NCBI GenBank assembly: GCA_009783415.1
Contig: WRHF01000001.1
Span: 1-49,213, forward strand
Length of the DNA: 49,213 bases
DNA from: Clostridiales bacterium
Lineage (GTDB): Bacteria; Bacillota; Dehalobacteriia; UBA4068
Direction: 5' to 3'
The notes under the pieces are model-generated. The model saw only the letters and a list, made by a program, of their open reading frames with translations, made no database searches and was not told where the DNA came from. The translations under genes were made by a program, and so were the position numbers. Positions within the stretch are counted from its first letter, which is position 1; the number at the start of each line of letters is the position of its first letter. Below are positions 1-49,213 of the stretch, one piece after another.

Positions 1-515
1 GTTTCGAAAAAAACAAAAACCCCCGGACCGGTGACCATGCCCCCGGAAATACCCCCCCGCCGCTTCTCCCCGCCGGAAAGAGCAAAGGGCTGACGCTGAA
101 TAAAGGCGTGCGGTTCCAGGCCCACCATGATCAGAGCAGCCGTTACCAAGCCCGGCAGATCCATCTGGGCAGCCCCGAAATTTTTGGCGCCGAAAGCCAC
201 GTCCTCAAAAACCGTTTCCCCAAAAAGCTGCTGCTCCGGGTATTGAAAGACCATTCCAACCTGGCGAAAGGTCCCTTTTTTAGAGAGCCGCACCCCACCG
301 ATATCCATAATACCCTCATCCTGGTAAATTATCCCACTGATGATTTGAGCCAAGGTGCTTTTGCCGCTGCCGCTATGCCCAATCAAGGCCACCATCTCGC
401 CCTGATCGATCACAAGATTGATATCCACCAAAGCAGGCCGAGCGCCTTTTTGGTAGGTGAAACTAACGTTTGTTAATTTTATCTGCCCCGGAATTCCGAT
501 TTCATTTTCTACCAT
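1..515 (-). CDS. ecfA2: ECF transporter ATP-binding subunit, N-terminal part (gene continues beyond window start)
   Basis: Own translation of the minus strand from ATG 515-513 gives MVENEIGIPGQIKLTNVSFTYQKG... It has Walker A GHSGSGKST, Q-loop MVFQYPEQQLF and signature LSGGEKRR. It is open to base 1, so it is absent from the ORF track. It follows ecfA1 as in rplQ-ecfA-ecfA'-ecfT clusters. Confidence 0.85.
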   Translation of the reverse strand, partial: MVENEIGIPGQIKLTNVSFTYQKGARPALVDINLVIDQGEMVALIGHSGSGKSTLAQIISGIIYQDEGIMDIGGVRLSKKGTFRQVGMVFQYPEQQLFGETVFEDVAFGAKNFGAAQMDLPGLVTAALIMVGLEPHAFIQRQPFALSGGEKRRGGISGGMVTGPGVFVFFE

Positions 516-562
516 ACCTATTACCTATCACCTATTACCTATTACCTATTTTCTATTACCTG
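514..562. repeat. heptamer-arm element, orphan arm
   Basis: ATACCTA TTACCTA TCACCTA TTACCTA TTACCTA TTTTCTA TTACCTG (7 x 7 nt). It spans the ecfA1 stop (542-544) and the ecfA2 start (513-515). No complementary arm lies in the window. Confidence 0.85.
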
Positions 563-1363
563 GTATTTAAGTTGCAGCAATTTAGCTACAAGCTCCGGCA
601 CACTAGACACCCCCGTTAAACCTAACCTCGCTCCCAGCCTGTAAATATCCGGTTGTTCCAGGCCCAGGCGGGTAAAATCAGGGAAGGCAAAAATTTCTTT
701 CGGGGCGCCTTCGGCAATTAGATGCCCCTGTTCCAATATTATCACCCGCTGGGCCAGATATGCCTCTTCCATTATGTTGGTAACATAAATAATGCCCAAT
801 CCCAGCTCCTTGTGGAGATACTGCAGAGTTTCTATTACGGAAAGGCGGAGACTGGGATCCAGCATAGAAGTGGGCTCATCCAATACCAAATAGCGGGAAG
901 CCATAGCTAAGGCCCCTGCTATCGCCACCCGCTGCTTTTCTCCGCCGGAGAGTAAATGAGGCGGTTTTTTTCTTAGATCTGCCAGATTTGTAATAGCCAA
1001 AGCATCTTCTACCCGCCGGGTGATTTCCTGGGAGGAGAGACCCAGGTTTTCCGGACCGAAAGCAATGTCATCCTCAACCGTTGTGGCTACCAGCTGATTA
1101 TCCGGGTTTTGAAAAACAAAAGCCACCTGTTCCCGCAGCTGCCACAATTCTTCCTGGTTCCGGCTGTCAAGACCCTCTACCAACACCCGGCCTGCCGCAG
1201 GCAGCAGCAGCCCGTTAAGATGCCGGGCCAGGGTACTTTTGCCGGAACCATTGGGGCCAATGATTGCCAGCCACTGTCCCTGGGGTATGGTGAGGTTAAT
1301 ATCATGGAGAATGGTAGGGCCGCCCTCTTCATAAGCAAAGCTGACCCCTTCGACTTCGATCAT
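542..1363 (-). CDS. ecfA1: ECF transporter ATP-binding subunit
   Basis: 273-aa ORF with Walker A GPNGSGKST, signature LSGGEKQRVAIAGALA and Walker B YLVLDEPTSMLD. It lies directly downstream of rplQ. Confidence 0.93.
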   Translation of the reverse strand: MIEVEGVSFAYEEGGPTILHDINLTIPQGQWLAIIGPNGSGKSTLARHLNGLLLPAAGRVLVEGLDSRNQEELWQLREQVAFVFQNPDNQLVATTVEDDIAFGPENLGLSSQEITRRVEDALAITNLADLRKKPPHLLSGGEKQRVAIAGALAMASRYLVLDEPTSMLDPSLRLSVIETLQYLHKELGLGIIYVTNIMEEAYLAQRVIILEQGHLIAEGAPKEIFAFPDFTRLGLEQPDIYRLGARLGLTGVSSVPELVAKLLQLKYQVIENR

Positions 1364-1383
1364 GGATTACCTCCAAGATAATA

Positions 1384-1412
1384 TAGAAAAGCGAGGACAG
1401 CAGGCTGTCCTC
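1384..1412 (-). terminator. intrinsic terminator/attenuator after rplQ
   Basis: Minus strand: GAGGACAG-cctg-CTGTCCTC followed by GCTTTTCTATAT. Confidence 0.45.
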
Positions 1413-1436
1413 TTATCTATCTTCTTCTTTTAATTT

Positions 1437-1775
1437 TTAAACAAGTTCCAACAAAACCATTTGGGCTCCATCGCCCCGTCTTTGCTGCAGGCGGACAATC
1501 CTGGTATAGCCGCCCTGGCGTTCTTTATATTGACCGCTGATGTCCTCAAACAGCTTAGTCACCACATCTTCTTCCAGCAAAAATGCTAAAGCCCGCCGCC
1601 GTGCCGCCAGATCGCCCTGTTTGGCTACGGTGATCATTTTTTCAGCAATGCTTGCCAATTCCTTGGCCCGGGGTTCGGTTGTGGTTATTTTGCCATGTTT
1701 GAACAAAGACGTAGCCGCATTGCGCATCATAGCCCGGCGATGAGCGCTTTTTACTCCTAATCTACGGTAAGCCAA
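1437..1775 (-). CDS. rplQ: 50S ribosomal protein L17
   Basis: ORF 1437-1781. Start moved to in-frame TTG 1775 (GGAGG about 8 nt upstream), giving [19 protein letters not shown]. Last gene of the alpha operon. Confidence 0.95.
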
Positions 1776-1783
1776 TTGCAAAA

Positions 1784-1815
1784 CCTCCTAGCACGGGTTT
1801 CACCCGCAAGTATTC
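1784..1815. repeat. conserved SD-proximal hairpin module, copy 1
   Basis: CCTCCTAGCACGGGTTTCACCCGCAAGTATTC is 27/32 identical to 31818-31849. It contains the rplQ SD (reverse complement GGAGG) and the hairpin CGGGT-ttc-ACCCG. Confidence 0.75.
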
Positions 1816-1881
1816 AGAATTCAGAAACCAGAATTCAGAATGTTGGTTGGTTTTCGCTCCACGAAAACGATTGAATTAAAA
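1813..1881. repeat. heptamer-arm element, half copy (arm + core)
   Basis: Arm TTCAGAA TTCAGAA ACCAGAA TTCAGAA at 1813-1840. Core hairpin GTTTTCG-ctcca-CGAAAAC at 1850-1868. Box GATTGAATTAAAA at 1869-1881. rpoA-rplQ spacer. Confidence 0.8.
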
Positions 1882-1915
1882 TCTTTATTATTAACTTGCC
1901 TAAAGTGACTCATAT

Positions 1916-2863
1916 TTACTCGTCCGGTCTTTTTAAGGTCAAGCCTAGACTTTCCAATTTAGCCACAACCTCTTCCAAGGATTTACGGCCCAGATTACGT
2001 ACCTTCATCATTTCTTCCTCGGTTTTGGCAGCCAGTTCATGGGTAGTATGGATCCCTGCCCGCTTCAGACAGTTATAAGAACGGACAGATAGATCCAGTT
2101 CTTCTATGGTCATCTCAAGCAGCTTATTCTTTTTGCCTTCCTCTTTTTCCACCTGGCCTATCTCATCCATAGGCGTCTCAGTCAATACCGCAAACAGGTT
2201 CAAATATTCACTGAGGATCCTGGCGGAGGTACTAAGGGCATAATCAGGAGAAATAGTACGGTCGGTCCAGATATCCACTGTCAGCTTATCATAGTCCGTA
2301 TGCTGGCCCACCCGGGTATCCTGCACCGCAAAATTAACCTTAAGCACCGGGGAAAAGAGAGAATCTACAGGAATGATCCCAATGGGCTGGCCTTCTTTTT
2401 TATTCTTATCCGCGCCTACATAACCCCGGCCTTTTTCTACGGAAATTTCCATAGAAATCTCGCCGCTCTCATCCAGGGTGGCAATATAATGCTCTGGGTT
2501 AAGAATTTCCACATCGGCCCCGCATTTAATATCACCGCCGCTGATCACGCAAGGGCCTTTGGCATCAATATAAATAGTGTTGCTCTCCTCATTGTGCAGC
2601 TTGACAGCTAATCCCTTCAGGTTGAGGATAATATCGGTAATATCCTCGACCACGCCCGGGGCCGTAGTAAATTCATGCAAAACCCCGTCGATTTTAACGG
2701 CGGTGACCGCTGCCCCGGCTAAGGAAGAGAGAAGCACCCGGCGCAGGGCATTGCCCAAGGTGGTGCCATAGCCTCTTTCCAGGGGCTCAACGACAAATTT
2801 GCCATAGGAATTGTCTTCGGCCATTTCCACGCATTGAATTTTCGGCTTTTCAATCCCAAACAA
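1916..2863 (-). CDS. rpoA: DNA-directed RNA polymerase subunit alpha
   Basis: 315-aa ORF with TTG start and AGGAGGG upstream. [33 protein letters not shown] is typical of the RpoA N-terminal domain. Lies between rpsD and rplQ. Confidence 0.97.
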
Positions 2864-2917
2864 TTTTCTTTCGCCCTCCTTATTTTCCTATTCTCTCACC
2901 AAACCCACTCCCAGTGA

Positions 2918-3544
2918 TTAACGGGAATACAATTCAACTATCAGTTGCTCGTTGATTTCCAAATCAACATCTTCCCGGCTGGGCAAGGCTATAACTTTGC
3001 CCACCAGGTTGGGCTTATCCAGATCCAGCCAGGCCGGAGCATTATGAGAGCCAAGATTCTGAGCATAGCCTTGCAGCTTGGGCGAGGATTTGCTTTTCTC
3101 TTTGACAGCTATCATATCTCCCGCCTTCACCAAAAAGGAAGGGATGTTGACCTTGCGTCCATTAACAGTAAAATGACCATGGCGTACCAACTGACGGGCA
3201 TCTACCCTGGAGCTGGCAAAACCCAAACGATAAGCTACATTATCCAAACGCCGCTCCAAAAGCCGCAGCAAATTCTCGCCGGTAACGCCTTTTTGGCGAT
3301 CCGCTTTTTCAAAATAGATCCGAAATTGTTTTTCCAAAATACCGTATATACGGCGGACTTTTTGCTTTTCCCTCAGCTGAATGCCATATTCCGAAACCTT
3401 TTTCCGGGATTGACCATGCTGCCCCGGAGCATAGCTGCGCACTGTAACGGAACATTTATCCGAATAGCAACGGTCGCCCTTCAGATACAATTTCATGCCC
3501 TCGCGCCGGCAAAGACGGCACACAGGGCCGGTATATCTTGCCAT
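2918..3544 (-). CDS. rpsD: 30S ribosomal protein S4
   Basis: 208-aa ORF beginning [26 protein letters not shown]; alpha-operon position. Confidence 0.97.
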
Positions 3545-3579
3545 ATCGGTCCTCCTCCTAAACTGCTCCTAAAGGAGCG

Positions 3580-3656
3580 GAGTTTTGAGTTTTGAGTTCT
3601 CAACTTTGAGTTTTCAATTGTTGTAGCTTTTGCTGGGCAAAAGCTATCGAATTAAA
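3580..3656. repeat. heptamer-arm element, half copy (arm + core)
   Basis: Arm GAGTTTT GAGTTTT GAGTTCT CAACTTT GAGTTTT at 3580-3614. Core hairpin AGCTTTTGC-tgg-GCAAAAGCT at 3625-3645. Box ATCGAATTAAA at 3646-3656 overlaps the rpsK stop. Confidence 0.8.
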
Positions 3657-4041
3657 CTCTTCTTCTTTTGGGTGGGCGGCAGCCATTATGGGGAATGGGG
3701 GTTACGTCTTTGATCATACTGATCTCCAAGCCTGCCGCCTGCAAAGAACGGATAGCCGCCTCCCGGCCGGAGCCGGGGCCCTTTACCAGGCATTCGACTT
3801 GACGCATCCCATGTTCCATAGCTTCTTTAGCCGCGGTTTCCGCCGCCATTTGAGCCGCAAAGGGAGTGCTTTTACGCGAACCCTTAAAACCCATTGCCCC
3901 TGCGGAAGACCAAGCCACCGCATTACCAAGCTTATCGGTAATAGTAACTATGGTATTATTGAAGGTGGACTGGATATGGGCCACCCCAGAGTCAATATTT
4001 TTTCTTTCTTTTTTTCTTCTGCTAGTTTGTCTGCGAGGCAA
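3652..4041 (-). CDS. rpsK: 30S ribosomal protein S11
   Basis: ORF 3652-4047. Start moved to in-frame TTG 4041 (AGGAAGGGGG about 8 nt upstream), giving [30 protein letters not shown]. Confidence 0.95.
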
Positions 4042-4059
4042 ATACAAGACCCCCTTCCT

Positions 4060-4431
4060 TTATTTCTTTCTTCTGACGCCCACAGTCCGTTTGGGACCTT
4101 TGCGGGTCCGGGCGTTGGTTTTGGTATTTTGACCGCGTACGGGCAGGCCGCGGCGGTGGCGAATCCCCCGATAGCAGCTAATCTCGGAAAGCCGCTTGAT
4201 ATTGAGGGCAATGTCCCGGCGCAGGTCGCCTTCTACCTGACAGGTTCGGTCAATAACTTCGCGGATTCTCCCCGCCTCATCCTCGGTGAGGTTCTTGACC
4301 CGGGTATCAGGATTTACGCCTGCTTCAGCCAGAATTCTTTGGGAAGAGGACAAGCCGATACCAAAAATATAGGTCAGACCAATTTCTACCCTTTTATCCC
4401 TGGGCAGGTCAACACCAGCGATACGTGCCAT
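4060..4431 (-). CDS. rpsM: 30S ribosomal protein S13
   Basis: 123-aa ORF beginning [26 protein letters not shown]. Confidence 0.97.
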
Positions 4432-4460
4432 TTAGTTAAAACACCTCCATCTGAATAGCA

Positions 4461-4572
4461 GTTTTGAGTGTTGAGTGTTGAATTTTGAGTGTTTGTAAAA
4501 ACACTCCGTGTTTTATTGATTGAAAAAAAGGATTTTCAACACTCAACACTCAAAACTCACAACTCATAACTC
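4461..4572. repeat. heptamer-arm hairpin element, full copy
   Basis: 5' arm GTTTTGA GTGTTGA GTGTTGA ATTTTGA GTGTT at 4461-4493. Core hairpin AAAACAC-tcc-GTGTTTT at 4498-4514. 3' arm CAACACT CAACACT CAAAACT CACAACT CATAACTC at 4537-4572. rpmJ-rpsM spacer. Confidence 0.88.
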
Positions 4573-4606
4573 CCAAGGGTGAGCTCCAAAGGGGCTCACC
4601 CTTGGG
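4572..4606 (-). other. 13-bp hairpin overlapping the rpmJ 3' end
   Basis: CCCAAGGGTGAGC (4572-4584) pairs with GCTCACCCTTGGG (4594-4606) across a 9-nt loop. It covers the last three codons and the stop of rpmJ. No U-tract follows on the minus strand. Confidence 0.6.
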
Positions 4607-4709
4607 TTTGTTTGTGTTTGGTATTACGGCAAATAACCATTACTTTGCCTCTTCTTTTGATGATTTTGCACTTTTCGCAAATAGGTTTGACAGAAGCCCG
4701 AACCTTCAT
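4596..4709 (-). CDS. rpmJ: 50S ribosomal protein L36 (zinc-binding type)
   Basis: In-frame ATG 4709 inside ORF 4596-4784 with AAAGGGGG upstream. 37 aa: [37 protein letters not shown]. Confidence 0.95.
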
Positions 4710-4732
4710 AGCAAAAACCCCCTTTAAATTCA

Positions 4733-4791
4733 GTGAATAATGAATAGTGAATAGTGAATAGTTGTGGTAGGTTTTGCTGCGCAAAACAACA
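4733..4791. repeat. heptamer-arm element, arm + core (3' arm degenerate)
   Basis: Arm GTGAATA ATGAATA GTGAATA GTGAATA at 4733-4760. Core hairpin GTTTTGC-tgc-GCAAAAC at 4771-4787. infA-rpmJ spacer. Confidence 0.8.
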
Positions 4792-4830
4792 ACTAACGGC
4801 TTTGTTTTCAGCTATTACCATTAATTGTTT

Positions 4831-5049
4831 TTATTTGTAGCGGTAAACAATTCGACCCCTTTTCAGGTCGTAGGGACTTACTTCCACCGTTACCCTGTCC
4901 CCGGGTAAAATCCTGATATAGTTGGTGCGGATCTTACCGGAAATGTGAGCAAGAACCCGGTGGCCGTTGGCCAGCTCTACCTGAAACATGGCATTGGGCA
5001 AGGGCTCTACCACGATGCCGTCAACTTCGATTGCGTCTTGTTTAGACAA
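4831..5049 (-). CDS. infA: translation initiation factor IF-1
   Basis: ORF 4831-5094. Start moved to TTG 5049 (AAAGGAGCGGGG upstream), giving 72 aa: [39 protein letters not shown]. Confidence 0.93.
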
Positions 5050-5125
5050 CTGCCCCGCTCCTTTCTTTTGAACCCGGTAAAACCGGATTCTCAATCCCCA
5101 CTTTTTGGTAACAAGTTGTTACTGA

Positions 5126-5446
5126 TCAATCAGTTTCTGCTAAGCTGCTCAGAAAAAAGGAAATATGCTCCTTGCGCAAGTGCTGACCGTTTTCCAGCCT
5201 GCTCACAAAATCAGCCGCTATTTTGTGAGTGGGCTGCAAATGGCAGCGATTTTTGGCTTTGGGATTGGCCGCACCTCTTTTTTTACCGTCCACCAAAAGA
5301 ACCCGTTCCTTTGAGGTGGCCAGCACCAGATACCAATGGCCTTTATCCCGCCCTGCCTTGGAACGTACCAGCTGACCGGGACGCAAATCCGGCAGAGCTA
5401 AATCTTTGGTAGTAATTGAGGACTTCTCTTCCGCAAAGTTTGTCAT
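5126..5446 (-). CDS. KOW domain-containing RNA-binding protein
   Basis: 106-aa ORF with a KOW-like segment PGQLVRSKAGRDKGHWYLVL. It occupies the slot between adk and infA seen in many Clostridia. Confidence 0.75.
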   Translation of the reverse strand: MTNFAEEKSSITTKDLALPDLRPGQLVRSKAGRDKGHWYLVLATSKERVLLVDGKKRGAANPKAKNRCHLQPTHKIAADFVSRLENGQHLRKEHISFFLSSLAETD

Positions 5447-5543
5447 TAGCCTTTAAGCCTCACGCATTTATCCATTTTCAGAAATATATTCCTTTTTACC
5501 ATATTTTACCAAAAAGCAAACCATCAGGCCGATTTAGTTACTA

Positions 5544-6203
5544 TCAGTCTTTTTCCCAATCCAATCCCAAAACCTGACCCAGCTCCAACATTACGGCATG
5601 GGCAGGCTGGTTTCCGTTGATAAACTGCAAGGTTTTTCGCTTTTCATAATAAGCAATCAAAGGCGCCGTTTGTACCTCATAAACTTCCAGCCGCTTTTGT
5701 ACGGAGGCCTCGCAGTCATCAGTCCGCTGATAAAGAGATCCTCCGCAAGCATCGCACAGACCTTCGGTTTTTGTAGGACTATATAGCTGATGGTAAATTG
5801 TTCCGCATTGCAGGCAACCTCTGCGTCCGGTTAAGCGCTCAAGCAGGAGTTCCAAAGGCACTTGAATATTCAGCACCACATCAATGGCATTGTCATTGGC
5901 AGCCAGCATGGCGTCCAGGGCTTCGGCCTGGGGCAAAGTACGCGGAAAGCCATCCAGCAAATAGCCTTCCCGGCAATCGGGCCGGCCGATCCGGTCCCGG
6001 ATAATATCCAAAATGATATTATCGGGAACCAACTGGCCTTTATCCATATAGGCCTTTGCTTTTTGTCCCAGTTCCATGCCGGATCCCATCACAGCCCGCA
6101 ACATATCCCCGGTGGAAATATGGGGCAAAAAGAGTTTCTTACTCAACATATCCGCCTGGGTACCCTTACCGGCCCCGGGAGGACCAAGAAGGATTATGCG
6201 CAT
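5544..6203 (-). CDS. adk: adenylate kinase
   Basis: 219-aa ORF with P-loop MRIILLGPPGAGKGTQ and a Cys4 lid CLQCG...CDACGG. Confidence 0.97.
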   Translation of the reverse strand: MRIILLGPPGAGKGTQADMLSKKLFLPHISTGDMLRAVMGSGMELGQKAKAYMDKGQLVPDNIILDIIRDRIGRPDCREGYLLDGFPRTLPQAEALDAMLAANDNAIDVVLNIQVPLELLLERLTGRRGCLQCGTIYHQLYSPTKTEGLCDACGGSLYQRTDDCEASVQKRLEVYEVQTAPLIAYYEKRKTLQFINGNQPAHAVMLELGQVLGLDWEKD

Positions 6204-6209
6204 GATTTT

Positions 6210-7463
6210 TTACCTCATAAAGCCTTCATAGTGGCGTAATAAGAGATGTGATTCGATTTGTTTCATAGTATCTAAAGCCACACCAACGGCAATCAGCAAT
6301 GAGGTGCCGCCAAAAGAAAAGTTCTGTCCACTGACAGCCATGGCTATGCTCGGCATAATAGCAATAAGCGTGAGAAAAATTGCTCCCGCAAAAGTAATAC
6401 GGGAAAGTACCCGGTCCAAATATTCCGCAGTGGGGCGGCCGGGACGTAAACCGGGAATGAAGCCGCCATATTTTTTCAGGTTATCCGCCACATCATTGGT
6501 GTTGAAGGTGACGGCGGTATAGAAATAGGTGAAAACCAGAATCAACAAGCCGTAAGTGACCACATAAACCGGGTGTTGCATATTGAAAATCTTGCTGATA
6601 AAACTGGAGAAACCGCCTTCGGGGAAAAAGTTTGCAAACATACTTGGTATCATCAAAATCGACATAGCAAAGATAATGGGGATAACCCCGGCCTGATTGA
6701 TCTTGATGGGGACATGGGTGCTTTGACCGCCATAGGTCTTGCGGCCTACCACCCGTTTGGCATATTGCACAGGGATTTTCCGCTGAGCCTCCTGCACCGT
6801 TACAATACCTGCAATGACCAAAATGGCCAGAATAAGGAAGAGCAGTACGGTAATAATGCTCATATCGCGATTGCTGATAAGATTCCACACAGTTACAGCT
6901 CCGGTGGGGATCCGGGAAACGATACCGGCGAAGATGATCAGGGAAATACCATTACCAATGCCTTTTTCCGTAATCAGCTCACCCAGCCACATCAAGAACG
7001 CGGTACCTGCGGTAAGAGAGATGGTGGAAATCACTACACTGGCCCAGCTTGGATTGGTAAAAGCCGAGCGCAGCATCATAGACATACCAAAAGCCTGAAA
7101 GAGCCCCAAGACTACCGTACCGTAACGGGTATATTGGGTCATTTTTTTGCGGCCTTCAGGTCCCTCTTTTTGCAGTTTTTCGAAGTAAGGGATAACCATG
7201 GTCAATAGATTCAAAATAATTGAGGCATTAATATAAGGGATAATGCCCATGGCAAAGACAGTGAATCTTTTCAATGATCCGCCGGAGACAATATCCAGCC
7301 AACCGAAAATCTGGGCCCCCATCAAACTGGAAAGAGCATCCGGGTCGATCCCGGGTATAGGCACATGGGCGCCCAGCCTGAAGATCAGGAACATCAACAA
7401 GGTGAACATTATTTTCTTTCTTAATTCCTCAACCTTCCATATTCCTGACAAGGATGATAGCAT
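6210..7463 (-). CDS. secY: preprotein translocase subunit SecY
   Basis: 417-aa polytopic membrane ORF between rplO and adk. Confidence 0.97.
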   Translation of the reverse strand: MLSSLSGIWKVEELRKKIMFTLLMFLIFRLGAHVPIPGIDPDALSSLMGAQIFGWLDIVSGGSLKRFTVFAMGIIPYINASIILNLLTMVIPYFEKLQKEGPEGRKKMTQYTRYGTVVLGLFQAFGMSMMLRSAFTNPSWASVVISTISLTAGTAFLMWLGELITEKGIGNGISLIIFAGIVSRIPTGAVTVWNLISNRDMSIITVLLFLILAILVIAGIVTVQEAQRKIPVQYAKRVVGRKTYGGQSTHVPIKINQAGVIPIIFAMSILMIPSMFANFFPEGGFSSFISKIFNMQHPVYVVTYGLLILVFTYFYTAVTFNTNDVADNLKKYGGFIPGLRPGRPTAEYLDRVLSRITFAGAIFLTLIAIMPSIAMAVSGQNFSFGGTSLLIAVGVALDTMKQIESHLLLRHYEGFMR

Positions 7464-7901
7464 TTATATCACCTCTACTTTACCGCCGGCTGCGGTGATT
7501 TCCTCTGCGGCCTTCTTGGAAGCCGGGCATTGCACTGTCAATTGTTTGGTCAGGGTCCCGTTGGCTAAAACTTTGACCCCGTCTTTAGCAGAACGGATAA
7601 TACCTGCCTGCACCAAGGAATTGGCATCCACAACAGAGCCATCTTCAAAGTAGTTTAAGGCAGCCAGATCCACCTTGACGATCTCTTTTCGAAAAATATT
7701 GGTAAAACCCCGCTTAGGCATGCGGCGGGAAAGAGGCATCTGGCCCCCTTCAAAGCCAGGGCGCACACCCCCGCCGGAACGGGACTTTTGGCCCTTATGC
7801 CCCCGGGCGGAAGTTTTACCCTGACCGGAACCGGTGCCTCTGCCAACCCGGGCAGCTTTAGGCCGCGAGCCGGGAGCAGGGGAAAGTTCACTAAGATTCA
7901 T
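7464..7901 (-). CDS. rplO: 50S ribosomal protein L15
   Basis: ORF 7464-7910. ATG 7901 is preferred, giving [31 protein letters not shown]. Confidence 0.95.
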
Positions 7902-7922
7902 GGTATACACATCCTTTCTTTC

Positions 7923-8045
7923 AATTAGGAATTAGGAATTAGGAATTAGGAGTTATTGTAGTTTTTGCTGCGCAAAAACAATTAATAAAATACTTTGCGG
8001 AGCAAAGTTACATTAATTCCTCATTCCTCATTCCTCATTCCTAAT
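7923..8045. repeat. heptamer-arm hairpin element, full copy
   Basis: 5' arm (AATTAGG)x4 at 7923-7950. Core hairpins GTTTTTGC-tgc-GCAAAAAC at 7961-7979 and CTTTGC-gga-GCAAAG at 7993-8007. 3' arm AATTCCTC ATTCCTC ATTCCTC ATTCCTAATT at 8015-8045. Confidence 0.9.
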
Positions 8046-8219
8046 TTGTTCAACAGTGAGCAGGTGAGCGATAGTCCGCACTTTACCCAGGATGTCCGGC
8101 GTGTCTTCCTGCACTACTGAGGAATGGAGCTTGCGCAAACCCAAGGATTCGGCGGTTCTGCGTTGAGAGGCCTCATAGCCGATCGGGCTTTTTGTGAGGG
8201 TGATTTTTATTTTCGCCAT
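8028..8219 (-). CDS. rpmD: 50S ribosomal protein L30
   Basis: ATG 8219 inside ORF 8028-8285 gives [28 protein letters not shown], 63 aa. The last codons (IRNEE) and the stop lie in a repeat arm. Confidence 0.94.
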
Positions 8220-8232
8220 TTGTTCTCCCTCC

Positions 8233-8739
8233 TTAACCCAAGATTTCCTGAGGGGTTTTGCCGCGCAAGCGGGAAACCTCCTCAACGGTTTTCATGGATT
8301 TCAAACCGGCCAGGGTCGCCTTCACCATATTAACGGCATTGTTGGAGCCCAAAGATTTTGTGAGAATGTTCCGGACGCCGCAACACTCCAAAACCGCCCG
8401 CACCGGGCCGCCCGCAATCACTCCCGTACCTTCGGAAGCAGGCTTGAGCATTACTCTGCCGGCGCCAAAACGGCCAATAGCCTCGTGGGGAATGGTGCCG
8501 TTTAAAATATTGACCTTGTCCATATTCTTTTTGGCATCTTCCACACCTTTACGGATGGCTTCCGGAACTTCCCCGGCTTTACCCATACCGGCGCCTACAT
8601 TACCGTTGCCGTCCCCAACCACAACCAAAGCGCTGAAGCTGAAACGGCGGCCGCCTTTAACAACCTTGGCAACCCGGTTGATATAGACTACTTTCTCCTG
8701 TAACTCTGTTGCATTGGCTTCTTCTTTGATGATAGCCAT
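8233..8739 (-). CDS. rpsE: 30S ribosomal protein S5
   Basis: 168-aa ORF containing [30 protein letters not shown]. Confidence 0.97.
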
Positions 8740-8752
8740 TACTTAACCTCCT

Positions 8753-9115
8753 TTAGAAATCCAGTCCGCCTTCTCTGGCGCCCTCGGCCAAAGCCGCCAC
8801 CCGGCCATGATAAACCAAACCGCCCCGGTCGAAAATAACTTTCTTAACACCTTTAGCTTGAGCTTTTTCCGCCAGCAACAGTCCGGCTTTTTTTGCGGCT
8901 GCTTTATTTCCGCCATATTCCCCTCTTAAAGAAGGATCCAGGGTGGAGGCAGCCGCCAAAGTCACTCTTTGTACATCATCAATAACCTGGGCATAAATAT
9001 GCTTCAGGCTGCGATAGACCGCCAAACGGGGGCAAGCTGCCGTACCGCTGATATTCTTCCGGATACGATAATGCTTCTTAACCCGGATATCTTTTCTCCG
9101 AATAGGCTTATACAT
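8753..9115 (-). CDS. rplR: 50S ribosomal protein L18
   Basis: 120-aa ORF containing [27 protein letters not shown]. Confidence 0.97.
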
Positions 9116-9174
9116 AATATTACTTCCTTCCTATCATCATTAGGAGGATTATATCCCTCCCTGGAAGTCATAAA

Positions 9175-9267
9175 GAATGGAGAATTGAGAATTGAGAATG
9201 TAATGAAGGTTTTTGCTCCACAAAAACATCAATAATTCTCCATTTCCCATTTTCCATTCTCAATTCC
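9175..9267. repeat. heptamer-arm hairpin element, full copy
   Basis: 5' arm GAATGGA GAATTGA GAATTGA GAATG at 9175-9200. Core hairpin GTTTTTG-ctcca-CAAAAAC at 9209-9227. 3' arm AATTCTCCATTTCCCATTTTCCATTCTCAATTCC at 9235-9267, abutting the rplF stop. Confidence 0.9.
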
Positions 9268-9806
9268 TATTTAGCTCCTGCTTTGCCGGCTTTACGTTTC
9301 AGTATTTCGCCTTCGTATTTAATGCCTTTGCCTTTATAGGGCTCCGGCGGGCGTACTTTTCGGATATTGGCGGCAAAAGCCCCTACTTTCTCCCGGTCGA
9401 TACCGCTGACGGTGATCCGGTTAGGCGCGGGAACTTCAATAGAAAGATCGGGTCCGGGATCCATTTCAACCGGATGGGAATAGCCTACGGTAAGAACTAA
9501 ATTAGAACCGGCTTTAGCGGCACGGTAGCCCACACCCACCAGCTCCAGTTTTTTTTCAAAACCTTTGGAAACACCCACTACCATATTGGAAAGCAGAGCC
9601 CGGGTCAAACCGTGCAAAGAACGCTGCTGGGGTTTATCACTGGAGCGCATGACCCGCAAAACGCCGTCTTCCTCCACAATTTGGATTTCCGGAAAGAATT
9701 CCCGGCTCAAAGCCCCTTTGGGTCCCTTGACATCCACCCGCACACCATCAATAGCCACTTCCACCCCGGCAGGCAAAGTTATAGGCATTCTACCTATACG
9801 AGACAT
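9267..9806 (-). CDS. rplF: 50S ribosomal protein L6
   Basis: ATG 9806 inside ORF 9267-9875 gives [17 protein letters not shown]. The upstream 23 codons of the ORF are read-through of a repeat arm. Confidence 0.95.
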
Positions 9807-9823
9807 AGTTACACCTCCTAAAT

Positions 9824-9945
9824 CAGATGTCAGATGCCAGAAGACAGAAGACAGAATATCTATTATTTGCTTCAATAGTTATCGCGGAACGAAAACCTAA
9901 CCTCTTCTGTCTTTAGACTTCTAACTTCTGACTCCCTACTTCTAA
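9824..9945. repeat. heptamer-arm hairpin element, full copy (first of a tandem pair)
   Basis: 5' arm CAGATGT CAGATGC CAGAAGA CAGAAGA CAGAAT at 9824-9857. The core has a degenerate hairpin and ends AAAACCTAACC. 3' arm TCTTCTG TCTTTAG ACTTCTA ACTTCTG ACTCCCT ACTTCTA at 9903-9944. Confidence 0.8.
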
Positions 9946-10060
9946 TTCAGAATCCAAAAGACGGAAGAAGGAGTATTAGGTCTTAGCTTCAACGTTTTGC
10001 GAAGCAAAACCTAACCCGTTCTGTCCTCTGTCCTCTGTCCTCTGACCTCTGTCTTCTGTC
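9946..10060. repeat. heptamer-arm hairpin element (second of a tandem pair)
   Basis: Degenerate 5' arm at 9946-9980. Core hairpin GTTTTGC-gaa-GCAAAAC at 9994-10010, followed by CTAACCC. 3' arm (CTGTCCT)x3 CTGACCT CTGTCTT CTGTC at 10021-10060, abutting the rpsH stop. Confidence 0.8.
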
Positions 10061-10461
10061 TACCAGACATAGCAGAGGACTTCTCCGCCCAAGCCTTGTT
10101 TGCGTGCGCTTTTATCGGTCATTAAGCCGCTGGAGGTGGAAACGATGGCAATGCCCAAGCCACCCAAAACCCGCGGCAATTCATCCTTTTTCGCATAAAC
10201 CCGCAAACCGGGGCGGGAAATCCGTTTCAATCCGGTAACGACCCTTTGTTTCCCGCCTGCCCCATATTTCAGGTACATGCGGATGATCCCCTGTTTGCCG
10301 TCTTCAATATATTCGACATCTTTGATAAAGCCTTCTTCTTTCAGGATATTGGCCAGGCCCATTTTGGTGCGTGAAGCAGGAACCTCCACTTTATCCAGAT
10401 AAACCATATTGGCATTGCGGATCCTGGTCAAGAAATCGGCGATAGGGTCAGTAACAACCAC
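10060..10461 (-). CDS. rpsH: 30S ribosomal protein S8
   Basis: 133-aa ORF with GTG start and GGAAGGAGG upstream; begins [17 protein letters not shown]. Confidence 0.97.
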
Positions 10462-10483
10462 TGTAAAAACCTCCTTCCATTAA

Positions 10484-10669
10484 TCACCAACTGGACTTGG
10501 TGATACCGGGTATTTCACCTTTATAAGCCAAATTTCGGAAGCAAATCCGGCAGATCCCGAATTTACGCATATAGGCATGAGGACGGCCGCAAATACTGCA
10601 GCGATTATAGCCCTGCACCCGAAACTTGGGCTTGCGTTTTTGCTTCACCAGCATTGAAGTCTTGGCCAT
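10484..10669 (-). CDS. rpsZ: 30S ribosomal protein S14 type Z (zinc-binding)
   Basis: 61-aa ORF with CSICG...CRIC. Confidence 0.96.
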
Positions 10670-10740
10670 TGGCCTACCTCCTTACTTATAGGTTTCTAGA
10701 CACCTTTTTCCATTTTCCGTGCTGATAAATATTCGCAAGA

Positions 10741-11283
10741 CTATTTATCAGCGAATGGCATTCCCATTAAGTGCAGCAACTCCCGGCATTCTTCGTCGGT
10801 TTTGGCGGTAGTGACAAAAGCCACTTCCAGGCCCCGCAGCCGGTCGATTTTATCGTATTCGATCTCCGGGAAAATCAATTGTTCCTTCAATCCCAGGGTA
10901 TAATTGCCTCTGCCGTCAAAAGCATTAGCAGAAACCCCTTTGAAATCCCGGACCCGGGGGAGAGCGGCGGAGATCAATTTATCTACAAACTCATACATTC
11001 TCTCGCCCCGCAGGGTCACTTTACAGCCAATGGACATCCCCTGACGCAATTTAAAAGCAGCAATAGACTTTTTAGCCTTGGTGATGATGGGCTTTTGTCC
11101 GGTGATGATTTTTATATCATTGACGGCAGCATCCAAAGCTTTGGGGTTTTGGATAGCCTCCCCCAAGCCCATATTGACTACAACCTTGCCGACTTTGGGA
11201 ATTTCCATCACATTGCCATAGCTGAATTTTTCCTGCAGCTTTTGGCGTATTTCCGTATTATAACGTTCCTTTAGCCTTGCCAT
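10741..11283 (-). CDS. rplE: 50S ribosomal protein L5
   Basis: 180-aa ORF beginning [20 protein letters not shown]. Confidence 0.97.
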
Positions 11284-11307
11284 AAAAGTTTCTCCTCCTT
11301 CCCCCGT

Positions 11308-11649
11308 TTATTTATCAAAAAGATCGCCGCAAATAACACATTTGCGTAAACGTTCCCCGCTTATTTGCAGGTCTTTGCCGATCCGCACAGGCCGCCCGCA
11401 ACGGCTGCAATAAATCATAACATTGGAGCAATCAATAGCAGCCTCCTGTTTGACAATGCCCCCTTGGGGCGCCGCCTTGGTGGGGCGGGTATGGCGGCTG
11501 ACGAGATTGACTTTTTCCACAAAAACCCGGCCGGTCTTGGGTTCCACGGAACGGACTTTGCCTTTTCTTCCTTTGTCCTTGCCGGAAATCACCACCACCG
11601 TATCGCCTTTCTTGACGTGGATCTTATGCTTTTTCGCTTGTTCAGCCAT
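11308..11649 (-). CDS. rplX: 50S ribosomal protein L24 (with C-terminal CxxC...CxxC)
   Basis: 113-aa ORF with KOW segment [21 protein letters not shown] and C-terminal CSRCGRPV...CVICG. Confidence 0.96.
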
Positions 11650-11665
11650 TCTTTCACTTCCTTCC

Positions 11666-12034
11666 CTACAGCACTTCCGGAGCTAAAGAGACTATTTTCA
11701 TAAAATCCCTATCCCGCAATTCCCGGGCTACCGGGCCAAAAATGCGGGTACCGGCAGGCTGCCTGGCGTCATTGATGATGACACCGGAATTTTCATCAAA
11801 ACGGATATAGGAGCCATCCGGACGGCGGATTTCTTTTTTGGTGCGAACGATCACAGCTCTGACCACATCACCCTTTTTCACCACACCGCCGGGGGAGGCT
11901 TCTTTTACTGTACAAACAATAACATCGCCTACTGTGGCATATTTACGGCGGGAACCACCCAAAACCTTAATACAAAGCAGCTCCTTAGCGCCGGTATTAT
12001 CTCCGACTTTTAATCTGGTTTCGGCCTGAATCAT
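11666..12034 (-). CDS. rplN: 50S ribosomal protein L14
   Basis: ATG 12034 inside ORF 11666-12127 (AAAGGAGGG upstream) gives [27 protein letters not shown]. The upstream ORF extension is read-through of a repeat. Confidence 0.96.
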
Positions 12035-12056
12035 AACAAGCCCTCCTTTGCTTCGC

Positions 12057-12130
12057 GAATTGAGAATTGAGAATTGAGAATTGAGAATTGAAAAGAACAT
12101 TCTCAATTCTCCATTATCCATTCTCAATTC
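12057..12130. repeat. heptamer-arm hairpin element, full copy with minimal loop
   Basis: (GAATTGA)x5 at 12057-12091, loop AAAGAAC, then 3' arm ATTCTCAATTCTCCATTATCCATTCTCAATTC at 12099-12130. rpsQ-rplN spacer. Confidence 0.92.
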
Positions 12131-12134
12131 AATA

Positions 12135-12401
12135 TTAGAGTGCCCGCTCTAATATTGTTTCTACTCTCCAGCGCTTGTCTTTGGAGAGGGGGCGGGTTTC
12201 CATTATTTGGACTTTATCCCCTATTTTGGCGCTGTTTTCTTCGTCATGGGCTTTGAATTTTTTGGTGGAACGGGTGATTTTACCATAAAGAGGATGGCGT
12301 ACCCGGGATTCAACCTTTACCACCACGGTTTTATCCATTTTATCGCTGACCACGATCCCGATCCGGGTCTTACGCGAATTTCTCTTGATAATATCTTCCA
12401 T
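12135..12401 (-). CDS. rpsQ: 30S ribosomal protein S17
   Basis: ORF 12135-12413. ATG 12401 is preferred (GGAGG 5 nt upstream), giving [28 protein letters not shown]. Confidence 0.94.
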
Positions 12402-12413
12402 ATTTTCCTCCAA

Positions 12414-12611
12414 TTAACTGCTCTTTAGTTGGTTTTCTCGGATGATTGTTTTTACCCGGGCCAGATCTTTTTTCAGCAAATTAATCTGCAAGGGATTTTC
12501 CAGCTGACCGGTAGCCGAACGAAAACGAAGATTAAAAAGCTCGGCTTTTAAGTCTGCCTCTTTTCTCAGTAATTCGTCCGGAGAAAGATCGCGCAGTTTA
12601 TCAGCTTTCAT
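12414..12611 (-). CDS. rpmC: 50S ribosomal protein L29
   Basis: ORF 12414-12623. ATG 12611 gives [30 protein letters not shown]. It overlaps the rplP 3' end by 11 nt. Confidence 0.94.
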
Positions 12612-13035
12612 TGGCTTCACCACCTACATCCTCCCGCCTGATAAAGCGGGTTTTTATGGGCAGCTTATGCTGCGCCAGGCGGATAGCCTCCTTGGCCAGC
12701 TCTTCAGAAACGCCGGCGATTTCAAACATCACCCGGCCCGGTTTCACTACAGCCACCCAATATTCCGGGGAACCTTTACCGCTACCCATCCTGGTTTCCG
12801 CCGGCTTTTCTGTCACCGGCTTGTGGGGGAAGATTTTGATCCAAACTTGGCCGCCCCGCTTAATATAGCGGGTCATTGCAATACGGGAAGCCTCGATTTG
12901 GCGGCTGGTGATCCAGCCGCATTCCAGGGCCTGCATCCCAAACTCTCCATAGGAAATGGTGTTGCCTCTTTGGGCTGTTCCTCTCATCTTGCCGCGGTGC
13001 TGGCGGCGGAATTTAACTCTTTTCGGCAATAACAT
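12601..13035 (-). CDS. rplP: 50S ribosomal protein L16
   Basis: ATG 13035 inside ORF 12601-13278 gives [25 protein letters not shown], 144 aa. Confidence 0.96.
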
Positions 13036-13036
13036 T

Positions 13037-13711
13037 CTATTTGCCCCCCTCCCCGGCATTGAATTCTGTCGTTTTAGCTTTTGGGGGCAAAATTTCCCCT
13101 TTATAAATCCAAACCTTGACCCCGATTTTGCCATAGGCGGTGTTGGCCTCGGCAAAACCATAATCAATATCCGCCCGTAGGGTGTGCAGAGGCACTTTGC
13201 CCTCGGCATAACGCTCGGTACGGGCAATTTCCGCTCCGGCCAAACGTCCGGAACACATGATTTTGATGCCTTCCGCACCCATACGAATAGTGCGTTGCAT
13301 AGTTTGTTTCATAGCCCGGCGAAAAGCGATCCGCTTTTCCAGGCTGGCGGCTACATTTTCAGCAACCAATTGAGCATCTACTTCCGGCCGCTTGATTTCG
13401 GTAATATTGATATTTACCTTTTTCCCGGTCATTTTTTCCAGATCCCGGCGCAAAGCTTCGATCTCCTGACCGTTGCGGCCGATAACCAGGCCCGGTTTGG
13501 CGGTATGAATATTCAGTTTCAGCCTTTGGGCAGCTCTTTCTATTTCGATCCGGGATATACCGGTGGCAAAAAGCCGCTTTTTTACATATTTGCGGACCTC
13601 ATAGTCCTCATAAAGCAGATCTTTAAATTCTTTTTTCCCGGCATACCAGCGGGTATCCCAGTCCTTGATAACTCCGATACGGAACCCCTTAGGGTTTACC
13701 TTCTGACCCAT
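13037..13711 (-). CDS. rpsC: 30S ribosomal protein S3
   Basis: 224-aa ORF beginning [24 protein letters not shown]. Confidence 0.97.
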
Positions 13712-13715
13712 GGGC

Positions 13716-14057
13716 CTAGACCTCCTCCCTCTCCCCTACGGCCACAGTAATATGGCTCATGCGGTGCAACATTCTATCAGCCCGGCCCATAGCCCGCGGT
13801 TTAAACCTTTTCAGGCTGGGGCCTTGATCGACATAAGCTTGGGTGACGATTAAATCCTCCCGGCTCAGGTTCAGATTGTGTTCCGCATTGGCCGTAGCTG
13901 AGCGCAAAACCTTGATTGTAAATTCCGCTGCTTTGTTGGGGGTAAAGCGAAGAATGGCTTCGGCTTCATCCACTTTTTTGCCCCGGATCAAGTCAATGAC
14001 CAAACGGGCTTTTCGCGGGGAAATGCGCATATATTTGGCGACAGCTCTTGCTTCCAA
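13716..14057 (-). CDS. rplV: 50S ribosomal protein L22
   Basis: 113-aa ORF with TTG start and GGGAGGAAA upstream; begins [26 protein letters not shown]. Confidence 0.96.
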
Positions 14058-14092
14058 AATTATTTCCTCCCTTCGGCCGCGCCTTCGGCGCG

Positions 14093-14217
14093 GAGGTTTG
14101 AGTGTTGAATTTTGAGTTTTGAGTTTTGGAAAGCCTTGCTTCGCAAAGCCTGTTAACTAAAGCGTTTCGCATAGCGAAACTTCAAAAACTCAAAACTCAG
14201 CACTCAAAGCTCAAAAC
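14093..14217. repeat. heptamer-arm hairpin element, full copy
   Basis: 5' arm GAGGTTT GAGTGTT GAATTTT GAGTTTT GAGTTTT at 14093-14127. Core hairpins GCCTTGC-ttc-GCAAAGC at 14133-14149 and GTTTCGC-ata-GCGAAAC at 14164-14180. 3' arm TTCAAAAACTCAAAACTCAGCACTCAAAGCTCAAAAC at 14181-14217. Confidence 0.9.
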
Positions 14218-14222
14218 TTTAC

Positions 14223-14507
14223 CTACCTTGCTCCGCTGGAGCGTTCGGCTTTGGATCCGTGCCCTCTAAAGAAACGGGTTACGGCAAATTCCCCTAGCTT
14301 ATGGCCAACCATATCCTCGGTTACATAAACCGGGACATGTTTGCGCCCATCGTGGACGGCAATAGTATGGCCCACCATTTGCGGAAAAATCGTGGAACGG
14401 CGGGACCAGGTTTTCAAGACTTTTTTGTCGCCGCTATCGTTCATTTTTTCAATCCGCTCCAAAAGCCTTTCCTGGCAATAAGGACCTTTTTTTAGCGATC
14501 TCGTCAT
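14223..14507 (-). CDS. rpsS: 30S ribosomal protein S19
   Basis: 94-aa ORF containing [10 protein letters not shown]...[24 protein letters not shown]. Confidence 0.97.
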
Positions 14508-14530
14508 AAGACTTAACCTCCGTTACAAAA

Positions 14531-14626
14531 GAATTGAGAATTGAGAATTGATAATGGAGAATGATTGTAGTTTTTGCTTTGCAAAAACATCTATAATTCT
14601 CAATTCTCCATTCTCCATTCTCCATT
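14531..14626. repeat. heptamer-arm hairpin element, full copy
   Basis: 5' arm (GAATTGA)x3 TAATGGA GAATG at 14531-14563. Core hairpin GTTTTTGC-ttt-GCAAAAAC at 14570-14588. 3' arm AATTCTCAATTCTCCATTCTCCATTCTCCATT at 14595-14626. Confidence 0.9.
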
Positions 14627-14632
14627 GCAACT

Positions 14633-15463
14633 TTATTTGTTCGTTCTGTGTTTGATGATCATCCTGTTGGATTGTTTGTTGCGCTTACGGGTTTTGGCGC
14701 CCAGGGCCGGTTTTCCCCAAGGTGTGACCGGATTGCGGCCTACCGGGCTGCGGCCTTCACCGCCTCCGTGGGGGTGATCTACCGGGTTCATAACCACGCC
14801 GCGGTTAGTGGGCCGGATCCCTTTCCAGCGGTTGCGGCCGGCTTTGCCGATAGTGATATTGCCTTGATCTGCATTGCCCACCTGCCCTATCGTAGCCCGG
14901 CAGTTGACCAACACCATCCGCATTTCTCCGGAGGGCATCCGCAGGGTGGCATATTTGCCTTCCTTGGCCATCAGTTGAATCGTGCTTCCGGCTGAGCGGC
15001 CCATTTTGGCGCCCCGGCCCGGCAGCATTTCCACATTATGAACCACGGTGCCCACAGGAATGGAAGCTAAGGGCAAGGCATTACCCGGACGGATATCCAC
15101 CTCCCGGCCGGAAACCAGCACATCGCCTACGGATATACCCTGAGGGGCAATGATATAACGTTTTTCCCCATCGGCATAGTTGAGCAGAGCAATATTGGCG
15201 GTACGATTGGGATCGTATTCGATAGTTGCTACCTTAGCCGGGATATTATCCTTATCCCGTTTAAAGTCGATCACCCGAAAGCGCCGCTTATGACCGCCGC
15301 CTTGATGGCGCATGGTCAGACGGCCTTGATTATTGCGGCCGGAATTCTTTTTCAAGGGCTCCAAGAGAGATTTTTCCGGGACAGAAGTGGTAATTTCCTC
15401 AAAAGTGGAAACAGTCATATCACGGCGCCCGGGGGAAGTAGGCTTATATTTTTTAATACCCAA
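14633..15463 (-). CDS. rplB: 50S ribosomal protein L2
   Basis: 276-aa ORF with TTG start; contains [14 protein letters not shown]...[14 protein letters not shown]. Confidence 0.97.
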
Positions 15464-15518
15464 TTGAACTATTCCTCCTTACGCTTAGGCTCATAGTACC
15501 ATATTCAGCTTTAATACT

Positions 15519-15570
15519 GCTTTGCCTAAGCAAAGCTACAAGATCTGGCCTCTGTCATCTGGCCTCTGTT
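15519..15570. repeat. heptamer-arm element, half copy (core + 3' arm)
   Basis: Core hairpin GCTTTGC-ctaa-GCAAAGC at 15519-15536. Arm TCTGGCC TCTGTCA TCTGGCC TCTGTTT at 15543-15570, ending at the rplW stop. Confidence 0.75.
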
Positions 15571-15860
15571 TAAGTTAATCCTTCAAATACTTCAATTTTG
15601 TCCCCAGGTTTCAGGGTGACAATAGCTCTTTTGGTCGATGGGCGAAAACCCTGATAGCGGCCCATTCTTCTTAGCTTGCCTTTGATATTGCGGGTGGTTA
15701 CATTCAGCACCGTAACTCTAAACAGAGTTTCCACCGCATATTTGACTTCGATTTTATTAGCATTCCGGTCCACAAAGAAAGAATATTTATTTTCTGCCAT
15801 CAGGCCCATCGACTTTTCGGAAATCATGGGCTTGATCAGGACATCATGGGGATCACGCAT
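15570..15860 (-). CDS. rplW: 50S ribosomal protein L23
   Basis: 96-aa ORF that overlaps the rplD stop by 8 nt. Confidence 0.96.
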
Positions 15861-16479
15861 TTACCAGCACCCCTTCCAGCAGTTCTAAAGCTTCTTTAGT
15901 AATAACTAATTTCTCGTGGCGAAGTACACTATAGGTGTTAAGACCATTATAGGAGAGGACCCCCACCTTGGGCAGGTTGCGGGCGGAAAGAAGCGCATTA
16001 TCATCTTCCGGTCCCAGGACAACCAAGGCATTATTGGCAGAAAGATTGCTGAGGGTTTGAGCCATTTCCCTGGTTTTAGGAGCGGAAAAATCCAGCTCAT
16101 CTACCACGACAATTTTATTTTCCTTATTTTTAAGTGAGAGGGCGGACAACAGAGCCAGCCGGCGCATTTTTTTCGGTATAGCCACCGCATGAGAGCGCAC
16201 CTGAGGACCAAAGGCCACGCCGCCCCCGCGCCAAACCGGGTTACGGCTGGAACCTACTCTGGCCCGGCCGGTGCCTTTTTGCCGCCAGGGCTTTTTGCCG
16301 CCGCCTCTTACCTCGGCCCGGGTCTTAACAGAATGGGTGCCGGCCCGGCGGGCTGCCAAATAAGTGACAACTGCCTGGTGCATCAAGGGTTCATTGACCT
16401 GACGGCCAAAAACGGCATCGCTTAATTCAACCTGGCCTATGGTCTGCCCGCTTCTATCATAAATATCAATCTCGGTCAT
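15853..16479 (-). CDS. rplD: 50S ribosomal protein L4
   Basis: 208-aa ORF containing [30 protein letters not shown]. Confidence 0.97.
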
Positions 16480-16517
16480 GTTTCACCAATCCTTCCTGTT
16501 CAGAAGTCGGATGTTTT

Positions 16518-17144
16518 TTATTTTTTAATACTGGCTTTGATGAAAAGCAAACCTTGCTTGGGGCCGGGAACAGCGCCTCGCACCAAGAGCAGGTTGCGTT
16601 CCCCGTCAATTTTAACGACTTGCAGGTTTTGCACCGTAACCCTTTCTCCGCCCATATGCCCGGGGGCATGCTTGCCTTTAAAAACCCGGGCCGGTCCTTT
16701 AGCCCCGGCGGAAGCAGGGCGGCGATGGCTTTTAGAACCATGGCTCATGGGACCGCGGTGGTCATTCCAGCGTTTGATGGTCCCGGCAAAGCCTTTGCCT
16801 TTGGAAATTCCGGAAATATCCACTTTATCCCCTGGGGCAAAGAGATCTGCTTTCAGTTCCTGGCCTATTTGATAATCAGCTGTCGATTCCACCCGGATTT
16901 CCCGCAAAAAGCGGCGGGGCAGCAAGCCATTTTTCTTAAAATGCCCTGATTGGGGCTTGTTGAGAGCAACCGGCCGCACATCACCGAAGCCGATTTGAAT
17001 TGCTTCATAACCATCATTATCTATGGTTTTGATTTGAGATATCAGGCAAGGTCCTGCCTCAATAACAGTAACCGGAACAATCTTGCCTTCCTCATTGAAA
17101 ATCTGGGTCATACCCAGTTTTTTCCCAAGTATCGCCTTTGCCAT
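16518..17144 (-). CDS. rplC: 50S ribosomal protein L3
   Basis: ORF 16518-17153. ATG 17144 gives [21 protein letters not shown]. Confidence 0.96.
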
Positions 17145-17234
17145 AAACGGCACCCCCGTTTTTCTCTCGAGTTACCTTGGCGTCGGTATTGCTCGATTTT
17201 GCTTTCTTCACGCCTTCCGGCTGAGCCGAAGGCA

Positions 17235-17306
17235 GTGAATAATGAATAGTGAATAATGAATAGTTGCGGAGGAAACGCTCCGCGTTTCTTTTATTTAAAT
17301 TAAAAA
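17235..17306. repeat. heptamer-arm element, half copy (arm + core)
   Basis: Arm GTGAATA ATGAATA GTGAATA ATGAATA at 17235-17262. Core hairpin GAAACGC-tcc-GCGTTTC at 17272-17288, then TTTTATTTAAATTAAAAA. Confidence 0.8.
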
Positions 17307-17328
17307 CATCTGGTTTTTGAGGTTGGGT

Positions 17329-17423
17329 GTCAGAGTTTGAAATTTCAGAATGGTTGGTTTTATATATTTTCGCGGGGCGAAAATATATAAAATTCTGACT
17401 TCTGAATTCTGACTTCTGAATTC
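17329..17423. repeat. heptamer-arm hairpin element, full copy
   Basis: 5' arm GTCAGAGTTTGAAATTTCAGAATG at 17329-17352. Perfect 16-bp core hairpin TTTTATATATTTTCGC-ggg-GCGAAAATATATAAAA at 17358-17392. 3' arm TTCTGAC TTCTGAA TTCTGAC TTCTGAA TTC at 17393-17423. Confidence 0.88.
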
Positions 17424-17731
17424 TACAGCTTGATTTCGATGTCGACGCCTGCGGGGAGATCCAGCCTCATCATGGCGTCCATGGTTTTGGCAGTAGGATC
17501 CAGAATATCAATGAGACGCTTGTGGGTCCTCATTTCAAATTGCTCTCTGGAATCCTTGTTAACATGGGGGGAACGCAATATAGTATAGATATTTTTTTCC
17601 GTGGGCAGCGGAATAGGGCCGCTGACACCTGCCCCCGTACGTTTGGCAGTTTCCGCAATTTTTACCGCAGACAGATCCAATAGTTTATGATCAAAAGCCT
17701 TGAGCCGGATCCTGATTCTTTGTTTTCCCAT
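17423..17731 (-). CDS. rpsJ: 30S ribosomal protein S10
   Basis: 102-aa ORF beginning [19 protein letters not shown]. Confidence 0.97.
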
Positions 17732-17841
17732 TGGGTATTCCTCCTAATTCGCCTGTATTATTGACAGACATTCTCCACGGGAATTACCTCCAACCGGAGC
17801 AACCTCCCGCTTCATCGCATCTGTGCTCTCGCCTTGCGAGA

Positions 17842-17901
17842 GAATGAGGAATTAGGAATGAGGAATTTTCAACTTCTAATTCCTAACTCCTAATTCCTAA
17901 C
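17842..17901. repeat. heptamer-arm hairpin element, full copy with minimal loop
   Basis: GAATGAG GAATTAG GAATGAG GAATTTT at 17842-17869, loop CAAC, then TTCTAAT TCCTAAC TCCTAAT TCCTAAC at 17874-17901. tuf-rpsJ spacer. Confidence 0.88.
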
Positions 17902-17905
17902 TGCT

Positions 17906-19108
17906 TTATCCAAGGTTGCCGGTGACGACGCCGGAGCCTACTGTCCTTCCGCCTTCGCGGATAGCGAAACGCAGGCCTTCTTCTATTGCTATGGGGGTGA
18001 TCAGTTCTATATCCATGGTGATGTGGTCCCCTGGCATCACCATTTCCACATTTGCCGGCAGATTGGCTACCCCGGTCACATCCGTGGTCCGGAAATAGAA
18101 TTGGGGCCTGTAGCCGTTAAAGAACGGGGTATGGCGGCCGCCTTCTTCCTTGGTCAAAACATAAACCTGACCGGAAAACTTGGTATAGGGATTGATACTG
18201 CCGGGCTTGGCCAATACCTGGCCCCGCTCCACCTCTTTGCGGTCGATACCCCGCAGCAGGCAGCCGATATTATCCCCGGCTTCCGCATAATCCATCAATT
18301 TGCGGAACATTTCCACCCCGGTAACTACGGTACCCTTGGGCTCATCGCGCAAACCGACTATATGCACCTGGTCACTGACCTTGACCTGGCCTCTTTCTAC
18401 CCGGCCTGTCACAACAGTGCCCCGGCCGGTGATGGTGAAGACATCCTCGATCGGCATCAGGAAGGGCTTGTCTTTATCCCGCTCGGGAGTGGGGATATAG
18501 CTGTCTACCGCATCCATTAATTGCCAAATAGAACCGCAACTGGGGCAGTCCCGCTCGCCGCAGCCGCATTCACCGGCTTTGAGGGCGGAACCGGCAATAA
18601 TCGGGATATCGTCCCCGGGGAATTCATAGGCGCTCAAGAGGTCGCGGATCTCCATTTCCACCAGCTCTATCAGCTCGGGATCGTCAACCAGATCTACTTT
18701 GTTCATATAAACGATGATATAGGGCACGCCCACCTGGCGGGCCAAAACGATATGCTCCCGGGTTTGGGGCATGGGGCCGTCGGCTGCACTGACCACCAGG
18801 ATAGCTCCGTCCATCTGGGCTGCGCCTGTGATCATGTTTTTGACATAGTCGGCGTGTCCGGGGCAGTCGACATGGGCATAGTGGCGGGCTTCGGTTTGAT
18901 ATTCCACGTGGGCGGTGTTGATGGTGATGCCCCTGGCTTTTTCTTCCGGCGCCGCGTCGATTTGCTCATAAGTGGTAACTACCGCGCCCCCTACTTTGGC
19001 AAGGCAGGTGGTGATTGCCGCGGTCAAGGTTGTTTTCCCGTGGTCAACGTGACCAATTGTCCCTACGTTAACATGCGGTTTTGTTCTTTCGAATTTTTGC
19101 TTGGCCAT
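17906..19108 (-). CDS. tuf: elongation factor Tu
   Basis: 400-aa ORF containing [29 protein letters not shown], with G1-G4 motifs. It carries a CGCG...CPSC insert in domain I. Confidence 0.98.
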
Positions 19109-19200
19109 TTAATTCTACCTCCGTTTTTGTAAAATTTACCTTCGTAGTTTTTAATTTATCTTTATCTATACAGGAAAATCCTGCTGTAACCGGGGTTTTT

Positions 19201-19357
19201 CAATTGACAATTGACAATGGACAATGGACAATTGTTGTTGTTTCGCTCTGCGAAACTTTTATTTAATAAAACCATCTTTTAGTTCAATAATCGGTTTTGC
19301 GAAGCAAAACCTTCCAAAAAATTGTCAATTGTCAATCGTCAATTGTCAATTGTCAAT
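19201..19357. repeat. heptamer-arm hairpin element, full copy
   Basis: 5' arm CAATTGA CAATTGA CAATGGA CAATGGA CAATTG at 19201-19234. Core hairpins GTTTCGC-tct-GCGAAAC at 19240-19256 and GGTTTTGC-gaa-GCAAAACC at 19293-19311. 3' arm ATTGTCA ATTGTCA ATCGTCA ATTGTCA ATTGTCA AT at 19321-19357 contains the fusA stop. Confidence 0.9.
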
Positions 19358-21428
19358 ACCCTCGGTGTCTTACGACAATACTCTCGGTTATATTCTTCGG
19401 TACCTCGAAGTAGTGGTCAAATTGCATGGTATACGTGCCGCGGCCTTGGGTTTTGGAGCGTAGGTCTGTGGCGTAGCCGAACATTTCGGATAGGGGTACA
19501 TAGCCCCGGATTATTTGCAGGCCGCCTTTTAGCTCTACGCCTTCCATCCTGCCCCGGCGGGAGTTGAGATCGCCTATGACATCACCCATATATTCTTCCG
19601 GTACAGAGATTTCGATTTTGAAGACAGGCTCTAAAATAACCGGCATGGCTTTGGCAGTCCCGTCTTTGAAGGCCAGGGACCCTGCGATTTTAAAGGCCAT
19701 TTCCGAAGAATCCACCTCATGGAAACTGCCGTCTACCAGAGTGGCTTTGATGTCCACCGCCGGATAGCCGGCTAAAATGCCGTTTTCCATAGCTTCTTTA
19801 ATACCTGCTTCTACCGGGGCAATAAATTCTTTGGGTATTACCCCGCCCACAATTTTGTTTTCAAAGACGAAACCGGCTCCCGGTTCCTGGGGTTCAAATT
19901 CTACTACGCAATGCCCGTACTGGCCGTGGCCGCCGGTTTGACGCACGTGTTTGCCTACGCCCTTGACGGAACTGCGAATGGTTTCTTTATAAGCCACTTG
20001 AGGCTTGCCCACATTGGCATCGACCCGAAACTCCCGGAGCAGGCGGTCAACAATAATCTCCAAATGCAGTTCGCCCATACCGGCAATCAGAGTCTGTCCG
20101 GTCTCGATATTGGAACGGATCCGGAAAGTAGGATCTTCTTCCGTCAATTTTTGCAAGGCAAGCGCCATTTTATCCTGGTCGGCAGTAGTTTTGGGCTCAA
20201 TGGAAACATCAATGACCGGATCGGGGAAATCCATGGATTCCAGTATCACCTGGGAGTTTTCCGCACAGAGCGTATCCCCGGTCGCGGTAAATTTAAGCCC
20301 TACCGCTGCCAATATATCACCGGCATAGGCATGCGGTATTTCCTCCCGGGAGTTGGCATGCATTTGCAAAAGGCGCCCGACCCGCTCTTTTTTGCCTTTA
20401 GTACTATTATAGACATAAGAACCGTTATTTAAGACCCCGGAATAAACTCTGAAAAATGTCAGCTTCCCCACATAAGGGTCAGTGATAATCTTAAAAGCCA
20501 GGGCCGCAAAAGGCTCGTCGTCGGTAGAATGGCGGACAATGCTCTCGCCGTTAGCATCCGTTCCCTGGATATCGGCAACATCGGTAGGGGCGGGCAGAAA
20601 ATAAACAACGGCATCCAGCAGCTGCTGCACCCCTTTATTTTTAAATGAGGAGCCGCATAGCACCGGGGTAACGGCTACTGCCAAAGTAGCCCGGCGCAAG
20701 CCCCTGATGATTTCTTCTTCAGTAAGCTCTTCCCCCTCCAGATATTTGAGGGTCAGTTCTTCATCGTATTCGGCCGCCGCTTCAATCATTTTATCCCGGT
20801 ATTCCTGAGCCAGCTCCCGTAAATCTTCGGGGATCTCCTGAATTTCGATCTCCCGGCCTTCTTTATCGGTATAGATATTGGCTTCCATTTTGATCAAGTC
20901 TACCAGGCCAAGAAAGTTCTCCTCGCCCCCGATAGGGATTTGCAGGGCCACGGGATTGGCCGATAAGCGCTGACGGATCATTTCTATAGCCCGGAAAAAG
21001 TCGGCGCCGACCCGGTCCATCTTATTGATATAAGCAATACGGGGTACGCCATAGTGGTCTGCCTGACGCCAAACCGTTTCCGATTGCGGTTCCACACAAC
21101 CCACCGAGCAGAACACGGCCACGGCCCCATCCAACACCCGCAAGGAGCGTTCCACCTCTACAGTAAAGTCAACGTGCCCGGGTGTATCTATAATATTGAT
21201 CCTATGATCCTGCCAAAAACAAGTAGTAGCGGCGGAAGTGATAGTGATCCCCCGCTCTTGTTCTTGCACCATATAATCCATAGTAGCAGCGCCGTCATGC
21301 ACCTCACCGGTACGGTGGACCTTGCCGGTATAAAACAAGATCCGCTCGGTGGTAGTGGTTTTACCGGCGTCGATATGGGCCATGATGCCAATATTTCGAG
21401 TTTTTTGCAAAGAAAATTCCCTAGACAT
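19353..21428 (-). CDS. fusA: elongation factor G
   Basis: ATG 21428 inside ORF 19353-21560 gives [28 protein letters not shown]. The upstream 44 codons are read-through of a repeat. Confidence 0.97.
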
Positions 21429-21443
21429 GACGTCTCCTTCGTC

Positions 21444-21578
21444 GAGTTTTGAGTTTTGAGTGTTGAATTTTGAGTTTATTGAAGTTTCGTTATGCGAAAC
21501 CCTTTTTATTGAATGATAGTTTTTGCGCAGCAAAAACCTCCGGCACTCAACATTCAACACTCAAAACTCCGCACTCGC
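21444..21578. repeat. heptamer-arm hairpin element, full copy
   Basis: 5' arm GAGTTTT GAGTTTT GAGTGTT GAATTTT GAGTTTA at 21444-21478. Core hairpins GTTTCG-ttatg-CGAAAC at 21485-21501 and GTTTTTGC-gca-GCAAAAAC at 21519-21537. 3' arm CACTCAA CATTCAA CACTCAA AACTCCG CACTCGC at 21544-21578. Confidence 0.9.
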
Positions 21579-21579
21579 A

Positions 21580-22050
21580 TTACCAGCGGTAATGCGCAAA
21601 CGCCCGGTTTGCCTCGGCCATTTTATGGGTGTCTTCCCGTTTTTTGACAGAGGCGCCGGTGTTGTTGGCGGCATCCATCAGTTCTCCGGCCAGTTTTTCT
21701 TCCATGCTTTTGCCGGAACGTTTGCGGGCAAAAAGTACCAGCCAGCGGATACCCAAAGCCTGACGGCGGTCAGCCCGTACTTCTATCGGTACCTGATAGT
21801 TGGCGCCCCCTACCCGGCGGGCTTTTACTTCCAGCACAGGCATCACATTTTTCATTGCCAGGTTAAAGACTTCCATAGGTTCCTGACCGGTTTTGCTTTT
21901 GATGATATCAAAAGCCCCGTAAACTATTGATTCGGCGATCCCCTTTTTCCCGTCCAGCATGATCTGGTTGATAAATTTGGTTAAAACCTTGCTGTGATGG
22001 ACAGGATCCGGCAAGATCACCAGTTTAGATACATTGCCACGCCTTGGCAT
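21580..22050 (-). CDS. rpsG: 30S ribosomal protein S7
   Basis: ATG 22050 inside ORF 21580-22152 gives [22 protein letters not shown], 156 aa. Confidence 0.96.
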
Positions 22051-22082
22051 TACTTTCACCCCTTTGCCGCACCTTCGATGCG

Positions 22083-22207
22083 GAATTTTAAATTTTGAGT
22101 TTTGAGTTTTGAATTGCTGAAAAATGCTCCGCATTTTATTTAATATAATCAAGAAAAATCATTAATTTTTTTCAATCATTCAGAACTCAAAATTCAAAAC
22201 TTAGAAC
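22083..22207. repeat. heptamer-arm hairpin element, full copy
   Basis: 5' arm GAATTTT AAATTTT GAGTTTT GAGTTTT GAATTG at 22083-22116. Core hairpin AAAATGC-tcc-GCATTTT at 22121-22137, followed by an AT-rich tail. 3' arm TCAGAAC TCAAAAT TCAAAAC TTAGAAC at 22180-22207. Confidence 0.85.
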
Positions 22208-22223
22208 TATAGCAGCTTTGCTG

Positions 22224-22610
22224 CTATTTCTTCGCTTTTGTCTTCGGTCTTTTGGCGCCGTATTTGCTGCGGGCTTGGCCGCGGCCTGAGACTCCGGCGG
22301 TATCTAAGGCACCCCGGATGATATGATAACGCACCCCCGGCAGATCTTTTACCCGGCCGCCCCGTACCAGGGTTACCGAGTGTTCCTGCAAGTTATGACC
22401 GACACCGGGAATATAGGATGTAACCTCGACCCCGTGTGAAAGCCTGACCCTGGCCACTTTACGCAAAGCGGAATTGGGCTTTTTGGGGGTGGTGGTATAA
22501 ACCCTGGTGCAAACGCCCCGCTTTTGGGGACATTCCTTTAAAGCGGGCGCGGTAGATTTTTTTATACTCACTTCCCTTTGTTTCCTTACCAATTGATTAA
22601 TCGTCGGCAA
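22224..22610 (-). CDS. rpsL: 30S ribosomal protein S12
   Basis: 128-aa ORF with TTG start; contains [13 protein letters not shown]...[10 protein letters not shown]. Confidence 0.97.
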
Positions 22611-22636
22611 AACATTTACCCCCCCTCTGTAAAGAC

Positions 22637-22766
22637 ATTGAATAGTGAATAATGAATATTGAATAGTTGTTGAAAAAACGCTTTGCGTTTTCTTTTATTT
22701 TATTAAAAGATTTTGTTGGTAGTGAGGTTGTGGTTTAGTTATGAATTCATAATTCTTCATTCGATT
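22637..22766. repeat. heptamer-arm hairpin element, 3' arm degenerate
   Basis: 5' arm TTGAATA GTGAATA ATGAATA TTGAATA at 22638-22665. Core hairpin AAAACGC-ttt-GCGTTTT at 22675-22691, then CTTTTATTTTATTAAAAG. Decayed 3' arm ATTCATAATTCTTCATTCGATT at about 22744-22766. Confidence 0.75.
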
Positions 22767-22771
22767 ACGAA

Positions 22772-23026
22772 TTACGCATTATGAACTAATAGTGCGGCGG
22801 CGGCGGCTTTTACTGTTATTTCGCAGGCTTTGCCTAGCTCATCCATGGTTTCTACCTCTATAATGGGAACCTGGTTTTGCTGGCAGGCTTCGATTAAGGG
22901 TAAGGTAACCCTTTTTTCTGCGTTTTTGGCTATAAAAACTTTATCGGCTACACCATTTTCTACTGCCTTTAAAGTTTCTTTGCTGCCCACTGCTTTTTTG
23001 CCCTGGGGCATGATTTGTTCGCTCAT
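22772..23026 (-). CDS. ybxF: ribosomal protein L7Ae-family (YbxF-like) K-turn binding protein
   Basis: 84-aa ORF between rpoC and rpsL, the conserved Firmicute position; L7Ae-like GSKETLKAVENG... Confidence 0.85.
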   Translation of the reverse strand: MSEQIMPQGKKAVGSKETLKAVENGVADKVFIAKNAEKRVTLPLIEACQQNQVPIIEVETMDELGKACEITVKAAAAALLVHNA

Positions 23027-23099
23027 CGCAGGTCAAACCTCCTTAAACGGCGCACGTTAAATATTCTAACACTAATTCCCTGGGTTGTCAAGTAAAAAA

Positions 23100-26000
23100 T
23101 TAAGAAACATCAGGAATTCTGTCCGCTACCTCTTCAACTAATTGATCCAGGGCATCTATTTCTGCCAGATCCCGGCTTTTGGCTGCTTCCAGTTGTTCCT
23201 TCTCCTGGGCGTCATAAACCAGGATATTGCGGTAGCGGGCGAAGCCGGTGCCTGCCGGGATCAGTTTGCCTATTATTACATTTTCTTTCAGACCCAACAG
23301 AGGATCTACCTTGCCCTTGATGGCTGCATCGGTCAGTACCCTGGTGGTTTCCTGGAAAGAAGCGGCCGAGAGGAAGGAATCTGTGGCCAGGGAGGCTTTG
23401 GTGATCCCTAAAAGCATGGGATTGGCATCCGCCTGTTCGCCGCCGTCCAAATCTATTCTTTCGTTGACACTTGTAAAATCAAAAGCATCCATCACGGCGC
23501 CGGGCAGCAAATTGGTATCGCCTACTCCTTCTACTTTTACCTTTTTCATCATCTGCCGGACCATGATTTCGATATGCTTATCATTGATATCCACCCCTTG
23601 GAGGCGATAGACCCGCTGCACTTCCCTCAGCAGGTACATTTGCACCCCGCGCACGCCTTTCACAGCCAGCAGATCGTGGGGGTTGATCGAGCCTTCGGTC
23701 AGTTCGTCCCCGGCCTCGATCATTTCTCCGTCCTGTACCTTCATGGTGGAACCATAGGCAATATGATATTCGGCCAGTACCTGCCCGGTCTGATCGCCTA
23801 CGCCCAGGATCTGGACATTGCGGCGGCCCTGGTCATCACCGATGCTGACAATTCCGTCATATTCGGCTATGACACCCTGGCCTTTGGGTTTACGGGCCTC
23901 AAACAGCTCCTCTACCCGGGGTAAACCTTGGGTAATATCATCACCGGCCACCCCCCCGGTATGGAAGGTACGCATGGTCAGCTGGGTGCCCGGCTCGCCG
24001 ATAGACTGGGCGGCTATGGTGCCCACCGCTTCCCCGATATCCACGATATCCCCGGTGGCCAGGTTGCGGCCATAGCAGGTGCGGCAAACCCCATAGCGGG
24101 TACGGCAGGTTAGGACGGAGCGGATATTGACCCTGCGTTCGGCTTCCGGTAACATAAACAGATACTTTTCGATCTGGACCGCCAGATCCGAATCAATAAA
24201 AATGCCTTGGGCAAAAATTATTTCCCCGGTTTCTTTATCAACTATATTTTGGTTCAAAAAACGCCCGTCTATACGCTCGATCAGAGTTTCGATATCCCGG
24301 ATACCTTCCACCCAGATGCCCTGGCTGTCACCGCAATCATCCTCCCGGACAATTACTTCCTGGGCCACATCGACCAGGCGGCGGGTCAAATAGCCGGAGT
24401 CGGCAGTACGCAGGGCGGTATCGGCCAATCCTTTGCGGGCGCCGTGAGTCGAGATAAAAAATTCCAAAACTGTCAAGCCTTCCCGGAAATTGGCTTTGAT
24501 GGGCAAGTCGATGATCCGGCCGGAGGGGTCGGCCATCAGGCCGCGAGCCCCTGCCAGCTGGCGGATCTGCTGTACATTTCCCCTGGCCCCGGAATTGGCC
24601 ATCATAAAAATGGGATTAAATTTATCCAGATTATTCATTAACTCCTTGGTCACATCGTCGGTAGCCTGATTCCAGACATCGATGGTAGCCTGATAACGGT
24701 CATCCTCGCTGATAAGGCCCATCCGGAAATCATCCTCCACCCGGAGTATTTCCTCTTCGGCATCGGCCATGATCTGTTTTTTGGCCTCGGGAACTTTGAT
24801 ATCCTCTATGCCAATGGTGATCCCGGCCTGGGTGGAATATTTAAAGCCCAATGCTTTGACCCCATCCAGCAAGCCGGCGGTTCCGCTTTGGCCTAAACGG
24901 CGATAACAGCGGTCCACAATGGACCCCAGCACTTTTTTATCCACTTCGCTGTTAAAAAATCCCATTTCCTGACTCATAGGGATTTCATAATTAAATATCA
25001 AGCGGCCAACACTGGTTTCCAGGCGTTTATAGCGGCCATCCGGGTGCTGTTCAAAAGAGACTTCCTGATTTTTGTTGATCCAGATTTTATCCCATTCGGG
25101 AGGTTTTGGTATCCAAATTTTAGCATGAAGGCTGACAGCCCCCTCCAAATAGGCGCTGTATGCTTCGTTATAACCATAAAAAACTTTGCCTTCGCCCACC
25201 TCTCCATCCCGGATCTGGGTCAAATAATAGGTACCCAAGACCATATCCTGGGTAGGGGTAGCCACGGGCCGCCCGTCTTTGGGGTTTAAGATATTATTGG
25301 GGGAAAGCATTAAAATCCGGGCTTCGGCTTGGGCTTCAGCAGAAAGAGGTACATGAACTGCCATTTGGTCGCCATCGAAGTCGGCATTATAAGCCGTACA
25401 TACCAGGGGATGGATCTGCAGCGCCCTTCCTTCTACCAAAACCGGCTCAAAGGCTTGAATACCCAGGCGGTGCAAGGTGGGAGCCCGGTTTAGGAGTACC
25501 GGATGTTCCCGGATAACTTCCTCCAGGACATCCCAAACCTCGGAGCGTACCCGCTCTACCATCCGCTTGGCATTTTTGATATTATGGGCATAACCGTCCT
25601 GAACCAGGCGCTTCATCACAAAGGGCTTGAAAAGCTCCAAGGCCATTTCCTTGGGCAAGCCGCATTGATGGAATTGCAGCTCCGGCCCGACCACGATCAC
25701 CGAACGGCCGGAATAATCCACCCGTTTGCCCAGCAGGTTCTGACGAAAGCGGCCCTGTTTCCCTTTCAGCATATCGGAAAGAGATTTTAAGGGGCGGTTA
25801 CCGGGGCCCGTCACCGGGCGGCCGCGCCGGCCATTATCAATCAAGGCATCCACTGCCTCCTGGAGCATCCGTTTTTCATTGCGGACAATAATATCCGGGG
25901 CGCCCAGATCCATCAGGCGCTTCAATCTGTTATTGCGATTGATCACCCGGCGGTAAAGATCATTTAAATCGGAAGTGGCAAAGCGGCCGCCGTCCAGCTG

Positions 26001-26726
26001 CACCATTGGCCGCAGTTCCGGGGGGATCACCGGCACCGCATCCAAAATCATCCATTCCGGCCTGTTACCGGAGGCCAAAAAGGCTTCCACTACCTCCAGA
26101 CGGCGCACCGCCCGGATTTTGCGCTGACCGCTGGCATCTTTGGCTTCACCGCGCAATTCTTCGGCCAGTGTTTCCATATCTATTTCTTCCAGCATGATAC
26201 GGACAGCTTCCGCCCCCATGCCGGCAGTAAAAGCTTCGCCGTGCTTCTCCCGGGCCTCCCGGTATTCCGCCTCGCTGAGCAACTGATGGGAGGCCAAATC
26301 GGTATTGCCGGGATCCAACACTATATAGGAAACAAAATAAAGAACTTTTTCCAAATTACGGGGAGAAACATCCAAGAGCAGGCCCATGCGGCTGGGTATG
26401 CCTTTGAAATACCAAATATGAGAAACGGGGCTGGCCAGATTGATATGGCCCAGCCGCTCCCGGCGCACCTTGGCCCGGGTCACTTCTACCCCGCAGCGGT
26501 CACAAACCACACCTTTATAACGGATCCGTTTATATTTGCCGCAATGGCATTCCCAATCCCGGGTGGGACCAAAAATACGCTCACAAAAGAGCCCGTCCCG
26601 TTCCGGCTTCAAAGTACGATAATTGATGGTTTCCGGTTTTTTTACCTCTCCATAAGACCAACCCTCGATCTGCTCCGGAGAAGCCAAGGCAATTTTCATC
26701 TGGTCAAAATTGCTAACATCCAGCAA
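23100..26726 (-). CDS. rpoC: DNA-directed RNA polymerase subunit beta'
   Basis: ORF 23100-26753. TTG 26726 is preferred (AAAGGAAGTG 6 nt upstream), giving [20 protein letters not shown]. It has the NADFDGD active site. Confidence 0.97.
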
Positions 26727-26742
26727 ATATAGCACTTCCTTT

Positions 26743-29700
26743 CTAGTCGTCAAGAAGTTCTTCGTCCAGTAAGTCGTCTTCGAGAATGCTGGGGAAGGAG
26801 ATCGGAGGTTCCAGGGGTTCTATATCCGGGACATCTTCAATATCCAAATCCAGCTGATCCAACTCATCCAGAGCATTAAAGGGAGCTAATCCCGCAGCAG
26901 GCGCCTCATCAATGGGGAATTCTATCATCAAATCATCCTCGTATTGATTAGGAGGTAATGAAGTTTGTTCTCCTTGATCGGTTTCCATCAATCCTATATC
27001 ATAGGCAATATCTTTTGCGGAATCGGACAAATCCTCTTCATCCTCTTTGATCTCCACTACCCGGTTATCCGAGGAAAGTATCTTTACATCCATGCAGAGG
27101 CTTTGCAGCTCTTTGATCAGAACCTTGAAGGATTCCGGTACCCCCGGTTCCGGTACATTATCACCTTTGACGATCGCTTCATAGGTTTTGACCCGGCCCA
27201 CAATGTCATCGGATTTTACCGTCAGGATCTCCTGCAAAGTATAGGCTGCTCCATAGGCTTCCAAAGCCCAAACTTCCATTTCCCCGAAACGCTGCCCGCC
27301 GAACTGGGCCTTGCCGCCCAAAGGCTGCTGAGTCACCAGGGAATAGGGGCCGGTGGAACGGGCATGGATTTTGTCATCCACCAGGTGAGCCAGCTTCAGC
27401 ATATAAAGATAGCCCACGGTGACCCGGTTATCGAAGGGAATACCGCTCCTCCCGTCATAGAGTATGGTTTTGCCGTCCGGCTCCACCCCTGCTTCCAGGA
27501 GAATACCGGCAATATCCTCTTCGTTGGCTCCGTCAAAAACCGGGGTGGCAATATGAATGCCCAGCTTATTTGCAGCCAATCCCAAGTGGCATTCCAGGAC
27601 CTGACCGATATTCATCCGGGAAGGCACCCCCAAAGGATTCAAAACGATTTCCACCGGGGTACCGTCAGGCAAAAAGGGCATATCAGCCTCCGGAAGGATC
27701 CGGGAAACAACCCCTTTATTGCCGTGCCGGCCGGCCATTTTATCGCCAACCGAGATTTTTCGCTTTTGAGCTACATAGATACGGACCAGCTTGTTGACGC
27801 CGGGGGAGAGCTCGTCGCCGTTTTCCCGGCTGAAAATCTTCACATCCACCACTTTGCCGCTTTCCCCGTGAGGGATCCGCAAAGAAGTATCTCTCACTTC
27901 CCGGGCTTTTTCTCCGAAGATGGCCCGCAGCAAACGTTCCTCCGCGGTCAGCTCGGTTTCCCCTTTGGGAGTCACTTTGCCCACCAGAATATCTCCCGGC
28001 CGCACTTCGGCGCCGATCCGGATAATCCCCTCGGCAGTGAGGTCCTTCAGTACATCTTCGCCCACATTGGGAATATCGCAAGTGATTTCTTCCGGGCCTA
28101 ATTTGGTATCCCTGGCATCGCATTCGTATTCCTCTATATGAATAGAGGTAAAATAATCATCCTTTACCAGTTTTTCGGAAAGGAGAATAGCATCTTCATA
28201 ATTATAGCCTTCCCAGGTCATAAATGCCACTAAAACATTGCGGCCCAAGGAGAGCTCACCCAGATCCGTAGAGGGCCCGTCGGCAATGGGATCACCCTGA
28301 GCTACCCGCTGGCCTTTGTGAATAATGGGTTTTTGGTTGATGCAGGTGCCCTGATTGGAACGCTGGAATTTCTGCAAAAGATGCTTTTCCTTTTTGCCGT
28401 CGTCACCGCGGATGATAATTTCCTCCGCTGTGACCCTTTCCACCGTACCATCCTGCTCGGCGATTTCTCCCACCCGGGAATCCAAGGCTTCTTTAAATTC
28501 CATGCCCGTACCCACCAAGGGGGCTTCCGTACAAAGCAGAGGTACCGCCTGACGCTGCATGTTGGCCCCCATCAGGGCCCGGTTGGCATCATCATGCTCC
28601 AAAAAGGGAATAAGGGCGGTGGCTACAGAAATCAGCTGTTTGGGGGTAACATCCATATATTCCACGGAAGAGACATGGGCCACCGCAATGTCCCTGCCGT
28701 CACGCACATTCAAGCGCTCATTGACAAAAAAGTTATTCTCATCCAAGGGCTCGTTAGCCTGGGCTATCACATATTTATCTTCTTCATCGGCAGAAAGATA
28801 ATCAATCTGATCCAATACCTGGTTATTAACCACCCGGCGGTAAGGAGTTTCGATGAAGCCGAATTCATTGATCCTGGCGTAGGTGGAAAGGGCGCCGATC
28901 AAACCGATATTGGGACCTTCCGGAGTTTCGATAGGGCACATCCGGCCATAGTGGCTGTAGTGAACATCCCGCACCTCGAAACCGGCCCGCTCCCGGGAGA
29001 GGCCGCCGGGGCCCAAGGCGGAGAGCCGCCTTTTATGGGTCAATTCCGCCAAGGGATTGGTTTGATCCATAAATTGGGAAAGCTGGCTGGAACCAAAAAA
29101 TTCCTTGATCGCCGCCGCCACCGGCCGGATATTTACCAGCACTTGGGGCGTGACAGCTTCCACATCCTGAATGGTCATACGCTCGCGCACCACCCGTTCC
29201 ATCCGGGTAAGACCGATCCGGAATTGATTTTGCAGCAGCTCACCGACGCAGCGCAGGCGGCGGTTGCCCAAATGGTCGATATCATCAATGGGATGCTGGC
29301 CATCCATTACCTCTAAAAAGTAGCGGACAGCATGAATAATATCCGGCTTGGTAAGATAACGGATATAGGAATTATAAGCCGGGGGATTATCGGTATCCAG
29401 ATAAGCCTGAGCCTCGTCGTTCCAAACCTGACCCTCGCTGTTTTGCTGCTTTAAAATGTTGTGCTGCAGCTTTTTATTGATTTTATAACGTCCCACATTA
29501 CCCAAATCATAGCGTTTGGGATCGAAAAAGAAACCGTGCAGCAAATTGCGGGCTGAATCCACCGTGGGGGGCTCGCCGGGCCGCAGGCGTTTATAGATTT
29601 CGATCAGGCCTTCTTCCACACTCTTGGTAGCATCTTTTTCCAGGGTGGATTTGATAGCCGGATGCTCATCAAAGAGCGCTAAAATCTCCTCATCGCTGCC

Positions 29701-30300
29701 ATAGCCCAAGGCCCTGATCAGCACCGTAGCGGGAATTTTGCGCATTCTATCCACCCGGGTATAAACATTACCCAGGGCATCGGTTTCCAATTCCAGCCAG
29801 GCGCCCCGGTTGGGGATAATGGTGGAACTATAGACTCTTTCGCCATTGGTATCAAAGCCGGAATGATAATAGACCCCGGGTGAGCGCACCAATTGGCTGA
29901 CAATGACCCGTTTGGCGCCGTTGATGATAAAGGTGCCCTTGAGAGTCATCAGGGGGAAATCCCCCATAAAAACTTCCTGCTCCTTGATATCCCCGGTTTC
30001 CTTATTAATAAGGCGTACCTTGACCCTGAGAGGGGCGGCAAAGGTAGCGTCCCTTTCCCGGCATTCTTCTTCGGGATATTTGGGTTTGCCCAAATAATAA
30101 TCGCCGAATTCCAGGATAAGATTGCCGGTAAAATCTTGGATGGGGGAGATATCCTGAAAAATTTCTTTGAGACCTTCCTGCATAAACCAATCATAAGATT
30201 TTTTTTGTACTTCAATCAGGTTTGGCATTTGTAAAACTTCTGCAATCCTGGCATAACTGCGTCTTTGCCTTTTCTCCATCAACTGAGAGGAATACTTCAT
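26743..30300 (-). CDS. rpoB: DNA-directed RNA polymerase subunit beta
   Basis: ORF 26743-30312. ATG 30300 is preferred (GGTGAGGTG upstream), giving [32 protein letters not shown]. It has an acidic C-terminal tail. Confidence 0.97.
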
Positions 30301-30323
30301 TAAACACCTCACCTTTCGGTTAA

Positions 30324-30372
30324 TTAGAAGTTAGAAGTTAGAAGTTAGAAGTTAGAAAATAGAAAATAGAAT
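30324..30372. repeat. heptamer-arm element, arm in rpoB leader; candidate left arm of a cassette-bracketing pair
   Basis: (TTAGAAG)x4 TTAGAAA ATAGAAA ATAGAAT. The best complementary partner in the window is 32171-32205 (27/35 by hand alignment). Confidence 0.8.
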
Positions 30373-30492
30373 CAATAGAGTAATAACTGCAGTTCAAAGC
30401 TTTAATTGTCGGAAAAACTAAGAATAAATTATGGCAAAAGAGGTTGGACAAAGCTAAAATGGCATAGGCATCCATAATAACGTCATTTTTTA

Positions 30493-30521
30493 ATCTTAAC
30501 ACAAATTGACGGCTAAGTCAA
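30493..30521 (-). promoter_or_regulatory. candidate rpoB promoter (proximal)
   Basis: TTGACT (30521-30516), 17 nt, TAAGAT (30498-30493). Confidence 0.4.
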
Positions 30522-30564
30522 GGGTATATTTTGCTGTTTATCTACTTTTTTACAAAAAAAAAGT

Positions 30565-30593
30565 AAAATAGTAGGCGCAAAAAAGCGTGTCAA
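30565..30593 (-). promoter_or_regulatory. candidate rpoB promoter (distal)
   Basis: TTGACA (30593-30588), 17 nt, TATTTT (30570-30565). The -35 lies in the 3' arm of the oadB terminator. Confidence 0.4.
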
Positions 30594-30622
30594 GAAAAAC
30601 TGACAAAATTTTCTTGATACGC
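30579..30622 (-). terminator. intrinsic terminator after oadB
   Basis: Minus strand: GCGTATCAAGAAAA-10 nt loop-TTTTCTTGACACGC (14 bp, 1 mismatch) followed by TTTTTTG. Confidence 0.6.
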
Positions 30623-30672
30623 TTTCCGAGAAAATAATCCGGTAAGCCTATAAACAATGGGCAAAGTGGCAA

Positions 30673-31809
30673 TTAGCCGAATAAAGACAGCAAAACCCCG
30701 GCGGCTATGGCCGAACCTATTACGCCGGCCACATTGGGGCCTATCGCATGCATCAGCAGGTAATTAGCGGGATTTGCCCTTTGCCCCTCAACTTGGGAAA
30801 TGCGGGCAGCCATGGGAACAGCCGATACACCCGCAGAACCTATCAAGGGGTTTATTTTTCCCTTGGAGAGCCAGTACATCAGCTTACCAAAGAACAGCCC
30901 CCCCATAGTGCTGAAAATAAAGGCAAAAAGTCCGAGGAAAATAATTTTTATTGTTTCCCACTGCAAAAAGGTTTCCGCCGCCGCAGTAGCGCCTACTGTA
31001 ACCCCCAAAAATATGGTAACAATATTTATCAGCGCATTCTGGGCAGTATCAGACAAGCGCTCGACGACCCCCGATTCTTTAAAGAGATTCCCCAGCATCA
31101 GCATCCCGATCAAAGGAGCGACAGCCGGTAATAAAAGTACGCATAAAACTGTAACCACAATGGGAAATAAAATCTTCTCCAATTTTGAGACCTTGCGTAT
31201 TTGGGTCATAACGGTTTCTTTTTCTTTTTTGGTAGTTAGCAGGCGCATAAAGGGAGGCTGAATTATAGGAATCAGGGCCATATAAGAATAGGCGGCTATG
31301 GCAATAGCCGGCAATAATTTCGGCGCAAGTCTAGACGTCAAATAGATTGCAGTAGGACCGTCTGCCCCACCGATAATTGATATGGATGCGGCTTCTTGGG
31401 GGGTAAATTTTAGTGAAATTGCCAAAATAAAGGCCACGGCAATTCCAAACTGAGCCGCCGCTCCCAAAAACAGGCTGCTCGGCCTGGCAATTAGGGGGCC
31501 AAAGTCTGTCATTGCTCCTACCCCAAAAAAGATAAGTGAAGGGTATATCCCCAATTTTACCCCTTGGTACAAATAGTATAGCAGGCCCCCCGCTTCGGAA
31601 TCGCTTGCCGGCCCGTTCATCAACCCGGCTAAAGGCAGGTTAGCAAGCAGGACCCCAAAAGCAATCGGAAGCAATAAGAGCGGCTCAAATTTTCGGGCGA
31701 TCGCCAGATAAACCAAGACACAGGCTATAATGATCATCGCTATATTTCCCCAGGTTATAGCTGTGAAGCCCGATGTTCCCCATATTTCCTTTAAGGCGTC
31801 AATAAACAC
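30673..31809 (-). CDS. oadB: sodium ion-translocating decarboxylase beta subunit (OadB/GcdB/MmdB family)
   Basis: 378-aa polytopic ORF with GTG start and AGGAGTGG upstream. The N-terminus MFIDALKEIWGTSGF...ARKFEPLLLLPIAFGVLLANLP is typical of the family. The substrate of the parent enzyme cannot be told from sequence. Confidence 0.85.
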   Translation of the reverse strand: MFIDALKEIWGTSGFTAITWGNIAMIIIACVLVYLAIARKFEPLLLLPIAFGVLLANLPLAGLMNGPASDSEAGGLLYYLYQGVKLGIYPSLIFFGVGAMTDFGPLIARPSSLFLGAAAQFGIAVAFILAISLKFTPQEAASISIIGGADGPTAIYLTSRLAPKLLPAIAIAAYSYMALIPIIQPPFMRLLTTKKEKETVMTQIRKVSKLEKILFPIVVTVLCVLLLPAVAPLIGMLMLGNLFKESGVVERLSDTAQNALINIVTIFLGVTVGATAAAETFLQWETIKIIFLGLFAFIFSTMGGLFFGKLMYWLSKGKINPLIGSAGVSAVPMAARISQVEGQRANPANYLLMHAIGPNVAGVIGSAIAAGVLLSLFG

Positions 31810-31817
31810 TATTTACC

Positions 31818-31849
31818 ACTCCTAACGCGGGTTTCACCCGCAAATATTA
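31818..31849. repeat. conserved SD-proximal hairpin module, copy 2
   Basis: ACTCCTAACGCGGGTTTCACCCGCAAATATTA. It contains the oadB SD (reverse complement AGGAGT) and the hairpin GCGGGT-ttc-ACCCGC. Confidence 0.75.
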
Positions 31850-32021
31850 AAAGGCAAAACCAAAATTTCTATGATTTTGAGTTTTACCTTCGTGCCTACC
31901 TTTGGCTTTGCCGAAGGTAAAGGCAAGGCAGGTCAGTATTCAGTATGCGGGTAACTTTTCGCTCCGCGAAAACTATTGAAGCAAACAACTTGTTTTTTGG
32001 GCGCTTCTTGCGCCAAAGCGG

Positions 32022-32156
32022 CTAATTGCTGCCTTTGCGCTCAATCTTCTTCACTATAAATGAAAAAATCTTAATACAGGAAAACAGGCAGAAAAGAGCG
32101 GTAAACACTATTACAATAATAAATCCGGCAATATAAATACTTGTAGAAAACGGCAC
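32022..32156 (-). CDS. OadG-like small membrane subunit (44 aa)
   Basis: Own translation (below the ORF-track cut-off): GGAGGTG-5 nt-GTG, MPFSTSIYIAGFIIVIVFTALFCLFSCIKIFSFIVKKIERKGSN. One TM helix plus a basic tail; lies upstream of oadB. Confidence 0.5.
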   Translation of the reverse strand: MPFSTSIYIAGFIIVIVFTALFCLFSCIKIFSFIVKKIERKGSN

Positions 32157-32170
32157 AAAATCACCTCCCG

Positions 32171-32205
32171 TTCTAACATCTATCCTCTAACTTCTATCCT
32201 CTAAT
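32171..32205. repeat. heptamer-arm element, pyrimidine-rich arm; candidate right arm of the 30324 pair
   Basis: TTCTAAC ATCTATC CTCTAAC TTCTATC CTCTAAT. The reverse complement ATTAGAGGATAGAAGTTAGAGGATAGATGTTAGAA matches the (GTTAGAA)n arm at 30324-30372. Confidence 0.7.
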
Positions 32206-32346
32206 ACCCAAAAACTCCGGTGAGGTGAAGGCGGCCAGCAAGACAATAATAAAATAAAGGCCCAGCAACATTTTATGCAAGGCAAATATAGAGATAGGAG
32301 CAACCGCCACCAGATTATCTTTAAGTTTTGCCGCAAAGGTATTCAT
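32194..32346 (-). CDS. hypothetical small membrane protein (50 aa)
   Basis: Own translation: GAGGT-6 nt-ATG, MNTFAAKLKDNLVAVAPISIFALHKMLLGLYFIIVLLAAFTSPEFLGIRG. The 3' end lies in a heptamer arm. It may be a further decarboxylase small subunit or may be spurious. Confidence 0.3.
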   Translation of the reverse strand: MNTFAAKLKDNLVAVAPISIFALHKMLLGLYFIIVLLAAFTSPEFLGIRG

Positions 32347-32351
32347 ATTCC

Positions 32352-32379
32352 GACCTCAGTCCTCTGGCCTCTGCCTTCT
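32352..32379. repeat. heptamer arm interrupted by the MITE
   Basis: CCTCAGT CCTCTGG CCTCTGC CTTCTGG. It continues after the MITE as CTGCCTTCTGGCTTCTTT (32561-32578). Confidence 0.6.
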
Positions 32380-32560
32380 GGGTGCATCACATTTTCTGGG
32401 GTTGACAAAGAACGCATTGCCCATTGTAGGGGCGGCCATTGGTCGTCCGCGGACGCGCAATGCGCGCCCCTACAGGCATATATCCATGATACATTAGAGC
32501 TGCACATCCCTTTGTCATGTCTATTATTACCATGTCAACCCCAAATTTTGTGATGCACCC
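32380..32560. mobile_element. MITE-like element (181 bp) with 28-bp terminal inverted repeats and 9-10 bp target duplication
   Basis: The left terminal inverted repeat (TIR) GGGTGCATCACATTTTCTGGGGTTGACA (32380-32407) matches the reverse complement of the right TIR (32533-60), GGGTGCATCACAAAATTTGGGGTTGACA, at 24/28 positions. The element is flanked by the direct repeat CTGCCTTCT(G) at 32371-32380 and 32561-32570. It contains an internal stem GTAGGGGCG...CGCCCCTAC and no plausible coding capacity. Confidence 0.7.
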
Positions 32561-32748
32561 CTGCCTTCTGGCTTCTTTAAGGCATAGTTCTCTTTAGAGA
32601 AGCAACTCTATTTCCATACAAAACTTCTCCCCTATTATAATATTATATATCACATTGGTCTCTCTGTCAATACAGTAATACAGGTGTTTTGCCGGCAGCC
32701 CATTTTTTTCCAAAACATAGACGAAATTTTCTATACTTTCAGAAATAA

Positions 32749-32777
32749 TTGACCAATTCACCTTAATATGTTATGCT
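32749..32777 (+). promoter_or_regulatory. candidate hppA promoter
   Basis: TTGACC (32749-32754), 17 nt, TATGCT (32772-32777), about 35 nt upstream of the start codon. Confidence 0.5.
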
Positions 32778-32811
32778 ACATACATTGATTGCAAATGAGG
32801 AGGTAATATTA

Positions 32812-34860
32812 TTGAACTTGTATATTCTGGTTCCTATTATCGGCTGCCTGGCCCTTGTTTTTGCCTACTTACTAACTGTACGGATCAATAAGGTCAAACC
32901 GGGTAATTCCTTAATGGAAGAAATTGCTAATGCTATCAATGACGGGGCGATGGCTTTTTTGCGCCGCCAATATAAAACATTGATCATTTTTGTTTTGTGT
33001 TTGATGGCTGTTATTTGTGTGGCCGGGATCCTAACAAACGGCGAGGACAGTATGCTGCCCGCTACCGCCATATCCTTTGCCGCAGGCGCTTTTTGCTCCA
33101 TCCTGGCCGGTAATATCGGGATGCGGGTCGCGACCAGAGCGAATGTACGCACAGCAACCGCTGCCTGGCAAAACGGCTTGAACAAGGCCCTTGGTATCGC
33201 TTTTTCCGGCGGCGCGGTCATGGGTATGAGCGTTGTCGGCCTGGGTCTTTTGGGTTTGGGTATTATCGTTTTGATTTTCGATAATCCTGCTATTATCAAC
33301 GGCTTTGCTTTGGGGGCTTCTTCCGTAGCGCTTTTTGGCAGAGTGGGCGGCGGCATCTATACCAAAGCCGCCGATGTCGGTGCGGATCTGGTTGGCAAAG
33401 TGGAAGCCGGCATCCCCGAGGATGACCCGCGCAATCCTGCGGTCATTGCTGATAATGTCGGCGATAATGTCGGTGATGTGGCGGGTATGGGTTCCGATCT
33501 TTTTGAATCATATGTCGGCTCGATCATTGCCGCTATGGCTTTGGGCGCGGCTATTGGCATAGGCGCTAAGGGAGAAGGCATTATTGCCCCTCTGTTGATA
33601 GCGGCGGGCGGTATTATCGCCTCAATCATCGGCAGCTTCTTTGTCAGCGCCAAAGAGGGAGGTAATCCGCAAAAATCCTTGAATAACGGAACTTTGGTTA
33701 CCAGCATCCTTGCTGTTATATTTACTTTTATCGTAACCAAGCTGGTATTGCCGGCGACATTTACTACCGGGAATCTGTTAGGTTCAACAAAAACCTTTTC
33801 CTCCACGGGTGTATTCTTAGCCACTGTTGCCGGCCTTGCGGTTGGCTTTGCTATCGGTAAAATCACGGAATACTATACTTCCGCCGATTATAAACCTGTA
33901 AAGAGAATCGCTGCTTCCTGTGAAACGGGTGTGGCTACCAATATTATCAACGGGATCGCAACCGGCATGGGCTCCACCGCTATCCCCATCATCCTGATAG
34001 CTTCGGGGATTTTTGCTTCCTACTATTTTGCGGGTCTTTACGGTATCGCGATGGCTGCGGTGGGGATGCTCTCCACTACGGGCATGGTGGTTGCAGTGGA
34101 TGCCTATGGTCCTATTTCCGACAATGCCGGCGGTATAGCCGAGATGTCCCATCTGCCCAAAGAAGTGCGCAAAATTACGGATTCGCTGGATGCTGTGGGC
34201 AATACCACTGCCGCAATCGGCAAAGGTTTTGCCATCGGCTCCGCCGCCCTGACGGCATTGGCTCTTTTTAGCGCCTACACCAAGGCAGTGGGAATAGAAA
34301 TCATCAATATCCTCGACCCCAAGGTGGTCATAGGTCTCTTTGTCGGCGGCATGCTGCCCTTCCTTTTTTCTTCCATGACTATGCAATCCGTTGGCAAGGC
34401 GGCAGGTTTTATGATCGAAGAAGTGCGCCGCCAGTTCCGGGAGATCCCAGGGCTGATGAAGGGAGAAGCAAAGCCCGACTATGCCAAGTGCGTGGATATT
34501 AGCGCCAAGGCGGCCTTAAAGGAAATGGTTATCCCAAGCTTGATGGCAGTGTTAGTGCCGATATTCGTGGGCCTTTGTCCGGGGCTGGGCAAAGAATGCC
34601 TGGGCGGCTTGCTGGCAGGGACCTTGGTCACGGGCTTTTTGCTGGCAATATTTATGGCCAATTCCGGCGGCGCCTGGGACAATGCCAAGAAGTACATTGA
34701 AGACGGAAGCCACGGCGGCAAAGGCTCGGAGGCTCATGCCGCCGCGGTCAACGGCGATACAGTCGGCGATCCTTTTAAAGACACTTCCGGTCCTTCGTTA
34801 AATATTCTAATCAAACTGATGACAATCATCTCCCTGGTTTTTGCCCCATTATTTATGTAG
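32812..34860 (+). CDS. hppA: membrane-bound pyrophosphatase, K+-dependent type
   Basis: ORF 32773-34860. TTG 32812 is preferred (GAGGAGG 8 nt upstream). Contains [18 protein letters not shown] (Ala, not Lys, at the K+-dependence position) and DNVGDNVGD. Confidence 0.93.
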
Positions 34861-34962
34861 CGGCCGCACCGCAAGGAATTTGGGCGTAGAACATTTTTGA
34901 GAATAACGTAAAAAATTGTCGCATGATACAAATATGATGCTTCCTTGATGGGAATTTGATGC

Positions 34963-35005
34963 AACCTGCCAGTATAATATATATTATACTGGCAGGTTTT
35001 GGTTT
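34963..35005 (+). terminator. intrinsic terminator after hppA
   Basis: Perfect 36-nt palindrome AACCTGCCAGTATAATAT/ATATTATACTGGCAGGTT followed by TTGGTTT. Confidence 0.7.
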
Positions 35006-35253
35006 ATATAGAGGTATTCTAGAAAAAGAGATTCGGAGGAGATATCGAGCTGATGACCAATAGAGGTTACCATGATATCCCCATCCTCGAAACACCCCCC
35101 CGCCCCAATGAACACATCGTCTCTGTCCGCTGGGCCACCCCGGAGAATATTCCCAATTGGGAAGAAACCCTGACGCCCTATTTCAACAGATAAGTGTAGT
35201 GAGGAGCCCGTTGTCAACAGGTTAAGGAAATTAATAATTTGAGAGGGATCTAT

Positions 35254-36657
35254 ATGGTTTTTTCCAGTCTGGTGTTCCTGTATCTATTTTTGCCCGTATG
35301 TCTCGTCTTGTATTTCGTTATGCCGACTTTAAAGGCGAAAAATGTCGTCTTGTGCTTTTTATCGCTTTTGTTCTACGCTTGGGGCGAGCCGCTCTGGGTG
35401 GTTGCGATGATTTTTTCCGCGCTGACCGACTATACCTGCTCCCGGATCATCGGCAAGCATCGGGGTACACGGACGGCCAAACTGGCAATGGCAGCCTCCG
35501 TGATCCTTAATCTGGGTCTTCTTTTCACCTTTAAGTATTCCGATTTCTTTCTCGGCACAGTGGGGGCGCTGACCACTGTCCAGGTGCCCGTCGTAGGACT
35601 GAGGCTGCCCATCGGTATATCTTTCTATACCTTCCAGACAATGTCATACACATTGGATGTATACCGTGACGAGACGCCGGTGCAGCACAACTTCCTGGAT
35701 CTTCTCCTGTTTGTCTCCTTGTTTCCCCAGCTCATCGCCGGGCCCATTGTACGTTATCGCGAAGTCGCCGAACAGATCGGAAAGAGAAACAGCACCTGGG
35801 AGGGTGTCTCATCGGGCATGACCCGGTTTTTCTGCGGGCTGGGCAAGAAAGTGCTGCTGGCTAACTTCGCCGGAGAGACAGCGAGAAATATTTTGAACTC
35901 CGACTTCGGCATTCTATCCGCACCGGCGGCCTGGCTGGGCATCCTCTGCTTCGCGTTCCAGATCTATTTTGACTTTTCGGGATACTCGGACATGGCCATC
36001 GGCCTTGGGCGTGTGTTTGGGTTTAGATACGGCGAGAACTTCGACCACCCCTACATAGCGCGCTCCATCACATCGTTCTGGAGGCGGTGGCACATTTCCC
36101 TGGGCAGGTTTTTCCGGGATTACGTCTACATCCCTTTGGGCGGCAACCGGCGGTTTCAGCTGCGCAACATTATGATCGTGTGGTTTTTGACCGGTCTGTG
36201 GCACGGCGCCAGCTGGAACTTTATGATCTGGGGACTCTATTTCGGGGTGCTGCTGGTTCTGGAAAAGCACCTGCTCAAAAGATTTTTACATAAGCTCAAA
36301 TGGGGCGGCATTTTATACAGTTTCTTCTTTGTTTTACTGGGCTGGGTGCTGTTCTATTTCACCGACCTCACCCGTGCGTTAGCGTTCTGCAAAATTCTCT
36401 TTGCCGGCGGCGCGCCGCTTGACAAGGCCACGGGCATTTTACTGATCAACAACCTGCCCTTGCTGCTGTTGTGCGCCGTAGCCTCCACACCTGTGCCCAA
36501 GCTGCTGAAACAGCGCCTGATAAATTGGCCCGCGGCGGCCCGTTGGCGGCCGGCCGGCACAGCTACAGCTGTGGCTTTCAATATGGCCATCTTGTTTTTA
36601 TGCACATCGGCGCTGGTGGGAGCCAGTTACAATCCGTTTTTGTATTTTAGATTTTAA
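35254..36657 (+). CDS. MBOAT family O-acyltransferase (AlgI/DltB/PatA-like)
   Basis: ORF 35239-36657, ATG 35254. Multi-pass membrane protein; FWRRWHISLGRFFRDYVYIPLGGNR contains the MBOAT catalytic His region. Confidence 0.88.
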   Translation: MVFSSLVFLYLFLPVCLVLYFVMPTLKAKNVVLCFLSLLFYAWGEPLWVVAMIFSALTDYTCSRIIGKHRGTRTAKLAMAASVILNLGLLFTFKYSDFFLGTVGALTTVQVPVVGLRLPIGISFYTFQTMSYTLDVYRDETPVQHNFLDLLLFVSLFPQLIAGPIVRYREVAEQIGKRNSTWEGVSSGMTRFFCGLGKKVLLANFAGETARNILNSDFGILSAPAAWLGILCFAFQIYFDFSGYSDMAIGLGRVFGFRYGENFDHPYIARSITSFWRRWHISLGRFFRDYVYIPLGGNRRFQLRNIMIVWFLTGLWHGASWNFMIWGLYFGVLLVLEKHLLKRFLHKLKWGGILYSFFFVLLGWVLFYFTDLTRALAFCKILFAGGAPLDKATGILLINNLPLLLLCAVASTPVPKLLKQRLINWPAAARWRPAGTATAVAFNMAILFLCTSALVGASYNPFLYFRF

Positions 36658-36669
36658 GAGGTGTCCGCC

Positions 36670-38094
36670 ATGAAAAAATATTCCCTTTTTATCATCCTGA
36701 TCCCGGTCCTCGTACTGGGTGTCTGGAGCCTTCTGAACCCCAACGGGGAGGTGTCGGCATGGGAAAAGCGAGCACTGAAAAGTACGCCCGCCTTTACTTT
36801 GGAAAACCTGTTTTCCGGACGCTATACCCAGGAACTGGAAGAGTACTACGCAGACACATTTCCGGTAAGAGACACATTTATCAACGTAAACACCGCAATG
36901 GGCGGGTTCTATTATTTCAACGGAGGCGCCGAGGCGGCCCTGGTCATTGGGCACAAGGGGCTCGACCAGGACGTGGAAGCGCCGGCTGTATCGTTGCGCA
37001 AGGAAATACCCTTAGGGCAAAACAGCGGCCCAAGCGCGGCCGCGCCGCAGGCGGATATCCCGGATGCGGCGGCAGAAACCTCGGCTGGGATGGCGGAGCT
37101 AGAGATACCGCATGAAGAACCGCCACCGGTGGAACTTGAGCCACCTGATGAATCGGAGGCCGAAAATGCCGGCAACATCATCATCGTCGGGACGCGAGCC
37201 ATGGAGATCCCCTATGCAGTGGAGAAGAACATGAGACGCTACGCTGCCGCGATCAGCCGTGCGGCAAAGCTTGCAGAGGATGCACAGGTCTATTCCCTGG
37301 TTGTACCCAACGCAGGAGAGTTTTATTCGCCGGTTTCCCTGCACACCGGGGCAACCTCTCAGAAGAAAATGATCAGCGATATGTACGCCATGCTGTCGCC
37401 GGATGTGAAGGGCATTGACGCCTATGACAAACTGTGCCGTCACTTGGACGAATACCTGTACTTCCGAACCGATCATCATTGGTCGCAGCTCGGCGCCTAT
37501 TACGCCTATACTGCCTTTTGTCAAAGCGCGGGGATTGCTTACCCGGAACTTAAAGCCTATGAAAGCGGTTCCTTTGCAGGTTTTGTCGGCAGCATGTACG
37601 GCTTTACCAAGAACTATCCTCAGAGTAAAACACTTAAAGACAACCCGGATACGTTGATCTATTATCTGCCTTTGGCTGAATGCAAAGGGAGGCAGTATGC
37701 CGGCGCCCGGCTGGAGGACGAGGGATTTCCGGTCAAAGCAGTGGCCACATCGGTTTCGGAGAGTTACTCGGACAAATACATTTGTTATATAGGCGGCGAC
37801 GCCTCTCTTACCCATTTTGAAACAGACATCGGAAACGGGCGCTCCATCATAGTCATCAAAGATTCTTTCGGCAATGCGTTCGTCCCGTTTCTTACCTCAA
37901 ATTACCAGGATATCTATGTCGTAGACCCTCGGTATGTCAATGGGAAGAAGAAACCGGATTTCAATCTGAGCCAATTTGTCGCAGAGCAACAGATAAATGA
38001 CGTGCTCTTTCTCAATTACCCCTTCCCCATGAACTCAAATGCATGGTGTGATATGCTGGAGCGGCTGATCGGCGTGAACAAGACGGAAAACTGA
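36670..38094 (+). CDS. DHHW family protein (AlgX/AlgJ/PatB-like partner of MBOAT)
   Basis: ORF 36661-38094, ATG 36670 (AAGAGGTG upstream). N-terminal TM segment, the name-giving FRTDHHWSQLGAYYAY motif, and an acidic/Pro-rich linker. Confidence 0.85.
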   Translation: MKKYSLFIILIPVLVLGVWSLLNPNGEVSAWEKRALKSTPAFTLENLFSGRYTQELEEYYADTFPVRDTFINVNTAMGGFYYFNGGAEAALVIGHKGLDQDVEAPAVSLRKEIPLGQNSGPSAAAPQADIPDAAAETSAGMAELEIPHEEPPPVELEPPDESEAENAGNIIIVGTRAMEIPYAVEKNMRRYAAAISRAAKLAEDAQVYSLVVPNAGEFYSPVSLHTGATSQKKMISDMYAMLSPDVKGIDAYDKLCRHLDEYLYFRTDHHWSQLGAYYAYTAFCQSAGIAYPELKAYESGSFAGFVGSMYGFTKNYPQSKTLKDNPDTLIYYLPLAECKGRQYAGARLEDEGFPVKAVATSVSESYSDKYICYIGGDASLTHFETDIGNGRSIIVIKDSFGNAFVPFLTSNYQDIYVVDPRYVNGKKKPDFNLSQFVAEQQINDVLFLNYPFPMNSNAWCDMLERLIGVNKTEN

Positions 38095-38194
38095 TGCTGT
38101 TGTTTTGCATACCAGCAAGGATTTCTTTTAGGCTCTAACTCCCGAAATTCTGCGTAAAATGGCAAAATTTTCGTGCCGCCGTATTCCTGCTCCT

Positions 38195-38220
38195 ACTCAA
38201 AACTCAACACTCAAAACTCC
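38195..38220. repeat. heptamer-arm element, orphan arm
   Basis: ACTCAAA ACTCAAC ACTCAAA ACTCC, the complement type of the GAGTTTT/GAGTGTT arms. It lies downstream of the DHHW gene. Confidence 0.7.
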
Positions 38221-38238
38221 GGCTTGTCCGGGTTAGAA

Positions 38239-38280
38239 GGTGACCATAAACCCCCCGTTTATGGTCACCCCCTTTATTTG
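38239..38280 (+). terminator. intrinsic terminator after the MBOAT-DHHW pair
   Basis: GGTGACCATAAAC-ccccc-GTTTATGGTCACC (13 bp) followed by CCCCTTTATTTG. Confidence 0.5.
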
Positions 38281-38370
38281 CCGTGGATTTACTGCGGATA
38301 GATTTTTTACACCCCACTTGACAATTGCGGCTGTTTAGGCGGGATTATCTGATCCTGATAAAATTCGGAT

Positions 38371-38399
38371 TTGCACAATGCTGCCGAATATGTTATTAT
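38371..38399 (+). promoter_or_regulatory. candidate ymdB promoter
   Basis: TTGCAC (38371-38376), 17 nt, TATTAT (38394-38399). Confidence 0.45.
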
Positions 38400-38436
38400 A
38401 GGCAAGTGACAAAAAATCTATTGGAGAGCAAAGTTG

Positions 38437-39216
38437 ATGAGGGTTCTTTTCATTGGGGATATTATCGGCGCCCCCGGCCGCAAAATTATTGAAAGAAGTT
38501 TGCGCCGGCTTCAGGATGAGCTGAAGATTGATTTTACTATTGCAAACGGGGAAAACAGTGCCGGCGGGGCCGGGATGAATAAGAAAGTTTTTACGAATTT
38601 GGTGGAAATGGGCGTGGATGCCCTGACTATGGGCAACCACATCTGGGATAATAAAGATATTTTTAATTTTATAGACGACCCCCGGATCGTCCGCCCGGCT
38701 AATCTCAACTCCCGCCTGCCCGGCGCCCCCTTTCGGCTCTATGAAGCGGCCGGGCAAAAAATCGCCCTGACCAACATAATCGGCCGCACCTATATGCCCC
38801 CGGCCAACTGTCCCTTTACGGCTATGGATCAAATCTATTGCCAAACTAAGGATCTGACCTCCATCCTGATCGTGGATTTTCATGCCGAAGCTACTTCGGA
38901 AAAAGCAGCCATGGCCTGGTATTTGGATGGAAGGGCCAGCGCTGTGATCGGCACCCATACCCATGTCCAAAGCAATGACGCCCGTTTTTTGAACCGGGGC
39001 ACAGTTTTTATCAACGACGTAGGCATGACCGGCCCCAGAGATTCCATTCTGGGCGTAGGCAAAGAAGAGGTAATAGAACGCTTCCTGACCCAAGTACCGG
39101 TACGCTTCTCCCCCGCCACGGGAGATATCCAATTCAACGGAATTGTTTTAAACTTCGATGCGGCAGGAAAGGTAACGGATTTTGAGGTGCTGAACTTTTA
39201 TGAACCGGAACACTGA
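38437..39216 (+). CDS. ymdB: YmdB-family metallophosphoesterase (2',3'-cyclic-nucleotide phosphodiesterase)
   Basis: 259 aa from ATG 38437, containing MRVLFIGDIIGAPGRKII...ANGENSAGGAGM...GNHIWD. Confidence 0.9.
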   Translation: MRVLFIGDIIGAPGRKIIERSLRRLQDELKIDFTIANGENSAGGAGMNKKVFTNLVEMGVDALTMGNHIWDNKDIFNFIDDPRIVRPANLNSRLPGAPFRLYEAAGQKIALTNIIGRTYMPPANCPFTAMDQIYCQTKDLTSILIVDFHAEATSEKAAMAWYLDGRASAVIGTHTHVQSNDARFLNRGTVFINDVGMTGPRDSILGVGKEEVIERFLTQVPVRFSPATGDIQFNGIVLNFDAAGKVTDFEVLNFYEPEH

Positions 39217-39235
39217 GCCGCGCCTTTGGCGCGGC

Positions 39236-39445
39236 AGTGTGGAGTGTGGAGTGTGGAGTGTGGAGTTATTGAAGTTTTGCTCCGCAAAACAATTTATTAT
39301 AAGAAAACTATTCAAGAGTGTTTTTACTGATACTATAACTTCAATAATACACATATATGTTTTCGCATATCGAAAACCAACATAACACTTCACTCTCAAC
39401 TCTCAACTCTCCACACTCCACTCTCCACTCTCCACACTCCACTCT
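39236..39445. repeat. heptamer-arm hairpin element, full copy with long core
   Basis: 5' arm (GTGTGGA)x4 at 39237-39264. The 120-nt core has hairpins GTTTTGC-tcc-GCAAAAC at 39274-39290 and GTTTTCG-catat-CGAAAAC at 39359-39377. The 3' arm has 8 units CTTCACT CTCAACT CTCAACT CTCCACA CTCCACT CTCCACT CTCCACA CTCCACT at 39388-39443. It lies between the plus-strand genes ymdB and the dipeptidase. Confidence 0.9.
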
Positions 39446-39468
39446 AACAATCAAGGAGGTCTAGAAAC

Positions 39469-40434
39469 ATGAGAGTAGACGCCCACAACGACACTGCTCT
39501 ACGCCTTTGGGATCTACCTACCATACGTACTGCTCCTGTCGATTATAGGCTTCAGGGACAGTTTTCTCCTCAGGCGGATTTGCTGCGTTGGCAGGAAAAT
39601 TTTGACATTGCTTTTTTTGCTGTCTATATCGACCAGGAAGCTTATGCCGGCCGCTATTTTGCCGCCAGTCAGGAACTGTTCCGCCGCCTGAAAAGGGATT
39701 TGGCCGCTAACAGCGATATTGTCCGGCTTGTCCTCCGGCGGGATGATGTGAGGAAGGATCCCCGCCTTGGGGTTTTGCTGGCAATTGAGGGAGCCGAATG
39801 CTTAGGCGATAACCCGGAACTGCTCCGGGCTTATTTTCATATTGGCGTACGCAGTCTGGGCTTTACCCATAACCCCGCTAATGCCCTGGCCGGAGGCTGC
39901 CAAGCAAAAGGCGGCTTCACCGAGGCAGGCCGCCGCACCGCCCGGCTCGCCAATGAAATCGGGATAATTCTGGATGGCGCTCACCTTAATGAAGAGAGTT
40001 TTTGGGATTTATTGGAAATAAGCAGCCAACCGGTAATCATCTCTCATACTGCCGCCGCCGCTTTGCGCCCTCATTACCGCAACCTGAGCAACGAACAATT
40101 GCGGGCTGTAGCGGCAAACGGCGGAGTGGTTGGAGTGACTTTTGCCAATCTTTTCCTGGCCGATGATGCAGATCTGTCCGACTACCTGCGCCACCTGGAG
40201 CATGTGGCAAAAGTAGCAGGCATAGATCATGTAGGGATCGGCTCCGATTTCGACGGCTGCGATCTGCCTCGGGGGATCAATTCCGTTTCCGATATGCACA
40301 AAGTACTGACCGGCTTAAAAGAAATTGGCTTTAGTGATCTAGAAATCGCCAAAGTCTATGGAGAAAATTTCTGTCGGATTATGAGAAAGATACTGCCGTG
40401 TGATACGGCAGAATTGAAAAAGGAAAAAGGATAA
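39469..40434 (+). CDS. membrane dipeptidase (peptidase M19)
   Basis: 321-aa ORF with AAGGAGG upstream; contains MRVDAHNDTALRL...ISHTAAAALRPHYRNLSNEQL...GIGSDFDG. The last 6 codons lie in a heptamer arm. Confidence 0.88.
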   Translation: MRVDAHNDTALRLWDLPTIRTAPVDYRLQGQFSPQADLLRWQENFDIAFFAVYIDQEAYAGRYFAASQELFRRLKRDLAANSDIVRLVLRRDDVRKDPRLGVLLAIEGAECLGDNPELLRAYFHIGVRSLGFTHNPANALAGGCQAKGGFTEAGRRTARLANEIGIILDGAHLNEESFWDLLEISSQPVIISHTAAAALRPHYRNLSNEQLRAVAANGGVVGVTFANLFLADDADLSDYLRHLEHVAKVAGIDHVGIGSDFDGCDLPRGINSVSDMHKVLTGLKEIGFSDLEIAKVYGENFCRIMRKILPCDTAELKKEKG

Positions 40435-40930
40435 AGGAAAATTGGTAACAGATAATTAATAGTTGGTAATTGATAATTTTAGTGGGATTGGTGGGATTGA
40501 TTTGAGTAATGTTGTTCGGGAGAAAAGTTTTGGATTTGCTGTTCGGATTGTTCGATTATATAAGTTTTTGTGTGCTGAAAAGAAAGAATATGTTCTTTCA
40601 AAGCAGCTTTTGAAGAGTGGAACCAGCATTGGCGCAAATATTGAAGAATCCTTACAAGCCCAAGGGAAAAGGGATTTTCTGAATAAAACCAACATTGCCC
40701 TTAAAGAAGCAACCGAAACCCTATACTGGCTCCGCCTACTCCACGCAACCGGATATATAGATGAAAAACAGACCCAAAGCATATCCTCAGATTGCAAAGA
40801 AATAACTGCCATTCTAGTATCAATCGTAAAAACAACAAAAGCAAATCTAGAACGATCAAGCAAAAAAGAAACCAAACAAATCCCCAAAGAATAGTGATTT
40901 TCCTTTTTCCTTTTTCCTTTTTCCTTTTTC
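40417..40930. repeat. heptamer-arm element carrying a gene in its loop
   Basis: 5' arm AAAAAGG AAAAAGG ATAAAGG AAAATTGG at 40417-40445. 3' arm (CCTTTTT)x4 at 40902-40929 within 40898-40930. The arms are near-perfect complements, and the only content between them is the four-helix-bundle ORF. Confidence 0.85.
40502..40894 (+). CDS. four-helix-bundle protein (23S rRNA intervening-sequence protein family, Avd-like)
   Basis: ORF 40463-40894. TTG 40502 is preferred (GGTGGG 6 nt upstream), but the start is uncertain. EKSFGFAVRIVRLYKFLCAEKKEYVLSKQLLKSGTSIGANIEESLQAQGKRDFLNKTNIALKEATETLYWLRLL matches the TIGR02436/PF05635-type pattern from memory. Confidence 0.85.
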   Translation: MSNVVREKSFGFAVRIVRLYKFLCAEKKEYVLSKQLLKSGTSIGANIEESLQAQGKRDFLNKTNIALKEATETLYWLRLLHATGYIDEKQTQSISSDCKEITAILVSIVKTTKANLERSSKKETKQIPKE

Positions 40931-40958
40931 AATTTATAAATCACCGGAGGTGATTTAC

Positions 40959-41774
40959 TTGCGTGGTTTTGATTTACATGTCCACAGTACCGCTTCGGAC
41001 GGGCTATGGACGGTTGGAAAAATTATTAAGACGGCTAAGGGAATGGGCCTGGAAGGTCTGGCTATTACCGATCATGATACTACGGCAGGCTTGGATGAGG
41101 CTTTGCGGTTGGCAGAAGAGTTTAATTTTCCTTTGATTCCAGGTGTTGAGCTTAGTGCGGAATGGCAGGATTTGGATATTCATATCCTGGGCTATTGGCT
41201 GGATCATCGCCAGCCGCGGCTTTTGGCGCGTTTGCTTCAGCTTCAAGAAGCCCGCCGGGAGCGCTGCCGTCAAATCGGCGCCAGGCTGGCATCTCTTGGT
41301 ATGCCTATTGATGTGGATGGCTTGCTGGCTGCCGCAGGAGATTCTATAGGGCGCCCCCATATCGCTTATGCCATGGTCAATAAAAGCTATTGTCTCAGCG
41401 TCACCGATGCTTTCCGCCGCCATATCGGCCGGGGAATGCCGGCCTATGTGCCTAGGGAAAAATTTTCTCCTTTTGAAGCAGTGGAAATGGTACTGGCTGC
41501 CGGAGGAGTAGCCGTGCTGGCCCATCCCGGATTGACCTTCCCGGACGACCTGCTGTATGACTTAATCAAGCTGGGCCTGGGCGGGATCGAGATTTATCAT
41601 CCGGAACATACCCCAGGGCAGGAACGCAAATACCTGAAAATTGCCGGAGAATACGGCCTGGCCTACACCGGCGGCTCGGACTTCCACGGCCGGGGCGACC
41701 GCTCCCTGGGCCAAAGGGTCACCTACCAGTATCAGCTGGAAGTTTTAAAACAAAAAATAATTACCAGCCACTAA
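40959..41774 (+). CDS. PHP domain phosphoesterase (TrpH/YciV-like)
   Basis: ORF 40950-41774. TTG 40959 is preferred (GGAGGTG 6 nt upstream), giving MRGFDLHVHSTASDGLW...AITDHDT...GVELS...GGSDFHG. Confidence 0.85.
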   Translation: MRGFDLHVHSTASDGLWTVGKIIKTAKGMGLEGLAITDHDTTAGLDEALRLAEEFNFPLIPGVELSAEWQDLDIHILGYWLDHRQPRLLARLLQLQEARRERCRQIGARLASLGMPIDVDGLLAAAGDSIGRPHIAYAMVNKSYCLSVTDAFRRHIGRGMPAYVPREKFSPFEAVEMVLAAGGVAVLAHPGLTFPDDLLYDLIKLGLGGIEIYHPEHTPGQERKYLKIAGEYGLAYTGGSDFHGRGDRSLGQRVTYQYQLEVLKQKIITSH

Positions 41775-41856
41775 TTTCTTTTTCCCGTGCTTAAAAAAGC
41801 TCCCTCCGGCATATACTAACCCAGATGGGAAGTATTTCAAATCAGGGGAGTTGCCA

Positions 41857-42174
41857 ATGCCTTCAGAATTGCATTTCAACCGCGAGGAAACCCAGCGTTA
41901 CGAAGATAAAATCCGCCAGCTCCAGGACAATATTTTAAATCTACGGATCAGCCGCCGTATTTTGATGACTTTGCTGGAACAGGTACAAACCGAAAAAGCC
42001 CGCGAGGAAGAACGCCTGCGCAAAGAGGCTCAGCGCCTGCAAAAATCCAACAGCCGCTATGCCGGCAATCTCCTCAAGAAAAACCAGCGCATCCGGGAAC
42101 TGGAGCAAGCCCTGTCGGCTCATTCCGAGTGTAATTCTGAATTGAGCGCATCGCCGTCCACTTCTATCAACTGA
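41857..42174 (+). CDS. hypothetical coiled-coil protein
   Basis: 105 aa from ATG 41857. The heptad-rich, charged sequence (EDKIRQLQDNILNLR...EKAREEERLRKEAQRLQK) is followed by a strong terminator. I recognise no family. Confidence 0.55.
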   Translation: MPSELHFNREETQRYEDKIRQLQDNILNLRISRRILMTLLEQVQTEKAREEERLRKEAQRLQKSNSRYAGNLLKKNQRIRELEQALSAHSECNSELSASPSTSIN

Positions 42175-42201
42175 AAAGCTAATAATTGAATATTTGCCAA
42201 G

Positions 42202-42244
42202 ACAGCCTGGATATAAATGCATGTTTATTTCCAGGCTGTTTTTT
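42202..42244 (+). terminator. intrinsic terminator after the coiled-coil ORF
   Basis: ACAGCCTGGA-18 nt-TCCAGGCTGT followed by TTTTT. Confidence 0.65.
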
Positions 42245-42390
42245 AGACTATGCCTACTATGTGACATGAGAGTTTCTCGCTAGTACAAATTTCCACTTTT
42301 CATAATTTTTCGACTGCCTTCGGCGGCCAATTATTATACGGCCAGAAAAAACAAGATTGGTAAATACGGAGATTAAGGGATTGAAAGATT

Positions 42391-43917
42391 TTAAGATTTT
42401 AGATTGAGCCAAAAAGCGGGACGAACACCACCACCAGAGAAACTGACACTATCACCAATATCATGGACGCCGCCGTTGGGGCTGACATGGGCAGCATTGT
42501 CAGGACTGCAGCCAGGGGAACGCAGCCACCACCACACCGCTTTCCCTTCCAGACGGGCAACACGGGCTTTGTCATACGGAAAGTATTGTTTGACTTCATT
42601 AATGCTAAGCAGAAAAAGATTGTCCTTTGTGTCAATGCTGCCCCTTGTTCTCCACATTTCATTGTCGGGGTTTTTGTTATCCCAAGTCAAAACCCGGCTG
42701 CGTTCTTTATCATCGAAGATCTGCTCCAAAAGCTGGGGAAGCAATTCTTTCTTGAGGGAGCACTTCGCCCATGTCACACTCTCTAGTTTTTTATTGTACG
42801 GAGCCGTCATCAGGCAGTCCTTCGTTATCAGCAACGCCCTGTCCGGTTGCACATCCAGGATATGCCATTCTAAAAGTTTGTTCTTCCATCGGCCCATGGT
42901 ATATATCTCATTTCTAACGAGCGGTTTTTCATCAGACCGTGTTACTTCGGCGGACTTTTTCGCCTGGGTGGGAGAGGATTTTCGGTAGGCGTGCGGAAAC
43001 TCCGGCGCAATAGATTCAACCTCCTTGACCTGGCCTGTGATATCAGCATATATGTACTCCAGGATGTCCTCTACATAGTGATATTCGCCATTAGGATACC
43101 AGATGCAGTGCATTTGCAGCCGATCAGCTATGAATGCCCTGCGTTCCTCAAAAGCTTCTTCCCCGGCTTCACCATCCATCGGCAAAATAGCGTAGTGTCC
43201 GCCTGTACTCAATCCAGTCAGTAAATCCACTGTGCGATCCTCCTTGAGACCGCAGCCGATAAACAGCAGATTGTTTCCGCTAAGAATACTATGAAGCCGT
43301 TTGATATGCTCCGAGTCTTCTTGATATAAATCGTTGTATGAATCTTTGGTCATCACCACTTCATCCGGCGCAGATACGCAGCCATGAATTTTAATCAGGT
43401 AGTGCGAACTGCCCCTTTGCACGCGTAAAGCTTGCCAAGGGGTCAGGTGACGGAGAACCAGTTTTTCCTCAAAGGAGTGCTGCTCCATCAGGAAGGCCCG
43501 TTCAAGTACTTTATCAAAGTTCGTGGTAATAACGAGGGAATTTTTAAATAGCCTGGGAAGATATCGTACAGACATTTTTTTCAGGGACTCATCCCTGATA
43601 AAAGAATCTTTAAACATTGCGACCAATCGATCATAAAAGATCGTGTTACATAGCACATCGTGGATTTTCTGGGCGGCAGCCTCGAAATCACCGCAATTAA
43701 TAAGACTTTCCACTTCATCGGCTTCGCTCTCTCGCCCGTTGAAATGCCCTTTCATCATTTTCCGCAAAGCCACACCCCAAGAGCTGTAAATATCAATAGA
43801 CAATCCCGCGCCTACGAAAGGGATTATGCGATTGCGTCTGATAAGAGGGATAAGTTGATCTTCAAGTATACTGCGGTTTTCAAAACAGTCGAATTTTGGA
43901 TCATCCAAATCAAGCAT
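42391..43917 (-). CDS. SIR2-like (SIR2_2) NADase domain fused to a DUF6273-like C-terminal domain; candidate defence protein
   Basis: ORF 42391-43977. ATG 43917 is preferred (GGAGG 6 nt upstream). Motifs IPFVGAGLS, ITTNFDKVLE, IKIHGC and LLFIGCGLKEDRTVDLL. C-terminal motifs WWWLRSPG...GGGVRPAFWLNL. Confidence 0.75.
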   Translation of the reverse strand: MLDLDDPKFDCFENRSILEDQLIPLIRRNRIIPFVGAGLSIDIYSSWGVALRKMMKGHFNGRESEADEVESLINCGDFEAAAQKIHDVLCNTIFYDRLVAMFKDSFIRDESLKKMSVRYLPRLFKNSLVITTNFDKVLERAFLMEQHSFEEKLVLRHLTPWQALRVQRGSSHYLIKIHGCVSAPDEVVMTKDSYNDLYQEDSEHIKRLHSILSGNNLLFIGCGLKEDRTVDLLTGLSTGGHYAILPMDGEAGEEAFEERRAFIADRLQMHCIWYPNGEYHYVEDILEYIYADITGQVKEVESIAPEFPHAYRKSSPTQAKKSAEVTRSDEKPLVRNEIYTMGRWKNKLLEWHILDVQPDRALLITKDCLMTAPYNKKLESVTWAKCSLKKELLPQLLEQIFDDKERSRVLTWDNKNPDNEMWRTRGSIDTKDNLFLLSINEVKQYFPYDKARVARLEGKAVWWWLRSPGCSPDNAAHVSPNGGVHDIGDSVSFSGGGVRPAFWLNLKS

Positions 43918-43975
43918 GTTCATCCTCCAAACAAGCAGATTTGTTCTAGCAACAGCACTTGCCAATGACGTAAAC

Positions 43976-44005
43976 ATTGTACCACAGGGTGAGCTTCGCC
44001 CGCAA
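43976..44005 (-). promoter_or_regulatory. candidate promoter of the SIR2-like gene (extended -10)
   Basis: TTGCGG (44005-44000), 18 nt, TGgTACAAT (-10 at 43981-43976). Confidence 0.45.
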
Positions 44006-44006
44006 C

Positions 44007-44070
44007 CTAGTGGCTAGTAACTAGTGGCTATAACGGATGACTTTCGCCCCGCGAAAGGATTGAATTAAAA
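44007..44070. repeat. heptamer-arm element, half copy (arm + core)
   Basis: Arm CTAGTGG CTAGTAA CTAGTGG CTATAAC at 44007-44034. Core hairpin CTTTCGC-ccc-GCGAAAG at 44041-44057. Box GATTGAATTAAAA at 44058-44070, 7 nt from the comEB stop. Confidence 0.8.
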
Positions 44071-44077
44071 GCATATA

Positions 44078-44563
44078 CTAACTGAATTCTTGTTTATTAT
44101 TGACACTTCTTGCTCCCAATTCACTAAAACGGATCAGCTCCATTCCTGCTTCCTGAGCCAGGCGGCAGGCTAGTTCGTCCGGGTAGTCGCTGTCGAAAAT
44201 TACCTGTTTGATTCCGCTGGTCACCATGGCTTTGACGCAGGTGGTGCAGGGTTGGGCGGTTACATAAACTGTAGCGCCTAAAAGGGCCACCCCGTAGCGG
44301 GCGGCAAAATTGCAGACATTGGCTTCGGCATGCTGGGCCCGGCAGATCTCCTGGCGCTGGCCGGAAGGAATGCCCAGCTTGTTGCGGAGGCAACCGGCCT
44401 CGTCACAGTGGAGGGCTCCGGGTAAAGCCCCGTTATAACCGGTGCCGAGGATCCTGTTTTCCGGGCTGACAGCCACAGCCCCAACCTGCCGCCGCAGACA
44501 GGTGGAACGGGTGGCTACCTGACGGGCAATGTTCATAAAATAATCAGGCCATGATTGACGCAT
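44078..44563 (-). CDS. comEB: dCMP deaminase (ComEB family)
   Basis: 161-aa ORF with zinc motifs HAEANV and PCTTCVKAM. Confidence 0.9.
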   Translation of the reverse strand: MRQSWPDYFMNIARQVATRSTCLRRQVGAVAVSPENRILGTGYNGALPGALHCDEAGCLRNKLGIPSGQRQEICRAQHAEANVCNFAARYGVALLGATVYVTAQPCTTCVKAMVTSGIKQVIFDSDYPDELACRLAQEAGMELIRFSELGARSVNNKQEFS

Positions 44564-44578
44564 AATTAGCTAACCTCC

Positions 44579-45682
44579 CTATATTTTTTTCAAGATGATT
44601 TCAGTAATGTACTGTGCCGCCCGACCGTCCCCATAGGGATTAACAGCCTGGGCCATGCTTTGATAAACTTTATCGTCATCCAGCAGCAGGCCAACACCTT
44701 CACGTACCCGCCGGTAATCTGTTCCTATCAGTCGGGCTGTACCTGCGGCTATGGCCTCCGGCCGTTCTGTTACTTCACGTAATACCAAAACCGGTTTGCC
44801 CAAGGCCGGGGCTTCTTCCTGAAGGCCGCCGCTATCGGTCAGTACCAAATGGCAGCTTTTCATAACCTGACAAAAGGGCAGATAATCCAAAGGTTGGCAA
44901 AGATGGACTTGGGACAGGGTACTAAAAGCCTCTTGGGCAGCTTGCCGGACCAGGGGATTTTTGTGAACAGGGAAAATCACTTCCACATCGCTGTGTTCCC
45001 GCACCGTATCCGCCACAGCAGCAAATATCTCCTCCATAGGCCGGCCCCAATTCTCCCGGCGGTGGCAAGTCAGCAGAATAACCCGCTTGGCCCAATCCAG
45101 CCGATCCAGGCCCAGACCGGCCAAAGAGCATTCCTGTTCTACCGTTTGCAGCAGTGCATCGATCACTGTATTGCCTGTCAAGAAAATTTTCTCTGCCGGA
45201 ATATTTTCCGCCAGCAAATTATCCCGGGCGGCGGCGGTCGGGGCAAAATGAAAGTCAGCCAAAGATCCCACCAGGCGGCGGTTTATTTCCTCCGGAAAAG
45301 GAGCGTATTTATCGGCAGTGCGCAAGCCGGCCTCGACATGGCCGCAAGGAACCTGCTGATAGAAAGCAGCCAAAGCCCCGGAGAGGGTGGTAGTAGTATC
45401 ACCATGGACAAGCAACAGATCCGGCTTTTCCTCTGCTATGATTTGGCCCAAGCCGCGCAAAGCTAAGCTGGTAATATTTTCCAGAGTTTGCCCCGAATGC
45501 ATAATATTCAAGTCATAATCGGGAGTAATTTGGAAAAGCTGCAGCACCTGATCAAGCATCTCCCGGTGCTGGGCAGTGACAGCAACTTTGGACTCAATTT
45601 GAGGCTGCCGGGAGAGGCATCGTACCAGCGGCGCCATTTTGATAGCCTCAGGACGGGTGCCGAAGGCGGAGAGGACTTTCAT
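44579..45682 (-). CDS. wecB: UDP-N-acetylglucosamine 2-epimerase (non-hydrolysing)
   Basis: ORF 44579-45739. ATG 45682 gives MKVLSAFGTRPEAIKMAPLV...HVEAGLRT... Confidence 0.92.
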   Translation of the reverse strand: MKVLSAFGTRPEAIKMAPLVRCLSRQPQIESKVAVTAQHREMLDQVLQLFQITPDYDLNIMHSGQTLENITSLALRGLGQIIAEEKPDLLLVHGDTTTTLSGALAAFYQQVPCGHVEAGLRTADKYAPFPEEINRRLVGSLADFHFAPTAAARDNLLAENIPAEKIFLTGNTVIDALLQTVEQECSLAGLGLDRLDWAKRVILLTCHRRENWGRPMEEIFAAVADTVREHSDVEVIFPVHKNPLVRQAAQEAFSTLSQVHLCQPLDYLPFCQVMKSCHLVLTDSGGLQEEAPALGKPVLVLREVTERPEAIAAGTARLIGTDYRRVREGVGLLLDDDKVYQSMAQAVNPYGDGRAAQYITEIILKKI

Positions 45683-45765
45683 AGTATTTATTAGTTCCTT
45701 TCTTGGGTTGGAGTTTGTTTGCTGGGGATTAGAAAGCAAGTAACAAGTAACAGGGCTGTTTTGGA

Positions 45766-46218
45766 TTATTTGCCCTTTTTCAGCTCGATATCTTTAATGT
45801 GTTCTTCAAAATATTGCATTGTAGAATATTGACAAAGCAACTTATTCCTGTAAATATGTAGCGCTGTTTTCGCTGCTTTATATTCCGAAATGTGCTTGAT
45901 AAGTTTTTGCTTAATTATATATTCCTTACCTCGCAAAGAATCAAATTCATTCTGACGAATAAAAGGTTTCTTAGTATTATCAATATATTTCTCATCTGCA
46001 ATAACTACCGCCTTGGAAAAATCTAAGCCACACCTATTATTCTTGTCCGTCCATAATACATGTTCCTTATGATTAATGTCAGATCTTAAGGGAATAGCAA
46101 ACTGCACATCGTTTATTTTGGTGTAAACTAGCGCATAAGGGCGCATAGATTTTTGCTCTATTTCCGTGCATTCTTTATATTTGTCATAAAATAGCTCATT
46201 TAGAAACAGGAACTTCAT
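45766..46218 (-). CDS. type III toxin-antitoxin toxin, ToxN/AbiQ-like endoribonuclease
   Basis: ORF 45766-46233. ATG 46218 is preferred (GGAGG 8 nt upstream). MKFLFLNELFYDKY...RPYALVYTKINDVQFAIPLRSDINHKEH resembles the ToxN/AbiQ N-terminal pattern. It is preceded by a repeat array and hairpin. Very AT-rich. Confidence 0.65.
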   Translation of the reverse strand: MKFLFLNELFYDKYKECTEIEQKSMRPYALVYTKINDVQFAIPLRSDINHKEHVLWTDKNNRCGLDFSKAVVIADEKYIDNTKKPFIRQNEFDSLRGKEYIIKQKLIKHISEYKAAKTALHIYRNKLLCQYSTMQYFEEHIKDIELKKGK

Positions 46219-46239
46219 GCAATATGCCTCCATAAATGA

Positions 46240-46264
46240 CTATAGCCCTATAATAGGGCTATAG
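46240..46264 (-). terminator. perfect hairpin between repeat array and toxin (attenuator-like, as in toxIN loci)
   Basis: CTATAGCCCTA-tta-TAGGGCTATAG, an 11-bp stem followed by TCATTTAT. There is no clean U-tract, so it may only attenuate transcription. Confidence 0.45.
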
Positions 46265-46356
46265 TCTTCTCAGTGAACTTTTTTTTGTTTACCCTGCTCA
46301 CGTTCTATGAGCAGATCTTCTCAGTGAACTTTTTTTATACTCACGTTCTATGAGTA
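46265..46356 (-). ncRNA. candidate type III antitoxin RNA (ToxI/CptI-like), two tandem repeats
   Basis: Transcript sense: unit 1 (46356-46314) is TACTCATAGAACGTGAGTAT-A7-GTTCACTGAGAAGATC. Unit 2 (46313-46265) is TGCTCATAGAACGTGAGCAGGGTAAAC-A8-GTTCACTGAGAAGA. The internal 6-bp hairpin shows a compensatory change between units. The locus lies between a consensus promoter and the toxin gene. Confidence 0.6.
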
Positions 46357-46391
46357 TTTATAGAATAAGATGAATCTTACTCTTTGTTATT

Positions 46392-46420
46392 ATTATACGC
46401 AGCAAATCGAAATATGTCAA
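46392..46420 (-). promoter_or_regulatory. sigma-A type promoter of the repeat-array/toxin locus
   Basis: TTGACA (46420-46415), 17 nt, TATAAT (46397-46392): a perfect consensus. Confidence 0.7.
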
Positions 46421-46585
46421 GAATTCGAAGGAAAATTCCAGGACAATCGCAATGAAAATATTAGTCAATTGCAAGTAATAATATACTATAAATAGCATAG
46501 CCTGTCAAGTATTTTATCAGGGATAGCTGTGAAAACTATTCCCCCAAAAACCTGCAACCGCTGTGTGCTTTTAACTAAAATAATG

Positions 46586-46641
46586 GTTTCGCAAAGCGAA
46601 ACTTCATTACCTGTAACCTGTAACCTATTACTTATTACCTG
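46586..46641. repeat. heptamer-arm element, half copy (core + 3' arm)
   Basis: Core hairpin GTTTCGC-aaa-GCGAAAC at 46586-46602. Arm TTACCTG TAACCTG TAACCTA TTACTTA TTACCTG at 46607-46641, abutting the comM stop. It uses the same 7-mer type as 514-562. Confidence 0.8.
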
Positions 46642-46645
46642 CCTT

Positions 46646-48187
46646 CTACACCATTTCATTCCGATCCAAACTCCGATACTGAATAGCCTCAGCCAAATGA
46701 GTCAAGCTGATAATCTCCGCTCCGTCCAGGTCGGCTATGGTGCGGGATAACTTTAAAATGCGGTCGTGGGCGCGGGCGCTCATTTGGAGGCGTTGATAGG
46801 CTCCTTCCAGTAGTTTTTGGGCCTGCGGTTCCAGGATGCAGCAGTTTTCCAGTTCGCGGCGGCTCATCAGGGCATTGCACCAGGTGGGGCCATCGCTAAA
46901 GCGCTTTTGCTGGATCCGGCGGGCAGCCACCACCCTTTCGCGGATCCGGGCGGAGCTTTCGCCTTTGGGGGAAAGGCTTAGATCCTCATAGGCCAGGCGG
47001 GGTACTTCGATATGAATATCGATCCGGTCCCACAAGGGGCCGGAGATTTTGTGCAAATAGCGTTTTACCATCTGGGGCGAGCAGGTACAACGGCGGCTTT
47101 TATCCCCGTAATAACCGCAGGGACAGGGATTGAGGGCTGCCGTCAGTTGGAATTGGGCGGGATAAGTCAAGCGGGCATAGACCCTGGAGATAGTCACCAG
47201 ACGATCTTCCAGGGGCTGACGCAGGCTCTCCAAGACTTCCTTGGAAAATTCTGGAAATTCATCGAGGAAAAGAACTCCCTGGCTGGCTAGACTTACCTCT
47301 CCCGGCCGGGGGTTGGAACCGCCCCCGATAATACTGGCGGCGGAAGCCCCGTGATGAGGCGCCCTAAAAGGCCTTCTGGTCATCAAGGGCTGTTTTTTGG
47401 GCAAAAGCCCGCTGACACTGTAGACCTTGGTCAGCTCCAGGCTTTCCTCCAGGGTCAAAGGAGGCAAAATGGAAGGCAAGCGCCGGGCCAGCATGGTTTT
47501 GCCGCTGCCGGGAGGTCCCAGCATCAGAATATTATGTCCGCCGGCGGCGGCAATTTCCAGAGCCCTTTTAACCCCTTCCTGGCCCCGGACATCGGAAAAA
47601 TCTATCTTGTCCTCATCATGAGGGGCTGAAAAGAGGGCATCTATATCCACAACTACCGGAGACGGAGCCGTTCCCCGGCGCAAAATATCCGCCAGCTGAT
47701 TAAGGTTTGCGATCCCGTGACAAGCCAAACCTCTGGCAATAGCCGCTTCCCCGCTATTATCCTCCGGCAGGAAAAAATCCACCAAACCGTCCACACGGCC
47801 CAGGCATTGAGCCATAGCCAGGCTGCCCGGCACCGTCCGCAAGAGACCTTCCAAGGAGAGCTCCCCCACCATGACAGCACCGCTCAAAAGATCATTGAAG
47901 GGCACCTGACCGGTGGCAGCCAAAATCCCCATGGCAATGGGCAGATCGAAAAGAGGGCCCTCCTTGCGGATATCCGCCGGAGCCAGATTGACGGTTATCC
48001 GGGAAAGCGGAAATTCAAAACCCGAATTACGCAAAGCAGCCCGGACCCGCTCCTTACTTTCCTTGACAGAGGCGTCGGGCAAACCCACAATATCAAAAGC
48101 AGGCAACCCGCCGCTAACATCCACTTCTACTTTAACCAGATAGGCATCGATTCCCATTAAAGCACAGCTGTTAATTATAGCTAGCAT
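46646..48187 (-). CDS. comM: YifB/ComM family Mg-chelatase-like AAA+ ATPase
   Basis: 513-aa ORF containing MLAIINSCALMGIDAYLVKVEVD, Walker A GPPGSGKT and a Cys cluster CPCGYYGD...CTC. Confidence 0.93.
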   Translation of the reverse strand: MLAIINSCALMGIDAYLVKVEVDVSGGLPAFDIVGLPDASVKESKERVRAALRNSGFEFPLSRITVNLAPADIRKEGPLFDLPIAMGILAATGQVPFNDLLSGAVMVGELSLEGLLRTVPGSLAMAQCLGRVDGLVDFFLPEDNSGEAAIARGLACHGIANLNQLADILRRGTAPSPVVVDIDALFSAPHDEDKIDFSDVRGQEGVKRALEIAAAGGHNILMLGPPGSGKTMLARRLPSILPPLTLEESLELTKVYSVSGLLPKKQPLMTRRPFRAPHHGASAASIIGGGSNPRPGEVSLASQGVLFLDEFPEFSKEVLESLRQPLEDRLVTISRVYARLTYPAQFQLTAALNPCPCGYYGDKSRRCTCSPQMVKRYLHKISGPLWDRIDIHIEVPRLAYEDLSLSPKGESSARIRERVVAARRIQQKRFSDGPTWCNALMSRRELENCCILEPQAQKLLEGAYQRLQMSARAHDRILKLSRTIADLDGAEIISLTHLAEAIQYRSLDRNEMV

Positions 48188-48738
48188 TTTTCTCCTCTCT
48201 GTTTTACTTGGAACACTTTACCAAGCTCCGCTCCCAAGCCAAAATAAGTCGCCCCCATGCCCAAGACGGGCTGGATTTTTTGCAGATCTATCCGGCCTTC
48301 GCTGAAACAATCCTCATTGAGATAGGCAGATCTGATTTCTCCGAAAAATACGGTGAAGCCCCTGATGGCATGGCTGTCTATTACCCGGCAGAGATAATTG
48401 AGGGGAGCTTCGCCAATTAGCGGCGCCGGGCCTTTTTCATCATAAAAAGGAGTAAAAATTAGGGATTTATCCTCGGCTTGCCCGGAAACTTTGCCGCAAT
48501 AGTCGGTTTGAGGCAAAAGATCCGGGCCGGGAATATTGACGCTGAACCAGCCGTTTTCCCTGATATTGGCAGTTGATTGGTGACTGTCTTTCAGGGATGC
48601 ATAAAAAATCGGCTCCAGGCAAACCACCCCAAAAGCACCGGCTGTGGTATAATTGGCTTTATCTCCTCCCTGGGTCCCGATAATAACGATTGGGTTGGGG
48701 TTGAGCATAGGATAGGCTGGAATTGGAATTTTTTGCAT
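48181..48738 (-). CDS. flavin reductase-like (FMN-binding split-barrel) protein
   Basis: ORF 48181-48807. ATG 48738 is preferred (AAAGGAGA upstream); ATG 48741 is an alternative. It overlaps the comM start by 7 nt. Confidence 0.7.
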   Translation of the reverse strand: MQKIPIPAYPMLNPNPIVIIGTQGGDKANYTTAGAFGVVCLEPIFYASLKDSHQSTANIRENGWFSVNIPGPDLLPQTDYCGKVSGQAEDKSLIFTPFYDEKGPAPLIGEAPLNYLCRVIDSHAIRGFTVFFGEIRSAYLNEDCFSEGRIDLQKIQPVLGMGATYFGLGAELGKVFQVKQRGEKC

Positions 48739-48787
48739 CATTAATCTCCTTTTTAACTGAATTTTCATCAACCAACCAGCTTTAAAT

Positions 48788-48803
48788 TGGTCGAATTCGA
48801 CCA
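48788..48803. promoter_or_regulatory. perfect 16-bp palindrome, candidate operator
   Basis: TGGTCGAATTCGACCA lies immediately downstream of the -10 element, covering roughly +1 to +16. Confidence 0.5.
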
Positions 48804-48809
48804 CCAATA

Positions 48810-48838
48810 ATTATATTACAAAAAACATGCAATTGCAA
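48810..48838 (-). promoter_or_regulatory. candidate promoter of the flavin reductase-comM operon
   Basis: TTGCAA (48838-48833), 17 nt, TATAAT (48815-48810). Confidence 0.55.
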
Positions 48839-49024
48839 TGCTTGTTGCATATTCTTATGCATTTCTCACGGACTAACCTCCTGACTCGGATTATCCAAAG
48901 CCTTGAATATTAAATTCTCATTAGGCTAGGAGTACTGAGATGTAGGAATTTGCCATTTTTTGTAAAATTTCAGGAGAAGTGCCTACTGCCAAAGCAATCT
49001 ATTTACTAAATTTATCAGAACCAA

Positions 49025-49052
49025 TTGACAGATTAGATATTTTCCATATAAT
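49025..49052 (+). promoter_or_regulatory. candidate promoter reading toward the window end
   Basis: TTGACA (49025-49030), 16 nt, TATAAT (49047-49052). Confidence 0.55.
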
Positions 49053-49213
49053 AATGAAGGGAGAGGAAAACCCCATGGGGAAATTTTTCCTGCAATGGCG
49101 CTTTAAATAAAGGAAGAACTTAGCGGATAGAGAATAAACTTTTAGAGTGTTTAAGAATTTTTAGGCCCAAAGCCGCGTAATTATAACCAGAGACGGATCA
49201 TAACGAGAGGTTT

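Follow-up and report, generated by a model that had tools for sequence, protein, structure and literature searches.

The 23S rRNA intervening sequence of Coxiella burnetii consists of a PF05635 ORF flanked by terminal inverted repeats, which pair as a long stem (PMC4990558). The stem is 28 bp long, and its 5' arm carries GACAGAT heptamers just upstream of the ORF; the heptamers vary in number among strains, the first repeat is where RNase III cleavage was mapped, and the sequence is seen as selfish, its tolerance being ascribed to RNase III cutting in the stem (PMC4990558). Intervening sequences with S23p ORFs have also been reported in Leptospira. In cyanobacteria, Mazel in 1990 and Elhai in 2008 reportedly described intergenic STRR heptamers and, in Nostoc, small dispersed repeats (SDR), and the latter account is said to place SDR hairpin modules of ~21-27 nt, conserved in structure over sequence, within heptamer arrays. 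The GGGAATC heptamers of Xanthomonas include 70 convergent inverted pairs among 186 arrays (Rehm et al. 2015, PMC4692102). These arrays are 89% intergenic, lie mostly between co-oriented ORFs, the upstream one being 28 nt away on average, and are not kept at the same genes across species; they were interpreted as G-quadruplex-forming, and the paper makes no link to four-helix-bundle proteins or RNase III (PMC4692102). TAACTGA repeats, intergenic tandem heptamers of 2-6 copies near gene boundaries, have no known function and are patchily distributed across phyla, occurring in Beggiatoaceae, cyanobacteria, and Bacteroidetes (MacGregor 2015, PMC4679880).

The window, the whole stretch of 49,213 nt analyzed here, comes from an uncultured Bacillota bacterium; the host is not a cyanobacterium, and HIP1 is not enriched. 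TRF detected 45 period-7 rows and 12 further rows at periods 14 and 21 in the window, matching the positions given in the first-pass annotation, while the period-7 arrays in 20 dinucleotide shuffles averaged 1.0 with a maximum of 4. Inverted arm pairs are found at 16 loci, and single arms at about 12 others. Though the 7-nt unit varies from locus to locus, the complementarity of the partner arm is kept each time, with Watson-Crick pairs at 381 of the 430 arm positions in arms of 10-46 nt. All 15 ORF-less intervals regarded as full copies by the first-pass annotation reached z <= -3.9 against 100 dinucleotide shuffles, 12 of them on both strands and the others on one; z ranges from about -4 to -12 for the paired loci and averages -0.4 for coding controls. 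The polarity of the arms should be noted. The first-pass annotation had described a G-rich left arm and a C-rich right arm in most copies, and the rule proved stricter, holding on the + strand in 16/16 pairs (left arm G > C, right arm C > G); about 11 of them have a left arm devoid of C and a right arm devoid of G. Its claim of related cores also held: approximately 20 perfect small hairpins of the type W4-6-YGC-N3-GCR-W4-6 are present, intergenic in all cases, and the cores align with one another at scores of 30-43, whereas shuffled sequences reach no more than 23. The same sequence is present in four independent assemblies with 99.3-100% identity, and thus the elements are not an artefact.

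Most of the paired elements lie in spacers of the ribosomal genes and were located by TRF. The element in the rpmJ-rpsM spacer (4460-4576) has GAGTGTT/GAGTTTT inverted arms of 23-34 nt, 100% complementary over 23 nt (z -6.2/-5.7), and that in the rpmD-rplO spacer (7923-8046; z -11.9/-8.4) has AATTAGG arms around a two-hairpin core, one arm doubling as the end of the rpmD coding sequence (final 5 codons and stop). In the rplF-rplR spacer (9174-9267; folding, arm pairing), GAATTGA arms surround a core with a single hairpin. The rpsH-rplF spacer accommodates two elements: one with CAGAAGA-type arms in the rplF-proximal half (9823-9945; arm pairing; z -2.7 on the + strand, -4.7 on the - strand) and one with GGACAGA-type arms adjoining the rpsH stop (9946-10061; z -1.9 on +, -4.6 on -). 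In the rpsQ-rplN spacer (12057-12130; z -7.3/-6.2), an "empty" pair is formed by (GAATTGA)5, a loop of 7-10 nt, and (ATTCTCA)4.6. Folding also identified elements in the rpsS-rplV spacer (14093-14218, GAGTTTT arms, two-hairpin core), the rplB-rpsS spacer (14525-14640, GAATTGA arms around a GTTTTTGC-TTT-GCAAAAAC core, with core alignment), and at the rpsJ stop, which is abutted by CAGAATT-type arms (17329-17424, with position). A second "empty" pair with GGAATTA/GGAATGA arms lies in the tuf-rpsJ spacer (17842-17902; also strain comparison). Farther along, the fusA-tuf spacer contains CAATTGA arms with a two-hairpin core (19192-19361, identified by inverted arms and folding), the rpsG-fusA spacer GAGTTTT arms with a two-hairpin core (21443-21577; folding), and the rpsL-rpsG spacer GAGTTTT/GAATTTT arms (22083-22207; folding). 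The L7Ae-rpsL spacer (22637-22785; z -0.5 on +, -5.6 on -) had also been listed as a full copy; the GTGAATA left arm and hairpin core are there, and the right arm is weak. Between + strand accessory genes, GTGTGGA arms enclose 124 nt of core sequence with two small hairpins (39236-39445; z -10.5/-8.6).

Single arms and partial copies, found by TRF unless noted, are distributed likewise. C-rich arms alone are (TACCTAT)6.7 at 515-561 and (ACTCAAA)3.6 at 38195-38219. An arm accompanied by a small hairpin is found in the rpoA-rplQ spacer (1812-1881, (ATTCAGA)4.3 and GTTTTCG-CTCCA-CGAAAAC), at 17234-17306 (GTGAATA/ATGAATA and GAAACGC-TCC-GCGTTTC; also strain comparison), and, with the hairpin scan, in the rpsK-rpsD spacer (3580-3656, GAGTTTT and a 10-bp core hairpin), at 4732-4791 (GTGAATA and GTTTTGC-TGC-GCAAAAC), and at 44007-44070 (CTAGTGG-type of period 14 and CTTTCGC-CCC-GCGAAAG). 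A core hairpin occurs together with a C-rich arm in the rplW-rplB spacer (15519-15569, ATCTGGC/CTCTGTC), and a small hairpin with such an arm at 46586-46641 (GTTTCGC-AAA-GCGAAAC and (ACCTGTA)2.6), both by TRF and hairpin scan. The arm (TTAGAAG)4.9 directly upstream of rpoB (30324-30371) is ~85% complementary, in a by-eye comparison of the sequences, to a C-rich arm at 32172-32204 (TCTAACTTCTATCC), which is possibly its distant partner with an oadB-like gene in between. The short CCTCTGG/CCTTCTG array at 32352-32379, taken earlier as a partial copy, is indeed an array, split by a different, 181-nt inverted-repeat insert (32380-32560).

Intercistronic spacers with elements measure 100-280 nt, versus about 10-30 nt in relatives, in agreement with the inflation noted in the first-pass annotation. 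Compared with 60-80 other Bacillota, the window spacers are 4-15x the median, as seen for rpmD-rplO (126 nt; median 8), rpsH-rplF (253 nt; median 27), and rplB-rpsS (125 nt; median 22). Twelve of 15 elements begin -14 to +4 nt relative to the upstream stop codon; the distance from the element to the next start is just 14-35 nt in about half of the cases and up to 184 nt in the others. Tightly coupled gene pairs in the window are free of elements. A strain comparison at 99.4% identity showed two 14-nt (two-unit) indels, in the right arm of 9946-10061 and in the arm of 17234-17306. In the tuf-rpsJ spacer the sister strain L001 has a different element from that of the window, and this element is paralogous to the one in the window's fusA-tuf spacer.

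The best clue to the nature of the elements is the full-length element at 40412-40934, whose GAAAAAG arms (30 nt, 97% complementary; arm pairing) enclose a gene on the + strand (40463-40897). The first-pass annotation recognized the paired arms as a long full copy and missed the protein gene inside. The likely start codon is TTG at 40502. The gene scores 111 bits against NCBIfam TIGR02436 (cut-off 24), and its four-helix-bundle product matches PDB 2RLD with an E of 1e-40. The TIGR02436/PF05635 family bears the label "23S rRNA intervening-sequence protein." Only one of the ~28 loci in the window carries such a gene, and no similarity between the cores of the short elements and the interior of this element was evident by eye. 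We examined 23 cellular homologues, which represent seven phyla (Bacillota, Cyanobacteriota, Bacteroidota, Spirochaetota, Chloroflexota, Pseudomonadota, and KSB1): 22 are bracketed by 7-mer arrays, in most cases inverted relative to each other, and the remaining one has a single arm, the unit differing per locus. In contexts of 40 kb from Monoglobus and Bernardetia, no substantial (at least 3.5-copy) period-7 arrays occur besides those flanking the gene. The usual insertion site of the homologues is between operon genes of the same orientation (hsdS|hsdR, accB|accC, kinase|regulator, RND adaptor|permease), and the gene of Xanthomonas campestris at accB|accC is flanked, as predicted, by the GGGAATC-type heptamers known from earlier work to occur throughout the genome. 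Arm polarity is reversed at three cyanobacterial four-helix-bundle loci, and two homologues on phage contigs have no heptamer arms.

These features lead us to regard the elements, with somewhat better than even confidence, as selfish, fast-evolving palindromic insertions, kin in kind to the S23p intervening sequence and the Xanthomonas heptamers, and cut by RNase III. Each is built of two inverted arrays of one locus-specific 7-nt unit, with an apex that is empty, contains a dispersed hairpin module of ~20-35 nt or two such modules, or, at full length, holds a four-helix-bundle (TIGR02436/PF05635, Avd-like) gene. They lie between a stop codon and the next ribosome-binding site, which would be the one place in co-transcribed genes where they are tolerated; slippage would alter arm length, and whole elements are copied or replaced. 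In the polycistronic RNA the arms are predicted to pair imperfectly over roughly 20-45 bp, and RNase III may cut this duplex, by analogy with the Coxiella intervening sequence, to remove the apex or cargo and split the transcript between cistrons; at the gene-bearing copy the cut would free a small four-helix-bundle mRNA. Such cutting would account for the ability of an essential, highly expressed operon to bear at least 17 insertions, much as rRNA tolerates fragmentation. The suggestion in the first-pass annotation that the stems could be RNase III substrates gains indirect support from the Coxiella element of the same build, which is cut in its heptamer stem. The window contains no RNase III gene. 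RNase III might recognize several of the arms less well owing to their mismatch every 7 bp, and the strict polarity, with G and little or no C in the 5' arm, is left unexplained by the RNase III insertion-element model.

Neutral palindromic microsatellites arising at the DNA level only are an unlikely alternative. Slippage would expand the arrays, intrastrand template switching (hairpin or cruciform) would keep complementarity, and the result would be junk tolerated without RNA processing, the four-helix-bundle gene merely preferring hairpin apices. The arm mismatches of the inverted pairs are mostly non-wobble (32; those compatible with G.U number 10 for the + strand and 7 for the - strand) and have no wobble bias toward the transcribed strand, and the folding energies show no preference for that strand in the tested intervals. 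Selection for an mRNA duplex is thus not evident, and a DNA-level process fits equally well. The unit-number indels between strains are also consistent with it, as are units homogenised within each arm with a fixed mismatch to the partner (e.g., AATTAGG versus AATGAGG), empty palindromic arrays (12057-12130 and, as a further one, L086 454-505), and the mobile insert at 32380-32560. However, stable stems of -23 to -83 kcal/mol in the mRNA of an essential operon are expected to matter unless processed, and the RNase III-cut Coxiella element argues in the same direction. Slippage alone, moreover, fails to account for strict polarity and for the dispersal of whole elements to new spacers.

We doubt that the elements are operon punctuation beneficial to the host, namely selected processing or stabilisation stems setting ribosomal-protein stoichiometry, like Clostridium stem-loops or REP/BIME. 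Their position directly 3' of stop codons, leaving the next ribosome-binding site free, would suit such a role, and Clostridium intergenic stem-loops have been reported to act in selective RNA processing and stabilisation (PMC4423207). Yet the orthologous spacers in ~80 other Bacillota are short and almost wholly devoid of period-7 arrays, near-identical strains differ, with elements swapped for unrelated units, and elements also occur between unrelated accessory genes and beside divergent genes. The selfish-looking gene borne by the same architecture in seven phyla also argues against a role of this kind.

A slighter chance is given to arrays that bind a repeat-reading protein, either the four-helix-bundle pentamer or an OB-fold protein of cold-shock type, or that, with the small GC-rich and A/T-stem hairpins, terminate antisense transcription entering the operon. 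Heptamer-wise CspB binding and regulatory effects of Nostoc heptamer repeats are found in the literature, whereas the locus-to-locus differences in unit argue against a sequence-specific binder. Terminator-like sites are in excess (47 versus 28.8 +/- 5.3), mostly on the antisense strand, and in several of them a T-rich arm comes after a core or GC hairpin; part of this count is explained by the + strand being rich in T, and promoter-like sites are not enriched (27 versus 24.3). G-quadruplexes, proposed for the G-rich heptamers of Xanthomonas and Nostoc and suggested by the resemblance to convergent GGGAATC repeats, are ruled out for the window, since its units (GAATTGA, GAGTTTT, AATTAGG, GTGAATA, CAATTGA, GAAAAAG, and others) lack the three-G runs required.

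The selfish palindromic insertions favored here can be placed among the known systems as follows. With REP/BIME, REPIN-RAYT, Correia, ERIC, and miniature inverted-repeat elements they share short intergenic palindromes in operons that fold in mRNA. Correia elements are RNase III substrates, and REPINs comprise many ORF-less copies and one gene itself flanked by repeats, an arrangement paralleled by the four-helix-bundle gene and its arms. The REP, REPIN, and miniature families, however, have conserved sequences, terminal repeats, and a Y1 transposase, and the miniature elements have target duplications. The window elements have locus-specific 7-mer arms, and their associated gene encodes a four-helix bundle without known catalytic activity; no conserved terminal repeat or target duplication was found at them, and Rfam, a search the first-pass annotation had suggested, contains no matching family. 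Its statement that they fit none of REP/BIME, ERIC, BOX, RUP, Correia, and CRISPR is upheld. Avd, the accessory protein of diversity-generating retroelements, is a nucleic-acid-binding pentamer. It is homologous to PF05635 proteins (PMC10053308), but, unlike in Avd systems, no reverse transcriptase or template/variable repeat is present near the four-helix-bundle gene of the window.

The TAACTGA system has one unit, nearly always as direct repeats just upstream of start codons, in contrast to the inverted pairs of the window, where TAACTGA tandems are absent. STRR and SDR resemble the window in their intergenic tandem heptamers, and cyanobacterial four-helix-bundle genes are flanked by arrays, whereas canonical STRR units are absent from the window and its host is not a cyanobacterium. 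The Xanthomonas repeats are likewise convergent inverted heptamer pairs with the G-rich arm first near the upstream ORF; they have one dominant G-tract unit, while the window has many, none quadruplex-capable. Thus "unrecognised family," the term used in the first-pass annotation, was an overstatement: heptamer repeats are known in Xanthomonas, cyanobacteria (STRR), Beggiatoaceae, and Bacteroidetes and in the Coxiella element, and the convergent Xanthomonas heptamers, STRR, and the Coxiella element are relatives. Two aspects do appear new: how densely the elements populate the ribosomal operon of a Bacillota bacterium, and their association with the four-helix-bundle gene. The element at 40412-40934 has the build of the Coxiella intervening sequence. 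The latter lies in helix 45 of 23S rRNA with one copy per gene, whereas the window elements lie in mRNA spacers at ~28 loci in 49 kb, nearly all without an ORF, and RNase III cutting is proposed for them by analogy. This build, shared with the 23S rRNA intervening sequence, may explain a widespread, so far unexplained class of 7-base repeats in bacteria.

Tandem repeats with a period of 7 nt were found in 45 TRF rows of the window, with 12 further rows at periods 14 and 21, compared with a mean of 1.0 period-7 row (maximum 4) in 20 dinucleotide shuffles of the window. These rows lie at the loci where the first-pass annotation had described tandem 7-nt arrays. At 16 loci, the arrays form inverted pairs of arms (10-46 nt), in which 381 of 430 arm positions (89%) are Watson-Crick. 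The unit is specific to the locus (GAATTGA, AATTAGG, GAGTTTT/GAGTGTT, GTGAATA, CAGAAGA, CAATTGA, GTGTGGA, GAAAAAG, and others), and each right arm complements its own left arm, so the claimed co-variation of the partner arm with the unit is borne out. About 12 more loci have a single arm, often with a core hairpin. The minimum free energies of the paired elements range from -17 to -83 kcal/mol, with z scores of -4 to -12 against dinucleotide shuffles (mean z = -0.4 for coding controls). In the folding comparison that the annotation had proposed, every one of the 15 ORF-less intervals listed as full, paired-arm copies reaches z ≤ -3.9, 12 of them on both strands and the others on one.

The two arms differ in base composition. 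G exceeds C in the left arm and C exceeds G in the right arm in 16 of 16 pairs, as had been noted earlier for most copies, and about 11 pairs have a left arm without any C and a right arm without any G; the polarity is identical when read from either strand. The trinucleotide GAR is present in 27 of 40 units (19.7 expected, P ~0.005), which is a hint only, since the loci are not independent. The proposed Rfam scan of the window gave no family matching the elements.

About 20 perfect small hairpins, with an A/T-rich stem and YGC-N3-GCR at the loop, are intergenic without exception. As this list was selected for perfect pairing, covariation in it is not independent evidence. Local alignments between cores score 30-43, against a maximum of 23 for shuffled sequences, and connect elements with different arms in either orientation. 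The cores are therefore related, as the annotation had stated, and are dispersed modules independent of the arms. Two elements (12057-12130 and 17842-17902) are coreless. A comparison by eye showed no similarity of the short cores to the ends of the gene-bearing element, as would be expected if they derived from it. Promoter-like sites are not enriched in the window. About eight elements have a small GC-rich hairpin, such as CGCGCC-TTCG-GCGCG or GCGGGTTTCACCCGC (the latter twice), directly outside the left arm (1793-1808, 14078-14092, 17826-17842, 21428-21444, 22067-22083, 31833-31848, 39217-39235, and 43986-44005). That at 17826-17842 is absent together with its element in L001, a contig of a near-identical strain. 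Possibly, these outer hairpins constitute a third type of module. A metagenome scan with the core TTGTAGTTTTTGCNNNGCAAAAAC gave six loci, where the hairpin lies within clusters of three small hairpins that have no heptamer arms. In other organisms (JGI metagenome contigs L106-L111), TTGTAGTTTTTGC-N3-GCAAAAAC is the middle of a three-hairpin cluster with similar YGC...GCR loop ends, and this armless cluster looks like a separate dispersed repeat.

According to the gene map of the window, the minus strand of 1-30312 is a Bacillota-type cluster (rpoB-rpoC-L7Ae-rpsL-rpsG-fusA-tuf-S10-spc-alpha-rplQ-ecfA), with accessory genes beyond. The closest L2 proteins among the matches listed share 72% identity and belong to Peptococcaceae, Syntrophomonadaceae, and Moorella; relatives from this L2 scan (≤72% identity, among the matches listed) were used as comparison controls. 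A cyanobacterial host, as in a reading of the arrays as cyanobacterial STRR/SDR repeats, is ruled out by the lack of HIP1 enrichment (1 match, 0.85 expected), the unsplit rpoC, and the Bacillota-type gene order. The window sequence recurs at 99.3-100% identity in the NCBI MAG GCA_031283245.1, one ENA assembly, and two Logan assemblies, and the elements are thus not an assembly artefact.

The operon spacers are inflated, as had been claimed, relative to the medians of 60-80 other Bacillota: 126 nt versus 8 in rpmD-rplO, 253 versus 27 in rpsH-rplF, 151 versus 19 in rplF-rplR, 125 versus 22 in rplB-rpsS, and 100 versus 27 in rpsQ-rplN. Those relatives have only nine arrays of at least 3 heptamers in ~1.3 Mb. 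The tightly coupled pairs rplD-rplW, rplV-rpsC, rpsC-rplP, and rplO-secY are free of elements. In 12 of 15 cases, the element starts at -14 to +4 nt relative to the stop codon of the preceding gene, and the gap to the next start is 14-35 nt (ribosome-binding site) in about half of the elements and up to 184 nt in the rest. The 3' end of rpmD, comprising its final five codons plus the stop (IRNEE*), is encoded by the heptamer arm at 8028-8046. Mechanical ORF calls for rplN, rplF, fusA, rpsG, and rpmD extend upstream into elements, which thereby cause false N-terminal extensions in ribosomal genes; the elements also break short-read assemblies.

Several neighboring features were observed. An S10-Clostridia ribosomal-protein leader (Rfam RF03136, 40.4 bits) is located at 17749-17823 (minus strand), between the tuf-rpsJ element (17842-17902) and rpsJ; the element is inserted upstream of the leader and leaves it intact. 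The 106-aa ORF at 5126-5446 (minus strand) between adk and infA, a position occupied by map in many Bacillota, has neither an NCBIfam match nor a precomputed Pfam match. A TenpIN-family type III toxin gene (45766-46233, minus strand; NCBIfam NF047358, 138 bits) is directly preceded by two tandem copies of a ~48-nt unit (46262-46350, minus strand), one of which matches the Rfam 6A RNA (RF02925, 65.7 bits), suggesting that the 6A motif may act as the cognate repeat-RNA antitoxin.

Elements differ even between near-identical strains. L001 is 99.4% identical to the window over 13 kb, and the differences include two 14-nt (two-unit) arm indels at 10032-10045 and 17234-17247. The tuf-rpsJ spacer in the window and in a second such contig, L002, holds (TTAGGAA)4-loop-(TTCCTCA)3 and a small GC hairpin, whereas that in L001 holds a 149-nt CAATTGA-armed two-hairpin element instead. 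The latter is a paralogue of the fusA-tuf element of the window (19192-19361), with visible similarity throughout in the same orientation; arms and core can therefore spread together. Because they vary between strains, the elements could serve as typing markers. Two other arrangements were observed. A 181-nt insert at 32380-32560 lies inside a CCTCTGG/CCTTCTG heptamer array. Its terminal inverted repeats span 28 nt and are 86% complementary, the 11-nt duplication CTGCCTTCTGG is present on both sides, and the insert resembles a miniature transposable element of another kind that inserted into the array. The orphan arms at 30324-30371 ((TTAGAAG)n) and 32172-32204 (complement of TTAGAGG/ATAGAAG) are ~85% complementary and enclose 1.8 kb with a sodium-translocating decarboxylase beta-subunit gene (30673-31809, minus strand); they may delimit a very long element, or the match may be fortuitous.

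A single element, at 40412-40934, encloses a gene. Its 30-nt GAAAAAG arms are 97% complementary, and the gene encodes a four-helix-bundle protein (TIGR02436, 111 bits with a cut-off of 24; PDB 2RLD, E 1e-40). The remaining ~27 loci of the window are without an ORF. The TIGR02436 family is very large, with more than 7,700 significant relatives among the matches listed in each search, and many homologues are on contigs shorter than 2 kb. We inspected 23 cellular homologues: the window gene itself, three metagenome or MAG loci, twelve plasmid-borne genes of Treponema, Monoglobus, Bernardetia, Chondrinema, Chlorohelix, and seven cyanobacteria, one in a Christensenella conjugative element, four from Ruminococcus, Tissierellaceae, KSB1, and Dyella, and two from Xanthomonas campestris and X. 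citri. Period-7 arrays are present on both flanks of the gene in 22 of the 23, in seven phyla, usually adjoining the ORF and mutually inverted, with a locus-specific unit. The single exception is X. citri (L121), which has lost the right arm and keeps only the left one; its ORF extends into accC. Two phage-contig homologues lack heptamer arms. In the 40-kb contexts of Monoglobus and Bernardetia, the arrays flanking the gene are the only substantial (≥3.5-copy) period-7 arrays. The three gene copies of Nostoc flagelliforme, compared for whether the arms travel with the gene, turned out to lie in segmental duplications. Most copies lie between co-oriented genes of one operon (hsdS/hsdR, accB/accC, kinase/response regulator, RND adaptor/permease, helicase/methylase).

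The published GGGAATC-type arrays of X. campestris predicted such arms at its four-helix-bundle gene, and the gene, between accB and accC, is indeed flanked by CGGGAAT x4.4 and CCCATTC x4.3. The accB-accC position is common to X. campestris, X. citri, and Dyella (L118, L121, L130), and the insertion therefore looks old and vertically inherited. In Anabaena cylindrica and Pseudanabaena plasmids (L096, L098), cas1/cas2 adaptation genes adjoin the heptamer-flanked gene. The Candidatus Chlorohelix plasmid (L102) has a second inverted heptamer pair, GAACGAT/TTCATCC (22791-22823 and 24327-24353, 1.5 kb apart), within an annotated 4.2-kb N-6 DNA methylase CDS; the pair may represent an intragenic element, or the CDS may be a fusion created by mis-annotation.

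The elements belong, as a Bacillota variant, to a widespread and poorly understood class of inverted heptamer arrays, in which a hairpin module or a four-helix-bundle gene may occupy the apex. As to mechanism, the reading that fits best draws on the intervening sequences of rRNA: by analogy, the arms in polycistronic RNA would form an RNase III substrate. Cutting between cistrons would be harmless, as at rRNA helix tips, which would define the niche of the elements. A serious rival is a purely DNA-level origin by slippage and hairpin template switching; neither the mismatch types over the 430 arm positions, tested for wobble bias, nor the folding energies show a preference for the transcribed strand. 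Possibly, though we consider it doubtful, the four-helix-bundle gene (TIGR02436/PF05635, Avd-like) and the heptamer hairpins are one genetic system in at least seven phyla, resembling RAYT/REPIN, with a master gene copy carrying inverted arrays, many ORF-less derivatives, and a trans-acting protein that would generate, maintain, or mobilize the arms. If so, it would account for the cyanobacterial STRR repeats, unexplained since 1990, for the Xanthomonas and Beggiatoa heptamer repeats, and for the origin of ORF-bearing 23S rRNA intervening sequences, and the mechanism of this system would have left its mark in the invariable period of 7 and the strict polarity of the arms.

In many bacterial genomes, the long simple repeat that is over-represented is the tandem 7-nt repeat. 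To our knowledge, such repeats of cyanobacteria, Xanthomonas, Beggiatoaceae, and Bacteroidetes have been described separately, with no accepted origin or function, and we know of no function of the TIGR02436 family outside diversity-generating retroelements. Since the 1990s, rRNA intervening sequences with an ORF have been a curiosity. The window joins these three subjects, in a Bacillota bacterium in which ORF-less copies have spread across the most conserved of bacterial operons. The cross-phylum link to the four-helix-bundle gene appears to be new and makes several old puzzles testable.

Regarding known systems, the first-pass annotation rightly set aside the classical repeat families; the elements it took for an unrecognised family belong to the wider class. 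Correia, ERIC, RUP, and BOX have family-wide terminal inverted repeats and a target-site duplication, whereas the window arms are locus-specific and no flanking duplications were found at the window elements. REP/BIME/REPIN have a conserved 20-40 nt imperfect palindrome and a RAYT transposase; in the window elements, only the small cores are conserved as palindromes, and neither the gene map nor NCBIfam showed a transposase in the window. CRISPR has 24-48 nt direct repeats with unique spacers, unlike the spacerless, head-to-tail 7-nt unit here.

The intergenic tandem heptanucleotide arrays resemble cyanobacterial STRR/SDR. The canonical STRR units are CCCCAGT, TTGGTCA, and CAACAGT, and no tandems of these units occur in the window. 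Heptamer repeats are known in Nostoc regulatory regions. The SDR of Nostoc are reportedly 21-27 nt hairpin modules embedded in heptamer arrays and conserved in structure, not sequence. The small hairpin modules of the window, common to differently armed elements in both orientations, may be comparable, the hairpins being pre-selected for perfect pairing. Heptamer direct repeats are also known in Beggiatoaceae, cyanobacteria, and Bacteroidetes (PMC4679880).

In X. campestris, Rehm et al. reported 186 heptamer arrays of the GGGAATC type, which they interpreted as G-quadruplexes (PMC4692102); seventy are convergent inverted pairs, and most lie between co-oriented ORFs, at a mean distance of 28 nt from the upstream ORF. 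The window arrays are likewise intergenic, in convergent inverted pairs, between co-oriented ORFs, and near the upstream ORF. The Xanthomonas unit, GGGANTN, has a G-tract and is G-quadruplex-capable, whereas the window units contain no GGG runs, which makes G-quadruplex formation by them impossible.

In our searchable library, no literature link between the four-helix-bundle family and heptamer repeats was found apart from a study of the Coxiella burnetii 23S rRNA intervening sequence. This sequence has a terminal stem of 28 bp and an S23p (PF05635) ORF immediately preceded by tandem GACAGAT heptamers in strain-variable number; it is excised by RNase III, whose 5' cleavage site was located at the first repeat (PMC4990558). 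S23p-type intervening sequences lie in 23S helix 25 or 45, whereas the window copies are all between protein-coding genes, and neither the Rfam scan nor the gene map showed an rRNA in the window. The elements resemble them in their terminal inverted repeats (10-46 nt; 28 bp in Coxiella), in stem heptamers of strain-variable number (the two 14-nt indels), and, in the element at 40412-40934 only, in the PF05635/TIGR02436 ORF.

Follow-up and report, generated by a model that had tools for sequence, protein, structure and literature searches.

A four-helix-bundle gene between inverted tandem-heptamer arrays in an mRNA spacer of a Clostridiales bacterium

The dipeptidase–PHP spacer and its gene

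The window analysed here is a 49,213-nt stretch of contig WRHF01000001.1 from a Clostridiales bacterium (assembly GCA_009783415.1). Between an M19 membrane dipeptidase gene and a PHP-domain phosphoesterase gene it contains a small, promoter-poor gene for a four-helix-bundle protein of the S23p family, situated between inverted arrays of ~4–5 heptamers (Table 1) and on the same strand as both neighbours. The dipeptidase protein ends in ...CDTAELKKEKG, and its last 6–7 codons (ELKKEKG) are indeed encoded by the 5′ arm, as the initial annotation had it; the stop codon TAA lies within that arm as well. Translation of the PHP gene most likely begins at the TTG given in Table 1, and a 271-aa protein (P0241) is 99% identical to the PHP protein of the window. 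No intrinsic terminator was predicted on the + strand between the dipeptidase and PHP genes, and the idea that the ORF has a promoter of its own was rejected, since promoter-like matches did not exceed the shuffled expectation.

Table 1. Positions of genes, arms, hairpins and gene-less elements within the window.
Feature	Position	Strand	Description
Gene-less elements, 11 paired	span 4459..22206	.	Between putative ribosomal-protein/RNA-polymerase cluster genes: 4459-4572, 7921-8047, 9173-9266, 9823-10061, 12053-12130, 14093-14218, 14528-14628, 17842-17902, 19197-19359, 21441-21577, 22084-22206
Neighbouring gene-less element	39233..39445	.	(AGTGTGG)n, two small hairpins, (CACTCTC)n
M19 membrane dipeptidase gene	39469..40434	+	PF01244, 273 bits
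Small hairpin	40393..40411	+	CTGCCGT-GTGAT-ACGGCAG, directly before the left arm
5′ arm	40412..40441	+	AATT(GAAAAAG)n, in which one repeat has the variant form GGATAAA (TRF and inverted-repeat search)
Block differing wholesale from sibling strain	40415..40958	+	Arms and four-helix-bundle ORF here; ~165-nt gene-less element in the sibling
Leader with second, unpaired degenerate heptamer array	40443..40480	+	Direct sequence reading
Four-helix-bundle protein gene	40502..40894	+	130 aa; alternative start TTG 40463 gives 143 aa
3′ arm	40898..40934	+	(TTTTCCT)x4.7, then CAATT; begins 3 nt past the ORF stop
Hairpin	40938..40956	+	AAATCACC-GGA-GGTGATTT; PHP ribosome-binding site in and beside the loop
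PHP-domain phosphoesterase gene	40959..41774	+	PF02811; 271 aa, start most likely TTG 40959

An inverted-repeat search paired a left arm at 40412–40441 (AATTGAAAAAGGAAAAAGGATAAAGGAAAA) with a right arm at 40905–40934 (30 nt, 97% complementary, spacing 463 nt), and TRF returned (GAAAAAG)x3.7 at 40416–40441 and (TTTTCCT)x4.7 at 40898–40930, with 100% matches. The best inverted-repeat score around the ORF was 55. As a control, 400-nt segments were placed at random 628 times in related loci, which gave scores with a 99th percentile of 24.7 and a maximum of 30. When RNA spanning 40395–40950 was folded in silico, the closing stem was made up of the arms in the MFE and the centroid structure alike, with a modest z-score of -2.5 for the fold as a whole. 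The complementary heptamer arms are real, and the arms that close the fold bear out the topology first noted, namely a long stem with an ORF in its loop within an mRNA spacer. The further statement that the loop holds the ORF and nothing else was wrong, however, as there is also a 60-nt leader in which a degenerate, unpaired array runs through the units TTGGTAA, CAGATAA, TTAATAG, TTGGTAA and TTGATAA. This array is followed, 7 nt before TTG 40502, by GGTGGG, which we read as a Shine-Dalgarno-like motif. That TTG is the likely start of the ORF in preference to TTG 40463, because a product of 130 aa fits the length of the homologues and the beginning of the Pfam match.

Membership of the encoded protein in the 23S-rRNA-IVS family, proposed at the outset, was borne out by matches far above the cut-offs to PF05635 (98.3 bits against 33.8; model positions 4–105 of 106) and TIGR02436 (111.3 bits against 24; positions 1–109 of 109). 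These families are very common, with at least 7,995 matching proteins. An AF2 monomer model (pLDDT 93.2) contains helices at residues 4–25, 31–51, 56–82 and 88–125, and Foldseek aligned it with 2RLD (TM 0.96 at 63% identity) and 2GSC (TM 0.85); phmmer against the PDB retrieved 2RLD with E = 1.5e-40. Both structures contain five chains, and a Xanthomonas relative has been reported as a pentamer (PMC4990558). The protein matched only uncharacterised four-helix-bundle families, with no match among known transposase, defence or phage families and none in PADLOC or PHROGs.

Heptamer arrays in homologous loci, sibling strains and gene-less elements

To place the arms in a wider context, we compared 35 homologous loci from chromosomes and plasmids of at least eight phyla (34–77% identity), including Campylobacteraceae, Nitrospirota, Bacteroidota, Spirochaetota, Chloroflexota, Cyanobacteriota and several Clostridia. 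Bracketing by 7-mer arms, suggested initially for the paralogues of the ORF, was found in 34 of the 35, where inverted tandem-heptamer arrays scored above the 99th percentile of the control; in 30 of the 35 the score exceeded the control maximum. Arm family tracks ORF clade: the window and its closest ORF homologue, L038, which lies at a different locus, share GAAARAG arms, and the clades {L010, L040, L041}, {L003, L004, L006, L007} and {L005, L015, L017, L019} carry GAGAGKK, AAAATKC and AATKGAN, respectively. Arrays also flank the ORF copies on cyanobacterial plasmids (ACCAGTG/CACTGGT x13 in Euhalothece, AATTCAA x4 in Nostoc, AATCCCC/AATCGTA in Planktothrix). A scan of genome contigs turned up no close copy of the ORF, its nearest match being 59% identical, and in full-text literature searches we met with no paper that extends heptamer arms to PF05635 genes in general.

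Across the arrays, which run to ~36 nt per side or roughly five heptamers, the phase-aligned units share a core, N-N-A-R-T-K-N, that carries 5.68 bits compared with 4.34 +/- 0.13 in a permuted null. The ARTK core shows a sequence-specific constraint beyond pairing, and a model in which any stem will do leaves it unexplained. This core replaced an earlier generalisation that the 5′ arm is always G-rich, which held for every paired element in the window and for only 24 of 33 ORF loci. The proposal that 5′ arms act as universal stop-codon traps was likewise dropped; 12 of 19 G-type arrays stop all three frames, a trivial effect of their C-poor composition. Lengths of 5′ and 3′ arrays did not differ significantly (p = 0.22), and longer 5′ arrays as extra protein-binding sites were rejected on that ground. 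In a G-U wobble test of RNA versus DNA selection, the arm mismatches (44 transversions; G-U-compatible changes, 5 on the sense and 9 on the antisense strand) carried no RNA signature. Pairing may therefore be kept because heptamer units are shuffled, and not because selection acts on RNA pairs.

Strain comparison located the unit that varies. An empty-site search through dipeptidase homologues gave one close match, on a 1-kb contig; the search through the PHP gene succeeded. At the same site a sibling strain (L035), whose flanks are ~99% identical, carries a gene-less (GGAGAAT)x4 ... (ATTCTCA)x5 element, and L025, from another sample, confirms that arm; in a distant relative (L036/L037) the dipeptidase–PHP gap is 17 nt and holds no element. 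A MAFFT alignment of L035 with the window showed scattered SNPs except for one cluster of 440 differences at 40393–40959. Because its arm differs, so does the end of the sibling's dipeptidase (334 aa, ..AEWRMENG..). The sibling version of the hairpin preceding the left arm, TTGCCGT...ATGGCAG, has two changes that, read by eye, turn two pairs into G-U pairs, and its hairpin before the PHP gene, CTTACC-GGA-GGTAAG, has another stem and the same loop. The different-armed hairpin of the sibling, together with the bare spacer of the relative, argues that the ORF and its arms arrived as one unit. No target-site duplication was seen at the junctions of the loci examined, and no transposase or integrase was found with the cassette.

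These comparisons bear directly on whether the gene merely landed in the loop of a pre-existing host hairpin, its arms not being its own. Heptamer hairpins do fill many spacers of this genome, and in the sibling the spacer discussed here holds a gene-less one. However, no other array in the window has the GAAAAAG arms, which also differ from the sibling's GGAGAAT and match instead the arm family of L038; a stringent array scan of related loci found arrays only at the ORF in most of them (five have arrays elsewhere too); and random placements never reach these scores. A chance insertion of this kind is already contradicted by the data, and we regard it as very improbable indeed.

The window contains 35 heptamer arrays, in which we count 12 clearly paired gene-less elements and ~10 solitary arrays, in place of the ~27 gene-less elements of the initial annotation. 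These elements are short imperfect palindromes inside operons, where they follow a stop codon and precede the next ribosome-binding site. Strains differ in whether they have a given element or in its form; one heptamer is gained or lost between strains at 39235, in the neighbouring element of Table 1. (Gene names for 4459–22206 were read from ORF sizes and order, with the S10 leader as further evidence.) At gathering thresholds Rfam assigned no family to any element, the window contains no rRNA, and a tblastn search of the gene-less cores for ORF remnants (E <= 10) returned only the ORF itself. The suggestion that one copy of this element carries a gene holds with respect to the shared heptamer-arm design; the cassette nonetheless has its own GAAARAG arms, which occur in no gene-less element of the window, and lacks the TTTTGC-NNN-GCAAAA core hairpins that gene-less elements carry. 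In three other genomes (L003, L005, L008), gene-less and gene-carrying elements share arms or subterminal sequences; in L003, another element with these arms (6858–7296), checked for a cargo gene, contained no convincing ORF. A relationship between the two kinds of element is supported by shared design, the ARTK core, alternation at the same site, and the shared arms and subterminal sequences of other genomes. The gene-less elements were first proposed to be non-autonomous relatives of a gene-carrying one; either kind may have given rise to the other.

Terminal inverted repeats and a replacement polymorphism (a different element in the window and in L035/L025, none in L036/L037) are features by which MITEs are recognised. 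An alternative explanation takes the arrays for terminal or subterminal repeats that a recombination or replication function would recognise as DNA, either double-stranded or as a hairpin on single strands; that function could lie with the four-helix-bundle protein as accessory factor or with a host enzyme, and the RNA stem would be incidental. Replacement of the cassette between near-identical strains, arms that travel with the ORF, the shared heptamer core (5.68 versus 4.34 +/- 0.13 bits), arm mismatches free of G-U bias, slippage of heptamer copy number between strains, and the gene-less relatives in L003, alike in arms and subterminal sequences, would all fit such a DNA-level mobile element. 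Its candidate protein, however, is a helical bundle of 120–130 aa with matches only to uncharacterised families and none in PADLOC or PHROGs, no target-site duplication was seen at the junctions, and the strong co-orientation with host genes and the RNA processing of the Coxiella homologue both point to the transcript. We consider this explanation rather unlikely, though one to be taken seriously.

A cassette that may be processed from the host transcript

The ORF is co-directional with its downstream gene in 16 of 17 metagenome or genome loci and in 8 of 9 plasmid loci. On balance, we favour the view that the locus is an IVS-type cassette in an mRNA spacer, whose arms would form an RNase III-type stem that is probably cleaved here. 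Being oriented with the host operon, the cassette would be read through from the dipeptidase gene; the arms would then pair in the transcript to give a stem of ~30 bp joining the two host flanks, a duplex of the type cut by RNase III, as in the heptamer-containing 23S IVS stem of Coxiella. It is on this analogy that we propose cleavage at the present site. The insert would thereby be excised from the host RNA or shielded from it structurally, an arrangement that would account for the tolerance of these cassettes and of the gene-less elements in rRNA and in ribosomal-protein and defence operons. In this explanation the ORF forms with its own arms a single heritable unit that moves horizontally.

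We also considered a domesticated, operon-internal regulator, in which the protein would bind the ARUK repeats of the nascent 5′ arm in a TRAP-like manner, in competition with the stem, and so tune how its own mRNA and the downstream host gene are processed or translated. Consistent with this idea are the conserved ARTK core at 7-nt spacing, the ~36 nt or roughly five heptamers per side beside the five chains of 2RLD and 2GSC and the pentameric Xanthomonas relative (PMC4990558), the arms that abut the start codon in four loci (L010, L016, L040 and L041), and the recurrence of the gene between the same gene pairs (histidine kinase/response regulator, hsdS/hsdR and csx2/cas1). The case is, however, purely inferential: array lengths show no 5′/3′ asymmetry (p = 0.22), in vivo the Coxiella protein seems not to be produced (PMC4990558), the cassette occurs in operons unrelated to one another, as expected of a selfish insert, and a regulatory role is difficult to reconcile with the hundreds of gene-less copies found in housekeeping operons. 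We judge such a regulator decidedly unlikely.

We raise tentatively, as an unlikely reading, the possibility that the protein is a dedicated trans factor of a pan-bacterial class of mobile elements without a canonical transposase, a pentameric ring that reads ~five ARTK heptamers. The ring would read one arm, as RNA or single-stranded DNA, and this would bring about the spread, maintenance or processing of the elements. Were the protein such a factor, it would act on gene-carrying cassettes and on the far commoner gene-less hairpins, and the 23S IVS, the cyanobacterial STRR and the four-helix-bundle genes of restriction-modification, CRISPR and two-component operons would be parts of one system.

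Because the gene is almost always armed, the arrays share a core and travel with it, and gene-carrying and gene-less forms alternate at the same site, our findings suggest that IVS, scattered four-helix-bundle genes and heptamer hairpins are one element type. PF05635 proteins are unexplained and have repeatedly been reported as oddities within 23S rRNA, in cas loci and in defence operons; their "association" with CRISPR or restriction-modification may reflect insertion sites and not shared function. A tractable candidate host is Bacteroides thetaiotaomicron, the source of BT_0352, which is of known structure and 63% identical to the present protein; others are Nostoc punctiforme and Treponema saccharophilum, whose plasmid copies, in the latter species on pTS1, carry arms.

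Comparison with known systems

The closest counterpart is the 23S rRNA IVS of Leptospira, Coxiella burnetii and Brucella, which has a protein of the same PF05635 family and a long terminal-repeat stem with a sense ORF in its loop; unlike it, the present cassette is hosted by an mRNA spacer and not by helix 25, 45 or 9 of 23S rRNA. In Coxiella, a 28-bp stem holds the S23p ORF in its loop in sense orientation, cleavage by RNase III has been shown in vitro and mapped by RACE, and tandem GACAGAT heptamers occur at the cut site in copy numbers that vary between strains (PMC4990558). The gain or loss of one heptamer at 39235 between the strains compared here is a change of the same type. Since that stem carries tandem heptamers, the link to the rRNA IVS is stronger than initially recognised, although the heptamers in Coxiella were described as a local peculiarity and were not presented as a rule for the whole family. 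Excision by RNase III, shown for the Coxiella IVS, would be the expectation for the cassette. As a separate observation, the array at 9823–9859, in a gene-less element of the window, uses CAGATGT/GACAGAA units that resemble the Coxiella heptamers.

A structural relation to Avd, the accessory protein of diversity-generating retroelements (DGRs), had also been noted, and a weak resemblance of fold is seen. Both are four-helix bundles of similar size, and Foldseek aligned the protein with Avd (4DWL_D; TM 0.84 target-normalised and 0.71 query-normalised, rmsd 2.4) with a weak E of 0.12, as well as with the DGR RNP entries 8UB7 and 8UBE. The resemblance is structural only and does not indicate DGR membership: identity is 13–17%, a PDB sequence search with the window protein did not find Avd, and no reverse transcriptase (RVT domain) was found among the genes at 32419–48100.

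The Correia/NEMIS elements of Neisseria and the ERIC elements of enterobacteria are hairpin-forming MITEs that are co-transcribed with operons and cut by RNase III. The gene-less elements are like them in being short palindromes within operons that vary between strains, and unlike them in that the arms are tandem heptamers differing from copy to copy, with no one conserved TIR, no transposase family is involved, and the gene-carrying relative encodes a helical-bundle protein. The cyanobacterial short tandemly repeated repetitive (STRR) sequences are tandem heptamers in intergenic DNA, often in inverted pairs, and small dispersed repeats are reportedly embedded in such heptamer hairpins (Elhai). 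Cyanobacterial tandem heptamers, known since about 1990, have to our knowledge been assigned no function, and we found no report in the literature that ties STRR to PF05635 genes. The ORF copies of cyanobacterial plasmids are flanked by arrays of this sort; unlike STRR, the arrays described here occur also in Clostridia, Bacteroidota, Spirochaetota, Nitrospirota, Chloroflexota and Campylobacteraceae. In phage T7 early mRNA, intercistronic stem-loops are cut by RNase III to give separately stable mRNAs; although short, gene-less and neither repetitive nor mobile, these sites offer a working analogue for the arms.

The four-helix-bundle cassette

As the initial annotation had proposed, the ORF between the dipeptidase and PHP genes belongs to the four-helix-bundle family of 23S rRNA intervening sequences (IVS): its product covers the full length of both PF05635 (98 bits) and TIGR02436 (111 bits), its structure model is a four-helix bundle (pLDDT 93), and the crystallised protein BT_0352 (2RLD) is 63% identical to it. 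The kinship with Avd, the accessory protein of diversity-generating retroelements (DGRs), that had also been suggested finds a match in fold with the Avd of the Bordetella phage DGR (TM 0.71-0.84), but a weak one (E = 0.12). Because no reverse transcriptase is present at the locus, DGR membership is not supported.

The ORF is enclosed by two heptamer arms of 30 nt each, found by an inverted-repeat search to be 97% complementary and spaced 463 nt apart, which form the closing stem in MFE and centroid RNA folds alike. The left arm encodes not only the final codons (ELKKEKG) of the dipeptidase (PF01244, 273 bits), as previously recognised, but also its stop codon. The ORF had been described as the sole content between the arms; a 60-nt leader with a second, degenerate heptamer run is found there as well. 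With these small corrections, the observation of an armed four-helix-bundle ORF is confirmed. From the dipeptidase to the PHP gene, no terminator was predicted on the + strand and promoter-like matches occurred at chance level only, and thus read-through transcription of the cassette is the simplest assumption from the sequence.

The window derives from a Clostridia contig of metagenomic origin (ENA sample ERZ27257320), and its large minus-strand ORFs are read as a ribosomal-protein/RNA-polymerase cluster (rpoB, rpoC, fusA, tuf), a name that rests on ORF sizes, order and the S10 leader rather than on an HMM test. A gene for a protein that looks defence-like (SIR2_2 and DUF6273 domains) is located downstream of PHP, at a distance of about 0.6 kb.

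Features of the window and of two comparison loci (L035, sibling strain; L003, locus with an ORF cassette), each in its own coordinates
Feature	Position	Sequence or remark
Large minus-strand ORFs	1-31800	
GC-rich hairpins before 5' arms	14070-14092, 17210-17233, 17832-17841, 22060-22083, 39210-39232	e.g. CCGCGCCTTCGGCGCGG
S10-Clostridia ribosomal-protein leader (Rfam)	17749-17823, - strand	40.4 bits
Gene-less hairpins between successive large minus-strand ORFs	e.g. 19197-19359, 21441-21577, 22084-22206	
MITE-like insert	32371-32560	190 nt; 28-nt terminal inverted repeats (GGGTGCATCACATTTTCTGGGGTTGACA); inner palindrome 32425-32474
(AGTGTGG)n arm	39235	
Partner of (AGTGTGG)n arm	39412-39422	
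Small hairpin	40393-40411	CTGCCGT-GTGAT-ACGGCAG; after dipeptidase end, before left arm
Left arm	40412-40441	AATT(GAAAAAG)n, one variant unit
Second heptamer run, in leader	40443-40480	unpaired
Four-helix-bundle ORF	40502-40894	start TTG 40502 (or TTG 40463), stop TAG 40894
Right arm	40898-40934	(TTTTCCT)x4.7 then CAATT; begins three bases past ORF stop
Hairpin with PHP ribosome-binding site	40938-40956	AAATCACC-GGA-GGTGATTT; PHP gene next
SIR2_2/DUF6273 protein	42391-43977, - strand	528 aa
6A RNA (Rfam)	46268-46318, - strand	65.7 bits
L035 gene-less element		(GGAGAAT)x4, TTTTTGC-TCC-GCAAAAA, linker, AAAAACCC-AGA-GGGTTTTT, (ATTCTCA)x5, own RBS hairpin
L035 RBS hairpin	9989-10003	CTTACC/GGTAAG
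L003 second element	6858-7296	AAAATGC arms

Heptamer arms across the gene family

Bracketing of ORF relatives by complementary 7-mer arms, a check put forward with the initial annotation, was assessed in 35 loci, the window itself among them. These came from species-representative genomes (8 loci at 55-59% identity, from Campylobacteraceae, Nitrospirota, Bacteroidales and several Clostridia), JGI metagenomes (15 loci), contigs that encode the nearest database homologues, and annotated plasmids (31 records, largely from Nostoc; the 9 used here include Treponema, Bernardetia, Chlorohelix, Planktothrix and Gloeocapsa). In 34 of the 35 loci, the best inverted repeat across the ORF flanks scored above 24.7, the 99th percentile for 628 placements drawn at random in these loci, and in 30 it also passed the control maximum (30); the single locus below 24.7 is a contig cut inside an arm. 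Every such repeat consists of paired tandem-heptamer arrays of about 36 nt (roughly five units) on each side, about 0-130 nt from the ORF start and stop codons. The heptamers include GGGAATT x5 (L008), a perfect AATTCAA x4 (L029), GATTAGT x>15 (L027), ACCAGTG with CACTGGT x13 on the opposite side (L028), GAGAGKK (L010, L040 and L041) and AAAATKC (L003, L004, L006 and L007). Heptamer bracketing is therefore a property of the gene family, not of this genome. The initial observation holds, it was read correctly in its main structural points, and it applies far outside the window as well.

The ORF runs in the same direction as the downstream gene at 16 of 17 metagenome or genome loci and at 8 of the 9 loci on plasmids; usually the upstream gene shares this direction. 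Its operon settings include hsdS-ORF-hsdR, histidine kinase-ORF-response regulator, csx2-ORF-cas1, helicase-ORF-methylase and epimerase-ORF-rmlA, with gene names taken partly from annotation or Pfam matches and partly from our own reading of flanking translations. In different organisms, the same pairs of genes flank the cassette: hsdS/hsdR (L005, L015, L019), histidine kinase/response regulator (L010, L040, L041), csx2/cas1 (L032), and helicase or DUF1156/methylase or HEPN (L033, L034). Insertion preference, vertical retention or function could each give rise to such recurrence, and a four-helix-bundle gene seen earlier between cas genes was taken as a possible functional link (PMC3936711; PMC10910872).

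Gain of the cassette and kinship with gene-less elements

Arm family tracks ORF clade at amino-acid identities of about 70% or more; the nearest homologue of the window ORF (L038, 73% identity, same metagenome) carries arms TTGAAAGAGGAAAGAGGAAAAAGGAAAA and is flanked by genes read as xerC-like and hslV-like. The sibling strain (L035, a JGI Clostridiales MAG contig) differs from window 30393-42100 by scattered SNPs and has the same genes, but its dipeptidase-PHP spacer holds an ordinary gene-less element instead of the ORF cassette, with a GGAGAAT arm also found in a third sample (L025). In a distant relative (L036/L037, PHP 56% identical), only 17 nt separate dipeptidase from PHP and the element is absent. 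Taken together, these comparisons show that the cassette was gained as a block with its own arms, in a spacer that is itself acquired and occupied by an element, and they contradict a gene dropped into a resident hairpin. The PHP ribosome-binding site lies both in and beside a small-hairpin loop in the two strains. Because the hairpin stems differ, as does the PHP start codon (TTG in the window, ATG in L035), the exchanged block includes the PHP translational hairpin. The MITE-like insert, unrelated to the heptamer elements, is missing from L035.

The window holds 35 tandem-heptamer arrays, which resolve into 12 clearly paired gene-less elements and about ten solitary arrays rather than the roughly 27 elements first counted. 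A paired element comprises a heptamer arm, 17-nt hairpins of the type TTTTGC-NNN-GCAAAA (one, or two with an AT-rich linker between them), and a complementary arm; arm sequence varies among elements. These elements lie inside operons, between one gene's stop codon and the next gene's ribosome-binding site. Spacers in ribosomal-protein/RNA-polymerase operons are minimal as a rule. A short GC-rich hairpin directly precedes many 5' arms and could be a terminator stem with T-rich heptamers as tail; it could also serve as a preferred target or belong to the element itself.

The stem design ascribed to the ORF copy and gene-less elements alike holds for the heptamer arms, but the ORF copy lacks the core hairpins, and the window has no further GAAAAAG arms. 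Forty-three arrays (window and loci L002-L041) nevertheless phase to a common core, N-N-A-R-T-K-N, despite differing heptamer sequences (A 97%, R 100%, T 83%, K 97%; 5.68 bits versus 4.34 +/- 0.13 for a null made by permuting positions inside each heptamer). On average, an array runs to about five units per side; solved homologues are pentamers. Gene-less hairpins from the heptamer family of the ORF copy are found no more than a few kb away from it in L005 and L008, and L003 has a second element 1.5 kb from its cassette, with arms and subterminal sequences shared with the cassette and a 370-nt interior without a convincing ORF, which may be a decayed cassette or non-coding cargo. In L011, L003 and L007, small hairpins are retained between arm and ORF on both sides, a two-hairpin plan in which the ORF replaces the AT-rich linker. 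The shared design and core, the nearby hairpins, the L003 twin and the two-hairpin plan therefore support kinship of gene-less and gene-carrying elements, without a direction of descent. The earlier view of the short elements as relatives of a gene-carrying element stands to that extent, but in this genome the local gene-less family does not descend from the ORF copy.

Possible role of the arms and related systems

Given the co-orientation, operon setting, presumed read-through, stem and a precedent for RNase III in Coxiella, we propose that the arms would pair in the read-through transcript into a roughly 30-bp duplex and might serve, in the RNA, to insulate the insert or cut it out, by analogy with an RNase III-type stem, which would account for its tolerance in rRNA and essential operons. 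RNase III was shown in vitro to cleave the stem of the homologous Coxiella 23S rRNA element, and the cleavage was mapped: the 5' cut falls at the first GACAGAT heptamer of a tandem run of three, and strains differ in the number of these heptamers (PMC4990558). Between the sibling strains, the (AGTGTGG)n arm shows the same kind of variation, a difference of exactly one heptamer, and its partner differs by three substitutions that swap heptamer variants; arms change by unit slippage, as in the Coxiella report. The steps beyond the anatomy, namely that RNase III would cut here, that the protein might act in trans and that the short elements may derive from gene-carrying ones, are inferences. The arm mismatches have no G-U bias, and there is no sign of a machinery for movement; these points weigh against RNA-level insulation or excision or leave it open. 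A mechanism at the level of DNA is a live alternative. The ARTK core, superfluous in a plain stem model, implies a sequence-specific reader, and a TRAP-like RNA-binding role of the four-helix-bundle protein, pentameric in solved relatives, is another live alternative.

In hairpin MITEs such as Correia/NEMIS and ERIC, co-transcription is followed by cleavage by RNase III. The gene-less copies may be likened to them as a working analogy; they differ in that their heptamer arms vary and no transposase is associated with them. Cyanobacterial ORF copies are flanked by heptamers of the STRR type (cyanobacterial tandem heptamer repeats), and we found no literature linking STRR repeats, or heptamer arrays generally, to PF05635 genes. 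Among known systems, the 23S IVS with an ORF comes closest: it shares with the cassette the protein family, the long stem with the ORF in its loop, a likeness drawn from the outset, the heptamers in the stem and the orientation. The cassette does not have the rRNA location that defines a 23S IVS, and so it is an IVS-like element, not an IVS.

Follow-up and report, generated by a model that had tools for sequence, protein, structure and literature searches.

The gene at 42391..43917 (-) of the stretch of DNA analysed here, which is 49,213 nt long (hereafter the window), encodes a protein in which a SIR2_2 domain is fused to a DUF6273 domain. This locus raises the question of whether such a fusion acts as a defence system by itself, as the initial annotation had proposed, and of what its C-terminal half would recognise. 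The answer given below involves diversity-generating retroelements (DGRs), which consist of an Avd protein, a template repeat (TR) and an error-prone reverse transcriptase (RT), and in which the TR is copied into a variable region (VR) with its adenines randomised. DGRs have been proposed as a source of hypervariable antigen sensors in bacteria, which to our knowledge has never been demonstrated; the proposed examples are large multi-component STAND/MoxR systems of uncultured multicellular bacteria and are hard to test.

Gene and domain architecture

The open reading frame (42391..43977, (-)) gives 528 aa from its first ATG and 508 aa from the ATG at 43917, with the stop codon at 42391-42393. 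The start at 43917, also chosen in the initial annotation, has the best support because a GGAGG motif (43928-43924) lies 6 nt upstream and because all homologues share the MLD(L) N-terminus; the fusion CDS was delimited using the ORF listing, Pfam, the homologues and the ribosome-binding site. Putative expression signals (43924..43984, (-)) comprise this ribosome-binding site and an extended -10 element, TGgTACAAT (43984-43976), and are matches at the consensus level only. The extended -10 promoter described earlier is visible by eye but was not called in the consensus promoter scan, since its -35 hexamer (TTGCGG) matches at just 3/6 positions. The protein is cytoplasmic, having no signal peptide or transmembrane segment (maximum 19-aa hydropathy 1.26), as had been noted before, and a secreted toxin or adhesin was rejected on the same grounds. 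The GC content of the whole gene is 46.8%, compared to 49.0% for the window and 47.8% and 48.9% for the 5-kb flanks. An earlier description of the gene as AT-rich (about 40% GC) was therefore not upheld, and a horizontally acquired AT-rich islet was ruled out since the GC content of the gene is not deviant.

The predicted SIR2_2-type NAD+ hydrolase domain comprises aa 1-297 (43027..43917, (-)) and was delimited using Pfam, PADLOC, Foldseek and the catalytic residues. Pfam model SIR2_2 (PF13289) matched aa 128-251 (E=2.1e-21, 76.9 bits against a cutoff of 24.5) in line with the original assignment, and every motif quoted in support of the latter is present. In the alignment with BcThsA the predicted catalytic residues Asn133 (codon 43519-43521, (-)) and His178 (codon 43384-43386, (-)) are placed opposite N112 and H152, and both residues, located in the motifs TTNxD and K(I/L/M)HG, are invariant in the 25 sequences of the family alignment. 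The initial annotation had suggested structure prediction and a PADLOC search as checks. In the Foldseek search the SIR2 domain matched ThsA (8bto, E=7.6e-11; also 7uxt and 6lhx), which is its best structural and sequence match, as well as DSR2 (8wyc, TM 0.74), KomC and FAM118B. In PADLOC the models of the SIR2 effectors LmuA (best), ThsA and Dsr1 were matched, but by the N-terminal SIR2 part only: the ThsA models cover only aa 26-224, and the Dsr1 model was matched only at positions 13-218 of 1,227. From these matches the domain is predicted to be an NAD+ hydrolase of the ThsA/DSR2/KomC type.

An interdomain linker (aa 298-330; 42928..43026, (-)), which is disordered (AF2 pLDDT <50), variable in length and an unconserved, indel-rich block in the homologue alignment, precedes the DUF6273 domain (aa 335-508; 42394..42915, (-)). 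The latter was delimited using Pfam, AF2 and Foldseek, has a C-type-lectin fold and is a putative ligand sensor. Pfam model DUF6273 (PF19789) matched aa 359-505 (E=1.6e-19, 70.8 bits against a cutoff of 23.5), confirming this part of the annotation as well; the AF2 pLDDT of the domain is about 85-96, and Foldseek paired it with phage DUF6273 proteins (TM 0.82, rmsd 2.3 A). DUF6273 had been regarded as a module of secreted or surface proteins of Firmicutes, but in the papers found it is mainly a C-type-lectin-fold DGR target of gut phages, the VR being described as C-terminal (PMC10743442, PMC11792537, bioRxiv 2024.10.15.618418), besides one secreted IgA protease. When the sensor half was used by itself as the query of a protein search, the matches listed were all short stand-alone DUF6273 proteins, and no further effector architecture was gained. 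In the IMG/VR viral contigs neither the DUF6273 half nor a 20-nt VR/IMH pattern gave a match, and a phage origin of the gene was rejected since these contigs gave no relative.

DGR targeting of the SIR2-DUF6273 family

About 24 full-length homologues with 52-70% identity were identified in a protein collection of 5.8 billion clusters. The family is rare, and every member that was traced to its source came from termite gut. In three related loci (L092, L083 and L087) the gene is located inside or abuts an Avd-TR-RT cassette. The order in L092 is a DUF6273-only target, an Avd-like ORF (best Pfam match bAvd, 36 bits, under the 40-bit cutoff), the TR (1247-1377), an RT carrying the motifs LGNQTSQ and YMDD, and then the SIR2-DUF6273 gene, while avd is directly downstream of the gene in L083 and the RT directly upstream of it in L087. 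Across homologous termite-gut loci, 90-100% of the mismatches between cognate TRs and VRs are at template adenines (15/16 and 19/21 in L092, 14/14 and 19/19 in L162). The last 700 nt of the SIR2-DUF6273 genes in L083 and L088 are identical except for 16 substitutions, all of which (16/16) are at TR-A positions; these two genes are clearly mosaic, and recombination hence occurs in the family. The SIR2-DUF6273 family is a DGR target. The description of the gene as a stand-alone single-gene system was correct in placing a SIR2 effector on a DUF6273 sensor but incomplete, given that three relatives are tied to Avd-TR-RT cassettes.

DUF4062(NADase)-DUF6273 and NACHT-DUF6273 proteins are further targets of these DGRs; in L162 a single DGR has four of them, three being DUF4062-DUF6273 and one NACHT-DUF6273. 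In L082 the SIR2-DUF6273 gene adjoins a NACHT-DUF6273 gene. The 3' ends of both are VR-like, and the called NACHT ORF terminates within its VR-like copy; since no RT or TR is present in the 15 kb of this locus, targets remote from their DGR exist. The 2026 preprints on the 'Swarozyc', 'Evangelion' and 'NIR' families describe DUF4062 as a TIR-like NADase domain that acts in defence, and the two small effectors found on the DUF6273 sensor, SIR2 and DUF4062, would therefore both be NADases.

Variable region and interpretation of the window gene

The VR of the window gene (130 nt; 42413..42542, (-)) was delimited using homology to the TRs of related DGRs, its adenine footprint, entropy and the differences from the sibling strain L161 (assembly GCA_031283245.1), and its hypervariable core (codons and aa 470-497; 42427-42510, (-)) using the family alignment and codon entropy. 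Compared to the TR of L162, which is not its cognate template, the window VR is changed at 18/33 TR-adenine positions versus 11/97 non-A positions (p=1.5e-6). The VR shows inverted entropy by codon position (1.03/0.93/0.81 vs 0.61/0.46/1.19), its variable codons having the form NNY. Judged by these sequence patterns, the last ~30 codons of the gene are a DGR VR. The scaffold of the window VR is GCGGTGTGGTGGTGGCTGCGTTCCCCTGGC, and a matching TR would have the layout GCGGTGTGGTGGTGGCTGCGTTCCCCTGGC-(AAY-rich)-GGTGTTCGTCCCGCTTT. The initial annotation had not recognised the C-terminal ~30 residues as a VR.

Adjoining the VR is a conserved, VR-specific and IMH-like 3' element (TTGGCTCAATCTAAAATCTTAAAATCTTTCAATC; 42379..42412, (-)), which consists of the last codons, the stop codon and ~12 nt of non-coding sequence. 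This element is intact in the window and near-identical 3' of the VRs on SIR2, DUF4062, NACHT and DUF6273-only targets, and it is precisely at its 5' edge, after ...CGTCCCGCTTT, that the TRs part from the VRs. The IMH-type pattern TTGGCTCAATCT.AAATCTTAA.ATCTTTCAATC is kept across the targets and the window and is not found in the TRs. By analogy with the IMH of Bordetella phage BPP-1 the element may act in homing. A hairpin (GGCCGCCGAAGGCAGTC) lies ~60 nt 3' of the stop codon; its reading as a DGR cruciform was rejected, the hairpin being degenerate in the window and ordinary-terminator-like in the relatives.

Between the window gene and that of L161 there are 0 differences over ~1,330 nt, followed by 44 in the final ~190 nt, and all of these (44/44) fall within 42400-42599. 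Since the gene body has zero SNPs while the flanking genes diverge by 1-2%, the change of the VR in the window lineage is very recent. The L161 VR is at a contig end, the contig stopping 12 nt beyond the stop codon, and its scaffold resembles the L082 type. The differences include synonymous non-adenine changes in the scaffold (CTG CGT TCC CCT GGC vs CTT CGG TCG CCC GGT), which could not be produced by adenine mutagenesis from one shared TR and which imply another TR, a gene-conversion event or a chimera at the end of the contig.

To locate the DGR components the gene was compared with the whole 49-kb window using blastn-short and relaxed blastn, where the best match was an exact one of 14 nt; a repeat search of the window found no repeat family involving the gene, and tblastn of the window with the RT and Avd of L092 gave no match. 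A four-helix-bundle gene (40463..40894) was rejected as Avd because it belongs to TIGR02436/23S_rRNA_IVP and the Avd model gave only E=0.014. As no RT or TR is present on the 49-kb contig, the window copy is either a remote (trans) DGR target or a recently orphaned one. The gene is convergent with the ORF 41851..42174 (+), as stated in the initial annotation, which had also placed a type III toxin-antitoxin locus 1.8 kb away. The latter was confirmed as TenpIN (toxin gene 45766..46233, (-); NCBIfam NF047358, 138 bits against a cutoff of 90), 1.85 kb from the gene and with two tandem RNA repeats upstream of the toxin gene. A small defence islet had been inferred from this proximity; the neighbours are mostly housekeeping genes, and there is hence no classic defence island besides TenpIN.

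We consider it probable that the gene encodes a cytoplasmic two-module receptor of immune type, in which a SIR2_2 NADase is joined to a DGR-diversified DUF6273 lectin sensor and sensing is DSR2-like. In such a receptor the flexible linker of ~33 residues would join the SIR2_2 to the DUF6273 domain, and the conversion of AAY codons of the TR to NNY in the gene would rewrite the ligand-binding surface while leaving the fold intact. The variable lectin surface would bind a molecule derived from an invader, a phage structural protein being the most plausible candidate, and binding would either relieve autoinhibition of the SIR2 domain or drive its oligomerisation. Infection would then be aborted by NAD+ depletion as in DSR2, and a DGR, if still acting on the window copy, would let the lineage re-target its sensor quickly. 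The proposed role in defence is strengthened by the structural matches to ThsA, DSR2 and KomC and by the swapping of effectors on the same sensor (DUF4062 NADase, NACHT STAND).

An unlikely alternative is that the window gene descends from a DGR target in a genome now without a cognate DGR, its sensor being either fixed, as in a DSR2-like NADase, or drifting, and the VR differences historical. This would agree with the lack of RT, TR and Avd in the 49 kb, with the retention of DUF6273 targets in some genomes without a DGR noted in the literature, and with the synonymous scaffold differences from L161, which one active TR leaves unexplained. Against it are the very recent change of the VR, with zero SNPs in the gene body and flanks diverged by 1-2%, the intact IMH-like element, and L082, which shows that targets can be remote, with no RT or TR on its 15-kb contig.

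The same scaffold differences, the L082-like scaffold of the L161 VR, the mere 12 nt that separate the stop codon from the end of the L161 contig and the mosaicism of the L083 and L088 genes could also indicate that the VR difference in the window lineage is due not to mutagenic retrohoming but to homologous recombination or gene conversion involving a paralogous VR gene, or to a chimeric assembly at the L161 contig end. We regard such an origin as quite unlikely, because it would explain neither why the footprint in the window VR is specific to adenines, nor why L083 and L088 differ at TR-A positions only, nor the cognate TR/VR pairs; it would moreover bear only on how the window allele changed and not on the identity of the gene. 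A function outside antiviral defence, as a DGR-diversified NAD-dependent regulator (deacylase or ADP-ribosyltransferase) with a variable ligand or as an interbacterial toxin with a cell-binding lectin, is very unlikely: according to the literature, surface or adhesion proteins account for many DGR targets, and L082 and L091 have immunity-type genes (SUKH, Imm26) at a distance of a few kb, but the protein has no signal peptide, transmembrane segment or secretion-associated domain of the LXG/Rhs/WXG type, no immunity gene is conserved beside it, the closest structures are all abortive-infection or filament-forming SIR2 NADases, and in the sister proteins served by the same DGR there are DUF4062 NADase and NACHT STAND modules, which are typical of immune sensors.

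With somewhat less than even confidence we propose that the protein is a minimal, two-domain and DGR-programmable immune receptor, in which a hypervariable lectin 'paratope' is wired directly to an NAD+-depleting effector. The retroelement that diversifies it, in cis or in trans, would serve the DUF4062 and NACHT paralogues as well. The family shrinks the antigen-sensor idea to one protein of 508 aa and a DGR cassette of ~2 kb, and its predicted SIR2 NADase output is easily measured as loss of NAD+, with known knock-out mutations (N133A, H178A). Owing to this compactness and measurable output, the question of whether targeted hypermutation drives adaptive-like immunity in bacteria becomes directly testable. 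If the proposal is true, unicellular gut Firmicutes would have a somatically diversified repertoire of antigen receptors, functionally analogous to antibody/VLR diversification, and a receptor simple enough to be reconstituted and re-targeted in the laboratory. Two predicted NADase effectors (SIR2, DUF4062) and an NLR-like NTPase are plugged onto one diversified sensor, and the system could provide a natural scaffold on which binders are evolved with cell death as the read-out.

Comparison with known systems

Membership in Lamassu (LmuA-SIR2 with an adjacent SMC-like LmuB and LmuC) was rejected since LmuA covers the SIR2 part only and no SMC/LmuB-like match was obtained among the scanned neighbours (35.2-48.8 kb). 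Thoeris ThsA has a similar SIR2 domain, N112 and H152 corresponding to N133 and H178 here, but uses a SLOG/STALD domain to sense gcADPR made by the TIR protein ThsB, whereas the gene described here has neither SLOG domain nor TIR partner and its sensor is a hypervariable lectin domain. Membership in Thoeris was accordingly rejected on the basis of the C-terminus, which is DUF6273 and not SLOG/STALD, and of the ORFs scanned with Pfam (35.2-46.2 kb), none of which has a TIR domain.

The DUF6273 targets of phages (tentaclins, Mtd-like; PMC10743442, PMC11792537, bioRxiv 2024.10.15.618418) have the same Pfam domain, the same fold and a C-terminal VR. They are receptor-binding or decoration proteins of the virion with fused Ig-like domains, whereas the protein described here is cellular, cytoplasmic and fused to an NADase.

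DGR-diversified C-lectin antigen sensors of conflict systems have been described by Kaur et al. (2021, eLife, PMC8195603) and Dore et al. (2024, PNAS, PMC10907252). As here, what the DGR diversifies is a C-lectin-fold domain at the C-terminus of an intracellular protein of a conflict system, there are several targets of which some are remote from the RT, and NACHT-C-lectin proteins are co-targets (here in L082 and L162). These systems are multi-component, being STAND NTPase or MoxR-vWA ternary systems whose effectors are of the peptidase or TIR type, whereas the lectin is of the DUF6273 subtype and the hosts are termite-gut Clostridia here. Membership in the DGR-diversified STAND/ternary systems was rejected because the protein has no NTPase domain; paralogous NACHT-DUF6273 co-targets are present in L082 and L162. 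Neither of the two papers mentions SIR2 as a DGR target, neither SIR2 nor PF13289 has an entry in the available part of the tables supplementing Roux et al. (2021), and no report of a SIR2-DUF6273 fusion or of a DGR-diversified SIR2 was found in the literature searched, in agreement with the initial annotation, in which such a fusion was not known from any described system.

The sister architecture is DUF4062-DUF6273, which has the same sensor at 61-65% identity and the same type of DGR, but an effector of TIR-like fold in place of SIR2, both being predicted NADases. The available text of the Swarozyc and NIR preprints does not mention DGR or lectin fusions.

DSR2 of Bacillus subtilis is likewise a single polypeptide in which an N-terminal SIR2 NADase is combined with a sensor at the C-terminus, the latter binding a phage structural protein directly, and its SIR2 domain is structurally similar (8wyc, TM 0.74), with the catalytic His common to both. 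Membership in DSR1/DSR2 was nevertheless rejected based on the length of the protein (508 aa versus about 1,000-1,200), the Dsr1 model, which fits the SIR2 part only, and the C-lectin nature of the C-terminus. DSR2 has ~1,000 aa and a helical-repeat sensor of fixed sequence, whereas the 508-aa protein described here has a DGR-diversified lectin tip of the DUF6273 type, by which the direct-sensing SIR2 defence architecture could extend to a programmable sensor.

Domain architecture and predicted structure

The gene was found in the ORF listing at 42391..43977 on the minus strand. Its best-supported start is the ATG at 43917, which yields a 508-aa product, has GGAGG 6 nt upstream and matches the MLD(L) N-terminus aligned in every homologue. 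An extended -10 element read from the sequence (TGgTACAAT, 43984-43976, minus strand) overlaps the upstream ATG at 43977. Pfam placed SIR2_2 at aa 128-251 (E=2.1e-21) and DUF6273 at aa 359-505 (E=1.6e-19), both far over the curated thresholds; no NCBIfam model covered the protein, and neither a signal peptide nor a transmembrane segment was found in it. The initial annotation was thereby upheld in its ORF, its domain pair and its lack of export signals; the gene is not AT-rich as it had claimed, the GC content of 46.8% not being distinct from the 49.0% of the whole window.

The AlphaFold2 model, for which an alignment of 25 homologues was used as input, was confident (mean pLDDT 82.4) and comprised two folded domains (aa 1-297 and 335-508) with a disordered linker between them (aa 298-330). 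The structures nearest to the N-terminal domain were the defence NADases ThsA (8bto, E=7.6e-11), DSR2 (8wyc, TM 0.74) and KomC as well as human FAM118B, and a profile search against PDB sequences agreed with these matches. Residues N133 and H178 (numbered from ATG 43917) aligned with N112 and H152 of BcThsA and are invariant family-wide. The C-terminal domain was superposed on phage DUF6273 proteins with a TM of 0.82 and an rmsd of 2.3 Å. The protein is thus cytoplasmic and built from two parts on a flexible tether, a SIR2 domain of NADase type whose catalytic dyad is intact and a C-lectin domain.

Rewriting of the DUF6273 surface by diversity-generating retroelements

Published work describes DUF6273 as a module of C-type-lectin fold that diversity-generating retroelements (DGRs; Avd, template repeat (TR) and reverse transcriptase (RT)) target in gut phages, the variable region (VR) lying at its C-terminus. 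An alignment of 24 full-length homologues (52-70% overall identity) matched this layout: C-terminal to an invariant WWWLRSPG, invariant scaffold positions are interleaved with hypervariable ones over ~30 residues, and the protein ends with the invariant VRPAFWLNLKS. The usual codon-position entropy pattern is inverted in this stretch (means for positions 1/2/3 of 1.03/0.93/0.81 vs 0.61/0.46/1.19 elsewhere in the gene), and every hypervariable codon has the form NN[C/T], which is what mutagenesis of AAY codons would produce. The C-terminal surface of DUF6273 is rewritten by a DGR in the SIR2-DUF6273 family.

The locus of L092, a Bacillota MAG from termite gut, comprises in this order a DUF6273-only target with VR1, an Avd-like ORF (best Pfam match bAvd, 36 bits, under its 40-bit cutoff), an AAC- and AAT-rich TR of 131 nt, an RT bearing LGNQTSQ and YMDD, motifs diagnostic of DGRs, and a SIR2-DUF6273 gene with VR2. 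TR adenines account for 15 of the 16 mismatches between TR and VR2 and for 19 of the 21 between TR and VR1. On two other homologous contigs an avd lies directly 3' of the SIR2-DUF6273 gene (L083) or an RT directly upstream of it (L087). The termite-gut contig L162 (1796-11404) carries a single Avd-TR-RT unit that serves three DUF4062-DUF6273 proteins and, as its fourth target, an NNH3-NACHT-DUF6273 STAND protein, and TR/VR mismatches fall at TR adenines in 14/14 and 19/19 cases. On L082 (9862-12885) a NACHT-DUF6273 gene lies directly 3' of SIR2-DUF6273, both with a VR-like 3' end, and no RT or TR was found on this 15-kb contig, which shows that remote targets exist. The NACHT ORF ends at 12771 inside its own VR copy, with VR homology continuing to 12885, and this copy appears from its sequence to be frameshifted.

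A 34-nt element (TTGGCTCAATCT.AAATCTTAA.ATCTTTCAATC) that reaches from the final codons across the stop into the first non-coding bases is kept 3' of the VRs on all four architectures (SIR2, DUF4062, NACHT and DUF6273-only), and TR divergence begins exactly at its 5' edge, as expected of an IMH-type homing signal.

The SIR2-DUF6273 genes of L083 (387-1964) and the homologous contig L088 (4390-5904) are mosaic. Identity is only 55-70% over the 5' ~1 kb (SIR2 part), and the last ~700 nt with about 110 nt of 3' flank show 100% identity everywhere except in the VR, where there are 16 substitutions, all at TR-adenine positions (16/16). The mosaic suggests recombination, or paralogues with a common sensor cassette. 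On a further contig (L089, 3151-4332, plus strand) a 393-aa ORF directly 3' of the SIR2-DUF6273 gene opens with a SIR2-like GAGAS motif (ILLVGAGASRDIGYPTLED) and could represent a second SIR2-like gene of divergent sequence, although Pfam gave no match for it at E<=1e-3.

The window copy, its neighbourhood and distribution

No TR, RT or DGR-type Avd was found within the 49-kb window. The copy is nevertheless tied to a DGR by three lines of evidence. The sibling-strain contig L161 (a 'Clostridiales bacterium' MAG; protein MDR2712133.1) shares the gene order of the window, with flanks 98-99% identical, and its SIR2-DUF6273 gene shows 0 differences from the window gene in the first ~1,330 nt and 44 in the last ~190 nt. 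Compared with the related, non-cognate TR of L162, the window VR is changed at 18/33 TR-adenine and 11/97 other positions (p=1.5e-6). The IMH-like element is intact and near-identical to the copies of confirmed targets. Some of the differences from L161 are synonymous and fall in the non-adenine scaffold, so that adenine mutagenesis of a single TR cannot by itself account for both alleles; they would be explained by a different TR, by gene conversion or by a chimeric end of the contig. Contigs end just 3' of the VR in L161 (12 nt after the stop codon) and in two other homologous loci (L164, 134 nt; L084, 3 nt), consistent with assembly breaks from population-level VR heterogeneity or repeated VR scaffolds.

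A nearby four-helix-bundle gene was considered as Avd and rejected: it is TIGR02436 (23S_rRNA_IVP, 40463..40894), only distantly related to DGR Avd (E=0.014), and no DGR part. It lies in a segment (40412-40934) bounded by inverted arms of 30 nt (40412-40441 and 40905-40934, 97% complementary) in the same style as the palindromic repeats of the window, and this segment looks like an inserted IVS-like cassette.

The window holds at least nine such palindromic elements, all intergenic (7923-8046, 9209-9273, 12057-12130, 14094-14218, 14525-14640, 19192-19361, 21443-21577, 30322-30364 and 39236-39445), each with a long stem of tandem heptamer repeats round one or two small hairpins (GTTTyGC-NNN-GCrAAAC). 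Copies differ in their heptamer (GAATTGA, AATTAGG, GAGTTTT, CAATTGA, GGAGTGT, AGAAGTT) and the arms within each element remain complementary despite the differing units. RNA folding predictions gave z-scores of -5.4 to -12; the elements could be terminator-associated repeats, MITE-like or IVS-like elements.

The type III toxin-antitoxin neighbour noted initially was recovered as a TenpIN-family toxin (45766..46233, minus strand; 138 bits vs a cutoff of 90). Two tandem repeats 5' of it (46268-46361, minus strand) match Rfam RF02925 '6A RNA' (65.7 and 33.9 bits), so that the 6A motif looks like the TenpI antitoxin repeat; none of the papers searched names both. In L161 the toxin gene has an internal 164-nt deletion (window 45998-46161). 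The remaining neighbourhood is mostly made up of housekeeping genes (YmdB, M19 dipeptidase, PHP-domain protein, dCMP deaminase and UDP-GlcNAc 2-epimerase).

No more than about 24 full-length homologues were found in a collection of 5.8 billion protein clusters. Those traced to a contig all come from JGI or ENA metagenomes or MAGs, two species-representative MAGs bear sample codes of higher-termite gut samples, and no relatives were found on IMG/VR viral contigs. The survey of homologous neighbourhoods proposed in the initial annotation revealed variable flanks (HicB, PD-(D/E)XK ATPase, Imm26, DUF4143 ATPases, glycolysis genes and rRNA methylases) and no conserved partner genes except DGR parts.

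Putative function and comparison with known systems

One putative DUF6273 sensor type is fused to SIR2 and also to DUF4062, a second NADase, and to an NLR-like NACHT NTPase. When different immune-type effectors are exchanged on a common sensor, this is a classic defence-system signature, and here it speaks against a role in housekeeping or as an adhesin. DUF4062 is described in 2026 preprints as a TIR-like NADase defence domain; the searched text of those on Swarozyc and NIR does not mention DGRs.

The window gene belongs to a family of SIR2 NADase-lectin fusions targeted by DGRs, and its product would most likely act as a re-targetable abortive-infection sensor. The variable lectin surface would bind an invader molecule; ligand binding would switch on the SIR2 domain, whether through release from autoinhibition, the DSR2 mode, or through oligomerisation of the kind seen in filaments of ThsA, KomC and FAM118B; and the infection would be aborted through NAD+ depletion. 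The initial proposal of a fusion acting as a single-gene defence system stands in its observation, including both domains, and partly in its interpretation; it missed that DUF6273 is a DGR target with a C-terminal VR.

A PADLOC check, also proposed initially, matched the models LmuA, ThsA and Dsr1 within the N-terminal ~230 residues only. Membership in DSR, Thoeris or Lamassu was rejected, as the SIR2 part alone matches and the partners are absent among the scanned neighbours. A full-text literature search found no paper joining a DGR with a SIR2 or NADase target. The putative working mode of the window protein is closest to that of DSR2, a direct-sensing SIR2 fusion. Conceptual kin are the DGR-diversified C-lectins that Kaur et al. 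2021 (PMC8195603) and Dore et al. 2024 (PMC10907252) predict to be 'antigen sensors', from which the window protein differs in that it is without any NTPase, its lectin subtype is DUF6273, its SIR2 effector is fused directly, and its hosts are unicellular termite-gut Clostridia.

Follow-up and report, generated by a model that had tools for sequence, protein, structure and literature searches.

The locus at positions 45,766 to 46,420 of the window (the whole stretch of 49,213 nucleotides that was analysed) is very probably an intact chromosomal TenpIN type III toxin-antitoxin module that functions by the mechanism proposed below. The module is an ordinary member of the TenpIN family and represents an already described kind of system, but through it an orphan Rfam family gains a function, as the 6A RNA (RF02925), judged by sequence and position, is the TenpI antitoxin in the branch formed by Firmicutes and Fusobacteria. 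A preceding sequence-only reading had taken the succession of promoter, RNA repeats, hairpin and toxin for a type III toxin-antitoxin locus, and with the matches to TenpN and to Rfam 6A the core of this interpretation proved correct. It had also placed all elements properly on the minus strand, and four details had to be corrected.

Type III toxin-antitoxin families are defined by the sequence of the toxin. The gene tenpN (45766..46218 including the stop codon, minus strand) encodes a predicted endoribonuclease of 150 aa, which by profile comparison is a TenpN toxin: in an NCBIfam search it matches the TenpIN equivalog NF047358 with an E-value of 1.7e-40 and 138.5 bits (cutoff 90), the alignment spanning positions 1-140 of the 141 in the model, and the one other match at E<=1 is a spurious match of 12.7 bits. 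The arrangement of GGAGG, 8 nt and ATG in front of a basic protein was described correctly: direct reading of the sequence places the ribosome-binding site at 46227..46231 (minus strand), 8 nt 5' of the ATG (46218), the open reading frame comprises 150 aa, the pI is 9.2, and homologues share the MKF start. In an alignment of 33 sequences, 28 columns are invariant, and the toxin agrees with all of them, including PLRS, H50, W56, CG.DFSKA, R88 and E91. There are 139 homologues, several of which have been labelled 'protein AbiQ' by JGI, and the closest match in the scanned genome contigs, a set without the window's own genome, has 61% identity. With tblastn, the toxin reaches Yersinia p153kb and Granulicella pACIX905, which are both tenpIN hosts (PMC3401426).

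The initially suggested resemblance to ToxN/AbiQ-type endoribonucleases holds at the level of the fold and as a weak profile match, but the family is TenpN. The AF2 model of the toxin has a pLDDT of 93.4, and its best Foldseek match in the PDB is ToxN from B. thuringiensis (4ATO_A; probability 1.00, TM 0.59/0.53, E 5.7e-3), followed by MazF/Kid/CcdB; a ToxN/Kid-like endoribonuclease fold is thus predicted from the model. At the profile level, the comparison with ToxN (4ATO) gave an E-value of 0.032, with PLRS aligned to PLTS of ToxN. A Pfam search at E<=1 returned no ToxN-type match and just a sub-threshold LARA_dom, a PADLOC search had no match, and a PDB sequence search, either with the single sequence or with the profile, had no significant match. 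Taking Pfam, NCBIfam, PADLOC and the profile comparison with 4ATO together, the toxin does not belong to the ToxN/AbiQ sequence family. Neither does it fall into the CptN family, as CptN (4RMO) gave no PDB sequence match at E<=10 with single sequence or profile and is not among the best 50 Foldseek matches. In PHROGs, an unnamed family was the only match. The comparison with type III toxins by profile and by fold, which the sequence-only reading had recommended, therefore supports it, with the TenpIN equivalog above cutoff and ToxN as best fold.

The RNA part of the module consists of two TenpI units, both of which are recognized by Rfam 6A and by a covariance model built here (R1). Unit 1 (46319..46361, minus strand) is a short form of 43 nt, and unit 2 (46265..46318, minus strand) has 51 nt and is given with AGA of the spacer; the array further includes 3 nt of an incomplete third unit. 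RF02925 matches unit 2 end to end (46268-46318, 65.7 bits, E 1e-12, with a gathering score of 41.2), whereas unit 1 (46319-46361) reaches 33.9 bits with an E-value of 2.5e-4 and misses the gathering score owing to a deletion of 8 nt in loop 3. With R1, unit 2 obtains 70.2 bits (E 5e-19) and unit 1 43.6 bits (E 1.3e-10). The claimed two tandem repeats are confirmed, as the two Rfam matches are in phase and back to back, and as a search for the composite CTCATAGAACGTGAG-N(3-12)-AAAAAAAGTTCACTGAGAAGA finds two copies and no more (46316-46354 and 46265-46311), versus none in 100 dinucleotide shuffles. The array escaped Tandem Repeats Finder (score 30), as is reported to be usual for tenpI (PMC12283969). 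The link between 6A and TenpI permits finding type III loci by Rfam scans where repeat finders fail.

Each unit can be read as an H-type pseudoknot. In unit 1, stem S1 is formed by 46357-46351 and 46343-46337, the loop contains GAAC as S2a (46348-46345), an A7 stretch constitutes loop 3 (46336-46330), and GUUC as S2b (46329-46326) is followed by the tail ACUGAGA. In unit 2, S1 is formed by 46315-46308 and 46300-46293, S2a is GAAC (46305-46302), loop 3 is GGUAAACAAAAAAAA (46292-46279), S2b is GUUC (46278-46275), and the tail is ACUGAGAAGA (46274-46265). The compensatory difference between the stems of the two units that had been pointed out is real (ACUCA/UGAGU versus GCUCA/UGAGC). Covariation was analysed in a set of 76 units (67 distinct). 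In the predicted structure, 97.5% of the cells pair, versus 34-42% in slid controls. All eight pairs of stem 1 covary, and in stem 2, pairing reaches 99.6% and three of the four pairs have changed in a compensatory manner; such changes can be seen even inside single loci, where unit 1 has GAAC:GUUC and unit 2 has GAGC:GCUC, GGAC:GUCC and similar combinations. The length of loop 3 grows with that of stem 1 (Spearman 0.53, p 6e-7). The observations support an H-type pseudoknot in which GAAC of the loop pairs with GUUC 3' of the A-tract, and in which the A-tract is loop 3. An H-type pseudoknot was predicted for TenpI before, from single sequences only (PMC12283969); it now gains covariation support, and the phase of the fold is fixed: the partner of the loop is the stretch that follows the A-tract. 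A permuted phase, in which units reach from A-tract to A-tract and the loop has its partner in the GUUC upstream, is disfavoured because Watson-Crick complementarity in the informative loci is higher with the own downstream segment.

The fold has consequences for the possible processing site, which had been sought in the A-tracts. As covariation makes the A-tracts loop 3 of the pseudoknot, they are structural elements and probably not sites of cleavage by the toxin. The single-stranded spacer ACUGAGAAGA(U), which is conserved after both units, is a better candidate, and the fixed phase of the fold narrows where the TenpI processing site can lie.

How general is the association of this RNA with the toxin? 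Of 58 genome loci, about 50 carry 6A on the toxin strand, with its end some 50-110 nt before the TenpN start; 6A is found also on Clostridium and Fusobacterium replicons. From this strict linkage, with 6A directly upstream of TenpN homologues, it follows that 6A would be the TenpI of Firmicutes and Fusobacteria. The Rfam entry annotates the hairpin alone, is filed under 'Gene; sRNA' and states no partner, and differs in this from the pseudoknot and the TenpN link described here. The family was introduced in a survey of 224 candidate RNAs that does not discuss 6A in its main text (PMC5737381); in the literature, we found no paper that links 6A to TenpN, and full-text searches for '6A RNA' or RF02925 led to m6A papers only. 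The partner-less Rfam listing would agree with a role of the repeats as independent sRNA or as tandem cis-regulatory, riboswitch-like leader that controls the downstream gene without being a protein-binding antitoxin, and a tandem repeat followed by a terminator hairpin indeed looks like an expression platform. We nevertheless regard such a role as highly improbable. The gene downstream of 6A is consistently a TenpN toxin, the repeats of the founding TenpIN system neutralise the toxin in trans (PMC3401426), and the pseudoknot with its A-rich loop mirrors the structure of the CptI antitoxin (PMC4627078). Moreover, in one locus (L049) the 6A pair is found downstream of the toxin gene, and a function as 5' leader is therefore impossible there.

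As an antitoxin, the RNA fits well into what is known of TenpIN systems, the founder of which is that of Photorhabdus luminescens TT01 (PMC3401426; survey in PMC12283969). In common with these are the toxin homology (NF047358), the layout of promoter, about two repeats of about 50 nt, hairpin and toxin, and the fact that the repeats are not identical to each other, contain a conserved A-stretch and are predicted to form an H-type pseudoknot. TenpIN is found mainly in Firmicutes (PMC12283969). Differences exist in that TenpN is here just about 30% identical to proteobacterial and acidobacterial members, and in that the locus is part of a branch from Clostridia, Negativicutes and Fusobacteria in which the RNA is recognized by Rfam 6A; the Yersinia and Granulicella tenpIN arrays have no 6A match at E<=0.1. 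ToxIN/AbiQ systems (Pectobacterium, Bacillus thuringiensis, Lactococcus) share the overall logic, ToxN_Bt (4ATO) has the nearest toxin fold, and PL(T/R)S aligns, but ToxI has more repeats, and shorter ones, with a mean of 38 nt and 2.8 copies, and up to 5.6 copies (PMC3401426). CptIN of Eubacterium rectale (4RMO; PMC4627078) is also a chromosomal type III system of a Firmicute with about two repeats of about 45 nt, and CptI is an H-type pseudoknot with a long A-rich loop in the minor groove of stem 1 and a pyrimidine 'kink', to which AAAC-A8 of unit 2 may be compared. CptIN differs in the sequence family of its toxin, as in the NCBIfam search at E<=1 the toxin analysed here scored convincingly with TenpIN only, and in having near-identical repeats, which those of TenpI here are not.

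The two unequal units had been considered unusual, but they are the norm in this family. Published tenpIN arrays have a mean of 2.2 copies of 50.9 nt, with ranges of 1.9-3.0 copies and 39-57 nt (PMC3401426), and the array with its 43- and 51-nt units on the same strand upstream of the toxin falls within this range; tenpI repeats have been described as non-identical (PMC12283969). Two units are present in 50 related loci, and in 39 of these 50 it is unit 1 that carries the shorter A-rich loop; the short unit 1s of the Lachnospiraceae group, most of which R1 with its default filters did not pick up, were parsed by script. The closest relatives of the unit 1 analysed here are the unit 1s of other loci (0.94 identity, versus 0.71 to its own unit 2), and in 45 of 50 loci the nearest other-locus relative of unit 1 is again a unit 1. 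According to these sequence comparisons, a short unit 1 and a long unit 2 each form an orthologous lineage of their own that is conserved across about 50 loci; this bears on the question raised in 2025 whether both non-identical repeats function (PMC12283969). A negative answer to the survey's question would be that unit 2 is the sole working antitoxin, and that unit 1 is a degenerate remnant or a mere 5' processing site for unit 2. Unit 1 indeed scores below the Rfam threshold (33.9 versus 41.2) for want of part of loop 3, and in most loci just the toxin-proximal unit reaches it. We consider this unlikely, as both stems of unit 1 are kept across loci by compensatory changes, including GAAU:AUUC, GAGU:ACUC and GGGC:GCCC, and as unit 1s cluster with unit 1s; this argues for a distinct short form under purifying selection and against decay. 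With separate lineages, TenpN could assemble with one of each, and it is conceivable, albeit rather doubtful, that the two units are distinct antitoxin species which are both required in a hetero-RNA ring, e.g. of two toxins, unit 1 and unit 2. The RNAs of such a ring would not be equivalent, in contrast to those of ToxIN and CptIN, whose rings are homomeric, and the arrangement would explain why TenpIN tolerates and preserves non-identical repeats. ToxIN complexes are heterohexamers and the CptIN complex is a heterotetramer (PMC4627078).

Expression of the two components would start at a sigma-70-type promoter (46392..46420, minus strand) that had been recognized as consensus and scores 12/12, with TTGACA at 46420-46415, a 17-nt spacer, and TATAAT at 46397-46392; of 50 related loci, 40 have a site of the form TTGnnn-16..18-TAnnnT in front of unit 1. 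The 5' leader between the putative transcription start and unit 1 is predicted to form a hairpin of 9 bp (AGAGUAAGA/UCUUAUUCU; 46362..46383, minus strand), both in the fold of 46386-46210 and in the leader alone (-8.2 kcal/mol). Related loci with long leaders have a 5' hairpin too, of unrelated sequence, and the hairpin possibly protects the 5' end. Downstream of unit 2, a stem-loop GACUAUAGCCCUA-UUA-UAGGGCUAUAGUC is followed by UCAUUUAU (46238..46266, minus strand). The perfect hairpin that had been noted at 46264-46240 thus exists, but its stem has 13 bp (46266-46238), not 11. It is highly stable (-21.5 kcal/mol, z -6.0, none of 200 shuffles as stable), and in all 50 related two-unit loci a hairpin starts within 25 nt 3' of unit 2. 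Presumably it is a partial intrinsic terminator between antitoxin and toxin. Its U-tract UCAUUUAU looks weak, and a terminator scan of the window did not list the stem-loop. This atypical terminator, together with an inactivated toxin in the closest relative, could suggest that the locus is inactive in this genome, as a silent or decaying copy. This is improbable, since the reading frame has full length with every invariant residue, the promoter is a perfect consensus, the ribosome-binding site is strong, and both RNA units have perfect stems.

To our knowledge, a complex has been solved for every type III family except TenpIN, for which well-defined Firmicute examples are useful targets. For the module as a whole, we propose the following mechanism. 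The strong promoter would give rise to a short transcript in which the 5' hairpin is followed by the two TenpI units, which are not identical and would each fold as H-type pseudoknot with a stem 1 hairpin of 7-8 bp, a stem 2 of GAAC:GUUC, and the A-rich loop 3 along the minor groove of stem 1. The 13-bp hairpin 3' of unit 2 would halt most transcripts, and therefore more antitoxin RNA than toxin mRNA would be made, with read-through transcripts encoding TenpN, the putative endoribonuclease of ToxN/Kid fold. By analogy with ToxIN and CptIN, TenpN would cut the precursor in the single-stranded spacers and remain bound to the freed pseudoknots, the protein and RNA together forming a closed ring that is inactive. 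If transcription ceases or the RNA is lost, e.g. upon phage infection, free TenpN may cleave cellular and phage RNA, which would halt growth and abort the infection.

A literature search found no expression, processing, toxicity or phage data for any Firmicute TenpIN. The TenpN of P. luminescens is toxic in E. coli, its repeats neutralise the toxicity, and coliphage infection is aborted, with efficiencies of plating down to 10^-9 (PMC3401426). As CptIN stabilises plasmids in E. coli but does not abort phages (PMC3401426; PMC4627078), a defence function of the TenpIN locus is not guaranteed. The module could instead be mainly an addiction or stabilisation element, or a selfish remnant of its chromosomal patch; this is somewhat unlikely, yet a low-GC insert that is fixed between housekeeping genes in two genomes, and a sister genome that lost the toxin core and kept the RNA, as expected of a dispensable toxin, would agree with it. 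Against it speak the phage exclusion by the P. luminescens system, the candidate defence gene in the vicinity, and the absence of mobile-element genes beside the locus, which leaves nothing obvious to stabilise.

Within the window, the annotation is routine: a horizontally acquired TenpIN module near a candidate defence gene. The locus is a 0.9-kb low-GC insert that fills the gap between comM and wecB, and the reported AT-richness is evident, with 32.8% GC in the locus versus 53-56% in the flanking genes and 49% in the window. Horizontal acquisition, which had been deduced from the low GC content, is a reasonable inference, yet the locus is fixed: in a syntenic sister genome (a MAG, 'Clostridiales bacterium'), it is found at the same chromosomal site. 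There, the RNA repeats are identical and the toxin core has been lost by an in-frame deletion of 165 nt, which is compatible with toxicity of TenpN. No mobile-element genes were found among the genes flanking the locus. The SIR2-type candidate defence gene is located 1.8 kb from the locus.

The module on the minus strand at 46420-45766 has an anatomy that agrees with published tenpIN systems, and the standard type III scheme, in which the toxin is held by TenpI pseudoknots, is in our view the best-supported account of it and very probably correct. What is added here is the link between the Rfam 6A RNA and TenpI, covariation in support of the pseudoknot and its phase, and the separate conservation of two unequal units.

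The 150-aa protein (ORF 46218-45766, minus strand, pI 9.2) is TenpN. Searches of Pfam, PADLOC and PDB sequences with it gave nothing usable, and the NCBIfam match is NF047358, the equivalog “type III toxin-antitoxin system TenpIN family toxin”, which is covered over the whole model (E 1.7e-40, 138.5 bits vs a cutoff of 90). In tblastn searches against plasmids, Yersinia pseudotuberculosis p153kb and Granulicella pACIX905 were found at about 30% identity, both of which are among the tenpIN hosts in the family-defining paper (PMC3401426). A database search gave 139 relatives, mostly from Clostridia metagenomes and in part labelled “protein AbiQ” by JGI, and an exhaustive profile search gave 719 representatives at 50% identity (E<=1e-3). 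All 28 positions that are invariant in a 33-sequence alignment, including PLRS (43-46), H50, W56, C63-G64, D66-F67, K69, R88 and E91, are retained. For the AlphaFold2 model calculated with this alignment (pLDDT 93.4), the top PDB fold match is Bacillus thuringiensis ToxN (4ATO_A, probability 1.00, TM 0.59/0.53), followed by MazF, Kid and CcdB; a profile comparison with ToxN gives a weak alignment (E 0.032), in which PLRS falls on the ToxN PLTS. NF047358 and the tenpIN plasmid matches thus assign the protein to TenpN, and with ToxN/AbiQ it would share the predicted fold but not the sequence family. A sequence-only reading of the window had proposed a ToxN/AbiQ-type endoribonuclease and an HMM search of the protein; this search indeed leads to a type III family, and a type III toxin with a predicted ToxN-like fold is retained, but not the family name.

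All other elements named in that reading, i.e. promoter, repeats, hairpin and GGAGG-8-ATG, were likewise found when 46800-45400 was read on the minus strand. The promoter TTGACA-17-TATAAT (46420-46392) matches at 12/12 positions, and a promoter-like site precedes unit 1 in 40/50 two-unit loci; that the locus is silent is only a slight possibility. A second promoter-like site, TTGACA-17-TATATT (46508-46480, minus strand, 11/12), is located in the same AT-rich patch, 88 nt upstream of the main promoter; in DNA this rich in AT it may have arisen by chance, or else it may be a tandem promoter. A 46-aa ORF (MLFIVYYYLQ..., 46358-46498, minus strand) overlaps the promoter region in AT-rich sequence and is probably spurious; as it is identical in the sister genome, its conservation is uninformative. 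Leaders among the loci are of two kinds, either very short or 26-57 nt with a 5' hairpin, and the window has the long kind, with a 9-bp hairpin (46383-46362, minus strand, -8.2 kcal/mol). Exactly two copies of the composite CTCATAGAACGTGAG-N(3-12)-AAAAAAAGTTCACTGAGAAGA are present (46316-46354 and 46265-46311), and 100 shuffles gave none. Tandem Repeats Finder did not report the array in the window, and tenpI repeats are typically missed by this program (2025 survey, PMC12283969). The hairpin after unit 2 (46266-46238, minus strand) has 13 bp, two more than the 11 originally read (-21.5 kcal/mol, z -6.0), and a hairpin begins <=25 nt after unit 2 in all 50 two-unit loci. In the window it is strong, yet followed by a weak U-tract, UCAUUUAU, and it is not listed by the terminator scan. 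The ribosome-binding site GGAGG stands 8 nt ahead of the ATG at 46218; an upstream ATG at 46233 was ruled out as the tenpN start because homologues begin at the same MKF.

Both units match RF02925, “6A RNA”, contiguously and in phase: unit 2 (46268-46318, minus strand) with 65.7 bits vs a gathering score of 41.2, and unit 1 (46319-46361, minus strand) with 33.9 bits (E 2.5e-4) and an 8-nt gap. When 58 loci with TenpN relatives, taken from one-genome-per-species contigs, were scanned with this model, it was found in about 50 on the toxin strand, ending some 50-110 nt ahead of the toxin start; the others are cut by contig ends (L016, L047), are partial protein matches (L056, L058) or are odd (L014, L049, L054). 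TenpN genes of Clostridium estertheticum plasmids and of a Fusobacterium vincentii replicon are likewise preceded by 6A, as are those of the window's two closest relatives and, with a weaker match, of Leptotrichia. As 6A precedes TenpN genes across loci, plasmids and replicons, we identify it as the antitoxin unit TenpI in the Firmicute/Fusobacteria branch, a link that we did not find in the 2025 tenpIN survey or in a full-text literature search. The arrays of the Yersinia and Granulicella plasmids, some 120-260 nt upstream of the toxin, gave no RF02925 match at E<=0.1; by eye they show the same layout of hairpin, A-tract and loop-complementary segment, with unit-specific complements (GGAUG:CAUCC in one unit, GAACA:UGUUC in the other). 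Detection of proteobacterial and acidobacterial tenpI would need a broader TenpI model than 6A.

Could the repeats simply be a cis-regulatory leader of the toxin gene? This is very improbable indeed, being contradicted by the founding TenpIN system, in which neutralisation works in trans, and by locus L049, in which the toxin gene comes before the 6A pair. In this locus (1332-2003), the TenpN homologue (1368-1829) has no 6A upstream and two units directly downstream on the same strand (1900-2003), with no second toxin gene after them, so that the order is apparently reversed. The array of locus L014 (about 2730-2920) is atypical, with 6A-like hairpins and another repeated segment in alternation, and L030 (2752-3000) was recorded alongside. 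Two Rfam motifs of unknown function were seen near tenpIN, two FuFi-1 RNAs upstream in L006 (973-1740) and a DUF3800-XI RNA downstream in L007 (2523-2572).

The fold of the units is supported by covariation. A covariance model was built from 61 units with the hairpin as only structure, 76 hits (67 distinct) were aligned, and pairs were counted for the hairpin and for the pseudoknot absent from the model, i.e. loop G14-C17 with four bases after the A-tract. Standard pairs fill 97.5% of the cells, vs 34-42% when partners are slid by 1-3 columns; 8/8 stem-1 pairs are changed on both sides, and 99.6% of stem-2 cells are paired (15:46, AU 53, GC 10, GU 3; 16:45, GC 46, AU 15, GU 6; 17:43, CG 63, UA 2, UG 2). 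Units of one locus often differ in their complements, e.g. GAAC:GUUC in unit 1 and GAGC:GCUC in unit 2, and the rarer variants GAAU:AUUC, GAGU:ACUC and GGGC:GCCC are also matched on both sides. Since Watson-Crick complementarity is higher with the own downstream segment than with that of the upstream neighbour, the phase is fixed as hairpin, A-rich loop, stem 2. Loop 3 is longer in units with a longer stem 1 (Spearman 0.53, p 6e-7, 79 distinct cores), as would be the case for a loop that runs along this stem. The same fold has been solved for CptI, whose long A-rich loop with a pyrimidine kink lies in the minor groove of stem 1 and is required for antitoxicity (PMC4627078), and it was predicted for tenpI from single sequences in the 2025 survey (PMC12283969). 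The A-tracts, initially suggested as plausible toxin cleavage sites, are thus structural, as the pairing makes them the loop of a pseudoknot. A better processing-site candidate may be the spacer ACUGAGAAGA(U), 10-11 nt of single strand after stem 2 of both units, which the loci have in common and which, behind unit 2, leads directly into the stem of the presumed terminator.

Two unequal units, which the sequence-only reading had called unusual, are not so. Published tenpIN arrays have on average 2.2 copies (1.9-3.0) with a length of 50.9 nt (39-57) (PMC3401426), and non-identical repeats with <=35% variation have been described (PMC12283969). Of the 50 loci that yielded two parsed units, 39 have the shorter loop 3 in unit 1, and 30 have a loop-to-loop period of 42-43 nt (43 in the window). 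The units of one locus have a median identity of only 0.63, but unit 1 is closest to a unit 1 of another locus in 45/50 cases and unit 2 to another unit 2 in 47/50. The short and the long form thus represent two lineages, each conserved on its own and each keeping its stems by compensatory change, which argues that both are functional, be it interchangeably or in a mixed complex; that only unit 2 works is unlikely.

The locus is AT-richer than its surroundings, as had been noted by hand (32.8% GC vs 53-56% in the neighbours), and the low-GC patch (about 45740-46640) occupies the gap between the minus-strand genes for a ComM/YifB-type Mg-chelatase-like ATPase (46646-48187) and a UDP-GlcNAc 2-epimerase (44579-45682). 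Its upstream edge is marked by 2.6 copies of the heptamer GGTTACA (46609-46626), which adjoin the stop codon of comM, and then by a terminator-like hairpin (46602-46586, minus strand). In the sister contig L059 (“Clostridiales bacterium” MAG, JGI 3300042604) the gene order is the same, and a 550-nt stretch with promoter, leader, both units, hairpin and the first 19 tenpN codons is identical at 546/550 positions, without any difference from promoter to codon 19. Acquisition of the module therefore predates the split of the two strains, and its site is fixed. In L059, however, tenpN (region 7500-8750) has lost 165 nt in frame between similar short sequences, and thereby codons 20-74 with the whole conserved core (PLRS, H50, W56, CG.DFSKA); the window has the intact allele. 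Loss of the toxin with the antitoxin kept would be expected of a toxin-antitoxin module, and is compatible with toxicity without proving it. A role in stabilisation instead of defence, which concerns function and not mechanism, is conceivable but doubtful. Between tenpN and the epimerase gene, L059 has about 360 nt of sequence that is unrelated and contains a 51-aa ORF.

Rfam gives a single further hit in the window, an S10-Clostridia ribosomal protein leader (RF03136, 17749-17823, minus strand, 40.4 bits vs a gathering score of 35.1), which fits a Clostridia-type genome. Further minus-strand neighbours are a dCMP deaminase gene and, 1.8 kb from tenpIN and conserved in L059, a gene for a 528-aa protein (42391-43977) with N-terminal SIR2_2 and C-terminal DUF6273. 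Its N-terminal half has hits to SIR2 models of the defence type (LmuA 5e-18, ThsA, Dsr1), and it is possibly a stand-alone SIR2 defence gene.
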